A DNA stretch of 64,000 nucleotides from Isurus oxyrinchus (taxonomy: Eukaryota), in NCBI GenBank assembly GCA_026770705.1, contig JANJGN010000039.1:6262001-6326000 (forward strand). Direction: 5' to 3'. The notes beneath the pieces were generated by a model. That model did no database searches. It had not been told where the DNA came from and saw nothing but the letters and a program-made list of their open reading frames with translations. Within the stretch, counting starts at the first letter, position 1. Every line of letters begins with the position of its first letter. Both the position numbers and the translations under genes were made by a program. Positions 1 through 64,000 of this stretch are shown one piece after another.

Positions 1-250
1 TCGTTCACCAACATGATGTGCTATGCATCGTTCACGCACAAGACATTGAAGCAGTGAGAATGCCTTCATTTCCTGTTCCTCTCCTCGTTGACAATGGGGG
101 GCCGCAAAAACAACATTGGGAATCCGGCATTCTGACAAAAGCATAGAACGTCTGAACTTTCATCTTCCTGCTGGGAGGGAGAAGGATTATTCCCTTCATC
201 CAGCTAGCCGCCATTCAGCATTTCATGTACTGCTATTGTTACGTGCAACA
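1..250 (-). mobile_element. Harbinger (PIF) DDE transposase remnant
   Basis: Minus-strand fragments AGFPM.., RNRK.., HIMLVN match the Harbinger transposase segment FPxVQGAIDC...RNRKGxHSLNVQxVCD..xIMxVN. It shares ttcaccaacatgatgt with the remnant at ~26783. Confidence 0.55.
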
Positions 251-799
251 CGAGACAGCGATAGTTTAGCATATACAGCTGGAATATTTTATGATGTTCA
301 ATTGAAAACGAGCTTCGGTTTTGTTACACTCGATGTACTTGTACATTGGTTCTTGAAATGAAATGAATTAAATGATGAAAATTGACTAATTGAAGCTGAC
401 TGGATGCTTGATTGTTTTTTTTTTTCAACCATGATGATTGCCTTTTCCAAACGACTCATCATTCAACAGACTAACACAGGAAATCGCATGACAGCACCAA
501 GGGGATGGATCAAGAGGCAGCGTCCGGATGAAAGCAATTATGCAGGTGTAAAAATGGGCATTCAGGAAGCGATAGGAGACTAAGTAATGACATTGTCTAC
601 TGGAGAGAAAGTAGGAAAGCATAGTTAGGGTAGGGAGAGAAAGAAAAAGGGAGTGAGAGAGGCAGGACAACTAAACGTATATCACGTGTGAATTTTGCAC
701 CAAGATGCACTGCTGAACGTTCAATTACGTTAATAACATACATCGATTAAAACCCAAGAGTGCATTCGGCCTAACATGCCTGTAGCGGCCCTGTACAAG

Positions 800-1400
800 A
801 ATAACACTTCTCTGCATCTACCCGGCTTTCTCCCGATAGCCCTGCAATTTTTCTGCTCTTCAAATAATCATCCAACCATATTTTTGAACGTCTCAATTGA
901 ATCTGCTTCCATCACATTATTCGGAGAGCACCCAAGATCCTGACCAATTGCAGCATCATGAAGAACGGAAAATATCACTTTTGTCTCTTACCTTAAATTG
1001 GCTGTCTATAGTTCCCAAAGGATAACAATTCATCCCCTCACTTCTGTACAAACTTATTATTTTCACCGCCTCTTGATCTCCACTTTGACTTCTCTTCTAC
1101 AAGGATGACAATCCCAGATTTTGCATTCCAGATACACAAGAGAAGTTCTTCATCCCTGGATCATTGTCATCGAACTATTAACAACTTCCCTCTTGCCTTC
1201 ACACACTTCCTCCAGAAACGGTGGCCCGAACAGGAATGGATACTCCAGTTCAAGAAGAGCCAAATATTTATCCAGGCCTATCAATGCTCTTTTACTTTGG
1301 ACGCTCCCCAAAGCCTCTGTAACATCTGCAACATGCAGGTCAAGGCTACTTTTTAATCTCTGCAAGAATTTTGACAGGACAAATAACAATGCATTCTTAT
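800..1400 (-). mobile_element. CR1 LINE 3' remnant
   Basis: LELEYPFLFGPP resembles the CR1 ORF2 C-terminal PHLEYCVQFWAP motif, followed by a typical CR1 3' end. Confidence 0.6.
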
Positions 1401-1586
1401 TGATTGAAGCCCATCCACTAGCTATAACAACCGCTCGCTCCATTATCAGGGCACATGGCTTTCTGTGTGTGCTCTCTACAGGATATTCTGCAATGAGTTA
1501 CTAAAAGCTTGACGGTACATTCCAAATGTACAACCTATGGTCCTTTAGAGGATATTGTTTGCAAGGAGCACATGCATTTATTCACG

Positions 1587-1743
1587 NNNNNNNNNNNNNN
1601 NNNNNNNNNNNNNNNNNNNNNNNNNNNNNNNNNNNNNNNNNNNNNNNNNNNNNNNNNNNNNNNNNNNNNNNNNNNNNNNNNNNNNNNNNNNNNNNNNNNN
1701 NNNNNNNNNNNNNNNNNNNNNNNNNNNNNNNNNNNNNNNNNNN
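1587..1743. other. N gap adjoining a CT-rich tract
   Basis: 157 N. Confidence 1.
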
Positions 1744-3460
1744 TCTCGCTCGTTCTCTAATTCGCTTGCTGTATAACTCTCTCGTGCTCTCATTTTCTGT
1801 CACCGTTGCTCGCTGTGCCTCACTCTCTCTCCCTCTCGCTTGCTAATTCTCTTTTTAGTTAATCCGTTCAGTGTTAAGTCTTCTATCTGTCTAGGTATCT
1901 GTGCGTCTATCAGCCTGTACGTCTGCCTGTCTAACGATGTTGATGATTGGTTATCACAACGCTATCACAGATGAGTGTCCAAGCAATAAAAAAGTGTCAG
2001 TGAGGTACCTTGTGTAAGGTTACACCAATTCTATGTTTGCATTACCGATTGCAGAATTTGCATATCAAACTTGAACTGGCGGGTTAATTAAACTTTGTCC
2101 GGGGGCACTTTTATTGAAGGGTTTTTTAAGCCTCTTGTCCTCAAATTTTGAAATCGTTGGTTGATTTCGCTGTGCCCAAGGTTTGCATTAATTTTCACGT
2201 TTATATTTTTAAATGTGTTCTTCACTTGCCGGCTGTTTCTTTATTTGGCGCTCAAGATATTGCACGTTGCTTTGCCAGAGCAATCCACGGACAGATGTGG
2301 GCAGGGTATCTGTTCTCTCTAGAAGCTTGAATGTCACAGACAAGCATCCCACATGTGCCCTGTTTGGACATGGAATGGGCCCAGAATCAGAAAGCATTGG
2401 CGAACACCAGCACTTTCCACATTACTTCCCCTGGCGCTTCAGACCTTTTCATTTAACTATATTTACTTTGATCTAAATTCATAAAAATGTATTTCTCAGC
2501 AGCAAATTCTAGGACAATAATTCACCACCGTGACCATCCTCTATAGTATTCACCTGTTGCTCACGTATATACAACCCCTGGAATTGTCTTGACAGCAGAC
2601 CTAGTTCCTTTTTTTGGCGTTTCAAATTGAAAATCTTTCTCTCATAAGGAGAGCGACTGACATAATCTGTTTGGTGAATCACTGAAACTAATTTATTTCT
2701 TCAGAGAGTATGAATGTGGTAATGTAGATTTATCTGCCATATAAATAGGCGTTTCTCTGAAAGTATCATCTCATGATTTCCAGCAGGCTCAGTATAACTG
2801 CTTCAGCAGCAGTTTCTTAGAATTTGTGATGCTTCATCATTTGCTGACCATTTACAAAACTGTTCCAGAAGCTCTCGTTGCACCATATACGTGGATTGAC
2901 ATAATCTCAGGCAAACGATATCGACTGCTGATTTTCCTTCCAGTCAGGGGATGTTGGAAACATTAGCCCTTTCACAATTGTTCTTCAGAATTTCGTGGTG
3001 AGCTAACATATTCAGCTGCCGCAGTCTGTGTGGTGTAGGTTAGGGCGGATATTCAGCACTTTGACGCAGAGACAGCGAAGTAACAGCGATACATTTCCAA
3101 ATCAGGGCGATGAGTGGTTTGGAGTGTAACTTCCAGCTGGTTGCATTTCCAAATATCTTTTGCTCTATTCTGGCTGGATGGTAGCGCCTGTCGGTTTGGA
3201 ATGTTAACAAAAGGACGTCATGCATGCAAAATGTGGCAGTTTTTCTCTGCTCCCTGTTCCGAATGCTATGGTGCAAGTTCTAACCCGATGTTCTGTGTTC
3301 ACCTAATGTGGTATCTCCTTCCAGCTCTCCAATGATTTTACTGTGTTTCTTTTTCTTTCCGAAATGAATTTAAAGGATACAGAGATTTGTATGTTTCAAC
3401 TGACATGTTCTATTATTTGCTGTGTATCCATCTCAGCGGGAAAGTCTCCTTCTCATAAAG

Positions 3461-3530
3461 ATGGCAAAACTAAGACTTCGCCATATTGAAGACATTTACT
3501 ATTATATTCTCGTGTCTATTGGCGTACCTG
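3461..3530 (+). pseudogene. GPR139-like pseudogene C, exon 1
   Basis: ATG-initiated MAKLRLRHIEDIYYYILVSIGVP followed by G|GTGAG. This is the same phase-1 junction and YY-IL--IGVP motif as gene A exon 1. Confidence 0.7.
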
Positions 3531-4654
3531 GTGAGAGCATAAACAAAATCAATGGATGTATAAATGGATGTTGACTTTGTTCTCAAACGACGTTTCTGAT
3601 AACGTTCAATCGTTTCTTTACTGTTGGAGAGTGATCAAAGCTGAGATGCCAATTTAACCCGAACGTCACCTGATTTCTTATTGTTGCTGCATCTCTCACA
3701 CGGCAGATCCAGTGGTGACATTTTATTTTTTCTATAGGGAATGTTTTGTAACTGGGTGGACTCTGCAATAAATGTCATAACCAAGAGCAAACCGAGCTTG
3801 AGGTTGTCGATACCACAATCTGTGCAAATCAATGCAAGATTCACCTTGAAATAATTGAAAGTGTTGGCTAATGGTTTCCAACGGTTTTGCAATATTGCCA
3901 GCATGGAATCTCTGCCAACTCCCTTACATTTTGAGGCAGCAATATTTTTTACAGCTCAGTATGCAGGGAGGAGAGCTGGGTTGAAAGATAGAGCTGTGCA
4001 TGCTGAGGACAATCGAATATCTTCCTTATCTGTATATATTGAAAGATATTCATTTCTGTAGCATCTTTTGTCGACAACCTTAATGCATTTACATGAAGTG
4101 TAGACACTGTAGTAACGCAGATGTGCGACAGTCAGTTTGTGCTCTGGAAGCTTCCACAAGCAGCACATTGAAAGTGACCCGATCATCTTTGAATGTGAGT
4201 TTTAGCAGAGGTATTTATATCAGCCAGGGCACAAACCGTTAAGAACATGTTGTTGTTTGAAATGGTGGCATGCTTTTTTTAAACTTACGGTTAACCCGTG
4301 AATCCATTTTATATACGTTCTGAAAGTTGTTACTTCAGACAATACATAACTACTTCACTACGGCATTGGAGCATTAACTGAGGATTTTGTTCTCAAGTAC
4401 TGATGCCGGACATAAATCGGTAACATCTATCTCGTCGCGGAGATAGGTACTGAGTCGTAGGTTGTCCAATTTTGAAACACCAATGCAACCTGAGCACATA
4501 TCTCATTCTCATTTTTGTGCACAATTTAACTTCCCACCAACCACTTCCTGCTGCATTAAACCACACTACCAAATATAAGTGATTTACATTGAGAATTGAA
4601 GTGGATCGATATTATAAATTTTCTGACTTTCCTGTTCCTTTGGAAAGCTCACAT

Positions 4655-5170
4655 TGCAAACCATATGCAGGTTCTTACAAAGGAACATAGGAAGCTAAGA
4701 AATGGGAGTAGAAGTTGGCCCTTTGGCCCCTCGAGCTTGATCCACCACTGAAGTATATCATGTCTGAAATCATGTCTCAAGACATTTTCTTGCAATATCT
4801 CATAGGTATGGATGCTTTTAATGTCGACAGATTGGTTCATTTGTGCCTTCAACATACGCAATGCCTAAACCACCACCGCAAATGAAAGGAAATAATTTCG
4901 AACATTCATCACCCACTGAGTGAATAAATTTCTCCTCACCTCAGTCCGAAATATCATATTTTTGTTCTGATATTGTGTCTCCGGCTTTCAGGTACCCCCG
5001 ACATGGGAAGCATCCAACCTGCATCTACACCATTGAACCTGTAAGAAAGGTGTGTGCTTCTGTGAGATCACTCCTTATTTACCAAAGTTCCAAAGAGCAT
5101 GGGCTCAGTCTCGCCAATGTCTCCACATAGGCCAATCCCAGCTAATTCCCAATTATCCAAGGTGTAAGTC
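4655..5170 (-). mobile_element. CR1 LINE 3' remnant
   Basis: Reverse-complemented CR1 tail (catagg..aggagtaga..ggcc.ttggcccctcgagc) and RT C-terminal sequence. Confidence 0.55.
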
Positions 5171-5849
5171 TAGTGAACTTTCCATTTCGCACTCCCTCAC
5201 GTTTTATCCTTACAACCAACCCCGAGCCCTCTCCAAATACAGACCATGACAATTTACTTTTTTCTTATTTTGGAAAGAAGACCGGCAGTGTTTACGATAC
5301 ACCGCTTGCGATGAGGCCTATCAGTCACACTGTTTGCTCTGAAATACTCAATTGCGTCACCAGTGAAATTCCTTCGTAATTTTAGGAAGTACTGGGGCTT
5401 CTCATTCACGGTTGTGCAACTATCATTCACACGCCCTCATAGCCTGAATCAGGTTTTGCCTTCATGAAGAAACAGGTCAGAAAGTAATATTTTCAGTGCG
5501 TTAGTGGGTGAATCAAAATCCATAAAGAAGTTGGAAATCTCCAATTGCTTTCCAATGGCCTTGCAATTCCTCAATCCCCCACAATCAGTCTGTTGGGCAC
5601 CTTGGGTGACATGAAACTTAACCGTAGCTGCCATGCAAAAGTTGGCCTCGAAAAGAAGGTCACGCCTTAGAAAATACACAGAGAGTATCTCCTCTATTAA
5701 GATATAGATTCAGGGCACCATCAACTGTGCCTCTATTAGGAGAATGGTTAACTAACTGAGATGGCCGGGATTATTTCAGTGACAACAGCAATTCAAAAAC
5801 TCAGCACAAGAAGAATGAAGTTGGCTGCTTGATCGGTTTCACGACAATC

Positions 5850-7810
5850 ACCATAAACGTTCCACATGATAATTACCGTGTTGGGGATATGTCAGGCTTG
5901 TGAATACATATTCCGGTTTGTGCACAACGCTGCTGCAGCTGATTGTTCACAGCGCCTCGTGAATGCCCAATTTTGAGTTGTTGAACACGTTGACATTTAC
6001 CTCTTTTAGCAGAATGTTTCTGCCACACAACACGATGGAGGGAATCCCCAAGTGAAGGCGGATTTTGTGTGCTTAGGAACTGTGCAACGGTCAATACTAT
6101 CAATACTGCCATGAGCATATCCACGTGGGTAGGTTATTGGGGCGAGTTCAGTTTTGTTTTTCCATCTTGTTAATTTCCTGACCACATGCAAAAGACCCAG
6201 TCTAGCAGTTTTCTTCATCACGCGGCCAGCTCGGCCATTAGTAGTGCTAGAGATTCTCTCTTCATTATAGCCACTGAAGCCCCCTACGTGGAGTATACTT
6301 TTTATTGCCATCCCAAAATCTTCCTCCATTGATGATCACTCATTCATCATCTGAGGTGATCGATAGGGCTTAATCAGCAGTGGACTTTCCTTGCCCAAGT
6401 TTTACCTGATGCCATGAGATTTCATTGAATTTCCAATTACTTAAACGGCTGTTTCAGATGCGTCACATTGAATATAAACGTTTTGCAACAATGGCATTTA
6501 AGAAAGCAACAAAAAATGAGCGATGCCTCGAAATGGGCTTGAGAATTTAGTTTTTAGATAAGATTATTTAACTGAGAGGTTGGTTTATGATGGAGATGAG
6601 CTTTGAAATCAATAAGAAGTATTAATCTGCAAAAGATAAACTGCTTGAATCGTTAAGGTAGCGGAACTACTGTCAATCAAGCAGGGTGCTTTGTCCTAGA
6701 TTAAGTCAATATTCTTGAATGTTATTGAAACATAACTCATCCAGACAAGTGTAGTAATTTCCAGTCACACTCTTGATTTGCGCCTTGTAGAAGAGAGATG
6801 GACTAAAAAACACGGAGTGTTTGTTGGATAATTATTTACTGTCAATGATCATTGCCTGTCTCTGGTGTAAGGCGAATATAACTTGTCGGTTTTCATCAGA
6901 CTTCTGGGTGCTGCCCAGGTCCTGTAAGTTACACATAGGCAAAGATTTCTTCAGCATCTGTTGAGTCGCAACTTTTGCTTAAGTTTGCGGAAATATGAAT
7001 GGATGCTATGTCCACCCCCGGCTCCCCAAACCCAAACCTTTTCTGAGCACATGATGGAGAGAGATTCAGTGATGAAGTGGATTAAGGTGGTTGCGCCCCG
7101 AACTATGACCTCAGCATCTCCTGAAGTGACATCAAGAGGCTGAGGTGGGTGACTTGCAAAAGTAAAAATCCTTTGTGCTCAGCATGACTCCAATCAGTGG
7201 AGACTCCCCCCAGCTCCTTACATGTATTGAATCAAATTTCACTTGCGATCCCTGCTACCATAAAATGACAAATGTTGCATTGATATGAAGCACAGTCGCT
7301 CTCGCATCACATCATGAGTTCAGCACCAATGTCCATATCTCTTTATCAAATCTGAACGAAGAGCTGGAGCTCAGACGAACAAATAATCAGCGTAAAGGCC
7401 GATATTTTAGCTGTACTATTACAACGTGGCTGGGAAGAATTTTCAGGGACACTGGTCTCCAATCCAATTGGTGAAATCTGACAGGGCCCCTATCCTCTGC
7501 ATCATCCAGCCCCTTCAGTCTTTTCTGTATATCACGCAATGTGAATCACATAGGCTGAAGACTGGCCCCTGCGATGTTGCCATCTTCAGGTGGAGACTGG
7601 AATGTTCTATCTACTCCGCACTTCAACCTCAATGTGGCCGCAAATTATTTAGCCATTTTTTAGCACTGATGTGCTGAGCTCCACAATCATTGCCAATGAG
7701 GATATGGGTGGAGTGTCCTCTGCAAGTGAGTTTTTTGAAATATGCAACAGCATTTAAGATAGCATGTGACAGGAAATCACGGCTGATATTTGCTTATTTG
7801 TTTGTGGGAC
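5850..7810 (-). mobile_element. Decayed CR1/L2-group LINE fragments, same family as 40945-44673
   Basis: Minus strand gives YKAQIKSVTGNYYTCLDELCFNNIQEY, a frameshifted version of YKAQVRSVMEYSPLAWMSAA. Endonuclease-region pieces (cagcctgacata) are shared with the plus-strand copy. Confidence 0.55.
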
Positions 7811-10800
7811 CAATTAACACTTTCTGTTGAGCGCTGCTTCCGCTGTTTTTGGCAAGCAAGTAGACTTGCCTAGCAGCTTCTTCAGGTTGAAACCTTGTTA
7901 TTATCTGGGAATGGTGCCACTCCAGACATATTACATAAGTCGGCAAATATCCTTCTCCAGTATCCTCGATCACTTGACCTCGAACACCTGGAAGGGCAAG
8001 AACATAGGGGCAATATAAATTGCACATTCCTTTCCAAGTCACAAACCAAAATGACTAGGAATAATTCACCATTAATTGAATGACATTGCATCAAAAACCT
8101 GGAACTCATTCTTCGAGCAGTGTGTGTCGATTTGCCTCACTTCAGCTGCAACACTATAAAACCATTCCCTTCAAGAAGAAATAGAGAAAACGGAATAAAG
8201 ACTGATCTTGTCAATATACCGCATGGAATGGAAATGCCGCATCATGCTGAATCTATGAATAATGCGTCCTTCTGCATTGAAATGATTACTCCAGCTGACT
8301 CCTTTGTTCCAAATAGATTAAGACTAATCTCACATGCTTAAGTTATTTTAAGTAGTATCCTGTACCCTGGTCGCGAACTGAGAACATACACCTTTAAGTC
8401 ACTCTTGAATATCCAAGTTCGTACACAAAAGGCTTGGCTGAAAATGTTGCCTACAAAACACCGCGCCTAACATCTTGCAACACCCCCTTCACACCCCCGA
8501 CCCCCAACCCCTACCGACTTTCTATTCACAGCATTGAAAGTGTCCCCATCAGGTCAAGGATTTCACTTCCGATTGGAAGCCAACCCAGTTTTGAATCTCT
8601 CATTGCCTCCTGCCCGTTGCCATGGTCACATTGCTGTTAGACTGATGTCAGATTTAGGCTCGTGGACAAAACCCCATCGCTCTCTGTTTGATCAGTCTAG
8701 GATCATGGGCCAAAGAGTATCATGAGCCAAAGTGCACTGTACCTGGTCTCAGTTTCTTTTCCCAACTGCAAATTATTAAGGTGTCAGGAAGAGATTGTTG
8801 TTGCTTAAAATAATGGATAATTACAAAGCATATACATATTTTAATTTCTCTATTTAATTTAGCAGGAAAGCGACAGGATTTTTTTTCGTTGTCTGTATTC
8901 TGAATTTGATAGATGCAATAATGGATCATTGTTTGCATTGTTCAATATTTCTTTCAGCTGATAATTTACCGATTCATTTTTTGGGTATTTCAACGTTTAA
9001 TTCGGAAATAAAACAGAAAATATGTTGTTAATTTATTGATTTATTTTATAAAATTAGTTTTTACAAACTTCGGCTACATCAACATGTAACTGTGAGAAAT
9101 ATTGTTTTTTAAAGAGTTTCCCTATTGGCAGTGATGGCCAAGACAGTTTGAGTGCTGATAATTTTGTTAAACATCTTTGCATATTTCATGAAAGCGAATT
9201 GATAGTATGGAAATGACAAATTAAATCTCAGTGTAAATGCATGATGTTGTAGGGATGTAAATAGTGGGTTTGCTCAGCTAACACCTGGATAGTAAAAGGG
9301 CAAATGAAGGCCGACTTTCATTTCTGTCGGACTTTGGTTCTTTCTTATGGATTTTGATTTTCTAATGCATGCATCATTTCCAGTACAGCCTAAGGGTCAT
9401 CAGAAAATCCCTACTCAGTTGATGCACATTATGTGACCCTGTAAGGTTGTTATGATTGGTCTGACAGGATTTGCCACAGCCAATCAATATTGGATGCTTG
9501 CAATCGCTATTCAAAATTGTGAATGAGAGTTAGCTTATCAACTCACAAGCTGATCCAGAAATGTAAACCGTTCTTTATCCTTATTCGAATAATTCTTCTT
9601 AATGTTTTCAAAGTTCGTCAAAATCGTTAATCAACAACTTGCCTAAATAATCTGATACAAATTATTGATTCACCATCCAATCAACATACAATGCCACATT
9701 GCATTGTTGTTTTCCTCAGTTCCAGTTTGCAACACCTATGCATCAGAATGCACCATTTTCTACAACCTTAAAAGAACTTCATACTTCAATGAACGCTCGA
9801 TTGTGAAAATGTGAATTTTCAATTTCTAATCTGTTCATCTCGAGCCTTACTGGAGATTTCAGTCGGAAAGCTGTTCTGAACCCTTACCTGATCCATGATA
9901 AACTATTGCAACCAGGACTACACACACAATGGAATTTAAGGATATGCATGTAGTCTAGTGTTATGTAATTAATTTTGAAATGCACAAAATGATTTGATAA
10001 ACGTTTGAATTAAGAAGTTACATTTCTGGCAGCATCAAATTGGTTCCTTCAGATTCACTGAGTAATGCTACCCCTCGAAATGCAAACGGAGGTTATTTAA
10101 GTAAGCAACATGACTTATATGATGCAGACAGGATCATCCAAGCATCAGAACAATTTCGCTTCATTTATACTGATGAGTGAATATAATCATTCTTTAATAT
10201 GAATGCTTTTACTGTAAAGTTCCACATAATAACAAAGCATTGAATGAATTCACTAAAATTTCCTGCTTTTTGAAAGAAAATTAAATATGGATTTACCAAA
10301 CAATTCTAAAATGCACTGATATTCTGTTCCCGACAACTGTACAATAAAATTAGATTAAAAATCATTACTTTAGACATGGATTGTTCTATGTCATCAGGTA
10401 ATCAACAAATCGCAAACTAATTTTTCCAATCATGTCTTAGCTATTTCAAGTACTTTACCAACACAAGTCGATGTGCAACTCATGGTCAATTTCTCTCTGG
10501 GTTTTCTACATTTGGTGTCCAGCAGGAAGCAGTGTTCATTTTTTTTCATTTCTAAACGTTTCACGAGGATGCAGCGTTTGAGATGAAAATGATTCTTTTC
10601 TGCCCTTTCACAAACAAAGTGTTTTGTACTTCACCCGGTCAAAGAAGGGACCTCACTCCTGTGCCCTGAGTTGGAAAACTCCGAGTTAAATCGCAGTCGA
10701 ATAATATTTCTGAATTGCTCATTCACCAAGTTTTGGTTATCGATCTAATTCCCATTTCCCCTGCATTTTACCATATCTACTAAATGTGCTTTAACACTGG

Positions 10801-11869
10801 CCTGCCGGGAAAGAAACGTGGCCATGCGCAAAACTGACCCTGCCCTGAAACTGCCAATAAATATTTCCCGACCAATATAATTAGTCTGCCTGACAATATC
10901 ACTTTTTTTTCCCATTTGGACATTAAACTGCCCCTTGATCAGCACTGACTAAACCAGACTTCCCACCCTGCATAGTAAATGTTGCTTCAGTCCTTCTGCA
11001 ATGATTCAGCGAAAGATACATTCTGAACTTTTCCTCGACAATGCTCAGCCTGCCTATCAATGTTAAATTACTTAACATGCCTTAAAACAACTGACTGGTC
11101 TGTCATGAACCCCTACTTCACACCGCCAGTCTCCATAAACATTCTTCCTTCCTTGCATTGTAGTTGAACGCCAGCATGAGGGCACCTGAGTAAACATTCA
11201 TTCAGCCTCATCTATGTGGGACTTTTTTGTAGTCCAGTGACCATTATAACATTTCCTGTTTATTGCAATTCCACCTATACCATCCCAAGTGCCCAGATTT
11301 GCCCAGGGCTACGTTTTTTCTTCAAGCTGTCTCTCCTGTTGCACAATGAAACTTCCCACCACTTACTAAATCTATTAAATGCCCGGCACAATTTCCACCA
11401 CTACATCTTCCAGAGCATAACTCTACTATGCTAAATCTTTATTTTGTGCCCGCATTTCACAGTCCACATTGCACCTTCACACGTGAATTCGCTCTTCCCA
11501 CCTCCTTTTTCTCATTTAAAATTTAACGTGCCAAGGCTTTTTTGGACCTTCAGTCAGTCCAGTACACATTCTCCCTCAATGCGTTCAATTTTCATTGCAC
11601 AATAGCTGTCCAGAATTCATTGAGTGTGCTGCTCCCTAAGGATGAATAATCAATTAACGCTTCACCATCCTGGGCACTTTTATTAGGTTCAATGCATATA
11701 TAAAACACATTGCTATTGGAAATCATGCTAAACATGCTTGCATCAAACACTTTAAAAGATGCACGAAGAAACTAAATTTGCACTGAATACCGTTTGCTGC
11801 AAAGAAAAGAAAAATATGTTCACCTTTGTTGTTTATCTCATGTGATGTCTCTCTCTCTCTCTCCTATAG

Positions 11870-12095
11870 TGAATGGCGTTACAATTGTGATTCTTTTGCG
11901 AGGAAAGCATGGCCTCTGCAAATGCATTACATACTTTATGCTGGCAATGGCAGCGGCTGGTCTCCTTGTTGATTGTGCTGTTATCATACTGACCGTTTAA
12001 TTCTGGTCATTGAGGCCTGTGTGCCAGCTAGCTGCGACAATGCTTTGTGAGTCACATCAGACTCTTTCTGGTTAACATTGATATCTACCTTAATC
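11870..12095 (+). pseudogene. GPR139-like pseudogene C, truncated exon 2
   Basis: (CT)n-cctatAG acceptor, then (V)NGVTIVILLRGKHGLCKCITYFMLAMAAAGLLV with stop TAA at 11998-12000. Degraded PVC.. and TSDSFWLTLISTL follow (equivalent to ATDCSVWFTVTFTL). Homology ends at a Gypsy element. Confidence 0.75.
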
Positions 12096-15050
12096 TATAT
12101 GCCTCAGGTTCATTATCTTCAGTTCTTTCTTTCTAAACAATGTTATCAAATACATTGTTAGATAATTGAATTTCAACACCTCCCCCCGACCTTCATATTC
12201 CTGTTCTTCATGTTTCAACCTGTGAGCTTGTGATCTTGTTACTATGCAATCGGGAAGGAACCTAGGATGCTCTTTCTGCAAAACATAGGTTGAAAATAAC
12301 TCTACATATCCTCAACTACAATACATATCAGCCACATCTGTGATCCAGGAATGACATTACCTAAAACATATTGGATCACTGTAATGGGCAATTTGCCACT
12401 CCTCAGACACAGCAGATCACCTATTTTCCACCTACTGTTAACATGTACCTTCCACAATGAACTAGGCTTAGCATCTCGATGATTCCCAATTATTATCACC
12501 TGTTCTGGCAATACATCCTCTGAGCAACAAGTATCACTCTCCGGCAACATTAAGGATTGTCTCGCCCATGTATTTCTTTAAATTCTCATTATTTTCCTGC
12601 TCTGCCCTATACATAGTGAAAGAGTTCCGCATCATGTACAAAATGTTTATACATTTCCACAACCTGCTCCCCAGAACTCGCTTGGGTTAGGAACACATTC
12701 AAGTCATTCTTGACATATCATTGATTCTTCCTTTCTTTACCATTAAACACCCCGCTTCTTTTTCCTCTGCCTGAACTTCAGAAGCCACGATAATTTAATA
12801 ATTTAATACCCAGAAATTTGCTGCATCTGATTAATTCCCTCAATTTTTCCTGAGATTTCCAACACACTGACTTCTTGTGCCCAAATTTATCACTTTGAAA
12901 ACACTTCAAATTTGGAGTGTCTCTACGGTCCTTAGCACCGTCCAATTTAATTTTTGAAAAATAAATTGTTCCTTGGAATTTGCACGTGCTCCTTCCCTCC
13001 CCTTATTACACACAGTCCTTTCACTTTCCTATTTTGTATGCCTCACTTATTTAAAAGGGTGACGAAAAGAAACGAATAGATGTAGGAGATAACTGCTAAT
13101 GGTCAGCTATTTCTGTGGCATGTCTTACCGTTCTAACCCTCTGTCCCTGAACATGAGATCTCACTACAGAAGGAAGTGAATCTTTTAGTTAATCTAAAAG
13201 TTCTCCTTCTCAGAAGCACCATATGTGTCTGTATATTTAATGCTTGCATTTATCAATCGAAATTATTGTGTTTAACTCTTCCAAACTCAGTTTACATTTG
13301 CCCCGGCTCCTTTCTTGTACTCCTAAATTTCTTCATGTCTGCCTCAAGATCCAACTCATATGCACTCAAATATGTACTTTATCACTTCAGAATCCATTGA
13401 GCTTTCTTCTGACAGTGAAGCGTAACTATAATGAGCTCCACACAATAACGTATAGCTTAACAACAATATCAGGTTGAGTTCTGGTGATTTAAACTCTTTA
13501 TTATCTCCTCAAATGTAACAGAGAGCGCCTTGACGTCTCTCCCTCTTCAATCTTGGAAAAGATTGAACAAATTTAGATGGCTGCCCAGCAGGATATACGT
13601 TTTTCAACATCAGAACTTACATCAACATCATATGTCTCTTTTAAAAAACTCTAATGTATTAAAGTCAGAACTCTCTATCTCTTTCCTTGAATCTCTCCTC
13701 AATTGTTAACGTTTTCTTCTGGATATCAAGTTTTTATATTTCCAAATTTTTTTTATATAATCTCTTTTTTTTTTCCTTTTGCATCCAATTCAAGTTTTTT
13801 CAGTTACTTTGCTTATTGAAATTCAAGCCTCCTCAATTCCAATTGGAGTTTCACTTCCTCCAGCTTTGACACACTAGTTTCAGTTTTTACTTCCAACATA
13901 AAATGTTGTGCTATCAGTTCAACTATGTCTGATTTCTTTGCTCCCACATTTAGCCTCAACTGCAACTTAACCAACAGACCTGTTGCTTACCCTTAGATTC
14001 TTTTCCTGTAATCAAATGGGAGTTATTAATGCTATTTCCAATAACGATTTAGCCATTGATAAGGGCATCTTGCTGTCTCCCAACTTTAACAATACCTCAA
14101 GCCAACTCTTGAATTCAAAGCGCTTCTCGTCCCTCCAACCTTAATGTTCAGCTTCTCCAAGCCACTCAAATATTTTCTAATATACAGCAATTAATCCTCA
14201 TTTTTTATGATGCGACAATGATGTGTGCTAGGTGGATGAAACAGACAAAAAAAAAACTTGTTCAAGCAGTCACAACGATTTGGCAATTTGTATTTATTTC
14301 GAGATGCATGCCCTGAATTGAGGGGTAATAAGCCCATCAAGGTTTCGGTAAACTAAATTAAACATTTAATAACAACATTTAGGATTAAAAGCAAATCGAT
14401 TGGTCTACAAATTAACACAATAATAAATCCTAAAACGCCGAATTAATTTGGCTTCCATTTACACCCTCGTTAAAGCAACAGTAAAACAAGAAACACATCC
14501 CGGCTAGTCACACATCACCCTGGACAGAATAATTCAAAGTGGCGTTTTTCACAGCTTGGATTTCTGTAAACAGCAGCTTTATGCTCAAAGGATGGGGGCT
14601 TTTCTCAATTATGTTAGATTTTACATTGCCTCCTCGAACTGCAAAGTTCCACATCCTTGTTATATGTTTCTCCCTTTAACTGAGAATTTCATTTTCCCCA
14701 AATATCTTTCGAACATTACTTTTTTCCGTACAAAAACTCATTACATGGTGCTAATGTTATTGTTAACTTTTTGAAAACAAAATAAATGCACCACTTTGCT
14801 AGTCTTCACGGGCAAGGTGTTACATCCTCTTTGAAACGCAAACTACCCAGATTTAACTAAAATGCAGACTCGACACATCTCACATTCCAAATCTTCAGCC
14901 ACGTTTACATATTTTGCATTTCAAAACTTCCTTATTTTGTTGACTCAAGGCCTCCAGACTTAGTAATTTAATTGCTGTCTGCAAGTAAATTAAATCTCAC
15001 AAACAAACTGAAATTATCTAAAACCCAATATTAACCCAGCTATAAAATAA
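12095..15050 (-). mobile_element. Gypsy LTR retrotransposon (Gmr1-like), 5' half: LTR, SCAN-like gag, zinc knuckle, protease
   Basis: Decayed motifs: AYELDLEADMKKFRSTRKEPGQ and DSLPSVVRSHVQGQRVRTVRHATEIADH (SCAN-like gag), CFQSDKFGHKKSVCWK (knuckle), ILRNTWARQSL (for ILRDTGASQSL), FLPDCIVTRSQ. Probable LTR ~14205-15050. Confidence 0.8.
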
Positions 15051-17184
15051 TAACACGAGAAATATTAGTTATTCGGTAAAATATGGTTTAAATGGATTTC
15101 TAAAATACATAAAATCAAGCCCTCAAGGAGGATATTGTTTTCATTACTGGACAAAACAATTTTACAATAATCTGAAAGCATTTGGACGGTTGCAGAATAA
15201 TTTCACCACTATTGCTCTAAGGAAGAGAATTATAAATTACTTAGCAAGATCGTAGCATTGGAAGAGAGAAAGTTTCAAGATGGCTCGGTAGGGAGAGAGT
15301 TAATAAACTTCATGGAGGTTTGAGTTTATTGTAAACAGGGCCGAGTGAACTGGTTTTTTAAATGATCACAAGGAAAGGGCGGGTTTGTAGGCCAGGGGCC
15401 ACTGACGGTTCAATAGTCCTTGGGGAATGAGATGATAATTGACCTGTAATTTGAGTTGAGGGAGGAGTTCCATAGAACACATGCGCAGGAGGTGTTGGTC
15501 AATGAGTCTCTAAACACACCCAGGCGATCAGAATCTGTTAATAAGCCCTTGGGGGTGCAGGGCTTATTAATCCTAGGCGCCAATGTGGCGGGGGTGGTGG
15601 AGGGGGGGGGGGGTTCTGTGGAGTGGTCTGTGTGGAGGGGGGTGGGGTGGGGGTGGGTGGTATGGTTTTGGGTATGGGGTGGTGGTGGTAAATGATTTAA
15701 GGACCAGGGGGTGGATTATTAAATCCCGGGTAGAGGGAACAGGAGTGTGCAGACCCAGATGAAGCGTGTAGTGAATACTGCTTAAGAAAGAAAGCAAGAA
15801 ATGAAAAAGCAAAAAAGCATGAAAGAAGAAAGGAAGGAAAGAAAGACAGAAAGAAAGAAAGAAATAAAGAGGAGCAGCAACTTAATTTACCCATTGGGCC
15901 TGTCCCTTGTTTCAAACTCAGGAAGAAAATATGGATCAATATATTCAGTTTATGGGAGCATTAACTTAACTGCGCTGGGTTCACGCGTGTTACAAAGAAC
16001 ACCAGGTAACGGTCGCTGATTTAGGAATGCCGGTTAGGGGCCCATATTAGTTTTCCACGATGGGATTGTTCTCATTAATAAAAACTGGGAGAGAGGAGGC
16101 AGTGTTGTGGACCTTGATAGAGAGGAAACTATTTGAAAGCTGTGGAAATTGGGGGCTGGATCTTTAATCTCAAGTGACGGGCTGATGAGTAACAGGGTTA
16201 CCTGGGGCTACGGAAAATGGTGATTTATATCAGTGAGTGGGCGTTCGCTAATATAGCCTGGTGGTAGGCTGGCGGTAAAAATGGTAACAAAAATGGTGAC
16301 AAACGGGGCGGGGGGTGGGGTGGGGAGGCGTTTGGGGGTCATAACGCCGGGGAGATGTCGCAAGTTATTTTAGCCCCGAGCAAGCGTGTGTTTTTATAAA
16401 TGCATGAAGGAGACTTAGATTAGGAAACCCTGGGAAGAGACAGAATCTTAAAAGCCAACAGCCTGGAAAACAGTTTAATACTTTAAGTGGCGAGGGAACG
16501 GTTTATTAAAAAGTGGGAGGAAAGTGAGGATGGGGGAGTTAATTCAACCTGCGGGAATGGTCTCAGATGTGATTGAGGGAGTTTTGATCATGGTTTTCAA
16601 GAGGCAATTGGTCTTGAGCTTGAAAGGGGAGTATTTACCGGGCTACTGGGGAAGGGCGGAGGACTGGGACTAGATGAATAACATTTGCAGGCAGCCAATA
16701 CTGGTGAGAAGAGCTGAATGGCCTCCCTTTCTCCTGTAAACATCCAATGATTTACAGATTAAATTTCCAGTCACGAAATGTTTTACTCATTCTGCCATTG
16801 ACAGTAACTGCATTTCTACTTTGTAACCGAGTTATTTTGCTGTAAATGTGAGAGTGTCTCTCGCTCTACTCCCTTTACAGACAATGCGTTCCAAACTGCA
16901 ACCAGACACCGCATGAAAAAATAATTACATTTCAGTGTAACTTTTCCAACAGTTTCATTGAATCTATTTAACCTGGACATTTGCCTCTGTGCACATGGGA
17001 AGATTTTCATACCATCCACTGTCTCTAGGTCCCTCATAATACATTAACGCTGAATTATTGTTGGGAGGGTTTTGATGGAGTGTATCATGCAGTGCAGACA
17101 GAAATCTGAACTTATCCAATATTTTTGATTAAATCAGAAAAGCATCAACACATTGGCACCATTTTCCTGAAGGGGAACCTTGAA

Positions 17185-17680
17185 AAGTTAATCAGTGGAT
17201 ATCAGATTCATCTACAATTCTACAACATCGTAGGAGCTGCAGACTAAAGATCTGGATCAGTGGGTACATGATTCAGATTCACCTCAGCAACATGCCAATG
17301 ACTGCGGACTGGAGATCTGGACCAATGCATACAGGATATAAAACCTTCTGCGCAACATCCCATGTACCACTGACTGCATACCTGGACCGATGAAAGCAGG
17401 ATTGAAGTCTATCTCCAACCTTGGCTGCTGACTCCAGACTGGAAATTTGGATCAGTGGCTACAGTATTCACTTTCAAACCCACAACATCCCAGCTACCAC
17501 AGGATGGAGATCTGGATAAGTGGAGACAAGTTTCAAATCCCCGTCCAGCACATTGCTGCTCATGCAGACTGGAGATCTGTATCAGTGTATACAGGGTTTA
17601 AATTCATCTCCAAAATATAATTGTTACTGTAGGCTGGAGATCTGGATCAGGGGATACAGAATTTAAATTCACCCCCAAAA
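17185..17680 (+). repeat. Degenerate 65-bp minisatellite, ~7-8 units
   Basis: The GATCTG(G/T)A anchor falls at 17249, 17314, 17509, 17574 and 17639, with decayed copies near 17379 and 17444. The period is 65 bp. Confidence 0.85.
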
Positions 17681-17689
17681 TTTTTAGAG

Positions 17690-18375
17690 AAAGAAACAGA
17701 AAAAACTGTGGAGGGTGGAAATCCAAGACGAAGACAGAAATACCTGGAAAAACTCAGCATGTCTGGCAGCATCGGCGGAGAAGAACAAATTAGACGTTTC
17801 GAGTCGTCATGACCCTTCAACAGTACTGAGTAAAAATAGGAGAGGGGTGAAATATAAGCTGGATTAAGGTTGGGTGGGGGGCACGGGGGTGGGTGGGGGT
17901 TGGGAAGAGATGTGCGTGTGGGATGTGGCTGTAGAGACAAGCAAACAGTAATAGAAGCTGATAATCAAAAGCTGTCCCACTCAAAAGAACAAAGAGGTGT
18001 TGAAGGTGGTGGCATTACCTAAAATAATGTGCTAATTAAGAATGGATGGCAGGATGCACAAGGTACAGCTATAGTGGAGGTGGGATGAAATAAGACTAAG
18101 AGGATATAAAAGGTATAGATTTACAAATAATGGAAATAGGTAGGAAAAGAAAAATCTATATAAATTATTGGAAAAAATGGATGGCGAAGAAACAGAACGG
18201 TGGTGGGGATGGAGGAGGGAGTTCAAGATCTAAAGTTGTTGAATTCAGTATTCAGTCTGAAAGGCTGCAAAGTGTCTTATCGGAAGATGAGGTGCTGTTC
18301 CTCCAGTTTGCGTTGAGCTTCACTGGAACAATGCAGAAGGCCAAGGACAGACATGTGGGCAAGAGAGCACGCAGC
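17690..18375 (-). mobile_element. Penelope-like element 3' fragment (older copy)
   Basis: Homologous to 20311-21000, including the GIY-YIG C-terminus (AQRKLEEQHLIFR) and tail. Confidence 0.8.
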
Positions 18376-19260
18376 ATCGTAATTAATCCAGAAATTACAA
18401 TCTTTGATGCGCTGCTTTTCAAGCTGCCACCTTGCTCCCTAAAGTCTGTTGCAGGTCCCCATCCCTATTGGTACTTAGGACGCATATGAACCAATGCATT
18501 TGGCTGCTCGCCCTCCCCATTCAGAATTCCTTGGAGCAGTAAAATGACAATCCTGACCCTGGTTCCAGGGAAGTAACGCACCATCCTGGAGTCACGCCTG
18601 TGGCCGCTGATACGCCTGACTCTGACCTAAACTATTGTTGTTCCTCGCTTTCACCACCCCCAAGATTTTGCAGGAATAAACACTTTCACCATTTTCCAAC
18701 ACAAAGTAAGAATCTGTTCTTAAAAGAGACAGACTCTGTGCCTTTCCTGACTATTTACTTGCTTCCCTTCTTCTGACTTTGGTCACCCATTCCTTGTCTG
18801 ACTCCACGTCCTTAAACTGTGCGGTGACTGCATGCAATAGAAAAAAACACATGCTATCCATATAAGTCTCGGGCACCGGAGTGCACGACTGTGCATCCAG
18901 CTGATTGTTGAGCTCCAAAACCCGGTTCTCAAGCGTGTTGAAAGGGTCCCACATTCTCCAGATATGGTCATCCATGCAGCCAAGTGAGCTTTATCTATGT
19001 CAGCCTCTATCTCAGACTTGCTGATCAGCTGTAGCGACCGTGAAGCACCGAAAACAGCTTCCTGATTGGGGAAGAAGGCCCCGAGTTACCAAATGAAGTT
19101 CCAGATTGGCTGTTGCGTCCTTTAGCCATCAAATGATGCTCCCTGATTGGCTGTTGGTCACCGGGCGGATTTCGCGGATTATGTCAGGCGAATGTCAGCG
19201 AAATACCAAATAGTTTGAGTGAATCGTGGTTCACCTGGTCAAGCATTCCGATTGGAGGAG
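18376..19260 (-). mobile_element. CR1 LINE 5' region (ORF1 N-terminus and SGNH esterase-like part, 5'UTR)
   Basis: DDHIWRM..LENRVLELNNQLDA and RDSRMVRYFPGTRVRIVILLLQGILNGEGEQP match fish/shark CR1 ORF1. Confidence 0.75.
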
Positions 19261-19602
19261 GTGGCTTTCAACAATGGGGTGCGTGAAATAATAGTGTGGC
19301 TGTGGTGGTTTGGGGTAATGTTTGTGTGAGTCCCTGGGTGAAGCTCCGGCTTGACTGTGCTACCTGTCAGGCAGCGGGCAGAGCTCCCGGATTCGCTGAG
19401 TCTCTGAATAATATGTAGAACCGATACTTCACGACAGTCTTGAACTGCTGTCTGATCATAGACTGACTCTGCCCATAAATTAACATCTCTGTGCAGTATC
19501 TTTAATTCATCAGCATAAATTTGGCACGTTAACATGTATAGGCAGGATATCTATAGTAAACTAATTTTAACATATACGAATATATAAGATTACCCATCCA
19601 GG

Positions 19603-19975
19603 AATGTGATTTGGTGCTGGTTAGAATACAATCATACAGGGTGTTGATAATTGAGTGGATTTAGTGCTGGGTAACACATATTCAGCAGAGTATTTGATAA
19701 GTGAGTGGGTTTACTGCTGGTTAAAGTCAACTGAGCAGAGTATCAATAAGTGAATGAGATTTAGAGCTGGTTAAAATACATTCAAGAGAGTGTTGATAAG
19801 TGAGTGGATTTAGTGCTGGTGAAAATACATTCAGCAGATCATTGATAAGTGAATGAGAATTAGTGCTGTTTAAAATACATTCAGCAGAGTGTTGATAAGA
19901 GTGTACTGGTTAAGATACATTCAGCAGATTGATGCTAAGTGAATGGGATTTTTCACTGTTTAAAATACATTCAGC
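19603..19975 (+). repeat. ~49-50-bp minisatellite, ~7.5 units
   Basis: Unit ~TTAGTGCTGGTTAAAATACATTCAGCAGAGTGTTGATAAGTGAGTGGAT, with anchors near 19661, 19711, 19761, 19810 and 19860. Confidence 0.9.
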
Positions 19976-20310
19976 TGCCATTTCCATATCCTCCATGCTT
20001 AATGCCCAAATCTCATCCACGATGTGACTAACATTTAGTTCCTCTTTTGTTTCATGTGTGTTTGAAGGCACTTTTAATGTATGTTGCCACATTTCTTTCC
20101 AGGCATGTGCTAATGTCTCCAACTGAATTGTCTTTGGGAACTGTTTTGCATGTGCCTACATTTTCTCAGTCTTCTGGCCTAATGCTAATCTTGGCTTAAT
20201 TGTGCACCGTTCCTTTCCAGCTATAAAACGCGTGCCTTTCTGAGTTAGCCATGGGGACATTACCGTTAATTTAATTGATGACCATTCCTAGAATAAACTA
20301 CTTTTTAATT

Positions 20311-21179
20311 ATAAAAACAAAAAACTGCGGAAACTGGAAATCCAAAACAAAAACAGAATTACCTGGAAAAACTCAGCAGGTCTGGCAGCATCGGCGGAGA
20401 AGAAAAGAGTTGACGTTTCGAGTCCTTATGACCGTTCGACAGAACTTGATTTCGAGTCCAAGAAAGAGTTGAAATATAAGCTGGTTTAAGGTGTGTGTGT
20501 GGGGGGCGGAGAGATAGAGAGAGAGGGGGGGGGGGGTGTGGTTGTAGGGACAAACAAGCAGTGATAGAAGCAGATCATCAAAAGATGTCAGCAACAATGG
20601 TACTAAAGAACGCATAGGCGTTAAAGTTAAAGTTGGTGATATTATCTAAACGATTTGCTAATTAAGAATGGATGGTAGGGCACTCAAGGTACAGCTCTAG
20701 TGGGGGTGGAGGGAGCATAAAAGATTTTAAAATATTTAAAAATAATGGAAGTAGGTGGGAAAAGAAAAATCTATATAATTTATTGGGGGGAAAAAAGGGG
20801 GGGGGGGAAACAGAAAGGGGGTGGGGATGGGGGAGGGGGGGAGCTCACGACCTAAAGTTGTTGAATTCAATATTCAGACCGGAAGGCTGTAAGGTGCCTA
20901 GTCGGAAGATAGGTGTTGTTCCTCCAGTTTGCGTTGGGCTTCACTGGAACAATGCAGCAAGCCAAGGACAGACATGTGGGCAAGAGAGCAGGGTGGAGTG
21001 TTAAAATGGCAAGCGACAAGGAGGTTTGGGTCATTCTTGCGGACAGACCGCAGGTGTTCTGCAAAGCGGTCGCCCAGTTTACGTTTGGTCTCTCCAATGT
21101 AGAGGAGACCACATTGGGAGCAACGAATGCAGTAGACTAAGTTGGGGGAAATGCAAGTGAAATGCTGCTTCACTTGAAA
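20311..21179 (-). mobile_element. Penelope-like retroelement, 5'-truncated young copy with GIY-YIG endonuclease
   Basis: FTCISPNLVYCIRCSQCGLLYIGETKRKLGDRFAEH...VACHFN is the PLE GIY-YIG with CxxC. There is a 1-nt deletion after EEQHL. Nearly identical to 63425-64000. Confidence 0.92.
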
Positions 21180-22379
21180 TTATGGCGTGTGTGAATGGCC
21201 GCCACTCTCTCAGACTTTGCCTATACTCTCAAAGATTTGCAAACCGTTTAATCCTTAAAACCAGTTTACCAATTTTCCACACACATCTCAATAATTTAGT
21301 CACCATCTCACTGAGCGTCATCAACAATCTTTGATATAAAGTTCCATGTTGCATCAGGGTTTTATGTGCATTTTAGTGAACTGGCAGCTGAGGCTGCTGA
21401 ACAGATACTGGGTTGACACATTCACCCATGTTTGTTCCAATGGAGGGCACCAACTTTCTCTGAATGTCTGCCTCCCACATTTTAATTTCTTTCAAATCCC
21501 GGCCAATAGGGCGCTCCCAATTCCATTCAACCCTCACATGTAGCTCCTTTATCAGGGAAGAATCGATATGAATTAGCAGCTGATCACGGCACAAGAATAC
21601 ATAAAGGTCCATTTATTTTTAATCCTTGAAATGATTTAAAGAAAAGGACGGCTACCACTCTCGGATATTCCTCATTGGGAGACTAGAGTCGATTTGAAAG
21701 GACAGACAGTCACCATTCCCTGCATCATGACAGAGGGAAACCGTTCCAAATCTAATTTTACCGGATAATCCACGGCTGCCTTCTCCAGAAATCCTCACAG
21801 AAGTCACCACTGGGACATTAAGGATGACCAGAAAGCGGCACAGAGGACGGCAGCAGCGCGAAAATAAAGCGCCCCCTCCCCTCCCCGGTCACCAAAAGCT
21901 GGTTAGCCTGTGATGGTCATTATCGAAGGCCAGTGAAACGGTGCCGGGAGACATCATATATTAGATTAGCTCACTTGATGTTGAAAAGGGGGCAGCCTGT
22001 ATTTGAATGTAACAGTGAGAAATAGTCTGATTTAGAGTCGTTATTCTCCTGACAATGTTATTGTGAAAAGGGTCCCGGACTGACTGAGAGCAGGGACCGA
22101 GTCCTACTCGCCTGACAGCAAACCCTCAGCTCGAATGTTGCTTTCCAATTTTACCCGATGGCTCTCTGATCGAGCAGAATGATATGTTCAACGTCCCAAT
22201 AGCAGCCTGGGTCAGGGTTTAATTTACTTTTCACTGCAATGAGTCTAGTGACTTCTCCTAAGGCACTTCCAGACAGGTTACCCTTCTGACATTGCACGTT
22301 TCCTGGCAGACTACCTTAAGTGGGTGATGAATCTTTTGACAAACTATTGTTATGTGGAATACAGTAACTCTATTGCATT

Positions 22380-22855
22380 CCAAGCAGCACTGACACATTT
22401 CTGCACTGATGGATTCCCAGTACTGAATCGTTCAGCGATATCTGGGTTTCAGTATTGAGGAGTTGCTGCACCGCCAGAGAGTCAGTACTGAGAGAGCAGG
22501 ACACCGTCAGAAGTATCAATGCTGGAGCAGAACTGAATTGCCGGATGGTCGGTACAGGTCAACTGCTGTGTTGGCGAAGGACCAGTACTGAAAGTTTGCT
22601 GCAAATTTGAAGAGAGGGACAGGGTGAGACAAGTGCAGAGAGAGAGAGAGTGAAAGACAGAGATTTTGAGAAAAAAAACAAAAATAAAGATAGAGATAAC
22701 AGGAAGGCGACAGGAAGAGAAAGGTTGAGAGAAAAAGGCGGACAGCACTGATGGAGTGCTGCACAATCGGTGGGTCAGTAAGAAATAATGCTGGTCTGTC
22801 AAATTTCAAAACGGAGGGTGTGCTGCAATATTGCTGGGTCAGTGCTGAGGGATCA
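22380..22855 (+). repeat. Decayed ~33-bp satellite (CAGTACTGAGGGAGTGCTGCAC..) flanking a GA-rich tract
   Basis: Recurrent cagtactga/cagcactga and gtgctgca words at 22385-22590 and 22742-22850. Confidence 0.55.
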
Positions 22856-22869
22856 TTTCTGTTTATTTG

Positions 22870-23310
22870 TCCCTCCAACTCTCCCTCTCTCTCTCTTCCT
22901 CTCATCTTCCTGTTATCTCTCATTATGTTTATGTTTCTTTCTCAACATCCGTCTGTCTGTCTCTCTCTCATTCTTTGTCCTTCTCTCAACCAATCCCTCT
23001 CTTTCCTCCTTTTCACGTCCCGTCCCCTGTGACTCAATGTCTCCCTCTCTCCCTCTATTATTGTCCATCTCTACCTTTCTCACTGTTGTTCTCTTCCAGC
23101 CTCTAGTTCTCTTCTTGACTGTCTTTCTGTCCCTCTCCATCCCAGTATGTTCAACTCTCACTATGCCTCCAACTCTCTGCCTATCAGCCTCTTTCTCTCC
23201 CCCCTCTCACACTCTTTCTATCTCTTTTTCAACCTCTCTTTGTCTTTCTCTGTCTGTTAGGCAACCTGCCTCTCTCTCTCTCACTCTCTATATCAATCTG
23301 CATCTCTTTT
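22870..23310. repeat. CT-rich low-complexity tract
   Basis: Visible (CT)n/(TCTG)n composition. Confidence 0.9.
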
Positions 23311-24362
23311 AGGTAGATCGAGGTCCAGTTCTGCCATCTAGGCCAACACACACACCCCGAATCAGCTGCAACGCCGCCCACTTTCTGCAGCTGAATTGAT
23401 GCCTACTTGCTTTATAAACACGAGCATCCAGTGGGAGCTGGAGTGCTGCCCATGCACTGATTTCTACTGATATCTCACTTTCACTTTGTTATCTTACTTG
23501 CGTTGTTGGTTACCCTAAATCTACGCTGTGACTGCATCTCCTCTGAAAGGACTGCACCACGTTCCACTCGGACATTCCATTTCAGCTTCTAATCACGTGT
23601 TGGAAGGAGGATGCATGTCCAATCACTGAGAAGCAGTGGCGATTTTGGAAGTCGGCGTCAGTGGCTTAGTTCTCTGTTCAATCAATGCGAGAGTGAAGGA
23701 TAATGGCCATGTCTTGTGGGCAATGGAAATGTGGAACTAGCTTGAGATGTGTTTCCTGCCCTTCCTGTGTGAGGGATGGGGATGATGGGCTTTGCATTCG
23801 GCCAATGGGATGCGAGGAGTTGGTCAGTGTGTTCATTCAGGGCCTCCCCTCGCCCACGCACACCGCCCCCCCCCCCCCCCACCACCACCCCACCCCATCA
23901 CTGTAAATAAGAGAAAATGCTTTAATTCCAGAACATCATGGTTTCTTTGCTCCCGCAGTGAGAGAAATTTTCCTCCTTTGAAACTGAGCAATGAGCTGAT
24001 AAAATATTGGAAGCGCTGAGTCATTATGGTCCATTGATAAGGACACCTTGAACGCACTGGACACCCCCATCCTACCCCCACTCCCCCGTGCCAGCTGGAA
24101 ATGCTAAATTCAATGAGAGAATTCAGGACCTCCTAGAAATATAATCCTTCCAGATAGTAAACCCACTTCTCCCTCCCAAACATCCCCACCCCATCTCCCA
24201 GCCCCATCCACTGAAAACGTTAAGTTAACTGTTAAAATTCAGGAAGTTCGCATTGATTCTTTCTGCCCAGTGAAAGACCCATAGCCCCTGCTGAAAATGT
24301 GAAATAATGTCCTATAAATGTCAGATATTCAGCTGTTCTAATCATTGAACGAAGTAAAAAAT

Positions 24363-25240
24363 TTAACTGAAAGGATATTTCAACATTTTCCACAACTGCT
24401 CCCTGAACCTAGTTTGTGTCACAGCATAAATCCAAGTGTTTGTGCAGCAACTAAGGAGCTGCAGCATGAAGCCCAATTCCAGAACAAAAAAATCTAGATA
24501 CAGGGAATTATAGCCTAAATCATACATCCGGATCCATATGGAAAAAAACATTAGCATTCCCCATAAAAGGATGAAATTGGCTGAAATATAAAAGAGTAAC
24601 ATGATCGATTTCTTTCGATTCTCCACCTCTGGGTCTTTGGGGCTTTGCCCAGTCCTGTGAGGCCGGAGTCTCATGCGGGCCCTGCTGGTCACTAAAATAT
24701 ACTCGACAGTAAAAATATTGATGAGCAGGATCAGCACAAATGGGACACACGGTGTTAGAATGTGATGGGTGAACTCGATTGTTGTCCAGACAGGATTGAA
24801 CAGAACCTCATTTCTGTAACCACAAAACCAGGGGAAGTTTACCATCCAGTACTGATCTGTGAGCAAAAAATACCAGAAAATGTTCTTTGAACAGCTCAGT
24901 GCAATGACGGTTCCCAGAATCACAGCTGCCGTTTTCTCCCTGCAATATTTTTGTTTCAGCTTCGGGCAACAAATGGCCACAAATCGATCCAAGGTAAAAG
25001 TGACAGTGAACCACACAGAACAGTCAGTGGCTGCATAAAGCAGGACAGCATGGATATTACACACTGGGATTGATCGCAGGAAAAAAAAATACTTAGCAAA
25101 CACAATTGGAATATGCCTCAGTATCAGGTCCAGGATAATGACGAGTAGATCAGCCACTGCCATGGCCTCCAGGTAACGGGTAATACAATTGGAGAGGCCA
25201 CAGCTCCGGCGCCTGAGTATCACAATCGTGACCAGGTTCA
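24363..25240 (-). CDS. GPR139-like: GPR139/GPR142-like class A GPCR gene A, coding exon 2 (end of TM1 to TM7/helix 8)
   Basis: Open 292-aa frame VNLVTIVILRRRSCGLSNCITRYLEAMAVADLL...SVWFTVTFTLDRFVAICCP...RKKSIMLLFYISANF...CCTNTWIYAVTQTRFREQL. It has successive hydrophobic helices, DRF in place of DRY, and the SVW-TV-F/LT-DR-AVC/AIC-P signature of GPR139/142. Acceptor ttccttgcAG lies at 25242-25241, phase 1. Confidence 0.9.
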
Positions 25241-26369
25241 CTGCAAGGAAAGGTAATAAACAATAAAACGCTATATCAATCTGATACCAAAGATGCCAGT
25301 ATGATTGAGATGCGATGGAGATGTGTTACGGCATCCTCCGGTGTAATGAAATGAATGGTCCAGAAACAAAGTATCAAAAGTGTCTGTGATATCGTGGAAG
25401 GCAGCATACATTGAATGGTTAAAATAAGGAGGTGGGAATAGAGTGGAGATGGGACTTGTGGGAGAGCGGGAATATTTGGGAGACAAAGGAGGAAAGGAGT
25501 AATCGGGGGATAATAGGTGCACTTAGCAATGATAGAGGCGCATGGAGTGTCGGGCGAGCGTGCCCATTACGGGTGGTACCCATGGGTGATGCTGGAACGC
25601 ATGAGTGAGAAGGGAGACGCGTTTGAGTGAGACCAGCCAGAGGTGATGATTGTGTTAAGGGAAAGAAGTGAAACGGGGTAAGTTATTATTTTGCGCAACA
25701 TATCACCTGACAGGAAGGCTCTGCAGTTATCAGATGGAATGTTTCCTCTCTCCACTGATGTTATTTTAAGAATTTCGAAGAGAGCTTTCTTGCAAATTAT
25801 CATTTCAAATTAAAGGATAAACGACCGTTCCTTACAAAATATGAAATGCAAATATAACAATCACGTACACCACAAACACTCATACACCCTCACACATAAA
25901 ATGATAATTTGGAGAAATGCAGCACATACTTAAATTATTACGAGGGTAGACAGGAACAGCTCATTCTTTACTTTGCTTAATGTGCTGGTTGTAAACATCG
26001 CAGGACTGAAATGTACATTCCTCGGAGATTGAAGACAAATGGAGTTTTTGATTATCTGGCTTTTAGTCTACAGTGTGGTCGAGCCTCTGTATTAAAGAAA
26101 TGTGCCAACATATAAAGCCTATCAGCCTCTTTTAGTGCCTGAAATCTTCAAAAAAATGTCTCTTATAAAAAGGTTATTTTGAAGTGTTCCTATTATCAGC
26201 AACCGTCTCCCTGTCCTTCGATCTTGGTATTGGATTTCCATTGTCCAATCACTAAAATTTACGTTGTGTACAACTTCAGAAAAGGAAGTTATCTGCAAAC
26301 TGGATCCTTAGTGGGCACATCTAGACAACCTGTCAAAGGCGAAAGCATCCAGGATATATCTTACCACAA

Positions 26370-27000
26370 TCTCCTCTTCTCCTGCGGTGTACTCCGGATT
26401 CCTGGTGACAATGCCTGTGTCCTTATGATGGTGATGATATGAAGGATGCAGCAGAACACTATGAACATGATCACCCGCTCCAGGGTATAATGGACGGTTC
26501 ACTCCCAACGGCTCAGGAATCAGAAGCTTTTCTTTCCCACAACGGCGGGCTGCTCCAAAACGCTCTGTGCGACTCCATTGCTCTTGGTATTGAGGTGTGA
26601 TGTTCACCTGCTTGGTTGCAGGTAGGGAATGGTGAAGTTGTGATTTTTTGATCTATGTACCGATGGGGCAGCCTTCATCTCCGAAAAGCCACTGCGTGGT
26701 TCTCTATGGAGCTACGGAGATGTTGGAAACTTCTGAGTGCTTCAGAATGAAGATATTGTGGCTCTAGTCAGGATATTGGATATTCACCAACATGATGTAC
26801 TGTGCATAAATATACATCAATTGTACGTGAATGCATTTAGAATTCTTTCAAAGCCTTTATCTCTGTCCACTCTAATGGGGACACGGCAGAATCACGTACG
26901 CCATCGGGAGTCCCTCTGCCCTGAGAGGCCATGGGACCGATCATTCTGCTTCTCCCTGTTGAGGGAGCAAAAGTACAAACGTGGCACAGAGCAGATGTTC
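26370..27000 (-). mobile_element. Harbinger DDE transposase remnant within the gene A intron
   Basis: AQYIMLVNIQYPD*SHNIFILKHS...WLFGDEGCP and VHYTLERVIMFIVFCCILH match HARBI1-type YPGSSHDAFIL..WLLGDKGYP..LQYSPERV..IVVCCMLHN. Confidence 0.75.
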
Positions 27001-28288
27001 TCTGTCAGCTAGTGAATACATAGTTAGACAAAATACTCGGAGATAATTAATATAACACCAGCAATTCTCTTGCGTGGACTGTTCCAAATCCATAGAAGTT
27101 TCAATGATCATGTGAACTTAGTGTCCAAAGACACTAGTGTCCAAAGCTCCTTCAACCTTGTGTGCGGCCCCAGGTCCTGTTGAAGGAGGTGACACGGGTC
27201 TGTAACACCTTATTGTTGTGTCAGAGTTATATCGTCCCTGCACATGTTTTAGTTGTAGGTTTGTAAAGTGTTCCTGACAAACCAGGGGTGCCTAGGGCAG
27301 TGCAACTCCCCTTCCCCCCAAAAAATATTAACAGGCGGTCCCCTCCCTATTCACTCCGCTCATTTCGCTCGTCATGGTACAGGTCCAGGTGCACTGTAAC
27401 TACTGCCCCTAAACCTCTTCCAAGGTTGGGCCTATAAATCCTCTATCTTCTCTCGAGTAATGCACAGCACAGCACCATGAAAACCATCTACAGCACCTCA
27501 ATGGAATTTGCAATAATAAAAGTCAGTCAAAAGCCCTTCAACTGACAGTTAGATGTCTTACCCGTTTCAATTAAACTGGAGAGGGTGCGCCGTGTTTTTT
27601 AACAAATATTTAGTGGAGAGTGATTTGCACAGGCTTTCGGTGGACAGGTACAGCCAGTGTTTCAAAGGCATGCTGAAAACGCCTGCATAACATGGGGCAC
27701 CATGTGTCAGTTTCTGGACATGGGATTGCTTGCAGAAGAGAGACTAAAGTGTGATCAAATCACAGGATTGGGAATTTTGAAATTGACTGGCTGAAAAAGC
27801 TGGAAGCAATCTTGGCCCTTGAGTGCAGGGATGATGGTGGAATGAGATTTGGCATGGGTTAGTTTACAAAAAACAGAGTTTTGCATAGGGCATGTTTTAT
27901 GAACGTTTGTAACAGCAATTGTCTGGCCAGATTAACATTTTAATAGCCGAGTCTAGCTTTGACAAATGCACAGCTGGGGGATCATTCGGGTGATGTGTTG
28001 ATGCAGCGAGGATAGTGGGTGAGGCTAAATAGCTGGTTGAAGACAGGCTTAAGGATAGAAAGGATATGGGCTCACACATCAGCTCAGGGCCAAATGGAGC
28101 GTGGGGGTTGAAGACATTGGTTCAGGCTTAGATAATGGCGCAGCAGGCGGGTGGAGGGACTGGATAGGGAACGATGATCCAAACGGGAAAAGTAGCAAAT
28201 GACTTCCATCTTCTTGAAATGTAAAAGACAGTAACAGTAATACAGTCAATCTGGTTTAAAGAACAGATTGTTGCATAGAGGTTCTTAC

Positions 28289-28463
28289 CGCTGACACCAA
28301 CCAGAGCCAGGATGGGAAAGTAACCAACTTGGATTAACGAAATTACACCCTCGATCCGAACAGCTAATGATATCCGATCTTGAGAAAGATAGTAAAGCCC
28401 CGAGGATAAACTTCTGTCCATTTTTGTAAAATTCCAAGATTTTGTTCTAAGATTCTGATTCAT
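28289..28463 (-). CDS. GPR139-like: GPR139-like gene A, coding exon 1 (N-terminus and start of TM1)
   Basis: ATG at 28463 gives MNQNLRTKSWNFTKMDRSL...LIQVGYFPILALVGVS, followed by G|GTAAG (donor GT at 28288-28287). This is 58 codons + 1 nt, and G+TG makes the Val codon that joins exon 2 in phase. Spliced product ~350 aa. Confidence 0.85.
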
Positions 28464-28597
28464 TGTTGTCACGTTCCAATCTATTATTCTCAGGCTCTGA
28501 TGCTTTCTCTCCCCCTCTCAGGAGTCGTTGATCCTTGCAAGTACTGAATGCGACTGTCCCCCTGACATTCGGGGACAGCACGTTGAAATGAGCTTCG

Positions 28598-28648
28598 TAT
28601 AAATAGCACTGTTAAACCCTCCTGTGACACAATTAGGATCCAGGGAGA
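28598..28648 (-). promoter_or_regulatory. Putative proximal promoter of gene A: O/E(EBF)-like site, TAATTG homeodomain site and TATA-like TATTTATA
   Basis: Minus strand reads TCTCCCTGGAT-C-CTAATTG-TGTCACAGGAGGGTTTAACAGTGC-TATTTATA, ending ~135 nt upstream of the ATG. Motif match only. Confidence 0.45.
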
Positions 28649-29649
28649 TTGAAGTTAATAACAGGGACTGAACAAATTGGTTCAGTTAACGCCTTGCATT
28701 CCAACAATTTCTGCATCACAACTTGGTAGAACATTTACTTGGCTTGGATCGGATGTATGTTGGTCGCTAAGGGATGGAAGGCTGCGAATAGAGGTTTGAC
28801 TGACCATGACATGTAAATGTACCATGGAGTGATATCCGAGGACAGGAGAGTTTTAATTGTTCCACGCTGTTTATAAAATCAGAGTTACAAAGCAGAATGG
28901 AACCTGGATTGATGACCTCTTTTAAGAAATCATTTATTTTGAAATTGTTGGTTCCTTACTGAAATAATTCACAGGAGTCTGTTTTGACTTTGCAAGACTC
29001 GGAATAAAAATGTAATTAATCATGACCATATTACACCAGGCAACCAAACACTTGGTAAGTTTTCATTACAGAAACCATGAAATAAGTGGCAGAAAGTCAC
29101 GCTGCCCCTTTCATCCAACTAATGCCCTTATTAACCCAGGACCCCAGTGGCCAGGCACCATTATTTCTGCACCAAGGATAAAGAAGTTGATTTTCCAGTG
29201 ATCTTCTGAATATTCACTAGAAACAATTGCACAATTGGTATATCCCTTGAGATATCGAGAACACTCATTCTAAATTCACCTCTCCTTTAGTGTTAGAGGA
29301 TTATCCACCAGTTCCTTAAGAATCTGGCATCATGCCTAGCTGGAGAGAGACTGAGGCCTTTTCGTCGGGTCTTGACTCGTTGGCACTCTGATACCAACTG
29401 AAACTACAAGGTGATAGGCTCCTTGACTTTATGTATCTGTGCACCTCCTCCTGATGACCAGTTGCGAGTCAACAACGCAGTTGTATTTCCCACTTCATGT
29501 TTTAGATCTGACTTGCATAAATCACCAAATCCTTTATTAGCCAATGTCTTCATTTTAAGATTCGTAAAGCATTCATTATAATGTATACATCCAGACAATG
29601 CCCCAGGCTGGCCCGCCGGATGTCATAAAAGTCCAAACTAAAAATAAAT

Positions 29650-32600
29650 CCAGGCTTCACATTTCAAATACAATTGTAGCTTGCCTAAAATTACATCGAA
29701 TTCCCATCACTTACCCGGCAAAAGGATAAAAATTGAAAAGGTAGCTTTAAGATGCGTTTTCATTTCCTGTTAGCATCTCCTCTCATCACTAAATCTATCT
29801 TATGTTACAGCTTTTACAATTGCTGTAATTATGTTCTTACAGCAAATATGCAAGTATTTTCCATAAGAATCATATTCGATACAAGTCCATTTTAATAATG
29901 GCGTCTTCTTCCTCCATATTTGCTATTGATAAAGTATCTGCTGTTACATTGTAACTTCCAGCGAAATGGCTGAGTTTTACATTGTAAGGCAGTGGCCTTA
30001 AACTCAACCAAAATAGTAGCAGATTCTTGTTCGGAAACTTTTGTCGGAAGAATAATGGATTCTGGTCGTTATTAAAGAATAATTTCTGCAGAATGTCTGG
30101 ATGAGTAGACATGTTTTGCAGCCAGCACTATATTTAGATTATCCTTCTCACTTCTGAGTATTTCCTCTGGTAAAAAAAAATAAAGTACATTTCCAGTAAC
30201 TTAACAGACTGGCCGTTCAATTCCCATCTCGTCGCCCTTTGGTAAAACTGCTCCAACACTCACCAGGATCAAAAACTAGTTTAAAAGGCTTCACACAATG
30301 TGATGCTGCTAAAGCTTGTGGAGTGGTGAGTACAGCATTCAAGCTGCCAAACGCAGTTAGACCATTTTTTGTCCATTCAAATATTTTTGATTTTCTTTAC
30401 CGAGGTTGTCAGGGGAACCACTACTGTGCTGAAATTCAGGGCAAAACTCCTATAAAAAGCATTTATGCCAATAGACCATAACATCTCTCCATTATTCTTA
30501 AGCACTGTCTATCCTGGATTACCATATTTTTGCTTCTTTGGAGATCAGTTTGGATTTTCACCACAAATCAATCACTTTCGTTTTGGAAAATTCACTTTAT
30601 GCAAAGTTTATGACTAAATTGTATGTTTGTAAATGACCATACACATCATTCAATTGTTGTAAAAGATCCCCCCAAGCTCAGTTTAACACAACGAACTTCT
30701 CACTATTTCTATAACAAAGTTAAATAATCCTTCAATAACGCTTTTGCTTAATCATTGAAATGCTTCTGTTGTGTTCTTCATTCCGAAAGGCATGACATTA
30801 CGTTGAAAAAGACCATTCGTTGTTACAAAATCTGATGTTTCTTTGGCCACTTCTGTTAAGGGGACTTTTCAATACCCCTACAATAAATCATTTTTTTTTT
30901 ATCGGGGAACTTTCTTGCCTAATCTTTTCAATACAGTTTTCCAATCGTGGAATAAGATATGGATCCGCATGTGTGAATGCATTAACGTTGCCATAAACTA
31001 TACACAATCATTGTGACCCATGTGGTTTAGGTGCCTTTATAAGAGGTGAGTTCCATGTGCTGTGACTCGGTTGAATAGTGTCATCCTTGAACATAAACCT
31101 CATTGCTCCCTTCGCTTGAATTAACGTCCCTGGATTAAGCCTGAGTAGATGTTGCTTTATGGGTGACATCCCCAACATTGCAACATATAAGGCCAAAGCC
31201 GTTTTCCTTGGTCGATCTGTACATTGAGTTTCATGAGTTTGTAATAACTTTCATTAGACATCTCGGAATTATTTTCTGGAAGTTAGCGTAATATGGCAGG
31301 GGATCATAGGTTATCCGGCTTACATGGCTATATGGACATTTAAATACTGGAAGATCAAACATTATCTTTATTAAATGGCGGAGCAGGTTCAAGGGACCGA
31401 TTGTTCTACGCCTGTCATTATTTCTTATGCTCTTACCTAAATTTTTACGGCCTCTGAACTGTTCAGTATAACCACTGGAGAGTTGAGTTTAGAATATCTG
31501 ATCTCTGGTTCATTCTCCAAATGGTTTGAGATATTAATTTCACATCTTTCTCCTTTCACTTATGCAAACACATTCCACTCCTGGTTACCTTCCCAGCCAT
31601 GACTGGGCTTTAACATATTGACGGGAAACATTCAGTTGAATTTCCCCCTGCTTGGAGTGCTTACTATATTATTCACAGAATTGAGTTTCTTTGTGAATTG
31701 GTAAATGCCCATGAACCTTGCTTTTCTCTTTTTGCTAGCGAAAAGTCACCACACTCAACCATTTCCTCCAGCAACATAACTTCGACTTTTGGAATAGATA
31801 TCTGTTCCTGCTTCCATTGTTTGTGGTGCATTTCTATTTTGACATGTTTTTTGGCCAACCCGCAGGCCTTGGTTAGTCTTTCCCAGTAATTTGACACATT
31901 GGTCAAATGTGACGTCTCGGAACTTTGGTTCTTAAATTGTCCTTTAATTAATTTCACTGGATCTCCCGCCACTTCCTCAAATATCAGCTCAAAAGCACTG
32001 AATGCTGTGGACTCCTTCTGGGCGTCCCTTAGAAATACAAATCGAAGGACTTTATCCCAAAAATGGAACAGCATTGACAATATACTTTAATCGTGGTCTT
32101 TAAAGTTAGATTTCATTTTGCTAAATGTCCTTATGATTGTGAATAATACGCTGAAGGCTGAAAACTTTCCTCTCCCAAACTTTTCATTTTTCATGTGAAT
32201 ATCTGTGACATAAAATATGAGCCTTGATCTGATTACTTTTCCTGAGGAAACTCACATATTGTAAAGAAATGAACTGGTTTTTCCCCTACAATTTTCACCA
32301 CGATCTTTCTGAAATGCACTGCCACTGGAAATGTTGTTAGAGCTACCATAACTTTTGAAAGACACTGTTTCCCACTTCTGCTTTAGCTGGGGACCCAAAA
32401 CCTCTATTAAGGAAGTGCTAAATGGTTCTGTACAAGCTGGTATTGGACTGATTAAAGGGTGTGCTTTAATTGATGATTGTGACTTCCCCACTATTGGCAT
32501 GTATGTCATGTCTAGCAGAAACTAACAACATCTTTATGAAACCATGGGAAATAAAATACGTTTCAGCATATTAGCCTGTGTTTTGCTAAAACACGCATGA

Positions 32601-33110
32601 ATTGCCATTGGAACACCGTAAGCAACTCGTGATGAAACGTCCACCAGATGAACTATTGTAAATTGCCGATTGGCTCATATTTGAGGTGGCCTCCCTTTCC
32701 TCATTAGCACAACATTTTTAAATAATAACACTCTGGTACTGATTCTGATTCAGGCTCTGATAGGGTGTTATATCAAATGCTCTCAACTTAGGATAAGCCT
32801 GTTGCATTTCTACTCAAGTAGATGGACCGAAATGTCATCCCCATTTTCATTACATTCTTCATTTTGCTTCAGTTCCTTCTATGGCTTCGTATTTTTTGGC
32901 CAGAGATCTTGCCATGAAGCAGTCAAGACACAACCCAGAATATTCCTCAAATCGTACCCAAGCTACTTTCAGTTCCAGTGGGTGTTATATCGGTGAGGCT
33001 AAGATATTTGAACCAGCCGTCTTCGAGCTCAAGATAAAATCAATTCCTTAGATAGTGATTTGATGCAAAGCTCCAACTGCAGCCTCTCCTCTCACGAAGT
33101 GACTTAATTT
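29650..33110 (-). mobile_element. Gypsy LTR retrotransposon (Gmr1-like) pol: protease end, integrase, RT, RNase H
   Basis: On the minus strand, in order: GIDFILSSKTAGS (PR end), ESESVPECYY..LMRK, PIPACTEPFS and WDKVLRFVFLRDAQKESTAFSAFEL (integrase), PIKQHLLRLNP..IQPSHSTWNSP..PKPHGS (RT), DQNPL..YNVKLSHFAGSYNVTADTLS (RNase H). Confidence 0.85.
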
Positions 33111-36100
33111 GGGTGCTGTCTTCCGAGCCCACTGATGGCGGGTGTGATATGTGGCGGGCATGGAAAATATGGTGGGGCCCACTTCAAGACAGCATGAATG
33201 CAGGTCACGATATTCTGCTCAGCCTACCGCTAATGGGCTGCGTTTCTCACCATCGGTCAACGGGAAGCTAATTGCAATGATTAGTACATAATTTAAAGGG
33301 CATCCCTTCAGGTGTATGGAATCCACCGTATCGCCTGTCCATGTCATCAGTATAGCATAACGATGTGTTTCACCGCAGTACACAGGTGACGTGCACTGTG
33401 CAGCTTCACTTTGGGTGAGCTGTGGTGATTGAGCAGTAGTGTCTCCACTAGTCGCCCATTCTTTTCAGGCCTCAATGGCGCCGAGGTCGAAGTAAATTGA
33501 TGCCCGGTACTTCAGGCAAAGGGTGAGGGTTGTGAGTGTCTGTGGGCAAGTGCTGGCCAGCCACGGAGGAGACTGGTGATGGTTGGAGGTTGCTGTCTCG
33601 GGCAATTGCTGCCATCCAAGGAGGAGCCTGCTGAGGGTGCGGGGTGGTGCTTTAACGTGCTGCCCTAGTGGTGGCAGGGGTGTAATGTGCTGCATCTCAC
33701 TTAAAGTCAATAGAGGTGGAGGGCAGGATAAGTGAGGGAAATGGCCACCCATGGAAGACACATGCACAATTTTACCATGTATCTGCACATGAGGCAGATC
33801 AGGTGCAGCGAGTGTGATATGATTTGGTTCTGGTTCCTTGCCTACACGCGCCTTTAAATATCCAAGAGGCAACAAAGTGCCATTAGCCGCTCCATGTCTT
33901 ATGCTTCCCCCCCATCGACCCCTACACAAACCGGCACTGGCTTCGAATCCACCAGCACTTCATTGCACTGCACAGCAGTTGGACTTCACACGTTGTGTAA
34001 TCTCTTCGCCAACACTGGTCATGTAGCAGTCACTGCTGGAGGCGCTGTCAGCTTCTTGCATATTCAGCATCATTGTTTGTAACAGCGTCCCCGTTGCTGC
34101 ATGTTGACAAGGCACCCAGGCAGAGCAATCCTCTCTGGAATTCCGAGGGGTGACCAGCACTTTCTGGGAAGCATTATGGGTTTTTGCTAAAGGACCAGCG
34201 ATGATTACCACGTGTTGCTCTCTTTCGTGCTGCAGGAGGACCACGTCAGGATCATGCATCCTGGTTACCTAGCAGCACGCCTGATGGCCTACAGAGACCG
34301 TTTAAGATGGAGGAGGGAGCGACTGGTCAGGCAGCAGCAGGAGCAGAATCCCGGAGTTAACGGCTGCATGCTGACTGCGACGCCCTGGCTGTGATACCTT
34401 TGGCCTGGGTCCTCTCAGAGGCCGAGATTTGCAGGACACCTGTCTGTTTTCATCGCCCTGCTGTGGGGCAGTGGCATCCTGCTCGGCCTGTGAAGCTGGA
34501 TCTGTATAGTCCACAGGAAGAGGGAAGGCACATGGGCCTGTCACTCGCTGAGTCATTTGGTTGGATGGCCCCGGAGCGTGCACATACTGACCTTCCTCCC
34601 TATGTGTGCCCGAGAGCCCCTTGCTGACTCAGTGAGTGGAAGGGGCAGTTGGATTGAGATCATGCATCCGAGGACCCATCTTATGTACAGTCTGCTGGAC
34701 ACCAACTATGGCAGCAGCAAAGGAGTTAAGACCATGCAGCATTGCATGAGTAGAAGCCCTGCCCATGGTCTCCATGGTAAACGACATAATGCCAGTGTTG
34801 GACTCGGTATGTTGCAATGCCGGCACTCCCCCATGAGCCTGAAGATGGATGGTCTCCTCCATCATGCATTACAATTTGAGAAGTGCAGCTGACATCACTT
34901 TCTGATGTTGGCTGGCTTACCTTTGCCGCTCCAGCTTCTGAGAGATGACCAAGTGCAGGTGCTCAACACTTGACTCGTATTCAGCAACTTTCTGGCTCAC
35001 AGAACTCCATCGTATGTGGAGACCTGGGAAATCCGTGCCTCCACCTGCTGTGGAGGGGGCAAATGATCACCAGATTATGATCCTGAGGCTTCTCTAAACC
35101 TGCTTCCCACGCAGGTGTGTGTCTCTACGCTGGTAGAGGGCGTGGGTGAGCGCTCTAATGGAACTTTAGGCAGGGTCCCTTCAGATTCCTCCTCAGACTT
35201 TTCATTGGGGTTTGACGGGGGCATTGGGTCATGCAATCCCTCCGCTGTTTGGCAGGTACACCTGGGAAAGCAAGGGGAAATAATCAGTGCATGAGAGTGG
35301 CATATGATAGAGGACACATCACACACAGAAGTGTTTGCTAATGAATGTGGCACTGCTGGATCTTAACTTGGTATATCATTGCTGATCTCATCGTTAGCAC
35401 AAGAGTGCTCCCAGTTATAACTGTCCAGCTGAATGACTCTGTTTTCCAATTCAGTCAGAACGTTGATGTCCAGCTAGTCGTTCCTATCTGCGATCTAGCC
35501 CTCCTGTTGTGATTCAATTTGTCCATCATGGAAAGAGATGTCAGTGTGTATCATGATTCCTGCCGGGCCAGATGACAAGTACGCCTGGCATGTGTGGGTT
35601 TTGAGTCTCCTAATGTGCAGGATGAAGACAATGGCGGCCTGTGTGAAAGACTCAATGTTGCGGTCCCTTGCATTGGCCGTGAGTGAGGGCCTTGTGTTTG
35701 AATGATGGGTTTGTGAGTGTGTGTTATGAGTGAAGGAAAGAGTGAGTTACACTGGAGGGATGGGGAGATCATTCATACTCAGCTGGGCGTTCGCTCTGAC
35801 CATCGCAGTGATCGCTGCAGTGTCTGGGTTTGTGACAGTGCTGTTCATCCTCTGGATGGTAGGGCACATCCCTGCGGCCCTCCAGCAGTATCTGGAGGGA
35901 TCCATCATTGAAGAGAGTGGCTGCAGGCATTTTACCTTTGTTGGCCTTTTTTTCCAAACAGAAATGGTGAGCTGGTGGCGATGAGCGTTTTGCTGAGGGC
36001 TGCATTGTAAGACGACGGCCAGGGTGATGTTACAGCCCATTGATGTTGAGCCAAAGTTCTGCCAACTTGGAAACAATGTGTTTATTATGCATAAATATTA

Positions 36101-36210
36101 AGGTGGTCTTGGGAAGTTATGGCATGAAAACCCGCCATTTCTGTCGGTGGGTAGGGCTCCTTTTCACCAGCATGGTAGCGCGTTTAGTGCAATTGTGGGG
36201 GAATTCCACC
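33111..36210. mobile_element. Internally deleted Harbinger element with Myb/SANT-like ORF remnant (minus ~35750-35980)
   Basis: Ends are GGGTG..CTTCC (left) and GGAATTCCACCC (right), TIR-like. LFNDGSLQILLEG..RRDV..AITAMVRANA..MNDL resembles the Harbinger Myb/SANT-like DNA-binding protein. It interrupts the Gypsy protease region. Confidence 0.7.
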
Positions 36211-36544
36211 CACTGAAACAATGTATTAAGAAAGAAGAAGTGGCTTTGGCTCTGTGCTTTCAGAGCAGAGGGACCAACGGCTTCCAAAAGGAGCACAGCA
36301 GCCCTTTTGCTGCCAGAGCCAGCCCACAGCTGGAGGTGAATATAAGCTACTCCGAAGTAATCGACCTACAGGGATTGAGATCCCATGAGTATTTGTTGAG
36401 CCTGAACGAAAAGAATCATCAGTTCTTTCAAAGATTACCTTTGGGAGGCCAAGTGGACGCCATTCAAGAATTGCTCCATTTTTGCTTCCCCCTTGCAATG
36501 GTGATTTTTCACCTTTGGGAGAATTCCTCTTCTTCCGGTGCATT

Positions 36545-36870
36545 TTTGTGTGCATGAGTGTTTGCGTTAATGTTTGTGTTTGTGTATATTTGCCTATGTT
36601 TGTGTGCCTGTGTGTGTTAACATGTGTGTTTTTCTGTTTGTGTGTGTGTGTGTGTGTGGGTGTAAATGTGTGTGTGTTTGTTAATCCATGTGTGTGTTTG
36701 TGTATGTGTGTTTGCACACTTGACTGTTAGTGTGCGTGTGTGTGTTTGTTGTTGCATTTCTTGGTGTGTGTGTATGTGTCTGTGCATGTACACACGTGCG
36801 TGTGTGCGTGAAGGTGCCAAAACGTGCGTCTGAGTGGCAGAGGAGAGAGAGAGAGAAAGAGAGAGAGTAT
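36545..36870. repeat. (GT)n/(GA)n microsatellite
   Basis: Visible dinucleotide repeats. Confidence 0.95.
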
Positions 36871-37139
36871 TTGGGTATCTTGTAAAAGTGGTTAGTATAA
36901 CTTCATATTCCATACTGAAAGTTAACAAATTTTGCCTATGTATTTAACAGGACTGGTATTATAATTAACAAACATGCTTGTTATTTACTGAACGAAGCTT
37001 GATTATCATCTCCTTTATTCTAACAGTATCGAAGGTGAACAATGGACTATTTTAGAGTGTGAATCTGTCTGTTGGTATTACCTGTGGAGTAGTGGGTTTA
37101 AATATACTGTGCTCGCCTCCGATTTGATCGAAACAGGCA

Positions 37140-37340
37140 ATGTCTCTCTCTGCCTCTCTCCCGCTGTCTTGGACTCTCATTCTCTCTCTGCTTATCTGTC
37201 TCAGTCTCTATAACTCACTCCATATGCTTCTCTCTGTTCAGGTCTGTCTCTCTGAATATCTCTCTCTCTCCCTTTGTTTGTTTATCTCTCATCTCTCTCT
37301 CACTCTCTCTCTCTCTCTCTCTCTCTTTCTCCCTCTCAGA
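37140..37340. repeat. (CT)n-rich tract
   Basis: Visible dinucleotide repeats. Confidence 0.9.
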
Positions 37341-37825
37341 TAAATATATCTCTAATTTTCCTTTTCAGTTCCCAAATTAACTGAGAATTACCCTTGACCC
37401 TACGCCCCTCGCTTCCTGCTGGAATTTGTGGGGTTCTGTGATGGACGTTAATCTGGCAAATGAAAGAGGAGTTTTGCCATGTTGTGGATTTTCATTAGAA
37501 TCAGTATGACGAATGAGAATGCTGGACAGATGGAAGAGCAATTTGGAGGGGATGCATCCAGGGCAGGGGATTTATCTCCAACCAGGGTGAAAGAACTCCA
37601 TGATGCCAAAGCTCCAATGAGAGCGAAGAGATATCTTATTACTGATATTTTTTCCTTTCAATCATTGTGAGGCTGTTGCACGATGAACAGTTGAACTGGC
37701 AAAAGGGAGAGGACGGCTGACTGGATGCCTGTCCCCCCTCCAAACCCTTCATCTCTTCACCTCCAGCCGCTGTGGTTCTGCAATTAACTGAGAATCTGCT
37801 GAAACTCTCAGTGATTTCTTTCTTT

Positions 37826-38711
37826 TTATTGTTTAATATGTTGAAGAAATTCGGGTGAAGAGATGTTGCAGCACTTTCTTAAATGCTATGTGAACTTAGC
37901 CTGGTCACTGCATAAATCCCAGTGTTTGTTCAGCAAATCAGGAGCTGCAGCATGAAGCCTATTTCCTGAACAAAACGATACAGATACATCGACTTATAGC
38001 CCAAATTCCACATCAGTCTCCAAATAGAATAAACAATTGACATTGAACACAACAGGAAGAAATCGGCTGAGATAACAGACAGAAAATGCATAGATTTCCG
38101 TCTGCTCTCACTCTATGGATCGCCGGGATTATCCCACTTCTGTGAGCCCGGAATCTCCTGTGTTCTCTGCCTTTCATTAAAATCTGCTTACCTGTGAAAA
38201 GACTAAGCAGCAGAATGATGGTAAATGGAAAACACAATGGAACTCAATTGCTATCCAGAACAGAGATTCGTGGTTATCCCATGCAAAATCACAGAAATCA
38301 GGGGCCGTTCATCAGCCAATATGGATCTGTTATCATAAAATAACAGAAAATGTTATTTGAACAGCTCAGCGCAATCAATGTTCCCAGAAGCACAGTGGCT
38401 ATTTTCTCACTGCAATATTCAGTTTTCAGCTTCAGGGAACAAATGGCCACAAATCCCCCAAAGGTGAAAGTGACAGTGAAACAGACAGGACAGTCTGTGG
38501 CTGCTTAAAGCAAGATGGTGTGGATATTACACACGTGGATGGAGTTCCAGAAGTAAAACTGTTCCTTAAACAAGAATGGAATGTGCCTTATTATCACATC
38601 AGGAATAACGACCATTCGACAGCCACAGCCATGGCCACCAGGTACTGAGTTACACATTTGGACAGACCACGTCTGTTGCTCCTCAGGATCACAAGCATGA
38701 CACCAAGTTCG
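37826..38711 (-). pseudogene. GPR139-like pseudogene B (exon 2), close paralog of gene A
   Basis: Acceptor ccaggcAG is followed by a colinear match to gene A exon 2 (ANL.., GLSKCVTQYLVAMAVA, RHIPFLFKEQFYFWNSIHVCNIHTILL*AATDC, FVAICSLKLKTEYCSEKIATVLLGTLIALSCS, EIGFMLQLLIC*TNTGIYAVT). It has several in-frame stops, frameshifts and a deletion in TM5. Confidence 0.9.
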
Positions 38712-40084
38712 CTGCCTGGACGGGAAATAAACAATTAGACTATACATCAGGCTTAGTCAAAGCAACCCGTTTAATTGATTAGTTTCTGTATGTTATTGCA
38801 GCCTGTAATATATTGTGAAAAATGAACCTGAAATAACAAATGGGAAGGTTTGCGATCGAGTTTAGGAAGCCGAGAAAAATAACAAAAGCTGAAGGGGTGG
38901 AGGAAGTGGATGCAGGATTATCGCGGGCAGTAGAGGTGATGAGGGTACAAAGGATGAATGTTGGGCCCAGGGGATAATATGGGGACTTAGTTGGAGATCG
39001 GAAAAGTCAGGAGTGATTCAAATGTAACTTTGAAACCCAACGCTAACAGAGGAGCCAGGCAATAATAGGGCGGCCCAGGGGCGAGGGGCGAACTGAGGAA
39101 CACGTATGATTGGGCAGAGCCTGAGGTGATGGATGTGTTAAGGAAAGGGAAGTGATCTGGATGTTTTCCCCATTTCTCTGCTAACTACAACAGGATGCAT
39201 TTCTGGGAAGGAGTGTTTAAACATTCCAGTGTGGCAGTTTTTAAGAAAAGTGACTAAGTAGTTTTTTCTTGTAAAGTAAAAAAATTAAAGGAAATGATTA
39301 AAATGTATTGCTTACAAGAGTACGAAGTGTAGCAAGATGTCATTCCTCAAAGACACAAAGACACAAACACACACACTCAAACACACACTTTAAAAGAGGG
39401 ACTCTAGAGGAGTAGCATACACTTCGTGTATCAGAAGCATGGGAGAGAAACAGGCCGCTTCATTACCTTCCTTAAGTTGGTACTTGATTTTCTCCTTTTT
39501 TTGAAGACAAATGGAGGTTGCGAAATTCTGGCTATTAGTCTAAATTGTGGTTATGAAGAAATATATCAAAAGGTAGAACGTTTTAGCCTCTTTTAATTGC
39601 CTGAGCTGATTCCAAACATTGTTCTTCTTTTTCTTGGACGGGGATATTTTCCCTAAGGTTCTTCTTCATTTCTTAGAATAACTGACTTCCATATATTCAA
39701 TATGTTGTCAGTTATTCAATGTTTCCAAAAGATATCTGTTGCACAATGTCAGTTGTAAAGGTTACTTTTACTAAGATACGCTTACTCGCTGACCTGTGAC
39801 CATCGAGTTGGATTTCATGTCTCCATACATTAACATTCCCGTTACAAGCAAGATGTGAACTCCTCCTCGATCCATCTTCCAGAGGGATATGATGTGACAA
39901 TGACAGGGGAGAAAGGAGAGTGGGTGGGGGAAGGGATGATGAGTGAGAGAGAAGTGAAAAGGGAAAGCCGGTTTCACATTTGACCACGAAGCACGTCCCG
40001 GTGCACAGAAACCTGACTCTTGTAGTGTCAGCACCCTTCCAGAGGAGAGACAAGAAATTGGACTCCTCTCCTAGCACTGGACTG

Positions 40085-40783
40085 ATATACATACAGACAC
40101 ACATGCACACACATGCACACCCATGTAAATAAACATACACACAGGTAAATACACATGTCTACGCAAACATTGGAACAAACACATGCAGGCACATACACAC
40201 ACANNNNNNNNNNNNNNNNNNNNNNNNNNNNNNNNNNNNNNNNNNNNNNNNNNNNNNNNNNNNNNNNNNNNNNNNNNNNNNNNNNNNNNNNNNNNNNNNN
40301 NNNNNNNNNNNNNNNNNNNNNNNNNNNNNNNNNNNCACACATGCCNNNNNNNNNNNNNNNNNNNNNNNNNNNNNNNNNNNNNNNNNNNNNNNNNNNNNNN
40401 NNNNNNNNNNNNNNNNNNNNNNNNNNNNNNNNNNNNNNNNNNNNNNNNNNNNNNNNNNNNNNNNNNNNNNNNNNNNNNNNNNNNNNNNNNNTAGAAATAC
40501 AGGCACAAACAAACACATATGAAAAAGAGACAGAGACGCAGCAACAAAGCACAGGCGCACACACAAAAAAACACACACACATAAGCATACACAGGTGCAC
40601 ACGAATTCACCCCTACACACAAACAGACTGACAAACACACATCTGCACACAATAAAAGGACAGAGGCTCATGTGCTCATCATCTTACTCACTTTTCCTAT
40701 CTCCCTCACTCTCTATATTGCATAGACACATATATTCCTCTGCTCCCCCCCACCTCACATAAACTCACGTACAGCCACACTCA

Positions 40784-40844
<61 letters not shown>

Positions 40845-40930
40845 TCACACAATCACATACCCTGGCACAGAGTGGCATAGAAGCAAACACCTAGAAAAAT
40901 GCTGACATGCGCAATCACACACAGGCACGA
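40085..40930. repeat. (CA)n-rich tract containing N gaps 40204-40335 and 40346-40491
   Basis: Visible dinucleotide repeats and N runs. Confidence 0.95.
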
Positions 40931-40944
40931 TGAAAAACCAAGAC

Positions 40945-43900
40945 ACGCACATCTGGTTCATTAATGCCTTTTTTGGAATGAATTCTGCCATCGTAACCTG
41001 GTCTCGTTTATCTGTGAATCCAGATCAGCTTCAAAGTGGTTGATCTGTTAATGAGTTAATACATCAATTAGTTGTATCAAAGAGCTGAAAACCACAAATA
41101 AAGGAATGAAACTGAAAGCTGACACAGATTTGACCTATGCACCGTAAACAACAATTTAAACTCATCCCTCTCAGCCCTGCAATGACTTCCTTATTGTTAT
41201 TGGGGCTAAAGCCATAATTGGACAGTTGCCTCAAAGACTAGTCATGCAAAAGCCTGACATAGCCACCCTCACGGATTCACAACTGACAGACAATGTCCCA
41301 TACAGCACCATCACCATCCCTGGGTGTATCCTATCCCACTGGTAGGACAGAAACAGAAGAGGTGAAGGCAGTGGTGTGCAGTCGGAAGGGCGTTGCCCTG
41401 CAATCCGTCAATAGCGAATACTGTATGCATGGAGTCCTATAGCATCATGCCACAATTGGGCAGGTGATTACACATACCACACCACCTCCCCACCGCCCGC
41501 CACCCTTCCCCACCCACCAACCCACCCCCTCCACCCCCGTCACCCTGCTCAGCTGACGAATAATTGCTCTTCCAAGTTCAACAAAATTTGAGCAAAGATC
41601 TCAGGGTGACAAGGGCCCAGAATGTACTATGTGTTGCGGATACCAACGATCTTCACCAAGATTGGTTTGGTATCACCGCTACTGACCGAGCTGGCCAAGT
41701 GTCAAATGGTTTAGATGCTATACTGGGCCTGCAGCAGGTGTTCTGCGGTCCAGTAAGACTGGAAAACATACTTGGCCTCATCCTCACCTAACTGCCTGCA
41801 TCAGGTGGAACTGTCCATGCAGCAGCTGTGGCCACCTCTCTGCAACATTAGTAGGAGTGCCCAATGCACTGTCATTATGGAGGCAAAATCCCACCCTCAC
41901 AATGAGCAGACACTCCATCGTGTGGCAGTACCGCCGTGCTAAATGGGATAGATTTCGAACAGCTTCAGCAACACAAGACTCGGCATCATTGTGGTCCTGT
42001 AGGAAATTAGCAGTAACAGTTTTGTACTCAGAAACAACCAGTAGCCGCATGGCTTGGCTGATTCCCCACTCTAAAAAAAAACAATCATGCCAGTGGATCA
42101 ACTCTGGTTCAACGAGCAGAACGAGAGTGTGTGTCAGAAGCAGCAACAGGCATACATGAATTGGAGATGTCACCCTGGTGAAGCTATCACAAAGGATAAC
42201 CTTCATGACAAACACCATAAGCATTAAACGATAGACAGAGCTGTGTGATCCCACTATCAATGATTCAAATCTAAGCTCTACTGCTGACACATACATCCGT
42301 GAATTGTGGTGGACAATTAAACAATTGTTGCTGGAAGAGGCGCTACAAATTACTCCACTCTCAGGGTGGGGAGCACAGCAAGACAATGTGAAAGCTAAGG
42401 CTGAAACATGTGTTACAATCTTAGGTTGAAGTGACGATTGGCTGCTCCATCTCTTCCTCATTCGGATGTCCCCAGTTTCAGCGCTGCTATTATTCAGACA
42501 ATTCTGTTCCCTCCACGTAATATCGAGGGAAGGCAGAACTCACTGGATTCTGCAAAGGCCATGGGCATAACAATATTCTGCCAACATATCTGAAGGGTTG
42601 TTCTTCATGGCATGCAACGACCCTAGTGAAGCTGTTCCAATACTGACACAAAACTGGCATTTAGCTACCAAGGTGGAAATTTGCCCAAGTGTGTCCCGTA
42701 CACAAACAGCAGAACAACGCATATACAGCCAATTACCGACCCATCAGTCTACTCTCTATTACAGGTAAAATGACAGAAGGGTTAATAACAGTGATGTCAA
42801 GTGGGATTGGTTTAGCAATAACCTGCTCACTGAAGCCCAGGTGGAAGTTAACCAGTGCCAATCAGATCCTGAACTCATTACAGTCATTTTTCAATAATGG
42901 ACAAAAGAGCTGTACTCCTGAATTGAGATGAGAGTGAGTGCATTTTTACCATCAAACTAATGCTCAGTTTAGGTCACTCAAATCCTGGCCTCATTAGGGC
43001 TATGTTCGAAAAATGGACAAACGTTTTGAAATCCCGAGGTGAGATACAAATGACTGGCAGGAACACACCTGAACGACTGTGGCATAAAGGAGCCCTTGCC
43101 ACACTGGATACAGTGAGAATTAGGGGGAACCCTCCACTGGTTTGATTCATAGAGAACACAAAGGATGATGGTTGTGGTGTGAAAACAGAAAATGCTGGAC
43201 AAAAGCAGCAAGCCTGGCAGCATCTGATTTGGTAAGTTCAGAGTTAAAATTTGGAGTCCGTATGAACCTTCCTCACAGAAGAATAGAGGTGGGAATGTGT
43301 TGAAATATACAGTGTTCAAGGGGGCTGCGGCGGTTCGAGCTGGACAGAAAACTGCCACCACGTGGAGACCAAAAAGGGAATGGCAATGATGTCATGAACT
43401 AAGGGACGAAGATCGTGTTAATGGTAATGGTTAGTGTAAAGAAATAAGGTGCTGATAGGGACAACAAGGTAATAATTCAGAACGTGATAACAGAAGAAGA
43501 AAGGGTAATATGGGACTAGCAAAAGTTGACTTTGTATATGATGGGATGGGGGGGGGGGGGCAGTGGTGGCGAAATTCGATATAAAATGGGACAGAAGGTG
43601 AATAAAACGTGGATATAACGATTGCTATTTGAATAAAAATAAATTGAGTGGATTCAACTAAAAATGAATTTAGGAAAAAAGAGATTACAGAACGTGTGAA
43701 GGATAGAGGAGAGAGTTCAGTGTTGTGGTTGTTGGAGGTCAGTCATCTCAGCAGGAGGAATTTACAACAGGATTTCCACAGAACAGCGTCCGAGACTCAA
43801 ACATCTTCATCTGATCCATCAAGAACCTTTCTTCCTTCTTACAGTAAGAAGGGTGGATGTTCGCTTATGATTGCACAATTCCCAGCACCATTCACAACTC

Positions 43901-44673
43901 CTCAGATACTGAGCACAGTTTTTCGATATGCAGGAATACCAGGCCAACTTGGAGTCTTGGGCTCACAATTGAGAAGTCCCGTTCGAACCAAGGAAGCGCC
44001 AGGCAAATATCTTCAAGGACAAGGGGTAATCTAACCATCACACCTTGACATTAAATTCCATTACCATCGCTGAATCCGCCACTATGCACATCCTGGGGTT
44101 TATCGTTGACCAAAAATTGAACAGCGCTAACCATATTAATACTGTGACTACAAGAGCTGGTCAGGGCTTAGGAAACCTGCAGCGAGTAACACATCTACTG
44201 ATTCCTCAAATACTGTCCACCACCCGCTTCGCTGGATGTCTGCATCTCCAACAACACCCACGAAGCCTGACACCCTCCGGGAAACGCATCCCCGCTGGAT
44301 TGGCACAAAATCCAGTTTTCCCTACTGACGCACAGTCGCAGCACAGTGAATGTCATCTACAATATGCACTGCAGGGGCTCACCAAGGCTCCTTAGACGGA
44401 TTCTTCGAAACTAACATCCAGAAGGAAAAGGGTCGCAGATACATGTCAACAGCAGCACCTGGAATTACCTCTACAAGTCACTCAACAACATTTCACAGGC
44501 ACGGGGTAAAAACCCTGCAATCCCTCCGTAACAGCACTGTGGGTATACCTAGACCACATGGACTGCAGTGATTTAGGACACAGCTCTGCACCTCTTTGTC
44601 AAGGGAAATTAGTGATGGACATTAAATGCTGCTCAACCAGCGTAGCCCACAGCCCTTGAAATAATGATAAAAA
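40945..44673 (+). mobile_element. Near full-length decayed CR1/L2-group LINE (APE endonuclease + RT), single-ORF type
   Basis: TIPGCILSHW*DRNRRGEG (EN), WQYRRAKWDRFRT, ANYRPISLLSITGKMTEG, WTNVLKSRGE..RLWHKGAL (RT), ILGFIVDQKLNSANHINTVTTRAGQGLG. Tail aagggaaattagtgatggacattaaatgctg...gcccacagccc. Confidence 0.85.
43180..43721 (-). mobile_element. Penelope-like tail fragment nested in the LINE
   Basis: gaaaacagaaaatgctgga..cagca..ctggcagcatc is homologous to the PLE tail. It is flanked by gttgtggt at 43171-43178 and 43722-43729, a possible TSD. Confidence 0.6.
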
Positions 44674-44674
44674 G

Positions 44675-45151
44675 AGCCACACACACATCCGTGCACACAC
44701 AGAAACAAACACACACGCACACACACACTCACACAGACACACACGCACGCACATGCACACGCACACGCACACGCACGCACAGGCACATGAAATTCGTCTC
44801 TTTCTCATGCACATGCACATGCTCACACACATAAACACAGGCACGAACAAAGACACAAATAAATACAGATAATTAATCTCACACTTATACATGCACACAC
44901 AAACAAACAACCACGTACACATACACACAGAATAAATAGATGCACACACAGAAACATTCACATGCAATTGNNNNNNNNNNNNNNNNNNNNNNNNNNNNNN
45001 NNNNNNNNNNNNNNNNNNNNNNNNNNNNNNNNNNNNNNNNNNNNNNNNNNNNNNNNNNNNNNNNNNNNNNNNNNNNNNNNNNNNNNNNNNNNNNNNNNNN
45101 NNNNNNNNNNNNNNNNCACACACATAAACACACATTTCATTCCTCCCTCTC

Positions 45152-45182
<31 letters not shown>

Positions 45183-46190
45183 AATAGAGAGATAGGCACA
45201 AATACTCACAGAGATTCGAGCGCATACACACACATGGACAATATTCATGTGCAGACACACAAACATGCACACACGCACACACAAACGGACACACACAGAC
45301 AGTTGTACACACTAACACACATGTGCACAGATACACACCATGCAAACAAACATGTGGAATGTATACATGCGCGGACTTGCTCACACGCACATAAAACACA
45401 CGCACATACACAGAAACACACACAAATGCAAACAAGCTTACACACGCACAAGCACACAGACAAGCATATACACATACAAGCATAAACACACAGACACGAG
45501 TGCACAAGCTCTACACAGGGATGCAAACTCACATTCAGACCCACACCTGCACAGAAGCAAGCACACATACACAAATTCGAACTTAGAAAATCTCATTTGC
45601 ACCAAGCCACCCTACACAATCTATGTCACACACATGCACAGACATTCACGCAAACAAAGCATCACACACACAGACACAGACTCCCAGTCACCGTCAAACA
45701 TTGACACACACACATTTCATATCTGTCTCTCTCTCACACAAACATTTTCACATAACATACACACAGAGATTCACACAAATGCACCCATTCACACAAACGC
45801 ATGAAATAAATATATGTATAGACACAAACATATACAAACGCACACTCAAGTACTCACAAGGGCATGCAGACACACACTGACACCCAAACCTGCTGAAACA
45901 AATTCACACAGACACATACTCAAGCTTAGTAACTCAGATATACACTAACTCACAATACACAGAGATTCACACTTTCACACACATACACTCAAATCACACG
46001 CACATACACATACGTACAGAGACACACTCACACTAATACACACCCACACATATACCCATACACACAAACACATGCAAACACAAGCACATATAAACACATG
46101 CAAGAGACAACACACATACGCCAATTGGTGCACACCACACAAAGACTCACACACACGACACACAAACACAAAACAAACACACACGTAGGG
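44675..46190. repeat. (CA)n-rich low-complexity tract with N gap 44971-45116
   Basis: Visible dinucleotide repeats and N run. Confidence 0.95.
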
Positions 46191-46518
46191 TCTGAGAATG
46201 ATTGCATTGTCAGTGAGAAGAGGCAAGTGAGAGGACACCTTTCCATTGTGGTACTCACACTCAGAAGCATTTGGAGGTTAAATGTTGCTAGAACAGGAGA
46301 CCGTGTATGTCATTGAACACAGGCATGATAGGGAAACGTGACTTGCTGAGAGTTATGAAACCAGTAGCTTAATTTTGCTGGACCTCAGTCTTATGGATAT
46401 TGGAATGTGGGGGACGACGCAGAAATGCGGTGTAATGGCCAAATGTGGGCGTTCCAGAGACATGCATGGCAGCTACAGGAACGGGTGCACTGTGTTAGGC
46501 AGTGAAGTACGGTCATGT

Positions 46519-46742
46519 TACGGAAGTGGAAATAGCCGTTCTTAGTCATGGTGTGAATATATGACACCCATGTTTTGAACAGTCTTGTTCTGTCTGAGAC
46601 AGTTAGCAGGGAGTCTGCAGGGATTGCATTTACGGAAGTGGAAATTGCCGTACTTAGTGATGGTGTGAATATACGATACCCATGTTTTGAACAGTCTGGT
46701 TCAGTCTGAGACAGTTAGCAGGGAGGCTGCAGGGATTGCATT
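46519..46742 (+). repeat. 112-bp direct tandem duplication inside a probable minus-strand L2 remnant (~46300-46830)
   Basis: tacggaagtggaaat..gcagggattgcattt occurs at 46519 and 46631. Confidence 0.9.
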
Positions 46743-46959
46743 TTGGGAAACAGAGTTTGCAGTGGGTACGTTAAAGAATGTCTTCAGCCTTTCCAACATT
46801 TAATTACAACGGCATTTGTGCCAGGTTGCTTTGTACGAGGTTTTAGCTGGAGATATAGGACGAGCTAAATCTTCCAAACCAATAAAGGCTGCAAGAAGAG
46901 AGGGTGCTAAGGATTGTGAACAGAACTGTGAACGTGGCACAGCAGGTTCACAACTGTCA

Positions 46960-47440
46960 AGGCCGTTTAGAAAGCTCCTTATGAAGTGTGTGGAGCCTTG
47001 GGCTTTCTAAAAAGTGTTATAGGGTACATAATACTGGAAGTCATGAAGAGCCTGTCTAATAGCCTAGTGTGATCCCACCTGATATGATGTGTTCAATACC
47101 GGGCACCATATTTTAGGAAGGATGCGGAGGCTTTGTGCAGTAAACATAAGAGATTTACTAGCATTTTTCCAGCGAGTGGTACTATAACGTAACATGGATA
47201 GCCTGGAGAAGCTGCACTTTTTCTCCACAGAGTAGACAGGATTAAGAAGAAGTTTGGCAGAGGTGACTATCATTAAGAACGGCCAAGATAAATCTAATAG
47301 AGAAAAGTGATGTCCAATGGCTGATGGGTCGATAACCAGAAATTGATAAACATGTGAAGAAGAAAAATGCAGGGGTCGGAAGAAATTACTTGAGAGGGGG
47401 GCTGATGTGTTAATTGTGAGAGACACAGATTCAATGGGGA
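46960..47440 (+). mobile_element. CR1 LINE RT C-terminal remnant
   Basis: EVMKSLSNSLV*SHLI*CVQYRAPYFRKD corresponds to [29 protein letters not shown]. Confidence 0.7.
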
Positions 47441-48289
47441 ATATGGAACCCTTAGGTTATTCGTCTATCCCATGGTCTCCCCTGCCAGGAATTACAAATA
47501 TCCCAATGCTTCCAAAGACATGTGCTGAAGTGTCACATAACACGCTTGTTGTGAAAATTGAACACATGGAATTGAAGGATTAATTAAAGCTGGCAGCGAC
47601 ATTATCCTCTCAAGAACATGTCAGAACAATTATTGGCATCCAAAATCCGCAGCCCATCCTGACCCAATTCCTGGCACATTGTCAGGAAAAAAAAAACATG
47701 TGTTTCCTTGACTCCCGATTGGGTGGGGGCTCTGGTTTCTACCCAGAAGAGGTCGGTTGAGGAGTTGGGTTCTTCCTGTCCTGTCCCTGCAAACAGTTTC
47801 TGTCTGAATGTGACTCTAAGAGGCCACTGGAGGAGAATTCTGACCATTGCACTGTCAGGAGTTACTGATCATATCACTGATGACTGGGAAATGATTGCCG
47901 TGCGAGAGCTGCTAAATTAGGAAAATCTCCCTTCGTGTCCTCATAGTCATTGCTGTGCCTGCTTTTCAAATGCAGTGCTGCCAATTTGCTTTTCCCTCTG
48001 TGCACACTGCTGTAACAATCTATTAATGCTCAACCCTAAAAGGGACCAACCTCTAAACATGTCCTATGTTTCTGCCAACACACCCTGCCAAGGAATGCAA
48101 GAGAACATGTCAAGTGCTGAAATACTCACTCAAAACTCGGACCCGTGTTTATGACTAAGGTGAAGTGAACAATGTCACAGTAAATGGACGGCCAGGAGAA
48201 TAATTAACTGTATTCCTCTGTGAGATACCTCCAAACTCCATGAGACACCATGTAACACTTTACTTCTTGTCATTTTAGGAGCGCAAAAC

Positions 48290-51200
48290 ACCGGAGAGGT
48301 GGGGCTGATTGGGAGTTGGTACCCCCTCTCTCTAGGAGAATCGGCCAGAATGCAATTCATAGGAAGTGTTGGTGTCGGTGGGTCACCCTTCCCAGTTTCA
48401 AATGGCCGTGCTGTCAATGCAGACGTGCAGGTGGTGACGTTAGCAGCCAGTGGTGGGCGGGGAGGGGAGCTGGTGTGGTGGGGTCGCTTTGATTTGGAAA
48501 TGGTAGCTCAGGTAGAGAATGGGAAAGTGTAAATCCAAGGTATGACTGCGTTTAACTAGGGAGGCAGTGAATGGGAGCAACAGAGTGCCAGGATAACATT
48601 GGAAGAAGTTTACTGAGAAAGAGGAAACTCTGCACCACCTCATCTCATGGCTGCCTTGTTTTTATCTCCCTAATCTGAGAGCATTAAGGACTAGGATACA
48701 AGGAGGAGGTTGATGTGTCCGAGGATGCACCATCATCAGTACCTCGCTCACCAGGCACCAGCACAGAGACTGACACTCCAGCGGCTACATGTGTGGGCCT
48801 AGGGCATAAGCACTGTGGGACCAGCATGGCACTGTGTGCAGGAGAAGGCTTCAATGGCAGTCACCCTGGAGTGCGGGTGGACAGTCAGACACATACTTAA
48901 CACAGCAGTAAGACAGCGACTCTGGAGGCCCAAATTGAGGTTCCTATTTGGAGTCACAGCTGCTGCTATGAGTCCATCGGAATCGGTACCCTGAGGAATT
49001 GAGAACTCGTACACTTTGTATGAATGAATCCCTGGTGACCATGACCTCGGCAATGCTTCTGGATGGGTATCGATTATAATCAGCCACGTGTCACTGGTCA
49101 TCACTATAGTGAACAGAGGCAGCAGTTACAAGATCATCTGAGCTGTTGTACGAGATAAAGTGCAGCAGGGAAAGAAGAGTAAAAGACCAGGAACAGGATA
49201 GCTTCGTGGGTGGCCGATGGTTGAGCCGAGGGAATGGCAGCTGCACTCCTACAACCATGAAATCCATCCATCGGAACACCGCCACAAGGTCGGATCAATG
49301 CGAACGGCGGGGTGAGGGAAGTTCTGATCTTTGAGACAATTTAACCATCCTCAGGTTGCTCACCCTCTCAGATAGAAGAATCAAATTTTAACCTAGACCA
49401 AGCCTGGGTGGCTGACCCTGCAGAGATACAGGTTTTGCAGACTCAGGGAGGGCCTCGGCGGGCTCCTGCAGGATGAGACTGACGACCACAATGCTCACAG
49501 CCACATGGCCTTCAGTGCATGTCGTCATCATCCTCGACAAAACCGGAAACAATGAGAACCTGCCGAGTGCGCCTGCCTAATCCAGACAACGCAATAGCCT
49601 TTTCCCTGTCGTCATCAACACCGAGGATCTCCTCATCTCATCCCCGTCAGTGCCCTCCTCATTGAAGGAGACGGGCAACTCCTCCATCGCCTCCTCACCT
49701 CGTTGTAAGGCCACCTTGTTAAGGGCACAAAAAACAAAAATGACACGTGACACGCTCTGCCCAGTGCATTGCAGCGCTCCATCGGACAGATCCAGGAACC
49801 AGGGACTGAATCTTCAGCAGCTGAATGGTTTGTTCCACCCATACGCGAGCTGCTGCATGAGATGCATTGCACCATCGCTCCTCTGCAGGCTCTCGAATCA
49901 GCCCCTGTGTCATAAAGCACCACTCTTTATGTAGACCCTGTCCCCATGGATCCAACCCTGCAGTGTACGTGGACCCTGGAAGACTGCAGGGAACTACGAG
50001 TGATTCAGGTTTTACGTATTGTGTGCACTTCATCAAAGTCATTTGCAACCTTTCAGGCTTATCTTTGGTAACAGCTTCACGTTCGGTGATTGGAAACCCT
50101 TGTGGTTGATGACGTCCATTGCATGTAGCGACAGAGACATGAGGGACACATGCGTGCATTGAATTGTACCATGTTCCTGTTGGAATCCCGAGATCAGGGC
50201 GAATTCATTGGCGCTTGCATGTCGCTGCCCTGGTTCCTGGAAAAAGGCACAAAATTGTTTCTCTTGCAGAAGTTTGCATAGATGATTTCGGGGGAATATT
50301 TGTGGATGGGGGATGTGAAATCGCACAGAGGTCAGATGTGCAGCCCTGATAGGTGCCACAGGGAAACAATTTCTTTGCCACAATCACTTTTACAGATAGT
50401 GGCAGTGGCTGCCCTCCTTGCTCGTGGCGCCTGGCGTGCAGTAGGTGGCAGATGTGAGCTAACAGGTCCTTAGATATGTGCAGCCACCGTTGACACTGGG
50501 TCTCAGTAACCGGCAGGAATAGCAGGCAGCCTATGGGTGCTGCAAAGCATCAAACAGCCAGGGCTCGCTGTCACTACTGGACAGCGTGTGTGAGAAATCC
50601 TGCTCTTCCTTCTTCATGGGATTGCTTCTCTTGAACATTTGTGGCCAGGCGCCTCAATCACTCAGTTCACCGTCTTCAACAGTCTCTGTGGACAATCAGA
50701 TATTAAGCTAGGACACCAGGATCTATGATAGTGACATGGTCCTCCTGCAGCATGTACGAGAGAGACATAGATATCATAGCGATGCTTTCCACCTTTCCTG
50801 GTCCTGCGTGACCTCCCCTTAAAGCTTCCTGTAGAGAGAACTGGTCACCTCTCGGATGGCGAGAGAGGAATGCGCTGTATGGCTGACTTGTCAGCCCGTG
50901 ACATGGGTGGAGGGCACAGGTCCAAGCAGCATGCCGAAATTACAAGTGGTTGCGAGCGCACCAGCAGTGATGGCTACATGCACAACGTTGACGAGGACGT
51001 TGTACAACGATTGCAGCCCAACTTTTCCACGTTGCAATAAGATGGTGGCGGACTCGAAGTGATTGCTGTGGAGGTAGGGAGTGGGGCTGTGAGGTATGGA
51101 CCGCTTGATGGTCCTTTGATGCCTCTGTATGGCTTGCATGGGCGGGACGTCGAGGAGACCGAACCCAATCATTTCATTGCGTCTACGCCTGATCTGTGTC

Positions 51201-52070
51201 AGTTGCAGAACCATGGTCAGTTTATATAGGCGCCCCTAATGTTTGGTCACTTCTCTTGCTTACACTGTCTCAAACCTCGATTGGCTGTGCGTGTGGTGCA
51301 ACACCAGGTCAGCTCGTGAACCTCCCAACTCCTCAGCATCTGCGTCTGAGGCTTCATAGAAAATGCCCCATGGCATATTCAGCCTGTGCCACACACCCGC
51401 GCCCCAGCCCCTCCACCCAAGCGGGTGCCCCCAAAACTGGCCAGCAGTTCCACCCATGAACCTGCGGCAGTCGCCTGCACGGCTATTTAGCAATTGTTCA
51501 CAGTCACGCTGACCATGCAGCCCCCACCTCCCGAGCCAGGAGTCAATTGCACAACACACCCCACGTCTGCACCAGCGCCCCGATCCCTGTAAACAACAGG
51601 GAAGCTGTGAGGAACGCTGCTGCTCACTCACTTCGTTCTCCCAAAGTAAAGGGTGACAAGTGCAGGTCGCCTGCGTGATGATGTTAAACACGTCACATGC
51701 TTTCCGCCGATGTGTCCAGATGATGCGGGGACCAAGTGACTGGCGGAATGGCCTTGTAATAATACGCTGGTGTAATACAATTGGCTCCCCACCGACCCAT
51801 GGTTGGAAACGCGGTCAGGCTTCCGCTGGCTGTGTGGGAGTTTGCAACCTGGATTCCTGCCACCGTGAAGCAGATACACGCCATAACACCCGAGCAAGCC
51901 CCCATCACACCCGCCGTCTCTGGACTTCGAAATTTCCGTTCAATTGTTCAGGTAGAGATGGCCTTTCAAGTTCTGTCTCACATGGCAAAGTAATGGAGAG
52001 GGCATGTCAGAGGAGCGGTGTTGATGTTTTTGCCTCACCAAGAAAGCACAACGAGGGACAATGCTCTTAA
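48290..52070 (-). mobile_element. Decayed Harbinger element; DDE transposase on minus strand ~50760-49450
   Basis: VAKKLFPCGTYQGCTSDLCAISH, GFQQEHGTIQCTHV..INHKGFQSPNVKL and CNASHAAARVWVEQTIQLLK..SVRW..AERVT are HARBI1-type DDE_Tnp_4 motifs. Confidence 0.8.
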
Positions 52071-54077
52071 AGAGGAATATGGACTGCTTACTCTCTTGTT
52101 TACATACCGTTTTTCACAAATGGCTCGATGGATTAAGCAATGGCAGCTGACTACATGCTGGTTGTTCTGGAGGTTTCTGATCAGTTTCCTAATTGGCAGA
52201 ACTTATCTCCTCAAATTCCTGAAAGTATTACACGCCTTTCATTGTGTAAACATCCCAGCCACGATAACACAAGTGCTTAGCATCATTGGGACCATTTCAA
52301 TGTTGTGCTAATGATTCTAAAGTTATCTGTTCAAAAGAAAATTAGTTTCGACACGCTGCCTCGTTAGCTGAATAGTTTTTTTCTGAGTCCACCCTGCCAC
52401 GACACTGAAAATTGATTTGTTCCAAATGCTGTTCATATACATTTCTCAGGCATCCGCCTTCAGTCGCAGTTCAACGCCGGAAGTGCAACAGGACTCCAGG
52501 CTTGCAGCCTGCCTCTGTTTGCCATCATCCATCAGAAGGACCAGATGAAACAGCTATCTGTCTAGGTTCAAATCTCCTTGTCCTGATCTGCACTGTTTTC
52601 TGCTGGACTTTCTGTATGTCTGTACCAGGTTTCACTAAGAAGACTGATTCATCTCTAAATGCTTTCACTCACCATGTAAATCTGTAATACTGGAGCAGAT
52701 TTTCGCCGCACATCGGTTCCACACAGCGAACCTCTGAAAAGTGCTATAGAATGGTACTCCGGATTCTGGAGCCTGAGGTATTTTAATCCAATAATTCTTA
52801 ACGTACATGTGGTCTTTTCCTTGTAGCTATTATATCTCTTTTCACTCTTTTAAATTATGAATGCAAACATGATGGGGTGTAGTTGTTCGGAATGGTCGGC
52901 TTTGAATGTTGTGGGGCCCCTTGACACATTGTGTGTCTGTCTAAAATGAATAATCCTCTTTTCCGCCCTTACCCCAAGTAGGTTGTGTGATTTCTAGTCA
53001 AGGATTGGATCACTGCAACACTGTAGGTTTGGAGAAAATACGCCACGAATTAAATGGGGGAACTCAAAAATCGAAAAGAGACGAGGAATTAGAGCAGTTC
53101 AAATTAATGCCACCCCTGTACATGGGTAATGGTAAGGTTTTGGACATGAAATCATGCATTAGATAACACTGGCAATCTACTTGAGAGCCTCTTTCTCCTG
53201 TAGAATTGTGCTTCTGTCAATTCCAGGTATTGGCTTTAATCCCAGCAAATCCTGTGTAGGTGCTATGGCCTCTGTCTCCTTCCTGCTCCTTATCCATCTC
53301 CTTTAACATCCCGATGCACGCTGCTGTTAATTTCCTGCAAAGCGTGGCCTACGAATGGCCATTGTGCCTACATTTTTCAAAATGGCCAGCTCCCCTTTTA
53401 TCCACTTGATATTTTCTGTTTCTGGCATAAATTGCTGGAGCAGCCATGACTGACATCACACTTTGCAACTGTTCTATTCAACACAAATCTTGGTATTTCT
53501 GTTTTCAGACACTGAATATTCTGCAGGCTCTATCACCACACATGTCCCATTGAACAAATGCGGCAACCAGCAAAGAATTACAGTTGCATACAATTATTAC
53601 CATGCAGGAGGAGGCTATTCAGTCCATCGTGCCTCAACTGCCTCTTCAAGTCAGCATTCCGCTTCGTGCCTTTCCACTTTATACCTGTAGTCTGCAGAAA
53701 ATTAATCATTCACTGTTTCCCACATTAAACTCCATTTTCCAGATCCTTGTCCACTCTCTTAACCTATCTACATTCTTTGCAGTTTCCTGTTTCCTTTTCG
53801 GACAGCAATAAGGAGACATTTTGTCTCTCAGAGCCTTGTGAGGCTTTGGAGCCAGCTTACTGAAAAGGCTTTGGAACAGTGTATTTGAATATATTTACAG
53901 CCGACCTAGATATTTTCCTCATTAACAAGGGGCGAACGGCTATCGGGGTAGAGGGGAATGTGGGATTGAGTTTGCAAGCAGATCATCCATGACTTTATTC
54001 CATGGTGGAGAGGCTGCAAAGGCCACAGTGGGCAACTGCTGCTCAGAATTTTACATTTTGTGTGCAAGTGGGCGGAG

Positions 54078-54465
54078 CGGGGGATGGTGGTATAATTGTT
54101 GTCACTGGGCTGGAAAGCCAGAGACCCAGACTATTGTTCTGGGGACATAGGTTCGAGTAGAACGTGGCAGAATTTGAATTCAGGAAATAATCTGGAATTC
54201 GGATGCTAATCTCAGTTGTGGACACCATCAATGAAATCTCACAAAAACCCACATGGTTTTTTACACTCCTTCTTGATCTTGAATCTGGCATCATTACCTG
54301 GTCTCGCCGACATGTGACTCCAGACGCAAAACAATGTCCTTGACTCTTTGTTGCCCTCTGAAATGACCTGGCAAGCCAACTCAGTTCAATTGCCATTAGG
54401 GATTGGCACCAAGCGCTGCCCTTGTCTGCAAAACCCACCTGCAGTGAAAGAGCCTATGAAAAAAT
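54078..54465 (+). mobile_element. Elasmobranch tRNA-like-head SINE sharing the LINE tail
   Basis: A-box-like tggtataattg, B-box-like ggttcgagt, core ctggtct..acatgtgactccaga, tail attagggattggcac..gctg. Confidence 0.75.
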
Positions 54466-55049
54466 AATGTTTGTATGACATTGTTACTGACCAATGCAAA
54501 AACCACATGTGCACTGCAGCAGGTTATGTAGAGATTTAGCTGTAATTCTTTCAAATTAGAAAACTGTGTTCATGACGAAAATATGGCATTCCCTGCAGTG
54601 GGGAGACAATGGCAGATCGGGCGACAATTTTATGGCACACATCCACTATGCAAGCAAGACTTGGTGTTGTGGTTTCCGGCAGTTTTACTTCCCTGCTTTG
54701 CTCGCTCACTGACACACCCATATATAGATTGGAGAACTGTTCCAGTGAGGCTTTGACCTCGATTTGGGACAGCACTTCATTGTTACAGTGGATACTTTAT
54801 GAACTTCTGTGTTCAACCTCAATTTTACCTGTTTCAGAATGTAAACTCAATCTACCATTTTGGGTCTATCATTTTTACCTCTGCCTGGCTTCACCTTGTT
54901 TGTCATGATGTCACTTGCAGAAACTGATGATAATGATTCTCCTCTTCACACCCTTACAGCACAGAATTACCTTCTTCTCTTCCCTGCTGTGCGGAGGCGG
55001 TGGAAAAATGATAGCCTTACTGCGCTATTAACACAGGTTAATCCACTTT

Positions 55050-55350
55050 CAAACTGGGTTTAAATCCCACCCCAGCGTTTGATGAAATTTAAATTCAGAA
55101 CGCGAGCCTCAGGAATAAGGAACATTAAGCTGTCATTGAGTGTCGTAAAAACCCAACTGTTTCTCTTATGTCCTTTAGGAAAGGAAATCTGCTAAAGTTA
55201 CCTGGTCTGGCCTACATGTGACTCCAGAGGCACAGCAATGGAGTTGATCATTTGCTTCCCTGTGAAATGGCTTGGTAACCCCTTCAGTTCTAGGAAATTT
55301 AAAGATGGACAAGAATTACTGCCCTTGCCAAGCGGTGGCCACTTCTCTGA
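55050..55350 (+). mobile_element. SINE, same family
   Basis: gggtttaaatcccacc..gtaaaaacccaactg..atgtcctttaggaaaggaaatctgc..ctggtctggcctacatgtgactccagag. Confidence 0.75.
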
Positions 55351-55619
55351 AATCCCAAGTTAAAAACTTGATAACTCGAACTGCTCCCTTCCCTTTGCTA
55401 AGGATGATTTATGTTATGTGACCTCTCCTGTCATCTACCCAATCACAGTTCATCCCTTGTTTTCTTTCTCCCCCTCCCTCCTTTTACTGTCTTTTGTTCT
55501 CCAATTTGGAAGGCAGGTCCTTGACCAGAAGCTTTTTGTCTGTATCTAGCTGCACAGATCCTGGCAGAACCTACGTTGTCTAATAAGTGCTTATCAGCTT
55601 AACAGCTGGTATTTGAGAA

Positions 55620-56700
55620 GTTATTCATCAGCGCACTGCAATGCAGACTATTTATGAAGAACCACTAGAGCAACCAAAGTCTATGTACAAAGAGCAACAC
55701 CGCGAAACAAGAACCTCCCTAAACAGAGCACCATTGCAAATAAAGCTTTATTTAACCAATGACGAAGGAGATTTCAGTTTTCACCCAACGCATTGGAGAA
55801 AACAAACCATTCAGCAGGGCATTCCGGCAAAAAAGGGTCAATATAAACAGTGCACTATAGCACCATCATCTTGTATGGCAACTATGACAAATATCTTTTG
55901 TTTCAACAGTGACAAAAAATACAATGTAATTACAAAATGATAAAACACATGTTGTGTATACTTAACCAAGTCACTGCAGCACATATATTCTTGTTGAACA
56001 AGAAACTCTAGCCAATAGAGCTCATTCAATCCACTATTGAATATACGGTCTATATGAACAAGACAGTTCAGCAAAAGTAGTCCAATTAAAAATCACACGA
56101 TGACAAACATAGTAACTTTGAACAGAATACCAGAGCAAATGCAGTCTATTCAAACTACTATAGGAAATAGTGGATATTTGAACAGTGCACTATTACAAAT
56201 TGAGCCTATACAGCAGCAGAATGTAAATAATTAGTCTGTAAAAGCTGCACATTTTAGCAAATATAATCAATACATAGAGCCCCTTTACAGCCAGGAAAGC
56301 CTGCCTAAAGAGCACACTAGAGTAATTAGGGTCAATATATCAGCACACTGCAGCAATGAAACTGCATAAACAAGAACATATGACAAGTGATGTCTATTTA
56401 CACCACACACGATTGAAAATATAATCCATACAAACAACGCACCACAGGGAATAGAGTCAATTAAAATAGCACAATTTGGAAAAAAAATGAGTATATTTAA
56501 ACAACGCACTATAGCAAATAGAGTCTGCTCAAACGACACGTGACAGCAAATGGAGTCTATTCAAACAGCATAATACAGAGAAGAGAGTATAATCAAACAA
56601 CACACCATAGCAATTAGGGTATATTTAGCAGCACACTTTAGAGAATAGAAACCAGTTGAACAGCACACTGCAACAAATAGAGTCCATTCAAATTATATAC
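55620..56700 (+). repeat. Highly degenerate 32-bp minisatellite, roughly 30 units
   Basis: Consensus ~AAATAGAGTCTATTCAAACAGCACACTATAGC, clearest at 56450-56690. Confidence 0.75.
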
Positions 56701-58089
56701 TGTCTAAGGAGCCGTGATAAGATCCTACAGTGCAACTTTTAGATGTTGCAGACTGCTGCCACTGTTTGGAAGAGGTGGATGAAGGGACTGCTCGTGGAAG
56801 GACTGCCAATCGATTGGATTACTATGCCGTTTGTTATCTTTAGCTTCTTCGTTGTTGTGGGGACTGCACACATTCAGGAATTTTGAACGTATTCGATGAC
56901 ACGATGTACCTTGTAATTAGTGTGGAGGCTTTAGGAAGTCATAATGTGAGCTACTAAACACAGGATTCCCAGCCTCTGACATGCTCTTGTAGCCCTGTTA
57001 GAGGCAAGGAATCCTGAGGCAAGTAATCAACATAATTTGAGAAGTTAAGGAGACACACACAACAGTTTGCTCAGAGGAATTCAGGGCTTAGGGAGTGGCA
57101 CTTTGAAACCTGAGTCACCAATCTTTGTGAAATGGATCATTGATGGACGCGGAAGTCTGCCAAAAACAAAATTGATATTTTGGATGGTTTTGTGTCCGGG
57201 AGATTCACTGTGGTAGGGTGAGCTCGTGGAAACACATGAAAGGAAGGTGAGAATCTTAATTGGCAGCTGCTTCTGCACTCATAAACAATGCATTTTAACT
57301 AAGAAAGCAAGTAAACAACTAAAAGGAGCAAGAGTAGACTATTCAGCCAATCGAGCCTGCTCCATCATTCAATCTGATCATGGCTGATCTTTGGCCTCAA
57401 AACCAATTCCCACCCCCACCCCCAATCCCCATATCTCTTTTTTTACCCCGAGAGAACAAAAATCGCTCTGTTCCTGACTTAAATGTGTTCAAGGATGGAG
57501 CTTGCACAGCAATCTGGGCTAGATAAATCTAAAGGCTTACTTGCTTTTGAGTAAAGATATTCATCCTCATTTCAGGTCTAAATTATTGGCTCCATTTCTG
57601 AGGCTTTGCCTCCGTATTTTCGATTACCCAAGCAGTGGAAGTAATGTCTCAGAGGGCACAGGGGCAATTTATGATATCATGATTGGAGCAACATAGTTTT
57701 GGAAGAACTCCTGTTGACATCAAATTGAATGGTGAAGAACAAATTATCCGCCCAGACACCATAGTGGGAGCTGATAACTTTCAATCAATAAATGATTTTA
57801 CCACTTGCGTGAACACCGATCCGAGCCGATTCTCCATCTGACCAGGTGTCCCCAGGATGGCTAGAATATGGTAGAAGACATTGGCAATCCACCGAATTAT
57901 GTATTGTTCCATTTCTGTGTTTTATTCTATCTTTCAGTGGGCGTTAGCTCTGCAGTTTTACACAGAAGTGTAAAAAAGGCACCCCCTGTTTATACAAAGC
58001 ACAGACCTCCTAGGGTGGGGAATTCTGGATATTAATTGCAGCTCAATAAACCACTAACTTGATTAATTTAAATGTTAGTAGGTGCAGGT

Positions 58090-58670
58090 AGGGGTGGAGT
58101 GATATTTTTATTGGACTAGCACTACAAGTGACAGAAACAGAAAATGCTGGAGAGACTCATCAGGACTAATAGCATCTGTGGAGAGAAAAATAATAGAGTA
58201 TAGAGTCCTTATGACTCTTCGTCAGATAAAGCTCTGTTGCATTAAATGTCAACTCGTTTTTTTCTTCCCTCCAGAGAATTTGTTGGACCTGTTGAGTTAT
58301 ATTAGCATTTTCTGTTATTGTTTCTGATTTACAGCATCCAGGCTAATTTACTTTTATTTTATCACGGTAGGTACTCAGGTTAAGGCCATAGGGATCCGGG
58401 TTCGAACCCCACCATGGAAGAAGATATTGATTTTGAATTTAAAAAAATGCATTTACTCATCTAATGATGACATTGTTGTAAAAACTCATCTGATTCACTA
58501 ATGTCCTTTAGGGAGCCAATCTGCTGTTTCCTCGTCGGATATGCCTATCAATTCAGATCCACAACAATATGGTTGACTGTTAAATGTCAGCTGTAATGGC
58601 CAGTGAGGCCCGCGTTCCATACGGCAAATAGGAATGGCCCAGCCAACGATGCCCACATGAATGGGAAAAA
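58090..58670 (+). mobile_element. SINE interrupted by an inverted Penelope-tail insertion (58130-58345)
   Basis: SINE head at 58090, resuming at ~58365 (gggttcgaaccccaccatgg..cactaatgtcctttaggg..gcccacatgaatg). The insert has inverted acagaaaatgct/agcattttctgt. Confidence 0.7.
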
Positions 58671-59379
58671 TAGATAACTGACTTGTGTGGATATCAAAAA
58701 CCCATAAATCAAAATATCTCACAGTCTGGTGCAGGAGGACCAGTCTGCCTAAAAAGGAAGACTGTCAAAGTTAAAATGTTTCAGTTATCTCCTCAGTAAC
58801 ATGTGCACATTGGCTGCTTTTCCAGGTTATATAATTTTCGACAAATCACTAATTCACTTTCATTTCATGGACGTCATTCTTACCGTGCATTGAATTCCAT
58901 GCATTCATACATACAGTTGTGCGAATAGCACTGAACAATGCACGCAAATATATTATGTTGGTTGGATTAGGATCCTTAGCACCAAGCAGACAAATTGGGA
59001 TTTCAATATACTCTGGCAACTGACGTCCATTGTGAGTGAATGTGAGGCCTCCGCTGTGATTCTAATAAGTTACAGTCACAACATTTTCTTAATGATGAGA
59101 GAACAGAGTCTATTTGGGAGACAAATTATTCACGTGTCTATGTACACAGACCAGTGAAGACCAGTTCACAGCTACAAATGCTCGGGAATTCTCAGGGAAC
59201 TGAGAGAGTTTTCGGAAGAAATTTGTGTTTAACCATGAGTGAGTCAGTTCTCTTTCAGTATCATTTAGATTTGCCACAACTTCATTAGGAGCTTTGCATT
59301 CAGTTCTCTGGTCCTCACTCAGCAAGTGGTAGAATGTTATTAGATGGGACGCAGCACAGCTTCATTAGCACAATCCCCG

Positions 59380-60245
59380 TTGTCATGAAGAGATTAGTGT
59401 CTGCAATTTTATTATATTTTTAAAATTAGAGCTGAGTGTTGCCTGTGTCTGTGCGCGTGTCTGTGTATGGCGAATTGGATCAAAGTCAGCTGGTCTAGAG
59501 GCTTTGTTGAATCGAAAGGAGCAGATTTGAAATGGTAACTAGATAAACATGGTGAAATTTAGAAACATATTTGTTACTGGTGGCAATTTGCCTTTTTGAA
59601 TAAAATGCTCCAAAGAATGAGTGAAATCCTGCACCGAGCCAGAAGATGCCAAGAAAATATTTTATTCTTTTTTAGCTTAACTCTAAAATTTATGGAATCA
59701 TATGATGTTATTTTTTGAAGGGGTTTTGATTAAAAACCTAGTCATACAATGGAACATTTACATTCAATGAGAAAGATAGGTATAAAGGACGAAATAGAGC
59801 ATGTGTAAGCTACACACATTTTAAGATCCATCAGGTTTGAGAAGCCTCCAGCCCCTAAACCTCAAGCCTTTCTGCAAAGGCCCAACCCTGAAAAGAATCT
59901 GATCTTCAGTGTCACTGTCCAGCGTGTGCTCTGCCAGATCCCGCTTTATATCTACGAGATTTACTGGTCGGGAGTTAACTGACAATAAGATTAATTGGAG
60001 GATTTATGGCGTTAATATAATGGTAATTGTGTTAACATGTGTATGTGCTTATGATTTTAATTGCATTAATACATGCTTAATTAAGTTTGTTTAACAATGC
60101 TATTGGGAATTGATGGACTTATTGGCACTGAATTCAAAGCCTGCAACTCGAAACATACAATTGGCAAAAACGGGTGATGATAGTTGTTTCAAGTGTCCCT
60201 CTTGAATTTGAGCAACTCAGACTTTGCCATTGGCTGTGTCATAAT
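59380..60245 (+). mobile_element. Probable solo LTR
   Basis: Starts TGTCATGA and ends ..gtgtCATAA, AT-rich with no ORF. Its layout resembles the LTR at 14205-15050. Confidence 0.4.
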
Positions 60246-60479
60246 CCCTGGAGGAAATGATTCCTTTTTCTTGGGATCGGTGCATCGTCCCTTCTTCCGT
60301 CCCCTGCTTGATTACAGAGTAATGGCTAATCACGTTCAACTGATTTTGTTCGTTAGAGATGCTGACAGTGAAGGAAAGAGAGAAATGATTTTTTTGTTGT
60401 TGTAATGAAGGACAAAAGGCAACAATCTTAAAATTGGAGCCACTTAGCCCAGTGATGACTTCAGGCAGCAGGGCAAAGA

Positions 60480-60850
60480 GAGACAGTGTCTTAGTGTTAG
60501 TGCCACTGGACTAATGATGCAATCTAGTTCTCTGGGAACATGCGTTCAAATTCCAGTAAGGCAGCTGGTGGAATTTATGTTCCATAATATATCTTGAACT
60601 TAAAGCTCGTATCAGCAATAGCGGCCTTGGAACTGTAACTTATTGTGAGTAAAATCCTTTTTCGTTCACTGATATAGTCAGGGAAGGAAATCGGGTTTCC
60701 TTTCCTGCCCTCGCCTGCCTGTGCCTCCAAACCCGCAGCAACGGGGTCGACTCTAAACTGCCCTCTGAAATGGCCGAACAAGCCACGCAGTTCAAGGGAT
60801 TGAACAACAAATACTGGCCTCCCGATCTCATGAAAAATATTTAAAAAATC
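60480..60850 (+). mobile_element. SINE, same family
   Basis: cactggactaatg..gttcaaattcc..gttcactgat..gggaaggaaatc..ctgccctctgaaatggcc..caagccacgcagttcaaggg. Confidence 0.7.
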
Positions 60851-62199
60851 AATGAAAAATGAAACTTTCTCCCTTTTCCAATTATTAATCTCTAGAAGTT
60901 ATTTTTTGTGATCGGATTTTTCATTTTCCATTTGCTCTCTGAGTATAAAAAAGATTTTGGACTCAAGTCTGGCAAATGAGTCATTTTATTTAATGAAGAT
61001 AAGTTGAGATGTGCTAAAGGGAATGACGCAGTCGGGATCCAATTGTCATCTCTAATGCAGACCTTGGTTTCATTGCAGCTGCTGCAATAGATGGGCAGCT
61101 TTTTTAAAAAAAAATACCTTGGCCTAGGTGGTGTAATGATTCCAGCTGAAGGCATTGTCTGGTGTTTCAGTTTGGCCGCATGGCTTTGTTCCCTGGGCAT
61201 ACTTGGTGTTCTAATCTTTTTTTTTAAAAGCTGGATTGCCAACTTTAAATATCCCCCATCTCCTTTTACCACCCTTTTCTTCATGATATTAAAGTACATA
61301 TAACCCTTTTCATTGGATGAAGTGAATTGTTGCACATCCCTATTTGTTCTTTTTCGGAACAGATTATAGCCTATTTCATAGACAATGTGCCTACATTTCA
61401 ACAGTGGTTGTTCCATTCGTTTTCGATTAAAGCTATCATGATTTTTGTCGTATCGTCTGCATAACTACCTCTTGCCATCGTCAGAAGGAAGAATAGGCTG
61501 TGAGGCTGGTGCGTGGAATGATTATACATTGATAACTTCAGCATTGGTTCCTCTGCAAGAAGTCAGCTGATGTTCTCCATCCAGATGCAATGGAATGTTC
61601 ACTCTCAGTCATTGTGTTCTGGGCTCGTGAGATTAATTAGGAGTTGCTGAACTCCAGTGGCGATATAACGGATGAGTGTACATACCAATAAATTTGCTTC
61701 CATCCTCTGTTAATATTAATACAACACAAAAAAGCTACCATTTCAATGTCATCAGAAGTTTTACAATTTGAGTTTATCATTTCTGTTGACCTAATTCTCT
61801 GCTGACCTGCTCCAGAGCACATCATACTGGAATTAACGTTGCCGACAAAGAAGCCTTCTTATTACAGAGTTATTGCAGGATTTGATAGAATGTGGTGGGA
61901 ATTTCGAAACATGTCATTGTTTCAATTCAGTCACTTATTCAAAGCTGTAGATTTAGCACATAGATTCTTGTCATTTTGCATCGCGCTTCTCATCTCAGAA
62001 CAGATTTTTAACTGGGTTAGAGCGTTCACACAATTGTTTGTACAGCAGTCCAGCCACACCGAGTGCACAGAGTACAGCTGTCCAGCAGCACAGAGGTTTA
62101 AGACACTGGGCAGTTGAAGCTTCTGTAATTGTACATTTCCAAGATGCGTGGGAAGGAAAAGGGAGCACACATCCACAATTATCTGAAACTGCCCGAAGC

Positions 62200-62700
62200 T
62201 CCAAAGAGCAAAACATTGTCTCCTCTGCAGCCCTTACTCTCTCAGTCCCGTGAGCATTCTTCAATTCGACCAAAACCCTCCATAGATTAGATTGTCGGTC
62301 AGGGTGTGTCTGACGTCAAAAATGTTTAACAGGGTCACGAAAAGTTTGGGACCCGAGGGTGCTAAGTTGATGGCGACTACCAGATCCTGCATCCCGTGAT
62401 GAGCTTTGTAGAACACCTCGCTCTCAATTGGTCTACAAAGTATAAGGGAATCCATCCCTAGGTGCACTTGGCACCTTATCCCCTTTCCCCCGCTCAGCTG
62501 CTGGGACAGCCACATTCAGGCCAGCAAACTCATTTGGGGAAAAACATCCAGAGGCTGCTGTAGCAGAAAGGAAACAGCCGATAGAGGTGATGACGGAAAA
62601 GCTTGCTGAACAACAGATATCAGACAGACAGTGCAAAAGTCATACAGACTTAATTTGGAATTGTTGGTGATATGCGAGGTGGGGGCGGTGGGTTGGGGGC
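62200..62700 (-). mobile_element. Possible very old Harbinger transposase remnant
   Basis: Across frames: AFPSS..SFLLQQ..MWL, GDK, PIESEVFYKAHH, THPDRQSNL. These fall in the order of FPGSSHDAFILRQ..WLLGDKG..EAEVRYNAAH..YSPDRVS. Weak. Confidence 0.3.
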
Positions 62701-62949
62701 TTGCTAGTGGCGGTGGTCGAACGAGTGAAAGGAGAGGTTGTAGATTGAAGAAGCAACTAAGAGAGGTCACCTACGATGTCTAAAAATATGAGCATTCGTT
62801 AATATAAAAGGGAATCTCAAATACTGCATGCAAATGGAAAACGAGTCATACTAGGAGTGGCGCTGATGACGGGCAAAAAAGAAACATTACTCACGGATAC
62901 ATGAGGCATTCCTAGTATATTAAATGATTACCATCTGTCCTTACCAAGG

Positions 62950-63410
62950 AACATTAATAAGGAGAAGGTCTTAGCTAGGCTACCTTCACTTTGATAGAGA
63001 AGTGTTTCCAGGTGATTTGCAAATGTTAATGACGAGACAGACTGGGTCTTTATCCTCTGGGATTTAGAAAAACGGGACCATATCTCATTGAAACATATAC
63101 AATTCTGAGGGGAAGCGGGGTGGGTTAAATGCTGGATGCTGGGAGGATGGTCACGTACTGTGAGAGATTAGAGCTAATAGACACAGGTTCAAAAAATGTG
63201 GTCGCCCATTTTGGACGGAGATGAGGTTTAATGTTTCTCTCTATGGGATTGTGATTCTTTGAACTCCTTCCCCAGACAGTTCTGCTGGAAGGGTCATTGA
63301 ACAATCTTTATGCAGAGGTAGATAATTCTTCAGGGACTAGAGTGTCCTAGGGTATCAGCAGTAGAGCAGTCTCAAATGGGCCGATTTGCCTAACCTTCCT
63401 TCTAAATCAA
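62950..63410 (+). mobile_element. CR1 LINE 3' remnant
   Basis: atctcattgaaacatatacaattctgagggg and tail aatgggccgatttgcctaaccttcct. Confidence 0.65.
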
Positions 63411-63424
63411 ATGCCTATAAATTT

Positions 63425-64000
63425 TAAACAAAAACAGAATTACCTGGAAAAACTCAGCAGGTCTGGCAGCATGGGCGGAGAAGAAAAGAGTTGACGTTTC
63501 GAGTCCTCATGACCCTTCGACAGAACTTGATTTCGAGTCCAAGAAAGAGTTGAAATATAAGCTGGTTTAAGGTGTGTGTGGGGGGGCGGAGAGATAGGGA
63601 GAGAGAGAGGTGGTTGTGTAGACAAACAAGCAGTGATAGAAGCAGATCATCAAAAGATGTCAGCGACAATGGTACAAAAGAACACATAGGTGTTAAAGTT
63701 AAAGTTGGTGATATTATCGAAACGAATGTGCTAATTAAGAATGGATGGTAGGGCACTCAAGGTACAGCTCTAGTGGGGGTGGGGGGAGCATAAAAGATTT
63801 TAAAATATTTAAAAATAATGGAAATAGGTGGGAAAAGAAAAATCTATATAATTTATAGGGAAAAAAAGGGGGGAAAGGGGGAAACAGAAAGGGGGTGGGG
63901 ATGGGGGAGGGAGCTCACGACCTAAAGTTGTTGAACTCAATATTCAGTCCGGAAGGCTGTAAGGTGCCTAGTCGGCAGATGAGGTGTTGTTCCTCCAATT
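63425..64000 (-). mobile_element. Penelope-like retroelement, young copy, continuing beyond the window
   Basis: Nearly identical to 20345-20928. Its GIY-YIG C-terminus is in frame: LEEQHLICRLGTLQPSGLNIEFNNFRS*, stop at 63917-63915. Confidence 0.92.

What the first reader, a model, noticed from the sequence alone, without database searches (positions are those of the whole stretch)
3461..38711. Cluster of GPR139-like GPCRs with birth-and-death turnover: candidate undescribed chondrichthyan chemoreceptor family
Seen: three paralogs in ~35 kb (one open, two pseudogenes, both orientations), all with the same phase-1 intron in TM1, set in a TE-dense region with no other genes. Established: mammalian GPR139 and GPR142 are single-copy, conserved receptors for aromatic amino acids (Trp/Phe); cartilaginous fishes have very few ORs; amino acids are major aquatic odorants. 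Inference: clustered, fast-diverging, often pseudogenised copies behave like OR/V1R/TAAR/T2R repertoires, not like a neuro-GPCR. This may be an expanded amino-acid or peptide chemosensory family.
Basis: partly seen in the sequence, partly recalled or inferred. Interest (0 to 1): 0.85.

Follow-up and report, generated by a model that had tools for sequence, protein, structure and literature searches.

The report
Expanded orphan receptor genes in shark
This stretch of shark DNA holds one intact gene and several decayed copies of a receptor family that has multiplied in sharks and rays but stays single-copy in amphibians, which makes it a testable, still unproven, candidate for a new kind of smell or taste receptor.

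Summary
The observation largely holds. Gene A (minus strand) is an intact two-exon class-A GPCR: exon 1 at 28463-28289, a 3,048-nt phase-1 intron, exon 2 at 25240-24363. Copy B (38711-37856, minus) is a dead exon 2 with 5 stops and at least 2 frameshifts. Copy C (plus) is a short exon-2 stub (11870-12045) with a marginal exon-1 relic (3461-3530). I found two further relics, at 19.4 kb and 62 kb.

- **Not GPR139 orthologues.** Human GPR139 is the nearest solved relative, at only about 21-25% identity.
- **Large family.** A search gave 1,178 clusters at 90% identity. All 117 named rows of the best 120, and all 22 named of 23 looked-up in-family 50%-cluster representatives, come from sharks or rays.
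- **Sister gene.** The sister in my tree is a single-copy gene of amphibians and sturgeon (support 95/97).
- **Where it varies.** Variation sits on the extracellular side (22 of 27 hypervariable sites); a conserved control family shows no such skew.
- **Function.** I obtained no expression evidence, so a chemosensory role is unproven. GPR139's agonist residues are mostly not kept.
- **Not checked.** TE density could not be tested.
- **Literature.** Nine completed paper searches found no description.

This scan had already noted the family on other DNA of this genome.

The parts
28289..28463 (-). Gene A exon 1. Runs from the ATG at 28463 and is 175 nt long (58 codons plus 1 base). It encodes the N-terminus and the first half of TM1.
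   Evidence: tblastn with 9 relatives gave E down to 4.9e-17. The family HMM gave 1.1e-12 and the exon-1 HMM 1.4e-12. Sequence read.
25241..28288 (-). Gene A intron, 3,048 nt, GT...AG, phase 1. It sits one codon before the conserved TM1 Asn.
   Evidence: Donor GT at 28288-28287. Polypyrimidine tract and acceptor AG at 25242-25241.
24363..25240 (-). Gene A exon 2, open from the end of TM1 to helix 8, with the stop TAA at 24365-24363.
   Evidence: 292-aa ORF. Pfam 7tm_1 at E 1.7e-12. Family HMM at 2.2e-173. AF2 model with pLDDT 86.5 and pTM 0.84.
28598..28646 (-). Promoter-like elements 135-183 nt upstream of the ATG of gene A: TATA-like 28605-28598, TAATTG 28635-28630, and a TCCC half-site at 28646-28639. 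Function was not tested.
Evidence: Read. There is no similarity to the region upstream of copy C.
37856..38711 (-). Pseudogene B: an exon 2 with the acceptor at the same codon position as gene A, but with stops in A's frame at 38507, 38300, 38115, 37932 and 37888, plus frameshifts. No exon 1 was found for it.
   Evidence: tblastn needs three frames, joint E 1.4e-62. HMM pieces score 3.1e-56, 2.2e-29 and 1.1e-6. DNA alignment to A: 73% identity, 11 gaps, 5 stops. Self-blastn 37856-38749. Sequence read.
3461..3530 (+). Possible exon-1 relic of copy C: 23 codons plus 1 base, ending in the family's exon-1 end motif, followed by a phase-1 GT at 3531-3532.
   Evidence: Sequence read. The exon-1 HMM gives i-E 0.17, the only hit in the window besides gene A. 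The tblastn matches (E 2-5) are no better than chance. Marginal.
11870..12045 (+). Copy C exon-2 stub. The acceptor AG at 11868-11869 is at the family position. TM1 end to TM2 follows, then a stop at 11998-12000, after which homology fades.
   Evidence: tblastn E 1.6e-5 and down to 2.2e-6. HMM 5e-9. Sequence read.
19409..19588 (-). Relic D: a TM7 to C-terminus fragment of another copy. It abuts a 50/99-bp minisatellite at 19602-19975.
   Evidence: HMM positions 333-393, E 1.9e-6. tblastn with 9 relatives gave E 0.002-0.11. Tandem repeat.
61952..62428 (-). Relic E (probable): weak colinear TM5-TM7 pieces in two reading frames.
   Evidence: tblastn pieces at 62428/62365-62291, 62259-62125 and 62053-61973, with E 4e-4 to 0.6. 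HMM 0.022 and 1.6.

Best explanation
The window holds part of a birth-and-death array of one elasmobranch multigene family of class-A (rhodopsin-type) GPCRs.

**What is shown**

- Gene A is an intact two-exon member and most likely encodes a working receptor.
- Copies B, C, D and E are decayed copies of different ages.
- The family is only a distant relative of GPR139. It is not the GPR139 orthologue.
- In my tree its sister is a gene that occurs once per species in amphibians and sturgeon.
- Copies keep the membrane core and the whole cytoplasmic face nearly constant. They differ at the extracellular loops and at the outer ends of the helices.

**What is inferred**

- The ancestral single gene multiplied in the elasmobranch stem lineage and kept turning over.
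- Many receptors with different ligand specificities feed one common transducer.
- The tissue and the ligands are unknown. Given the family size, detection of varied chemical cues (chemosensory in the broad sense) is the most likely use. I put that at about 0.4.
For: **Gene A is intact**

- It has an open 292-codon exon 2 and an exon 1 with canonical GT/AG sites.
- It matches Pfam 7tm_1.
- The AF2 model is confident, shows the seven-helix fold from late TM1 and an ECL2 hairpin.
- The TM3-ECL2 Cys pair, the DRF motif and Trp 6x48 are nearly invariant across 63 aligned members.

**The other copies are decayed:**

**Family size and range**

- 1,178 hits at E<=1e-5 among 1,901 candidates.
- The best 120 rows break down as:
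  - Heterodontus 52
  - Heptranchias 23
  - Rhincodon 14
  - Stegostoma 9
  - S. canicula 6
  - S. torazame 4
  - Chiloscyllium 3
  - Carcharodon 3
  - Pristiophorus 2
  - Mustelus 1
  - unnamed 3
- 107 representatives of 50%-identity clusters match at E<=1e-30.
- 22 of 22 named in-family representatives are sharks or rays.

**Tree (46 rows, ultrafast bootstrap / SH-aLRT)**

- The 28 elasmobranch rows form one clade (89/83).
- They group with the amphibian and sturgeon gene at 95/97.
- The amphibian and sturgeon clade has 100/100.
- Shark-ray pairs inside subclades (Mobula with Stegostoma, 100/99) show that several subfamilies predate the shark-ray split.
- The amphibian gene has one 90%-identity cluster in each of 20 amphibian rows.

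**Ligand-side skew**

- 22 of 27 positions with 2 bits of entropy or more lie in the 93 extracellular residues (Mann-Whitney p 2.6e-7).
- Mean entropy is 1.31 outside against 0.73 inside in the shark subfamily.
- In the conserved control family it is 1.36 against 1.44.

**GPR139 is the nearest solved relative:**
Against: - I have no expression evidence for gene A or any member.
- The entropy skew is a protein-level proxy from one subfamily of mixed orthologues and paralogues.
- True GPR139 and GPR142 sequences were not in my trees, so the family's distance from them rests on scores to the human PDB chain alone.
- Elasmobranch monophyly is only moderately supported (89/83).
- Gene counts are clusters pooled over species, not per-genome counts.
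- Gene A ends a few residues earlier than its relatives.
- A published survey of the 50 most specific genes of a catshark 'brain & olfactory epithelium' library listed no GPCR (PMC11979771, passage seen).
Confidence: 0.8

Rival explanations
1. The family is an olfactory or gustatory chemoreceptor repertoire, expressed one or few per sensory cell, that detects amino acids or peptides in water. It would make up for the tiny OR, TAAR and V1R sets of sharks.
For: - Family size, pseudogene load and extracellular variability resemble those of OR, TAAR, V1R and T2R families.
- Catshark has only 2 OR plus 6 OR-like, 3 ORA, 3 TAAR and 2 TARL genes (PMC11979771, passage).
- The structural neighbours are peptide receptors, and the model has an ECL2 hairpin.
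- Earlier notes of this scan report a conserved homeodomain/TATA promoter in paralogues elsewhere (s1-870781, s1-871174). I did not test that here.
Against: - There is no RNA evidence in any tissue.
- GPR139's agonist residues are mostly replaced, by the alignment: H187 maps to Thr, N271 to Phe and R244 to Leu. Amino-acid sensing therefore cannot be inferred by homology.
- In catshark, markers of microvillous neurons overlap completely with the pan-neuronal marker in the olfactory organ, and V2Rs dominate (PMC10116579, abstract passage).
- Unlike OR, TAAR, V1R and T2R genes, the coding region has an intron.
- The O/E-like site upstream of gene A is only a half-site.
Confidence: 0.4
2. The family is an expanded set of receptors for internal ligands (neuropeptides, host-defence or immune peptides, metabolites). 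It would work in brain, gut, leucocytes or somatosensory neurons, as chemokine-receptor or MRGPR expansions do, and not in smell or taste.
For: - The nearest sequence and fold relatives are all receptors for internal peptides or metabolites: GPR139, ghrelin, TRH, MCH, neurotensin and CCK receptors.
- The single-copy state of the amphibian and sturgeon sister gene suggests an ordinary internal receptor as the ancestor.
- Published olfactory surveys of catshark did not report the family (main text only).
Against: - From general knowledge, not a call: vertebrate GPCR families with a hundred or more members are almost always chemosensory.
- A matching set of hundreds of internal ligands is hard to picture.
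- The strong skew of variation to the extracellular side, together with a high pseudogene load, points to shifting external targets.
Confidence: 0.3
3. Gene A is simply the shark orthologue of GPR139 or GPR142, and the other copies are local duplicates of no wider meaning.
For: - Automatic RefSeq names for its relatives read 'probable G-protein coupled receptor 139'.
- GPR139 is the best PDB hit.
- The TM7 motif lacks the usual Pro, as it does in GPR139.
Against: - The match to human GPR139 is only 32.8 bits, E 4.8e-7, with 21% identity in Foldseek.
- A different shark gene (P0291) scores 68.8 bits against GPR139 and is itself a separate conserved lineage.
- Gene A sits inside a clade of 28 elasmobranch rows, with hundreds of further members.
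Confidence: 0.02
4. The array is genomic debris. On this reading the family spread by segmental duplication, most members including gene A are no longer used, and the open frame is luck.
For: - This window holds four relics against one intact copy.
- No transcript was seen.
- dN/dS between A and B is 0.47.
Against: - Gene A's exon 2 is open over 292 codons with intact splice sites, while its neighbour B, at dS 0.59, has 5 stops and 11 gaps.
- 120 relatives share a nearly invariant helix core and cytoplasmic face (mean entropy 0.53-0.73 bits). That pattern needs purifying selection.
- The A-B ratio includes B's neutral phase.
Confidence: 0.05

Closest known systems
GPR139 / GPR142 (mammalian orphan class-A receptors activated by L-Trp and L-Phe)
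   Same: - GPR139 is the nearest solved relative by sequence: it gave the only PDB hits at E<=1e-5.
- It ranks second by fold and has the highest identity among the top hits.
- Both have a DR(Y/F)-(V/I)-A-(I/V)-C motif after TM3.
- Both have a TM7 motif that lacks the usual Pro.
- From recall only: GPR139 also has two coding exons.
   Different: - Identity is only about 21-25%.
- The shark family has hundreds of copies; GPR139 is single-copy.
- Three of five agonist-pocket positions are replaced (alignment against PMC5430874, abstract; R244 from the term counts and recall).
- The family forms a separate clade, with its own single-copy counterpart in amphibians.
Single-copy 'probable GPR139' gene of amphibians and sturgeon (P0249 group)
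   Same: - It is the sister of the elasmobranch family in the careful tree (95/97).
- Its best matches outside its own group are shark and skate family members, at 32-33% identity.
   Different: - It has one 90%-identity cluster per species in 20 amphibian rows plus sterlet, against hundreds in elasmobranchs.
- Its own function and expression are unknown to me.
Conserved gnathostome 'GPR139-like' gene next to TMEM183A (P0242/P0291 group)
   Same: It belongs to the same wider GPR139-like neighbourhood. Gene A is 31% identical to the coelacanth member.
   Different: - It is a separate clade (100/100).
- It is present in sharks too, apparently as a single conserved gene; S. canicula and Pristiophorus pair at 100/100.
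- Its variability is not skewed to the outside.
- No mammal or bird appears among the named rows of the 120 listed.
Vertebrate class-A chemoreceptor multigene families (OR, TAAR, V1R/ORA, T2R)
   Same: - Large, lineage-specific copy number.
- Clusters that mix intact genes and pseudogenes.
- Variation focused on the ligand side, with a conserved signalling face.
   Different: - The coding region is split by an intron.
- No sensory expression has been shown.
- Its sequence relatives are peptide- and metabolite-type receptors.
MRGPR and FPR expansions of mammals
   Same: These are class-A receptors of internal-ligand ancestry that expanded in one lineage and partly took on sensory-neuron roles. 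This comparison is from recall, not from a call.
   Different: They have far fewer copies and occur in a different branch of class A. No link was tested here.

Membership tests
Class-A (rhodopsin-type) GPCR | 7tm_1 domain, seven-helix fold, TM3-ECL2 disulfide Cys pair, D/E-R-Y/F after TM3, Trp 6x48 | tested here: met
   - Pfam 7tm_1 at E 1.7e-12, 47.8 bits against a cut-off of 30.5.
- AF2 model with pLDDT 86.5, and helices as expected from late TM1 onward.
- C61, C140, D85, R86, F87 and W227 are invariant or nearly invariant in 63 members.
GPR139/GPR142 orthology group | High sequence identity to GPR139 or GPR142, as expected of conserved orthologues | tested here: not met
   - 32.8 bits, E 4.8e-7 against the human GPR139 chain.
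- 21% identity in Foldseek.
- A full-length catshark relative of gene A scores 38.3 bits.
- True GPR139 and GPR142 from fishes were not available to me.
GPR139/GPR142 orthology group | Single or low copy number per genome | tested here: not met
   - 1,178 clusters at E<=1e-5.
- 52 of the best 120 rows come from one species.
- This window alone holds five copies or relics.
GPR139/GPR142 orthology group | Agonist-site residues F109 3x33, H187 5x43, W241 6x48, N271 7x38 (PMC5430874, abstract), plus R244 | tested here: not met
   By the HMMER alignment, gene A has Tyr, Thr (gapped region, approximate), Trp, Phe and Leu at these positions. Only the generic Trp and an aromatic at 3x33 are kept.
GPR139/GPR142 orthology group | Phase-1 intron in TM1 shared with GPR139/GPR142 | not testable with these tools
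   - The intron is shown for gene A and for the acceptors of B and C.
- 99 of 120 relatives carry the junction motif, and 47 have the canonical exon-1 end.
- I had no GPR139 or GPR142 gene structure to compare with.
Wider GPR139-like branch of class A | GPR139 is the nearest characterised relative; TM7 N-x-x-x-Y motif without Pro | tested here: met
   - GPR139 chains gave the only PDB hits at E<=1e-5, and the best hit for P0008 and P0291.
- The TM7 motif without Pro is seen in gene A, in P0291 and in GPR139.
Chemoreceptor-type multigene family (OR/TAAR/V1R/T2R-like behaviour) | Large lineage-specific expansion with gene clusters and pseudogenes | tested here: met
   - Family size and range.
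- One intact copy against four relics in 64 kb.
- Many relatives share one contig; for example, 11 Rhincodon rows lie on one 94-Mb record.
Chemoreceptor-type multigene family (OR/TAAR/V1R/T2R-like behaviour) | Sequence variation concentrated in the ligand-contact region | tested here: met
   - 22 of 27 hypervariable positions lie in the extracellular third and loops (p 2.6e-7).
- The control family shows no skew.
- This is a protein-level proxy only. No codon model was run.
Chemoreceptor-type multigene family (OR/TAAR/V1R/T2R-like behaviour) | Sparse, cell-exclusive expression in a sensory epithelium | not testable with these tools
   - None of the 6 runs that hold the gene is on record as RNA.
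- Four runs guessed to be RNA gave one 33-nt contig.
- Tissue labels are not visible to me.
Chemoreceptor-type multigene family (OR/TAAR/V1R/T2R-like behaviour) | Response to external chemical cues | not testable with these tools
   This needs a heterologous assay.
Chemoreceptor-type multigene family (OR/TAAR/V1R/T2R-like behaviour) | Intronless coding region (typical of OR, TAAR, V1R and T2R; from recall) | tested here: not met
   A 3,048-nt phase-1 intron splits TM1 in gene A.

The most novel reading that the evidence does not exclude
The family is a previously unrecognised vertebrate chemoreceptor family. On this reading, one ordinary class-A receptor gene, still single-copy in amphibians and sturgeon, was recruited in the elasmobranch ancestor. 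It then multiplied into a repertoire of a hundred or more ligand-diversified receptors. These would give sharks and rays the class-A odorant or tastant receptors that their tiny OR, TAAR and V1R sets do not provide.
Probability: 0.4. Interest if true: 0.9.

Novelty: new member of a known kind. Interest (0 to 1): 0.65.

Why it matters
[quoted passage not shown] Published work attributes their olfaction almost entirely to V2Rs (PMC10116579 and PMC11979771, passages seen).

A class-A family of this size that varies on its ligand side is either an overlooked sensory repertoire or the largest known non-chemosensory GPCR expansion in a vertebrate. Either outcome would be of interest.

The single-copy counterpart in amphibians and sturgeon gives a before-and-after pair for studying how an ordinary receptor becomes a repertoire.

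For annotation, the automatic label 'probable GPR139' on hundreds of shark genes is misleading. It should not be used to transfer GPR139 pharmacology to them.

Tried and rejected
**Expression**
- The look-up of sequencing runs found no holder on record as RNA.
- Read laying on 24000-28700 with four runs guessed to be RNA gave one 33-nt contig.
- This is no evidence either way.

**DNA of relatives, for codon models, synteny and promoters**
- The one metagenome scan returned 22 loci with only 23-46% partial matches and no family member. I did not use them further.
- Cross-species dN/dS and cluster maps in other sharks were therefore not done.

**True GPR139 and GPR142 in the tree**
- No stored sequence was available.

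**Exon 1 of copy B**
- Not found with the family HMM or the exon-1 HMM.

**Exon 1 of copy C**
- The low-stringency tblastn gave E 2-5, among hundreds of equally weak chance hits. That test was rejected as evidence.
- The exon-1 HMM gave i-E 0.17.

**Other genes and TEs**
- 20 ORFs gave no Pfam hit at E below 0.04.
- Rfam gave nothing.
- Self-comparison covered 10% of the window.
- TE density remains unmeasured.

**Promoter**
- The region upstream of gene A shows no similarity to the region upstream of copy C.

**Protein Atlas**
- It returned only more 'probable GPR139' clusters.

**Papers**
- Searches found no description of the expansion.
- The hits were judged from the listing only, except that passages of PMC12294341 were read.
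- Passages of PMC12208981 were read and added nothing.
- Supplements were closed. Supplementary dataset S8 and the other expression tables of PMC11979771 may list these genes, and I could not see them.

**Rejected readings**
- GPR139 orthologue.
- Retrocopies: the intron is retained in A, B and C.

Full report
**What is in the window**

The only long ORF with a recognisable domain is 24363-25241 on the minus strand (292 aa). It matches Pfam 7tm_1 at E 1.7e-12.

Its apparent GTG start is an artefact of the ORF finder. A polypyrimidine tract and an AG at 25242-25241 precede it, so exon 2 begins at 25240 with two bases of a split codon.

Nine full-length relatives place exon 1 at 28463-28290 (E down to 4.9e-17). 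The sequence shows the ATG at 28463 and a GT donor at 28288-28287 after 175 nt.

Gene A is therefore a two-exon gene with a 3,048-nt phase-1 intron, one codon before the conserved TM1 Asn. By arithmetic it has 350 codons.

Every search, fold and tree used exon 2 alone, and exon 1 was examined separately.

**The other copies**

- **Copy B (38711-37856, minus).**
  - It matches exon 2 in three reading frames (joint E 1.4e-62; HMM pieces 3.1e-56, 2.2e-29 and 1.1e-6).
  - Against gene A's DNA it is 73% identical, with 11 internal gaps (none a multiple of three) and 5 stops in A's frame.
  - Its acceptor is at the same codon position.
  - I found no exon 1 for it. Assembly gaps lie upstream, and I left them alone.
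- **Copy C (plus).**
  - It keeps the acceptor (AG at 11868-11869) and about 43 codons of TM1-TM2 before a stop.
  - Statistically it is marginal: i-E 0.17, though it is the only exon-1 HMM hit in the window besides gene A.
  - A TM7/C-terminal piece at 19409-19588 (-), E 1.9e-6.
  - A weak colinear piece at 61952-62428 (-).
- **A and B are old duplicates.** Over 273 codons, dS is 0.59, dN is 0.28 and the ratio is 0.47. This includes B's neutral phase.

**Surroundings**

- Twenty other ORFs gave no Pfam hit at E below 0.04.
- Rfam gave nothing.
- Self-comparison marks 10% of the window, including a 600-700-bp interspersed repeat in three copies.
- Several micro- and minisatellites are present.
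- 'No other genes' is consistent with this. 'TE-dense' could not be measured without a repeat library.

**What the family is**

- **Size.** A search with exon 2 found 1,178 proteins (90%-identity clusters) at E<=1e-5 among 1,901 candidates.
- **Range of the best hits.** Of the best 120 rows, 117 are named, and all come from ten shark species. They are 49-74% identical to gene A and almost all are labelled 'probable GPR139'. No row is near-identical, so the window's species is probably not among them.
- **Representatives.** Against 50%-identity representatives there are 824, 165 and 107 hits at E<=1e-3, 1e-10 and 1e-30.
- **Species of the representatives.** Of the 23 in-family representatives I looked up, 22 are named, and all 22 are sharks or rays. 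The rays are Leucoraja, Mobula, Rhinoraja, Narcine and Hypanus. None is a chimaera or a bony vertebrate.
- **Relation to GPR139.**
  - Human GPR139 is the only solved structure hit at E<=1e-5, but at just 32.8 bits.
  - By fold the neighbours are peptide- or metabolite-type receptors: ghrelin receptor, GPR139 at rank 2 with 21% identity, TRHR, MCHR1, NTSR1 and CCKAR.
  - Gene A is therefore GPR139-like only in the loose sense and is not its orthologue.

**Relatives outside elasmobranchs**

The next tier (27-31% identity) resolves into two conserved genes.

- **The first gene (coelacanth P0242).**
  - It is found in sharks, sturgeon, bichir, bowfin, teleosts, amphibians, turtles and squamates.
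  - Some gene models are fused to TMEM183A.
  - No mammal or bird appears among the named rows of the 120 listed.
- **The second gene (Pleurodeles P0249).**
  - It has one cluster in each of 20 amphibian rows, plus sterlet.
  - Its next-best hits are shark and skate family members, at 32-33% identity.

In a careful tree of 46 rows (ultrafast bootstrap / SH-aLRT):

- The 28 elasmobranch rows form one clade (89/83).
- That clade joins the amphibian and sturgeon gene at 95/97.
- The TMEM183A-side gene is separate (100/100).
- Gene A lies in a 7-row subfamily (100/100), nearest to rows from S. torazame, Rhincodon and Carcharodon.
- In an earlier quick tree, the largest piece of B fell in the same subfamily.
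- Shark-ray pairs inside subclades show that several subfamilies are older than the shark-ray split.

True GPR139 and GPR142 were not available for the tree.

**How it probably works**

- **Model.** The AF2 model of exon 2 is confident (pLDDT 86.5, pTM 0.84) and shows an ECL2 hairpin.
- **Where the family varies.**
  - Among 120 close relatives, 27 positions reach 2 bits of entropy or more.
  - Of these, 22 lie in the 93 residues of the extracellular loops and outer helix thirds (p 2.6e-7).
  - The helix middles and the cytoplasmic face are nearly fixed (means 0.53 and 0.73 bits).
- **Control.** The conserved TMEM183A-side family shows no skew (1.36 bits outside against 1.44 inside).
- **Inference.** Many ligand specificities feed one shared transducer.
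- **GPR139's agonist site is not kept.**
  - The required residues are F109, H187, W241 and N271 (PMC5430874, abstract), plus R244.
  - By the alignment, gene A has Tyr, Thr (approximate), Trp, Phe and Leu at those positions.
  - Amino-acid sensing therefore cannot be transferred by homology.

**What is not known**

- **Expression.** No run on record as RNA holds the gene, and four runs guessed to be RNA gave one 33-nt contig. This decides nothing.
- **Relatives' DNA.** Codon models, synteny and promoter comparison across sharks were therefore not possible.
- **Published context, from passages only.**
  - Catshark has 2 OR plus 6 OR-like, 3 ORA, 3 TAAR and 2 TARL genes.
  - The 50 most specific genes of a 'brain & olfactory epithelium' library included no GPCR (PMC11979771).
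  - V2Rs dominate expression in the catshark nose (PMC10116579).

**Novelty**

- Nine completed paper searches found no description of this expansion. Supplements were closed.
- RefSeq already carries automatic models of the family.
- This scan had noted the family before on other DNA of the same genome: 142 notes, with follow-ups s1-864206, s1-870781 and s1-871174.
- The amphibian and sturgeon sister gene was not among those notes.

**Verdict**

The window holds a real, intact member and four relics of a large, literature-undescribed elasmobranch GPCR family with ligand-side diversification. A chemosensory role is plausible, at about 0.4, but untested.

Noticed in passing
window 28598-28646 (-): A TATA-like box (28605-28598), a TAATTG (28635-28630) and a TCCC half-site (28646-28639) lie 135-183 nt upstream of gene A's ATG. 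This is the subject of note s1-900882. The O/E-like site matches only half of the palindromic consensus as I recall it. The region upstream of copy C shows no similarity.
   Followed up: partly
window 17694-18369, 20313-20990, 63426-64000: An interspersed repeat of about 600-700 bp is present in three copies. The last two are 92.7% identical and the others 76-77%. ORFs inside it gave no Pfam hit. It is probably a non-autonomous element.
   Followed up: partly
window 19602-19975: A minisatellite with a 50/99/149-bp period (73-81% matches) lies directly upstream of relic D on the minus strand. It may mark the point where that copy was truncated.
   Followed up: no
window 33774-34310 and 50670-51217: An inverted pair of 540-bp segments, 64% identical. 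Both lie in the two GC-rich parts of the window (GC 0.51-0.53).
   Followed up: no
window 39700-40860 and 44600-45900: Long CA/TG-rich simple-sequence tracts surround the assembly gaps at 40204-40491 and 44971-45116. They produce the long low-complexity ORFs. I left the gaps untouched.
   Followed up: no
window 46518-46743: A tandem duplication of a 112-bp unit, 92% identical.
   Followed up: no
window 24345-24365 (-): Gene A's stop comes a few residues earlier than in most relatives. The tblastn alignments of five of nine relatives run through the stop to 24345. The loss lies after helix 8 and is probably harmless.
   Followed up: partly
proteins P0242, P0291-P0408: A third conserved GPR139-like gene, often modelled as fused to its neighbour TMEM183A, is present from sharks to squamates. 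No mammal or bird appears among the named rows listed. It seems to be an unnamed gnathostome receptor lost in some amniotes.
   Followed up: partly
proteins P0133, P0199, P0257, P0263: Some representatives of 790-1,244 aa carry only a fragment of the receptor. They are probably gene models that fuse receptor relics with neighbouring or transposon ORFs. I did not examine them.
   Followed up: no

Follow-up and report, generated by a model that had tools for sequence, protein, structure and literature searches.

Promoter motifs upstream of gene A

On the minus strand of the window, the 64,000-nt stretch of Isurus oxyrinchus DNA analysed here, a receptor gene (gene A) is preceded by an O/E-like site next to a TAATTG homeodomain site and by a TATA-like word, which raises the question of whether the gene carries an olfactory-type promoter. 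Function of this stretch as a promoter is very probable from the sequence comparisons given below, by which the promoter is judged to be real, selected and a variant of the homeodomain/EBF grammar. The preferred reading, a conserved family layout through which a LIM-type homeodomain protein and EBF would switch the genes on in olfactory neurons or other chemosensory ones, is given very nearly an even chance.

The motifs and their spacing were found as the original prediction had placed them: TCTCCCTGGAT is followed by one C and by CTAATTG, the TATA-like TATTTATA lies 24 nt after CTAATTG, and the ATG at 28463 lies 135 nt beyond that, with CTAATTG ~170 nt before the ATG (Table 1). From the usual TATA spacing, transcription would start near 28575. 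The O/E match is as imperfect as had been stated, with 6 of 8 positions in the best register (TCTC-CC-TGGA) and a right half without the inner G. By chance, 64 kb should contain 1.8 cases of an O/E-like 10-mer (6 or more of 8 matches to TCCCNNGGGA) located 0-6 nt ahead of TAATT[AG]; the possibility of chance raised for the motif pair therefore holds for the pair alone, which is ordinary. It does not extend to the pair followed by a TATA-like word 15-35 nt on, which is found once in the window and in 0 of 60 second-order Markov simulations. Likewise, the description of a single instance is correct for the window and incorrect genome-wide, as at least ~100 relatives of the promoter can be recognised.

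Table 1. Features of gene A, its upstream region and related sequences in the window
Feature	Position	Strand	Description
Forkhead-like element	28669..28678	-	gene A AATTTGTTCA, weakened copy of family form TGTTTGTTCA
Second homeodomain-like site	28655..28662	-	gene A and closest paralogs GTTATTAA; family GTAAYTAA
Upstream O/E-like site	28638..28648	-	TCTCCCTGGAT; clade-restricted, possible second EBF site
Homeodomain site	28630..28636	-	CTAATTG; T[AG]ATT family-wide
Family-wide O/E-like dyad	28618..28627	-	gene A TCAC-AG-GAGG; family TCHC-NG-GAGR
TATA-like box	28598..28605	-	TATTTATA; family TATAAA
Upstream reading frame	~28568-28518	-	16 codons
Two copies of 42-nt unit	28418..28501	-	across 5′ UTR and start codon
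Gene A coding exon 1 (predicted)	28289..28463	-	58 codons + 1 base, ends in TM1; GT donor 28288
Gene A coding exon 2 (predicted)	24363..25240	-	AG acceptor 25241; 291 codons + stop; class A GPCR
Pseudogene B	37900-38701	-	second family member with stops and frameshifts
Short family fragment	11872-12045	+

Gene A and its receptor family

Gene A is predicted to encode a class A GPCR of 350 residues in two exons, as read from the GT/AG sites and the paralog junction, and its phase-1 exon junction recurs in paralogs. The protein matched PF00001 (E 1.5e-12) as the sole Pfam family, and its best PDB match was GPR139 (E 6.7e-7, 32 bits). Gene A is not an odorant-receptor gene: it matches PF00001 only, lacks 7tm_4 and is a GPR139-like class A GPCR instead.

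For GPR139 and GPR142 (PDB 7VUG, 9M42), the likeness lies in the best solved-structure match and in the database label in sharks and rays, since Atlas clusters holding family relatives carry the name 'probable GPR139', a label attached to relatives in sharks, a ray and a sawshark. The difference lies in the weakness of the match (E 7e-7, 32 bits) and in the thousands of candidates found here as against single genes; 'GPR139' is therefore a best-hit name and not a statement of orthology, and orthology of the gene A family with GPR139 was ruled out on low similarity and multi-copy state. No paper on this family was found in the literature covered, which includes a minority of subscription papers, and GPR139 is not mentioned in the part of PMC11979771 that was available.

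With four family queries, 7344-7776 first-look candidates were obtained in the 5.0 Gb genome, of which 121-134 were scored per query, so that the first-look totals are not copy numbers; at 70% identity or above, there were 134 scored matches among 7776 candidates. The family loci are clustered, in a birth-and-death arrangement. In every roughly drawn coding region, pN/pS was 0.28-0.47 (30 disjoint paralog pairs), indicating that the receptor family is under purifying selection. An apparently single-copy, conserved relative of the family (P0121, P0136, P0238) is present in teleosts, coelacanth, amphibians, turtles and catshark and would be the family's outgroup; for the bony-vertebrate relative (P0136 group), the search gave no named, studied gene.

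Conserved promoter layout of the receptor family

The promoters were compared among 100 family loci picked by hand for spread, with exon 1 located in 64 of 80 distant loci. The statistics are based on 68 genes (63 short-N-terminus genes, four long-N-terminus paralogs and gene A) in 18 clades at 65% identity, with a median pairwise protein identity of 50%. Excluded were 16 distant and nine long-clade loci whose slice contained no exon 1, three without exon 2, four near-duplicates, and L195, which has no homeodomain site. Background came from dinucleotide shuffles and from random positions within these loci. The p-values of the position tests are optimistic because the choice of test windows and of the degenerate motif followed inspection of the alignment, and the five long-clade genes, in which the homeodomain site served to place the TATA anchor, are non-independent in the TATA-anchored test.

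A five-part layout with fixed spacing is common to the 68 paralogs and 18 clades, consisting of a forkhead-like site, a second homeodomain-like site, T[AG]ATT, an O/E-like dyad and TATA; the consensus order in the alignment is TGTTTGTT, ACTGTAAYTAA, CT[AG]ATT, a pyrimidine/purine dyad and TATAAA, with the ATG ~70 nt on. The forkhead-like TGTTT[GA][TC] was found in 42 of 68 genes against a background of 2.4%, at a modal distance of 72 nt to TATA, and its core TTTGTTCA changes least within gene A's clade, in part through ascertainment. The putative label of this upstream-most element follows the forkhead consensus, as the other factor names follow consensus motifs of the respective factors; the EBF consensus was seen in the OMP probe. 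The second homeodomain-like site was present in 30 of 68 genes (background 2.6%), and T[AG]ATT at 26-33 nt before TATA in 38 of 68 (background 2.6-3.9%), the homeodomain-to-TATA distance being exactly 29 nt in 22 of the 36 TATA-anchored genes. At TATA-26..-17, 38 of 68 genes, representing 14 of 18 clades, matched the EBF consensus at 6 or more of 8 positions, compared with fractions of 0.024 in the background and 0.030 in the shuffles, and TATAAA is kept across the short-N-terminus clades. No more than 41 of 69 genes, and 12 of 18 clades, have the homeodomain core, which counts against the preferred reading.

A leave-one-clade-out test, which is less circular than the position tests, compared both flanks of TAATT with 4010 control T[AG]ATT sites: 9 of 12 clades had a 3′ flank ranking within the top 5% of these controls, as against 1 of 12 for the 5′ flank. 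The pairing of TAATT with an O/E-like element is thus conserved among paralog promoters for the dyad on its 3′ side and not for the upstream site that had been proposed, and the predicted grammar of homeodomain site, O/E-like site and TATA holds family-wide with rigid spacing once that upstream site is left aside. Neither the 3′-side dyad nor the forkhead-like site had been noticed originally. The layout, its fixed spacing and its retention across clades with ~50% protein divergence are counted as established, unlike the identities of the factors; in close paralogs (30 loci, 88-100% identity) the flanks are conserved too, and these loci therefore provide no test of the motif. Gene A itself has weakened forkhead-like and second homeodomain-like sites, the latter being lost in L006-L010, and its downstream dyad matches the EBF consensus at 5 of 8 positions only.

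Across the genome, the pattern of homeodomain site, dyad and TATA gave 148 matches against 48 in the control. Among the 100 matches listed, 33 belonged to one repeat, 7 were scattered and 60 lay on contigs rich in family genes; these matches included no clear non-family target, the 60 being judged by contig only. An abundant repeat (L248-L252 and other loci) carries CTAATTGCCCYT followed by GAG, a composite-like word with 22 hits in 1.69 Mb of fetched loci, and the occurrence of TAATT with a CCC..GAG word in such a repeat counts against the preferred reading. The repeat behind the 33 listed matches (L198-L227) is another interspersed one, which fits the homeodomain, dyad and TATA pattern by its own sequence.

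The upstream O/E-like site

As an O/E element of the family, TCTCCCTGGAT was not borne out: an EBF match upstream of TAATT is near background, in 6 of 68 genes (clade-mean 0.08 vs 0.025), and the conserved dyad lies 3′ of TAATT instead. In gene A's clade, the site takes the form TCTCCCTGGA in 21 promoters, TCTCCATGGA in 20, TG[TG]ACATGGA in 50 and other forms in 9, by a hand count of 100 listed out of 101 matches (0 in the control). The site has 2.1 changes per site against 4.2 in the upstream flank across 57 clade promoters, whose retrieval by motif biases the sample. At best, TCTCCCTGGAT is a possible second EBF site confined to gene A's clade.

That it is gene A's main functional O/E site is unlikely. 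Its match of 6 of 8 to the EBF consensus is better than that of gene A's downstream dyad, its substitution rate is half that of the flank, and in one case, L195 (G000:C93, ~873300), an improved form, TCCCCATGGA, is kept despite the loss of TAATTG and the dyad. These points are countered by the near-background frequency family-wide, by the replacement of the site with TG[TG]ACATGGA in half of the listed clade promoters, in a subclade that mostly keeps an open exon 2, and by a score of -2.3 on the family composite matrix when the site is read from the other strand. For mutation, the downstream dyad is the first target and the upstream site a secondary one. In L195, it was a promoter deletion that removed TAATTG and the downstream dyad, and TCCCCATGGA now stands ~26 nt before the TATA-like box, the usual distance.

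Comparison with mouse olfactory regulatory elements

In the mouse Sfaktiria probe, the EBF dyad is centred 12/13 nt from the T of TAATT (PMC5608512, supplementary file 7), and the J-element site, reconstructed from primers in the available part of PMC7804114, has its dyad centre likewise at 12/13 nt; the modal register of the downstream shark dyad is the same. With a matrix built from shark promoters only, the 3′ parts of the mouse Sfaktiria and J sites ranked in the top 4.8% and 0.6% of controls, respectively, in a comparison that comprises two sites, one of them reconstructed.

The shark promoter appears to resemble the Greek Island Lhx2/Ebf composite (Monahan 2017, PMC5608512; PMC7804114; PMC8213717) in the order of TAATT and a degenerate pyrimidine/purine dyad at 12/13 nt, and in the tolerance of non-consensus EBF halves at fixed spacing, which the accessible sections of PMC5608512 describe for the mouse composite. 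It differs in its proximal position, 29 nt from TATA on the upstream side and ahead of non-OR genes, and in adding the forkhead-like and second homeodomain-like sites. It has the homeodomain-dyad spacing of the Greek Islands and is not an intergenic enhancer, whereas the mouse composite is found in intergenic enhancers without enrichment in OR promoters, being enriched in enhancers relative to these promoters in the sections of PMC5608512 and PMC12547500 at hand; this counts against the preferred reading. According to the available part of PMC8213717, reporters are active in zebrafish olfactory neurons when driven by composite-bearing mouse TAAR enhancers.

With mouse OR proximal promoters (PMC3247239; PMC12547500), the shark family shares a homeodomain site, an O/E-like site and TATA within ~100 nt and membership of a large clustered GPCR family. 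In the available text of PMC3247239, O/E and homeodomain motifs are enriched in mouse OR promoters, as is TATA in a subset, and forkhead enrichment has 0 occurrences in that text, which also counts against the preferred reading. The shark family differs in its rigid order and spacing, in the forkhead-like site, and in the gene itself, which is of the GPR139-like peptide-receptor type with an intron in TM1 and no 7tm_4. A homeodomain site near the start is thus present, as is an O/E-like site near the start family-wide, and the gene downstream is not an OR.

Binding of a homeodomain protein and EBF at the promoter is considered likely. A LIM-type homeodomain protein, possibly of the Lhx2/Emx2 type, would bind CTAATTG, a dimer, presumably of Ebf, would sit beside it on the downstream dyad, and a Fox protein may occupy the forkhead-like site, with cooperative binding as predicted from the mouse Greek Islands. 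The bound promoter would then be active in olfactory neurons or in chemosensory neurons of another kind, and the upstream TCTCCCTGGAT may offer gene A's clade an optional further EBF site. In the dyad, position 3 is often A and GGG is often replaced by GAG; these departures, and the match of 5 of 8 in gene A, count against the preferred reading. A real, inherited promoter in which the block is bound by another factor (e.g., a TALE protein on TGTCA) or serves as a core-promoter element, its olfactory likeness being coincidental, is improbable; it would be in keeping with TAATTG-TGTCA in gene A's clade, with a dyad register that shifts by 1-2 nt from clade to clade (peaks at offsets 6 and 8) and with the small number of mouse composites compared. 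However, TGTCA is not retained beyond a few clades, and perfect or near-perfect EBF palindromes stand at the dyad in several clades (TCCC-AG-GGGA in L147, TCCC-TA-GGGA in L160 and TCTC-TT-GGGA in L129).

Shark OR and class C receptor genes

The 7tm_4 (PF13853) profile matched two loci in the genome, neither of them gene A. The intact shark OR has a splice acceptor directly before its ATG. Over 30 kb ahead of one OR-like locus and 20 kb ahead of the other, composite scores reached 14.5, several of them in repeats, with no obvious TATA partner near these hits; the OR promoter was not located in these regions.

Exon 1 could be located in 15 of the 25 class C loci inspected, comprising nine V2R-like genes and six that are taste-receptor-, CaSR- or GPRC6A-like, tentative labels that follow mostly from sequence features and clustering and that were checked in two cases. 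The V2R-like promoters have TATA 52-84 nt before the ATG, and fixed Fox, homeodomain or EBF sites were found in 0 of 9, which counts against the olfactory reading. A composite at a free position within 400 nt was in weak excess in these promoters (rank p 0.004 against 299 background windows, shuffle p ~0.016), with n=9 including one close paralog pair and two of nine significant singly; no excess was seen in the taste/CaSR-like promoters (p 0.17 and 0.21, n=5, one of the six being left out for too little upstream sequence). The excess in V2R-like promoters is a weak hint only. Shark V2R/OlfC genes (PMC10116579) are accordingly like the gene A family in TATA before the ATG and perhaps in this weak composite excess, and unlike it in the fixed sites.

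Expression and predicted cell type

Family-like contigs were present in 4 of 4 runs examined, out of 15 listed, including 3 of 3 presumed RNA runs from three studies without a tissue label; the contigs are mostly <90% alike on exon 2, and DNA content is possible, so that their presence could reflect broad expression or DNA carry-over. In these four runs no splice joint was seen in family-like contigs, and gene A was not found at a useful share in the RNA runs. The lack of contig cover upstream of 28595 is not taken as start-site evidence.

Expression of gene A in olfactory neurons, as predicted from its promoter sequence, is given slightly less than an even chance. In the available part of PMC10116579, catshark olfactory neurons are described as nearly all microvillous, with ORs unexpressed. 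The grammar is known from ciliated OR neurons, and this difference counts against the olfactory reading. Known receptors label 0.45-5.9 neurons per mm of catshark lamella in that text, sparse labelling that would leave room for more receptors, and the shark olfactory repertoire is described there as small and V2R-dominated.

The same homeodomain, EBF and Fox code may instead operate in non-olfactory sensory cells or neurons, a rather unlikely alternative for which cranial or skin sensory neurons, electro- or mechanoreceptors, gut or gill chemosensory cells and forebrain neurons, where GPR139 is expressed, are candidates. Several neuron types express Ebf, LIM-homeodomain and Fox factors together, the forkhead-like site is the most constant element, the V2R-like promoters are without a fixed module, and family-like contigs occur in the runs of three studies, all of which would suit such cells. 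Against these stand the spacing, which equals that of the olfactory composite, and the thousands of clustered copies, which would better suit a one-receptor-per-neuron system.

Expression in immune cells under EBF1 and FOXO-type B-lineage factors is very unlikely. EBF1 and FOXO1 are B-cell factors, immunity also has large variable receptor families, and the family-like contigs come from runs without a tissue label; but no B-cell signature with two TAAT-type homeodomain sites at fixed spacing is known, and pN/pS is below 0.5 in all regions.

Returning to the preferred chemosensory reading, we tentatively propose, at somewhat below an even chance, that the genes form a fifth shark and ray olfactory receptor family of hundreds to thousands of members, unrelated to OR, TAAR, V1R and V2R, with the Lhx2/Ebf composite recruited into each core promoter. 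If this is true, it would be a mistake to regard sharks as smelling with a few dozen receptors, and the Lhx2/Ebf composite would date to the jawed-vertebrate ancestor and work as a core-promoter element. An olfactory-style promoter before thousands of candidate receptors makes the view of a small, V2R-dominated repertoire directly testable.

Additional features of the gene A region

Pseudogene B and the short family fragment were without a detectable exon 1 in the window, and no promoter was found there for pseudogene B. The 42-nt unit at the start of gene A equals 14 codons and holds an N-x-T sequon and in-frame ATGs; it is present in 2 to ~5 copies among paralogs of the long-N-terminus clade (window; L066-L080), and the length of the N-terminus therefore varies. 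The upstream reading frame starts close to the predicted start site, is in frame with the main ATG and is stopped by TGA. In a slightly wider frame (28607-28597, minus strand), the TATA-like box reads CTATTTATAC, one base off a MEF2 consensus; a full MEF2 match is found in L025, and the form is limited to the gene A subclade. MEF2A motifs are mentioned for OR promoters in the available part of PMC12547500.
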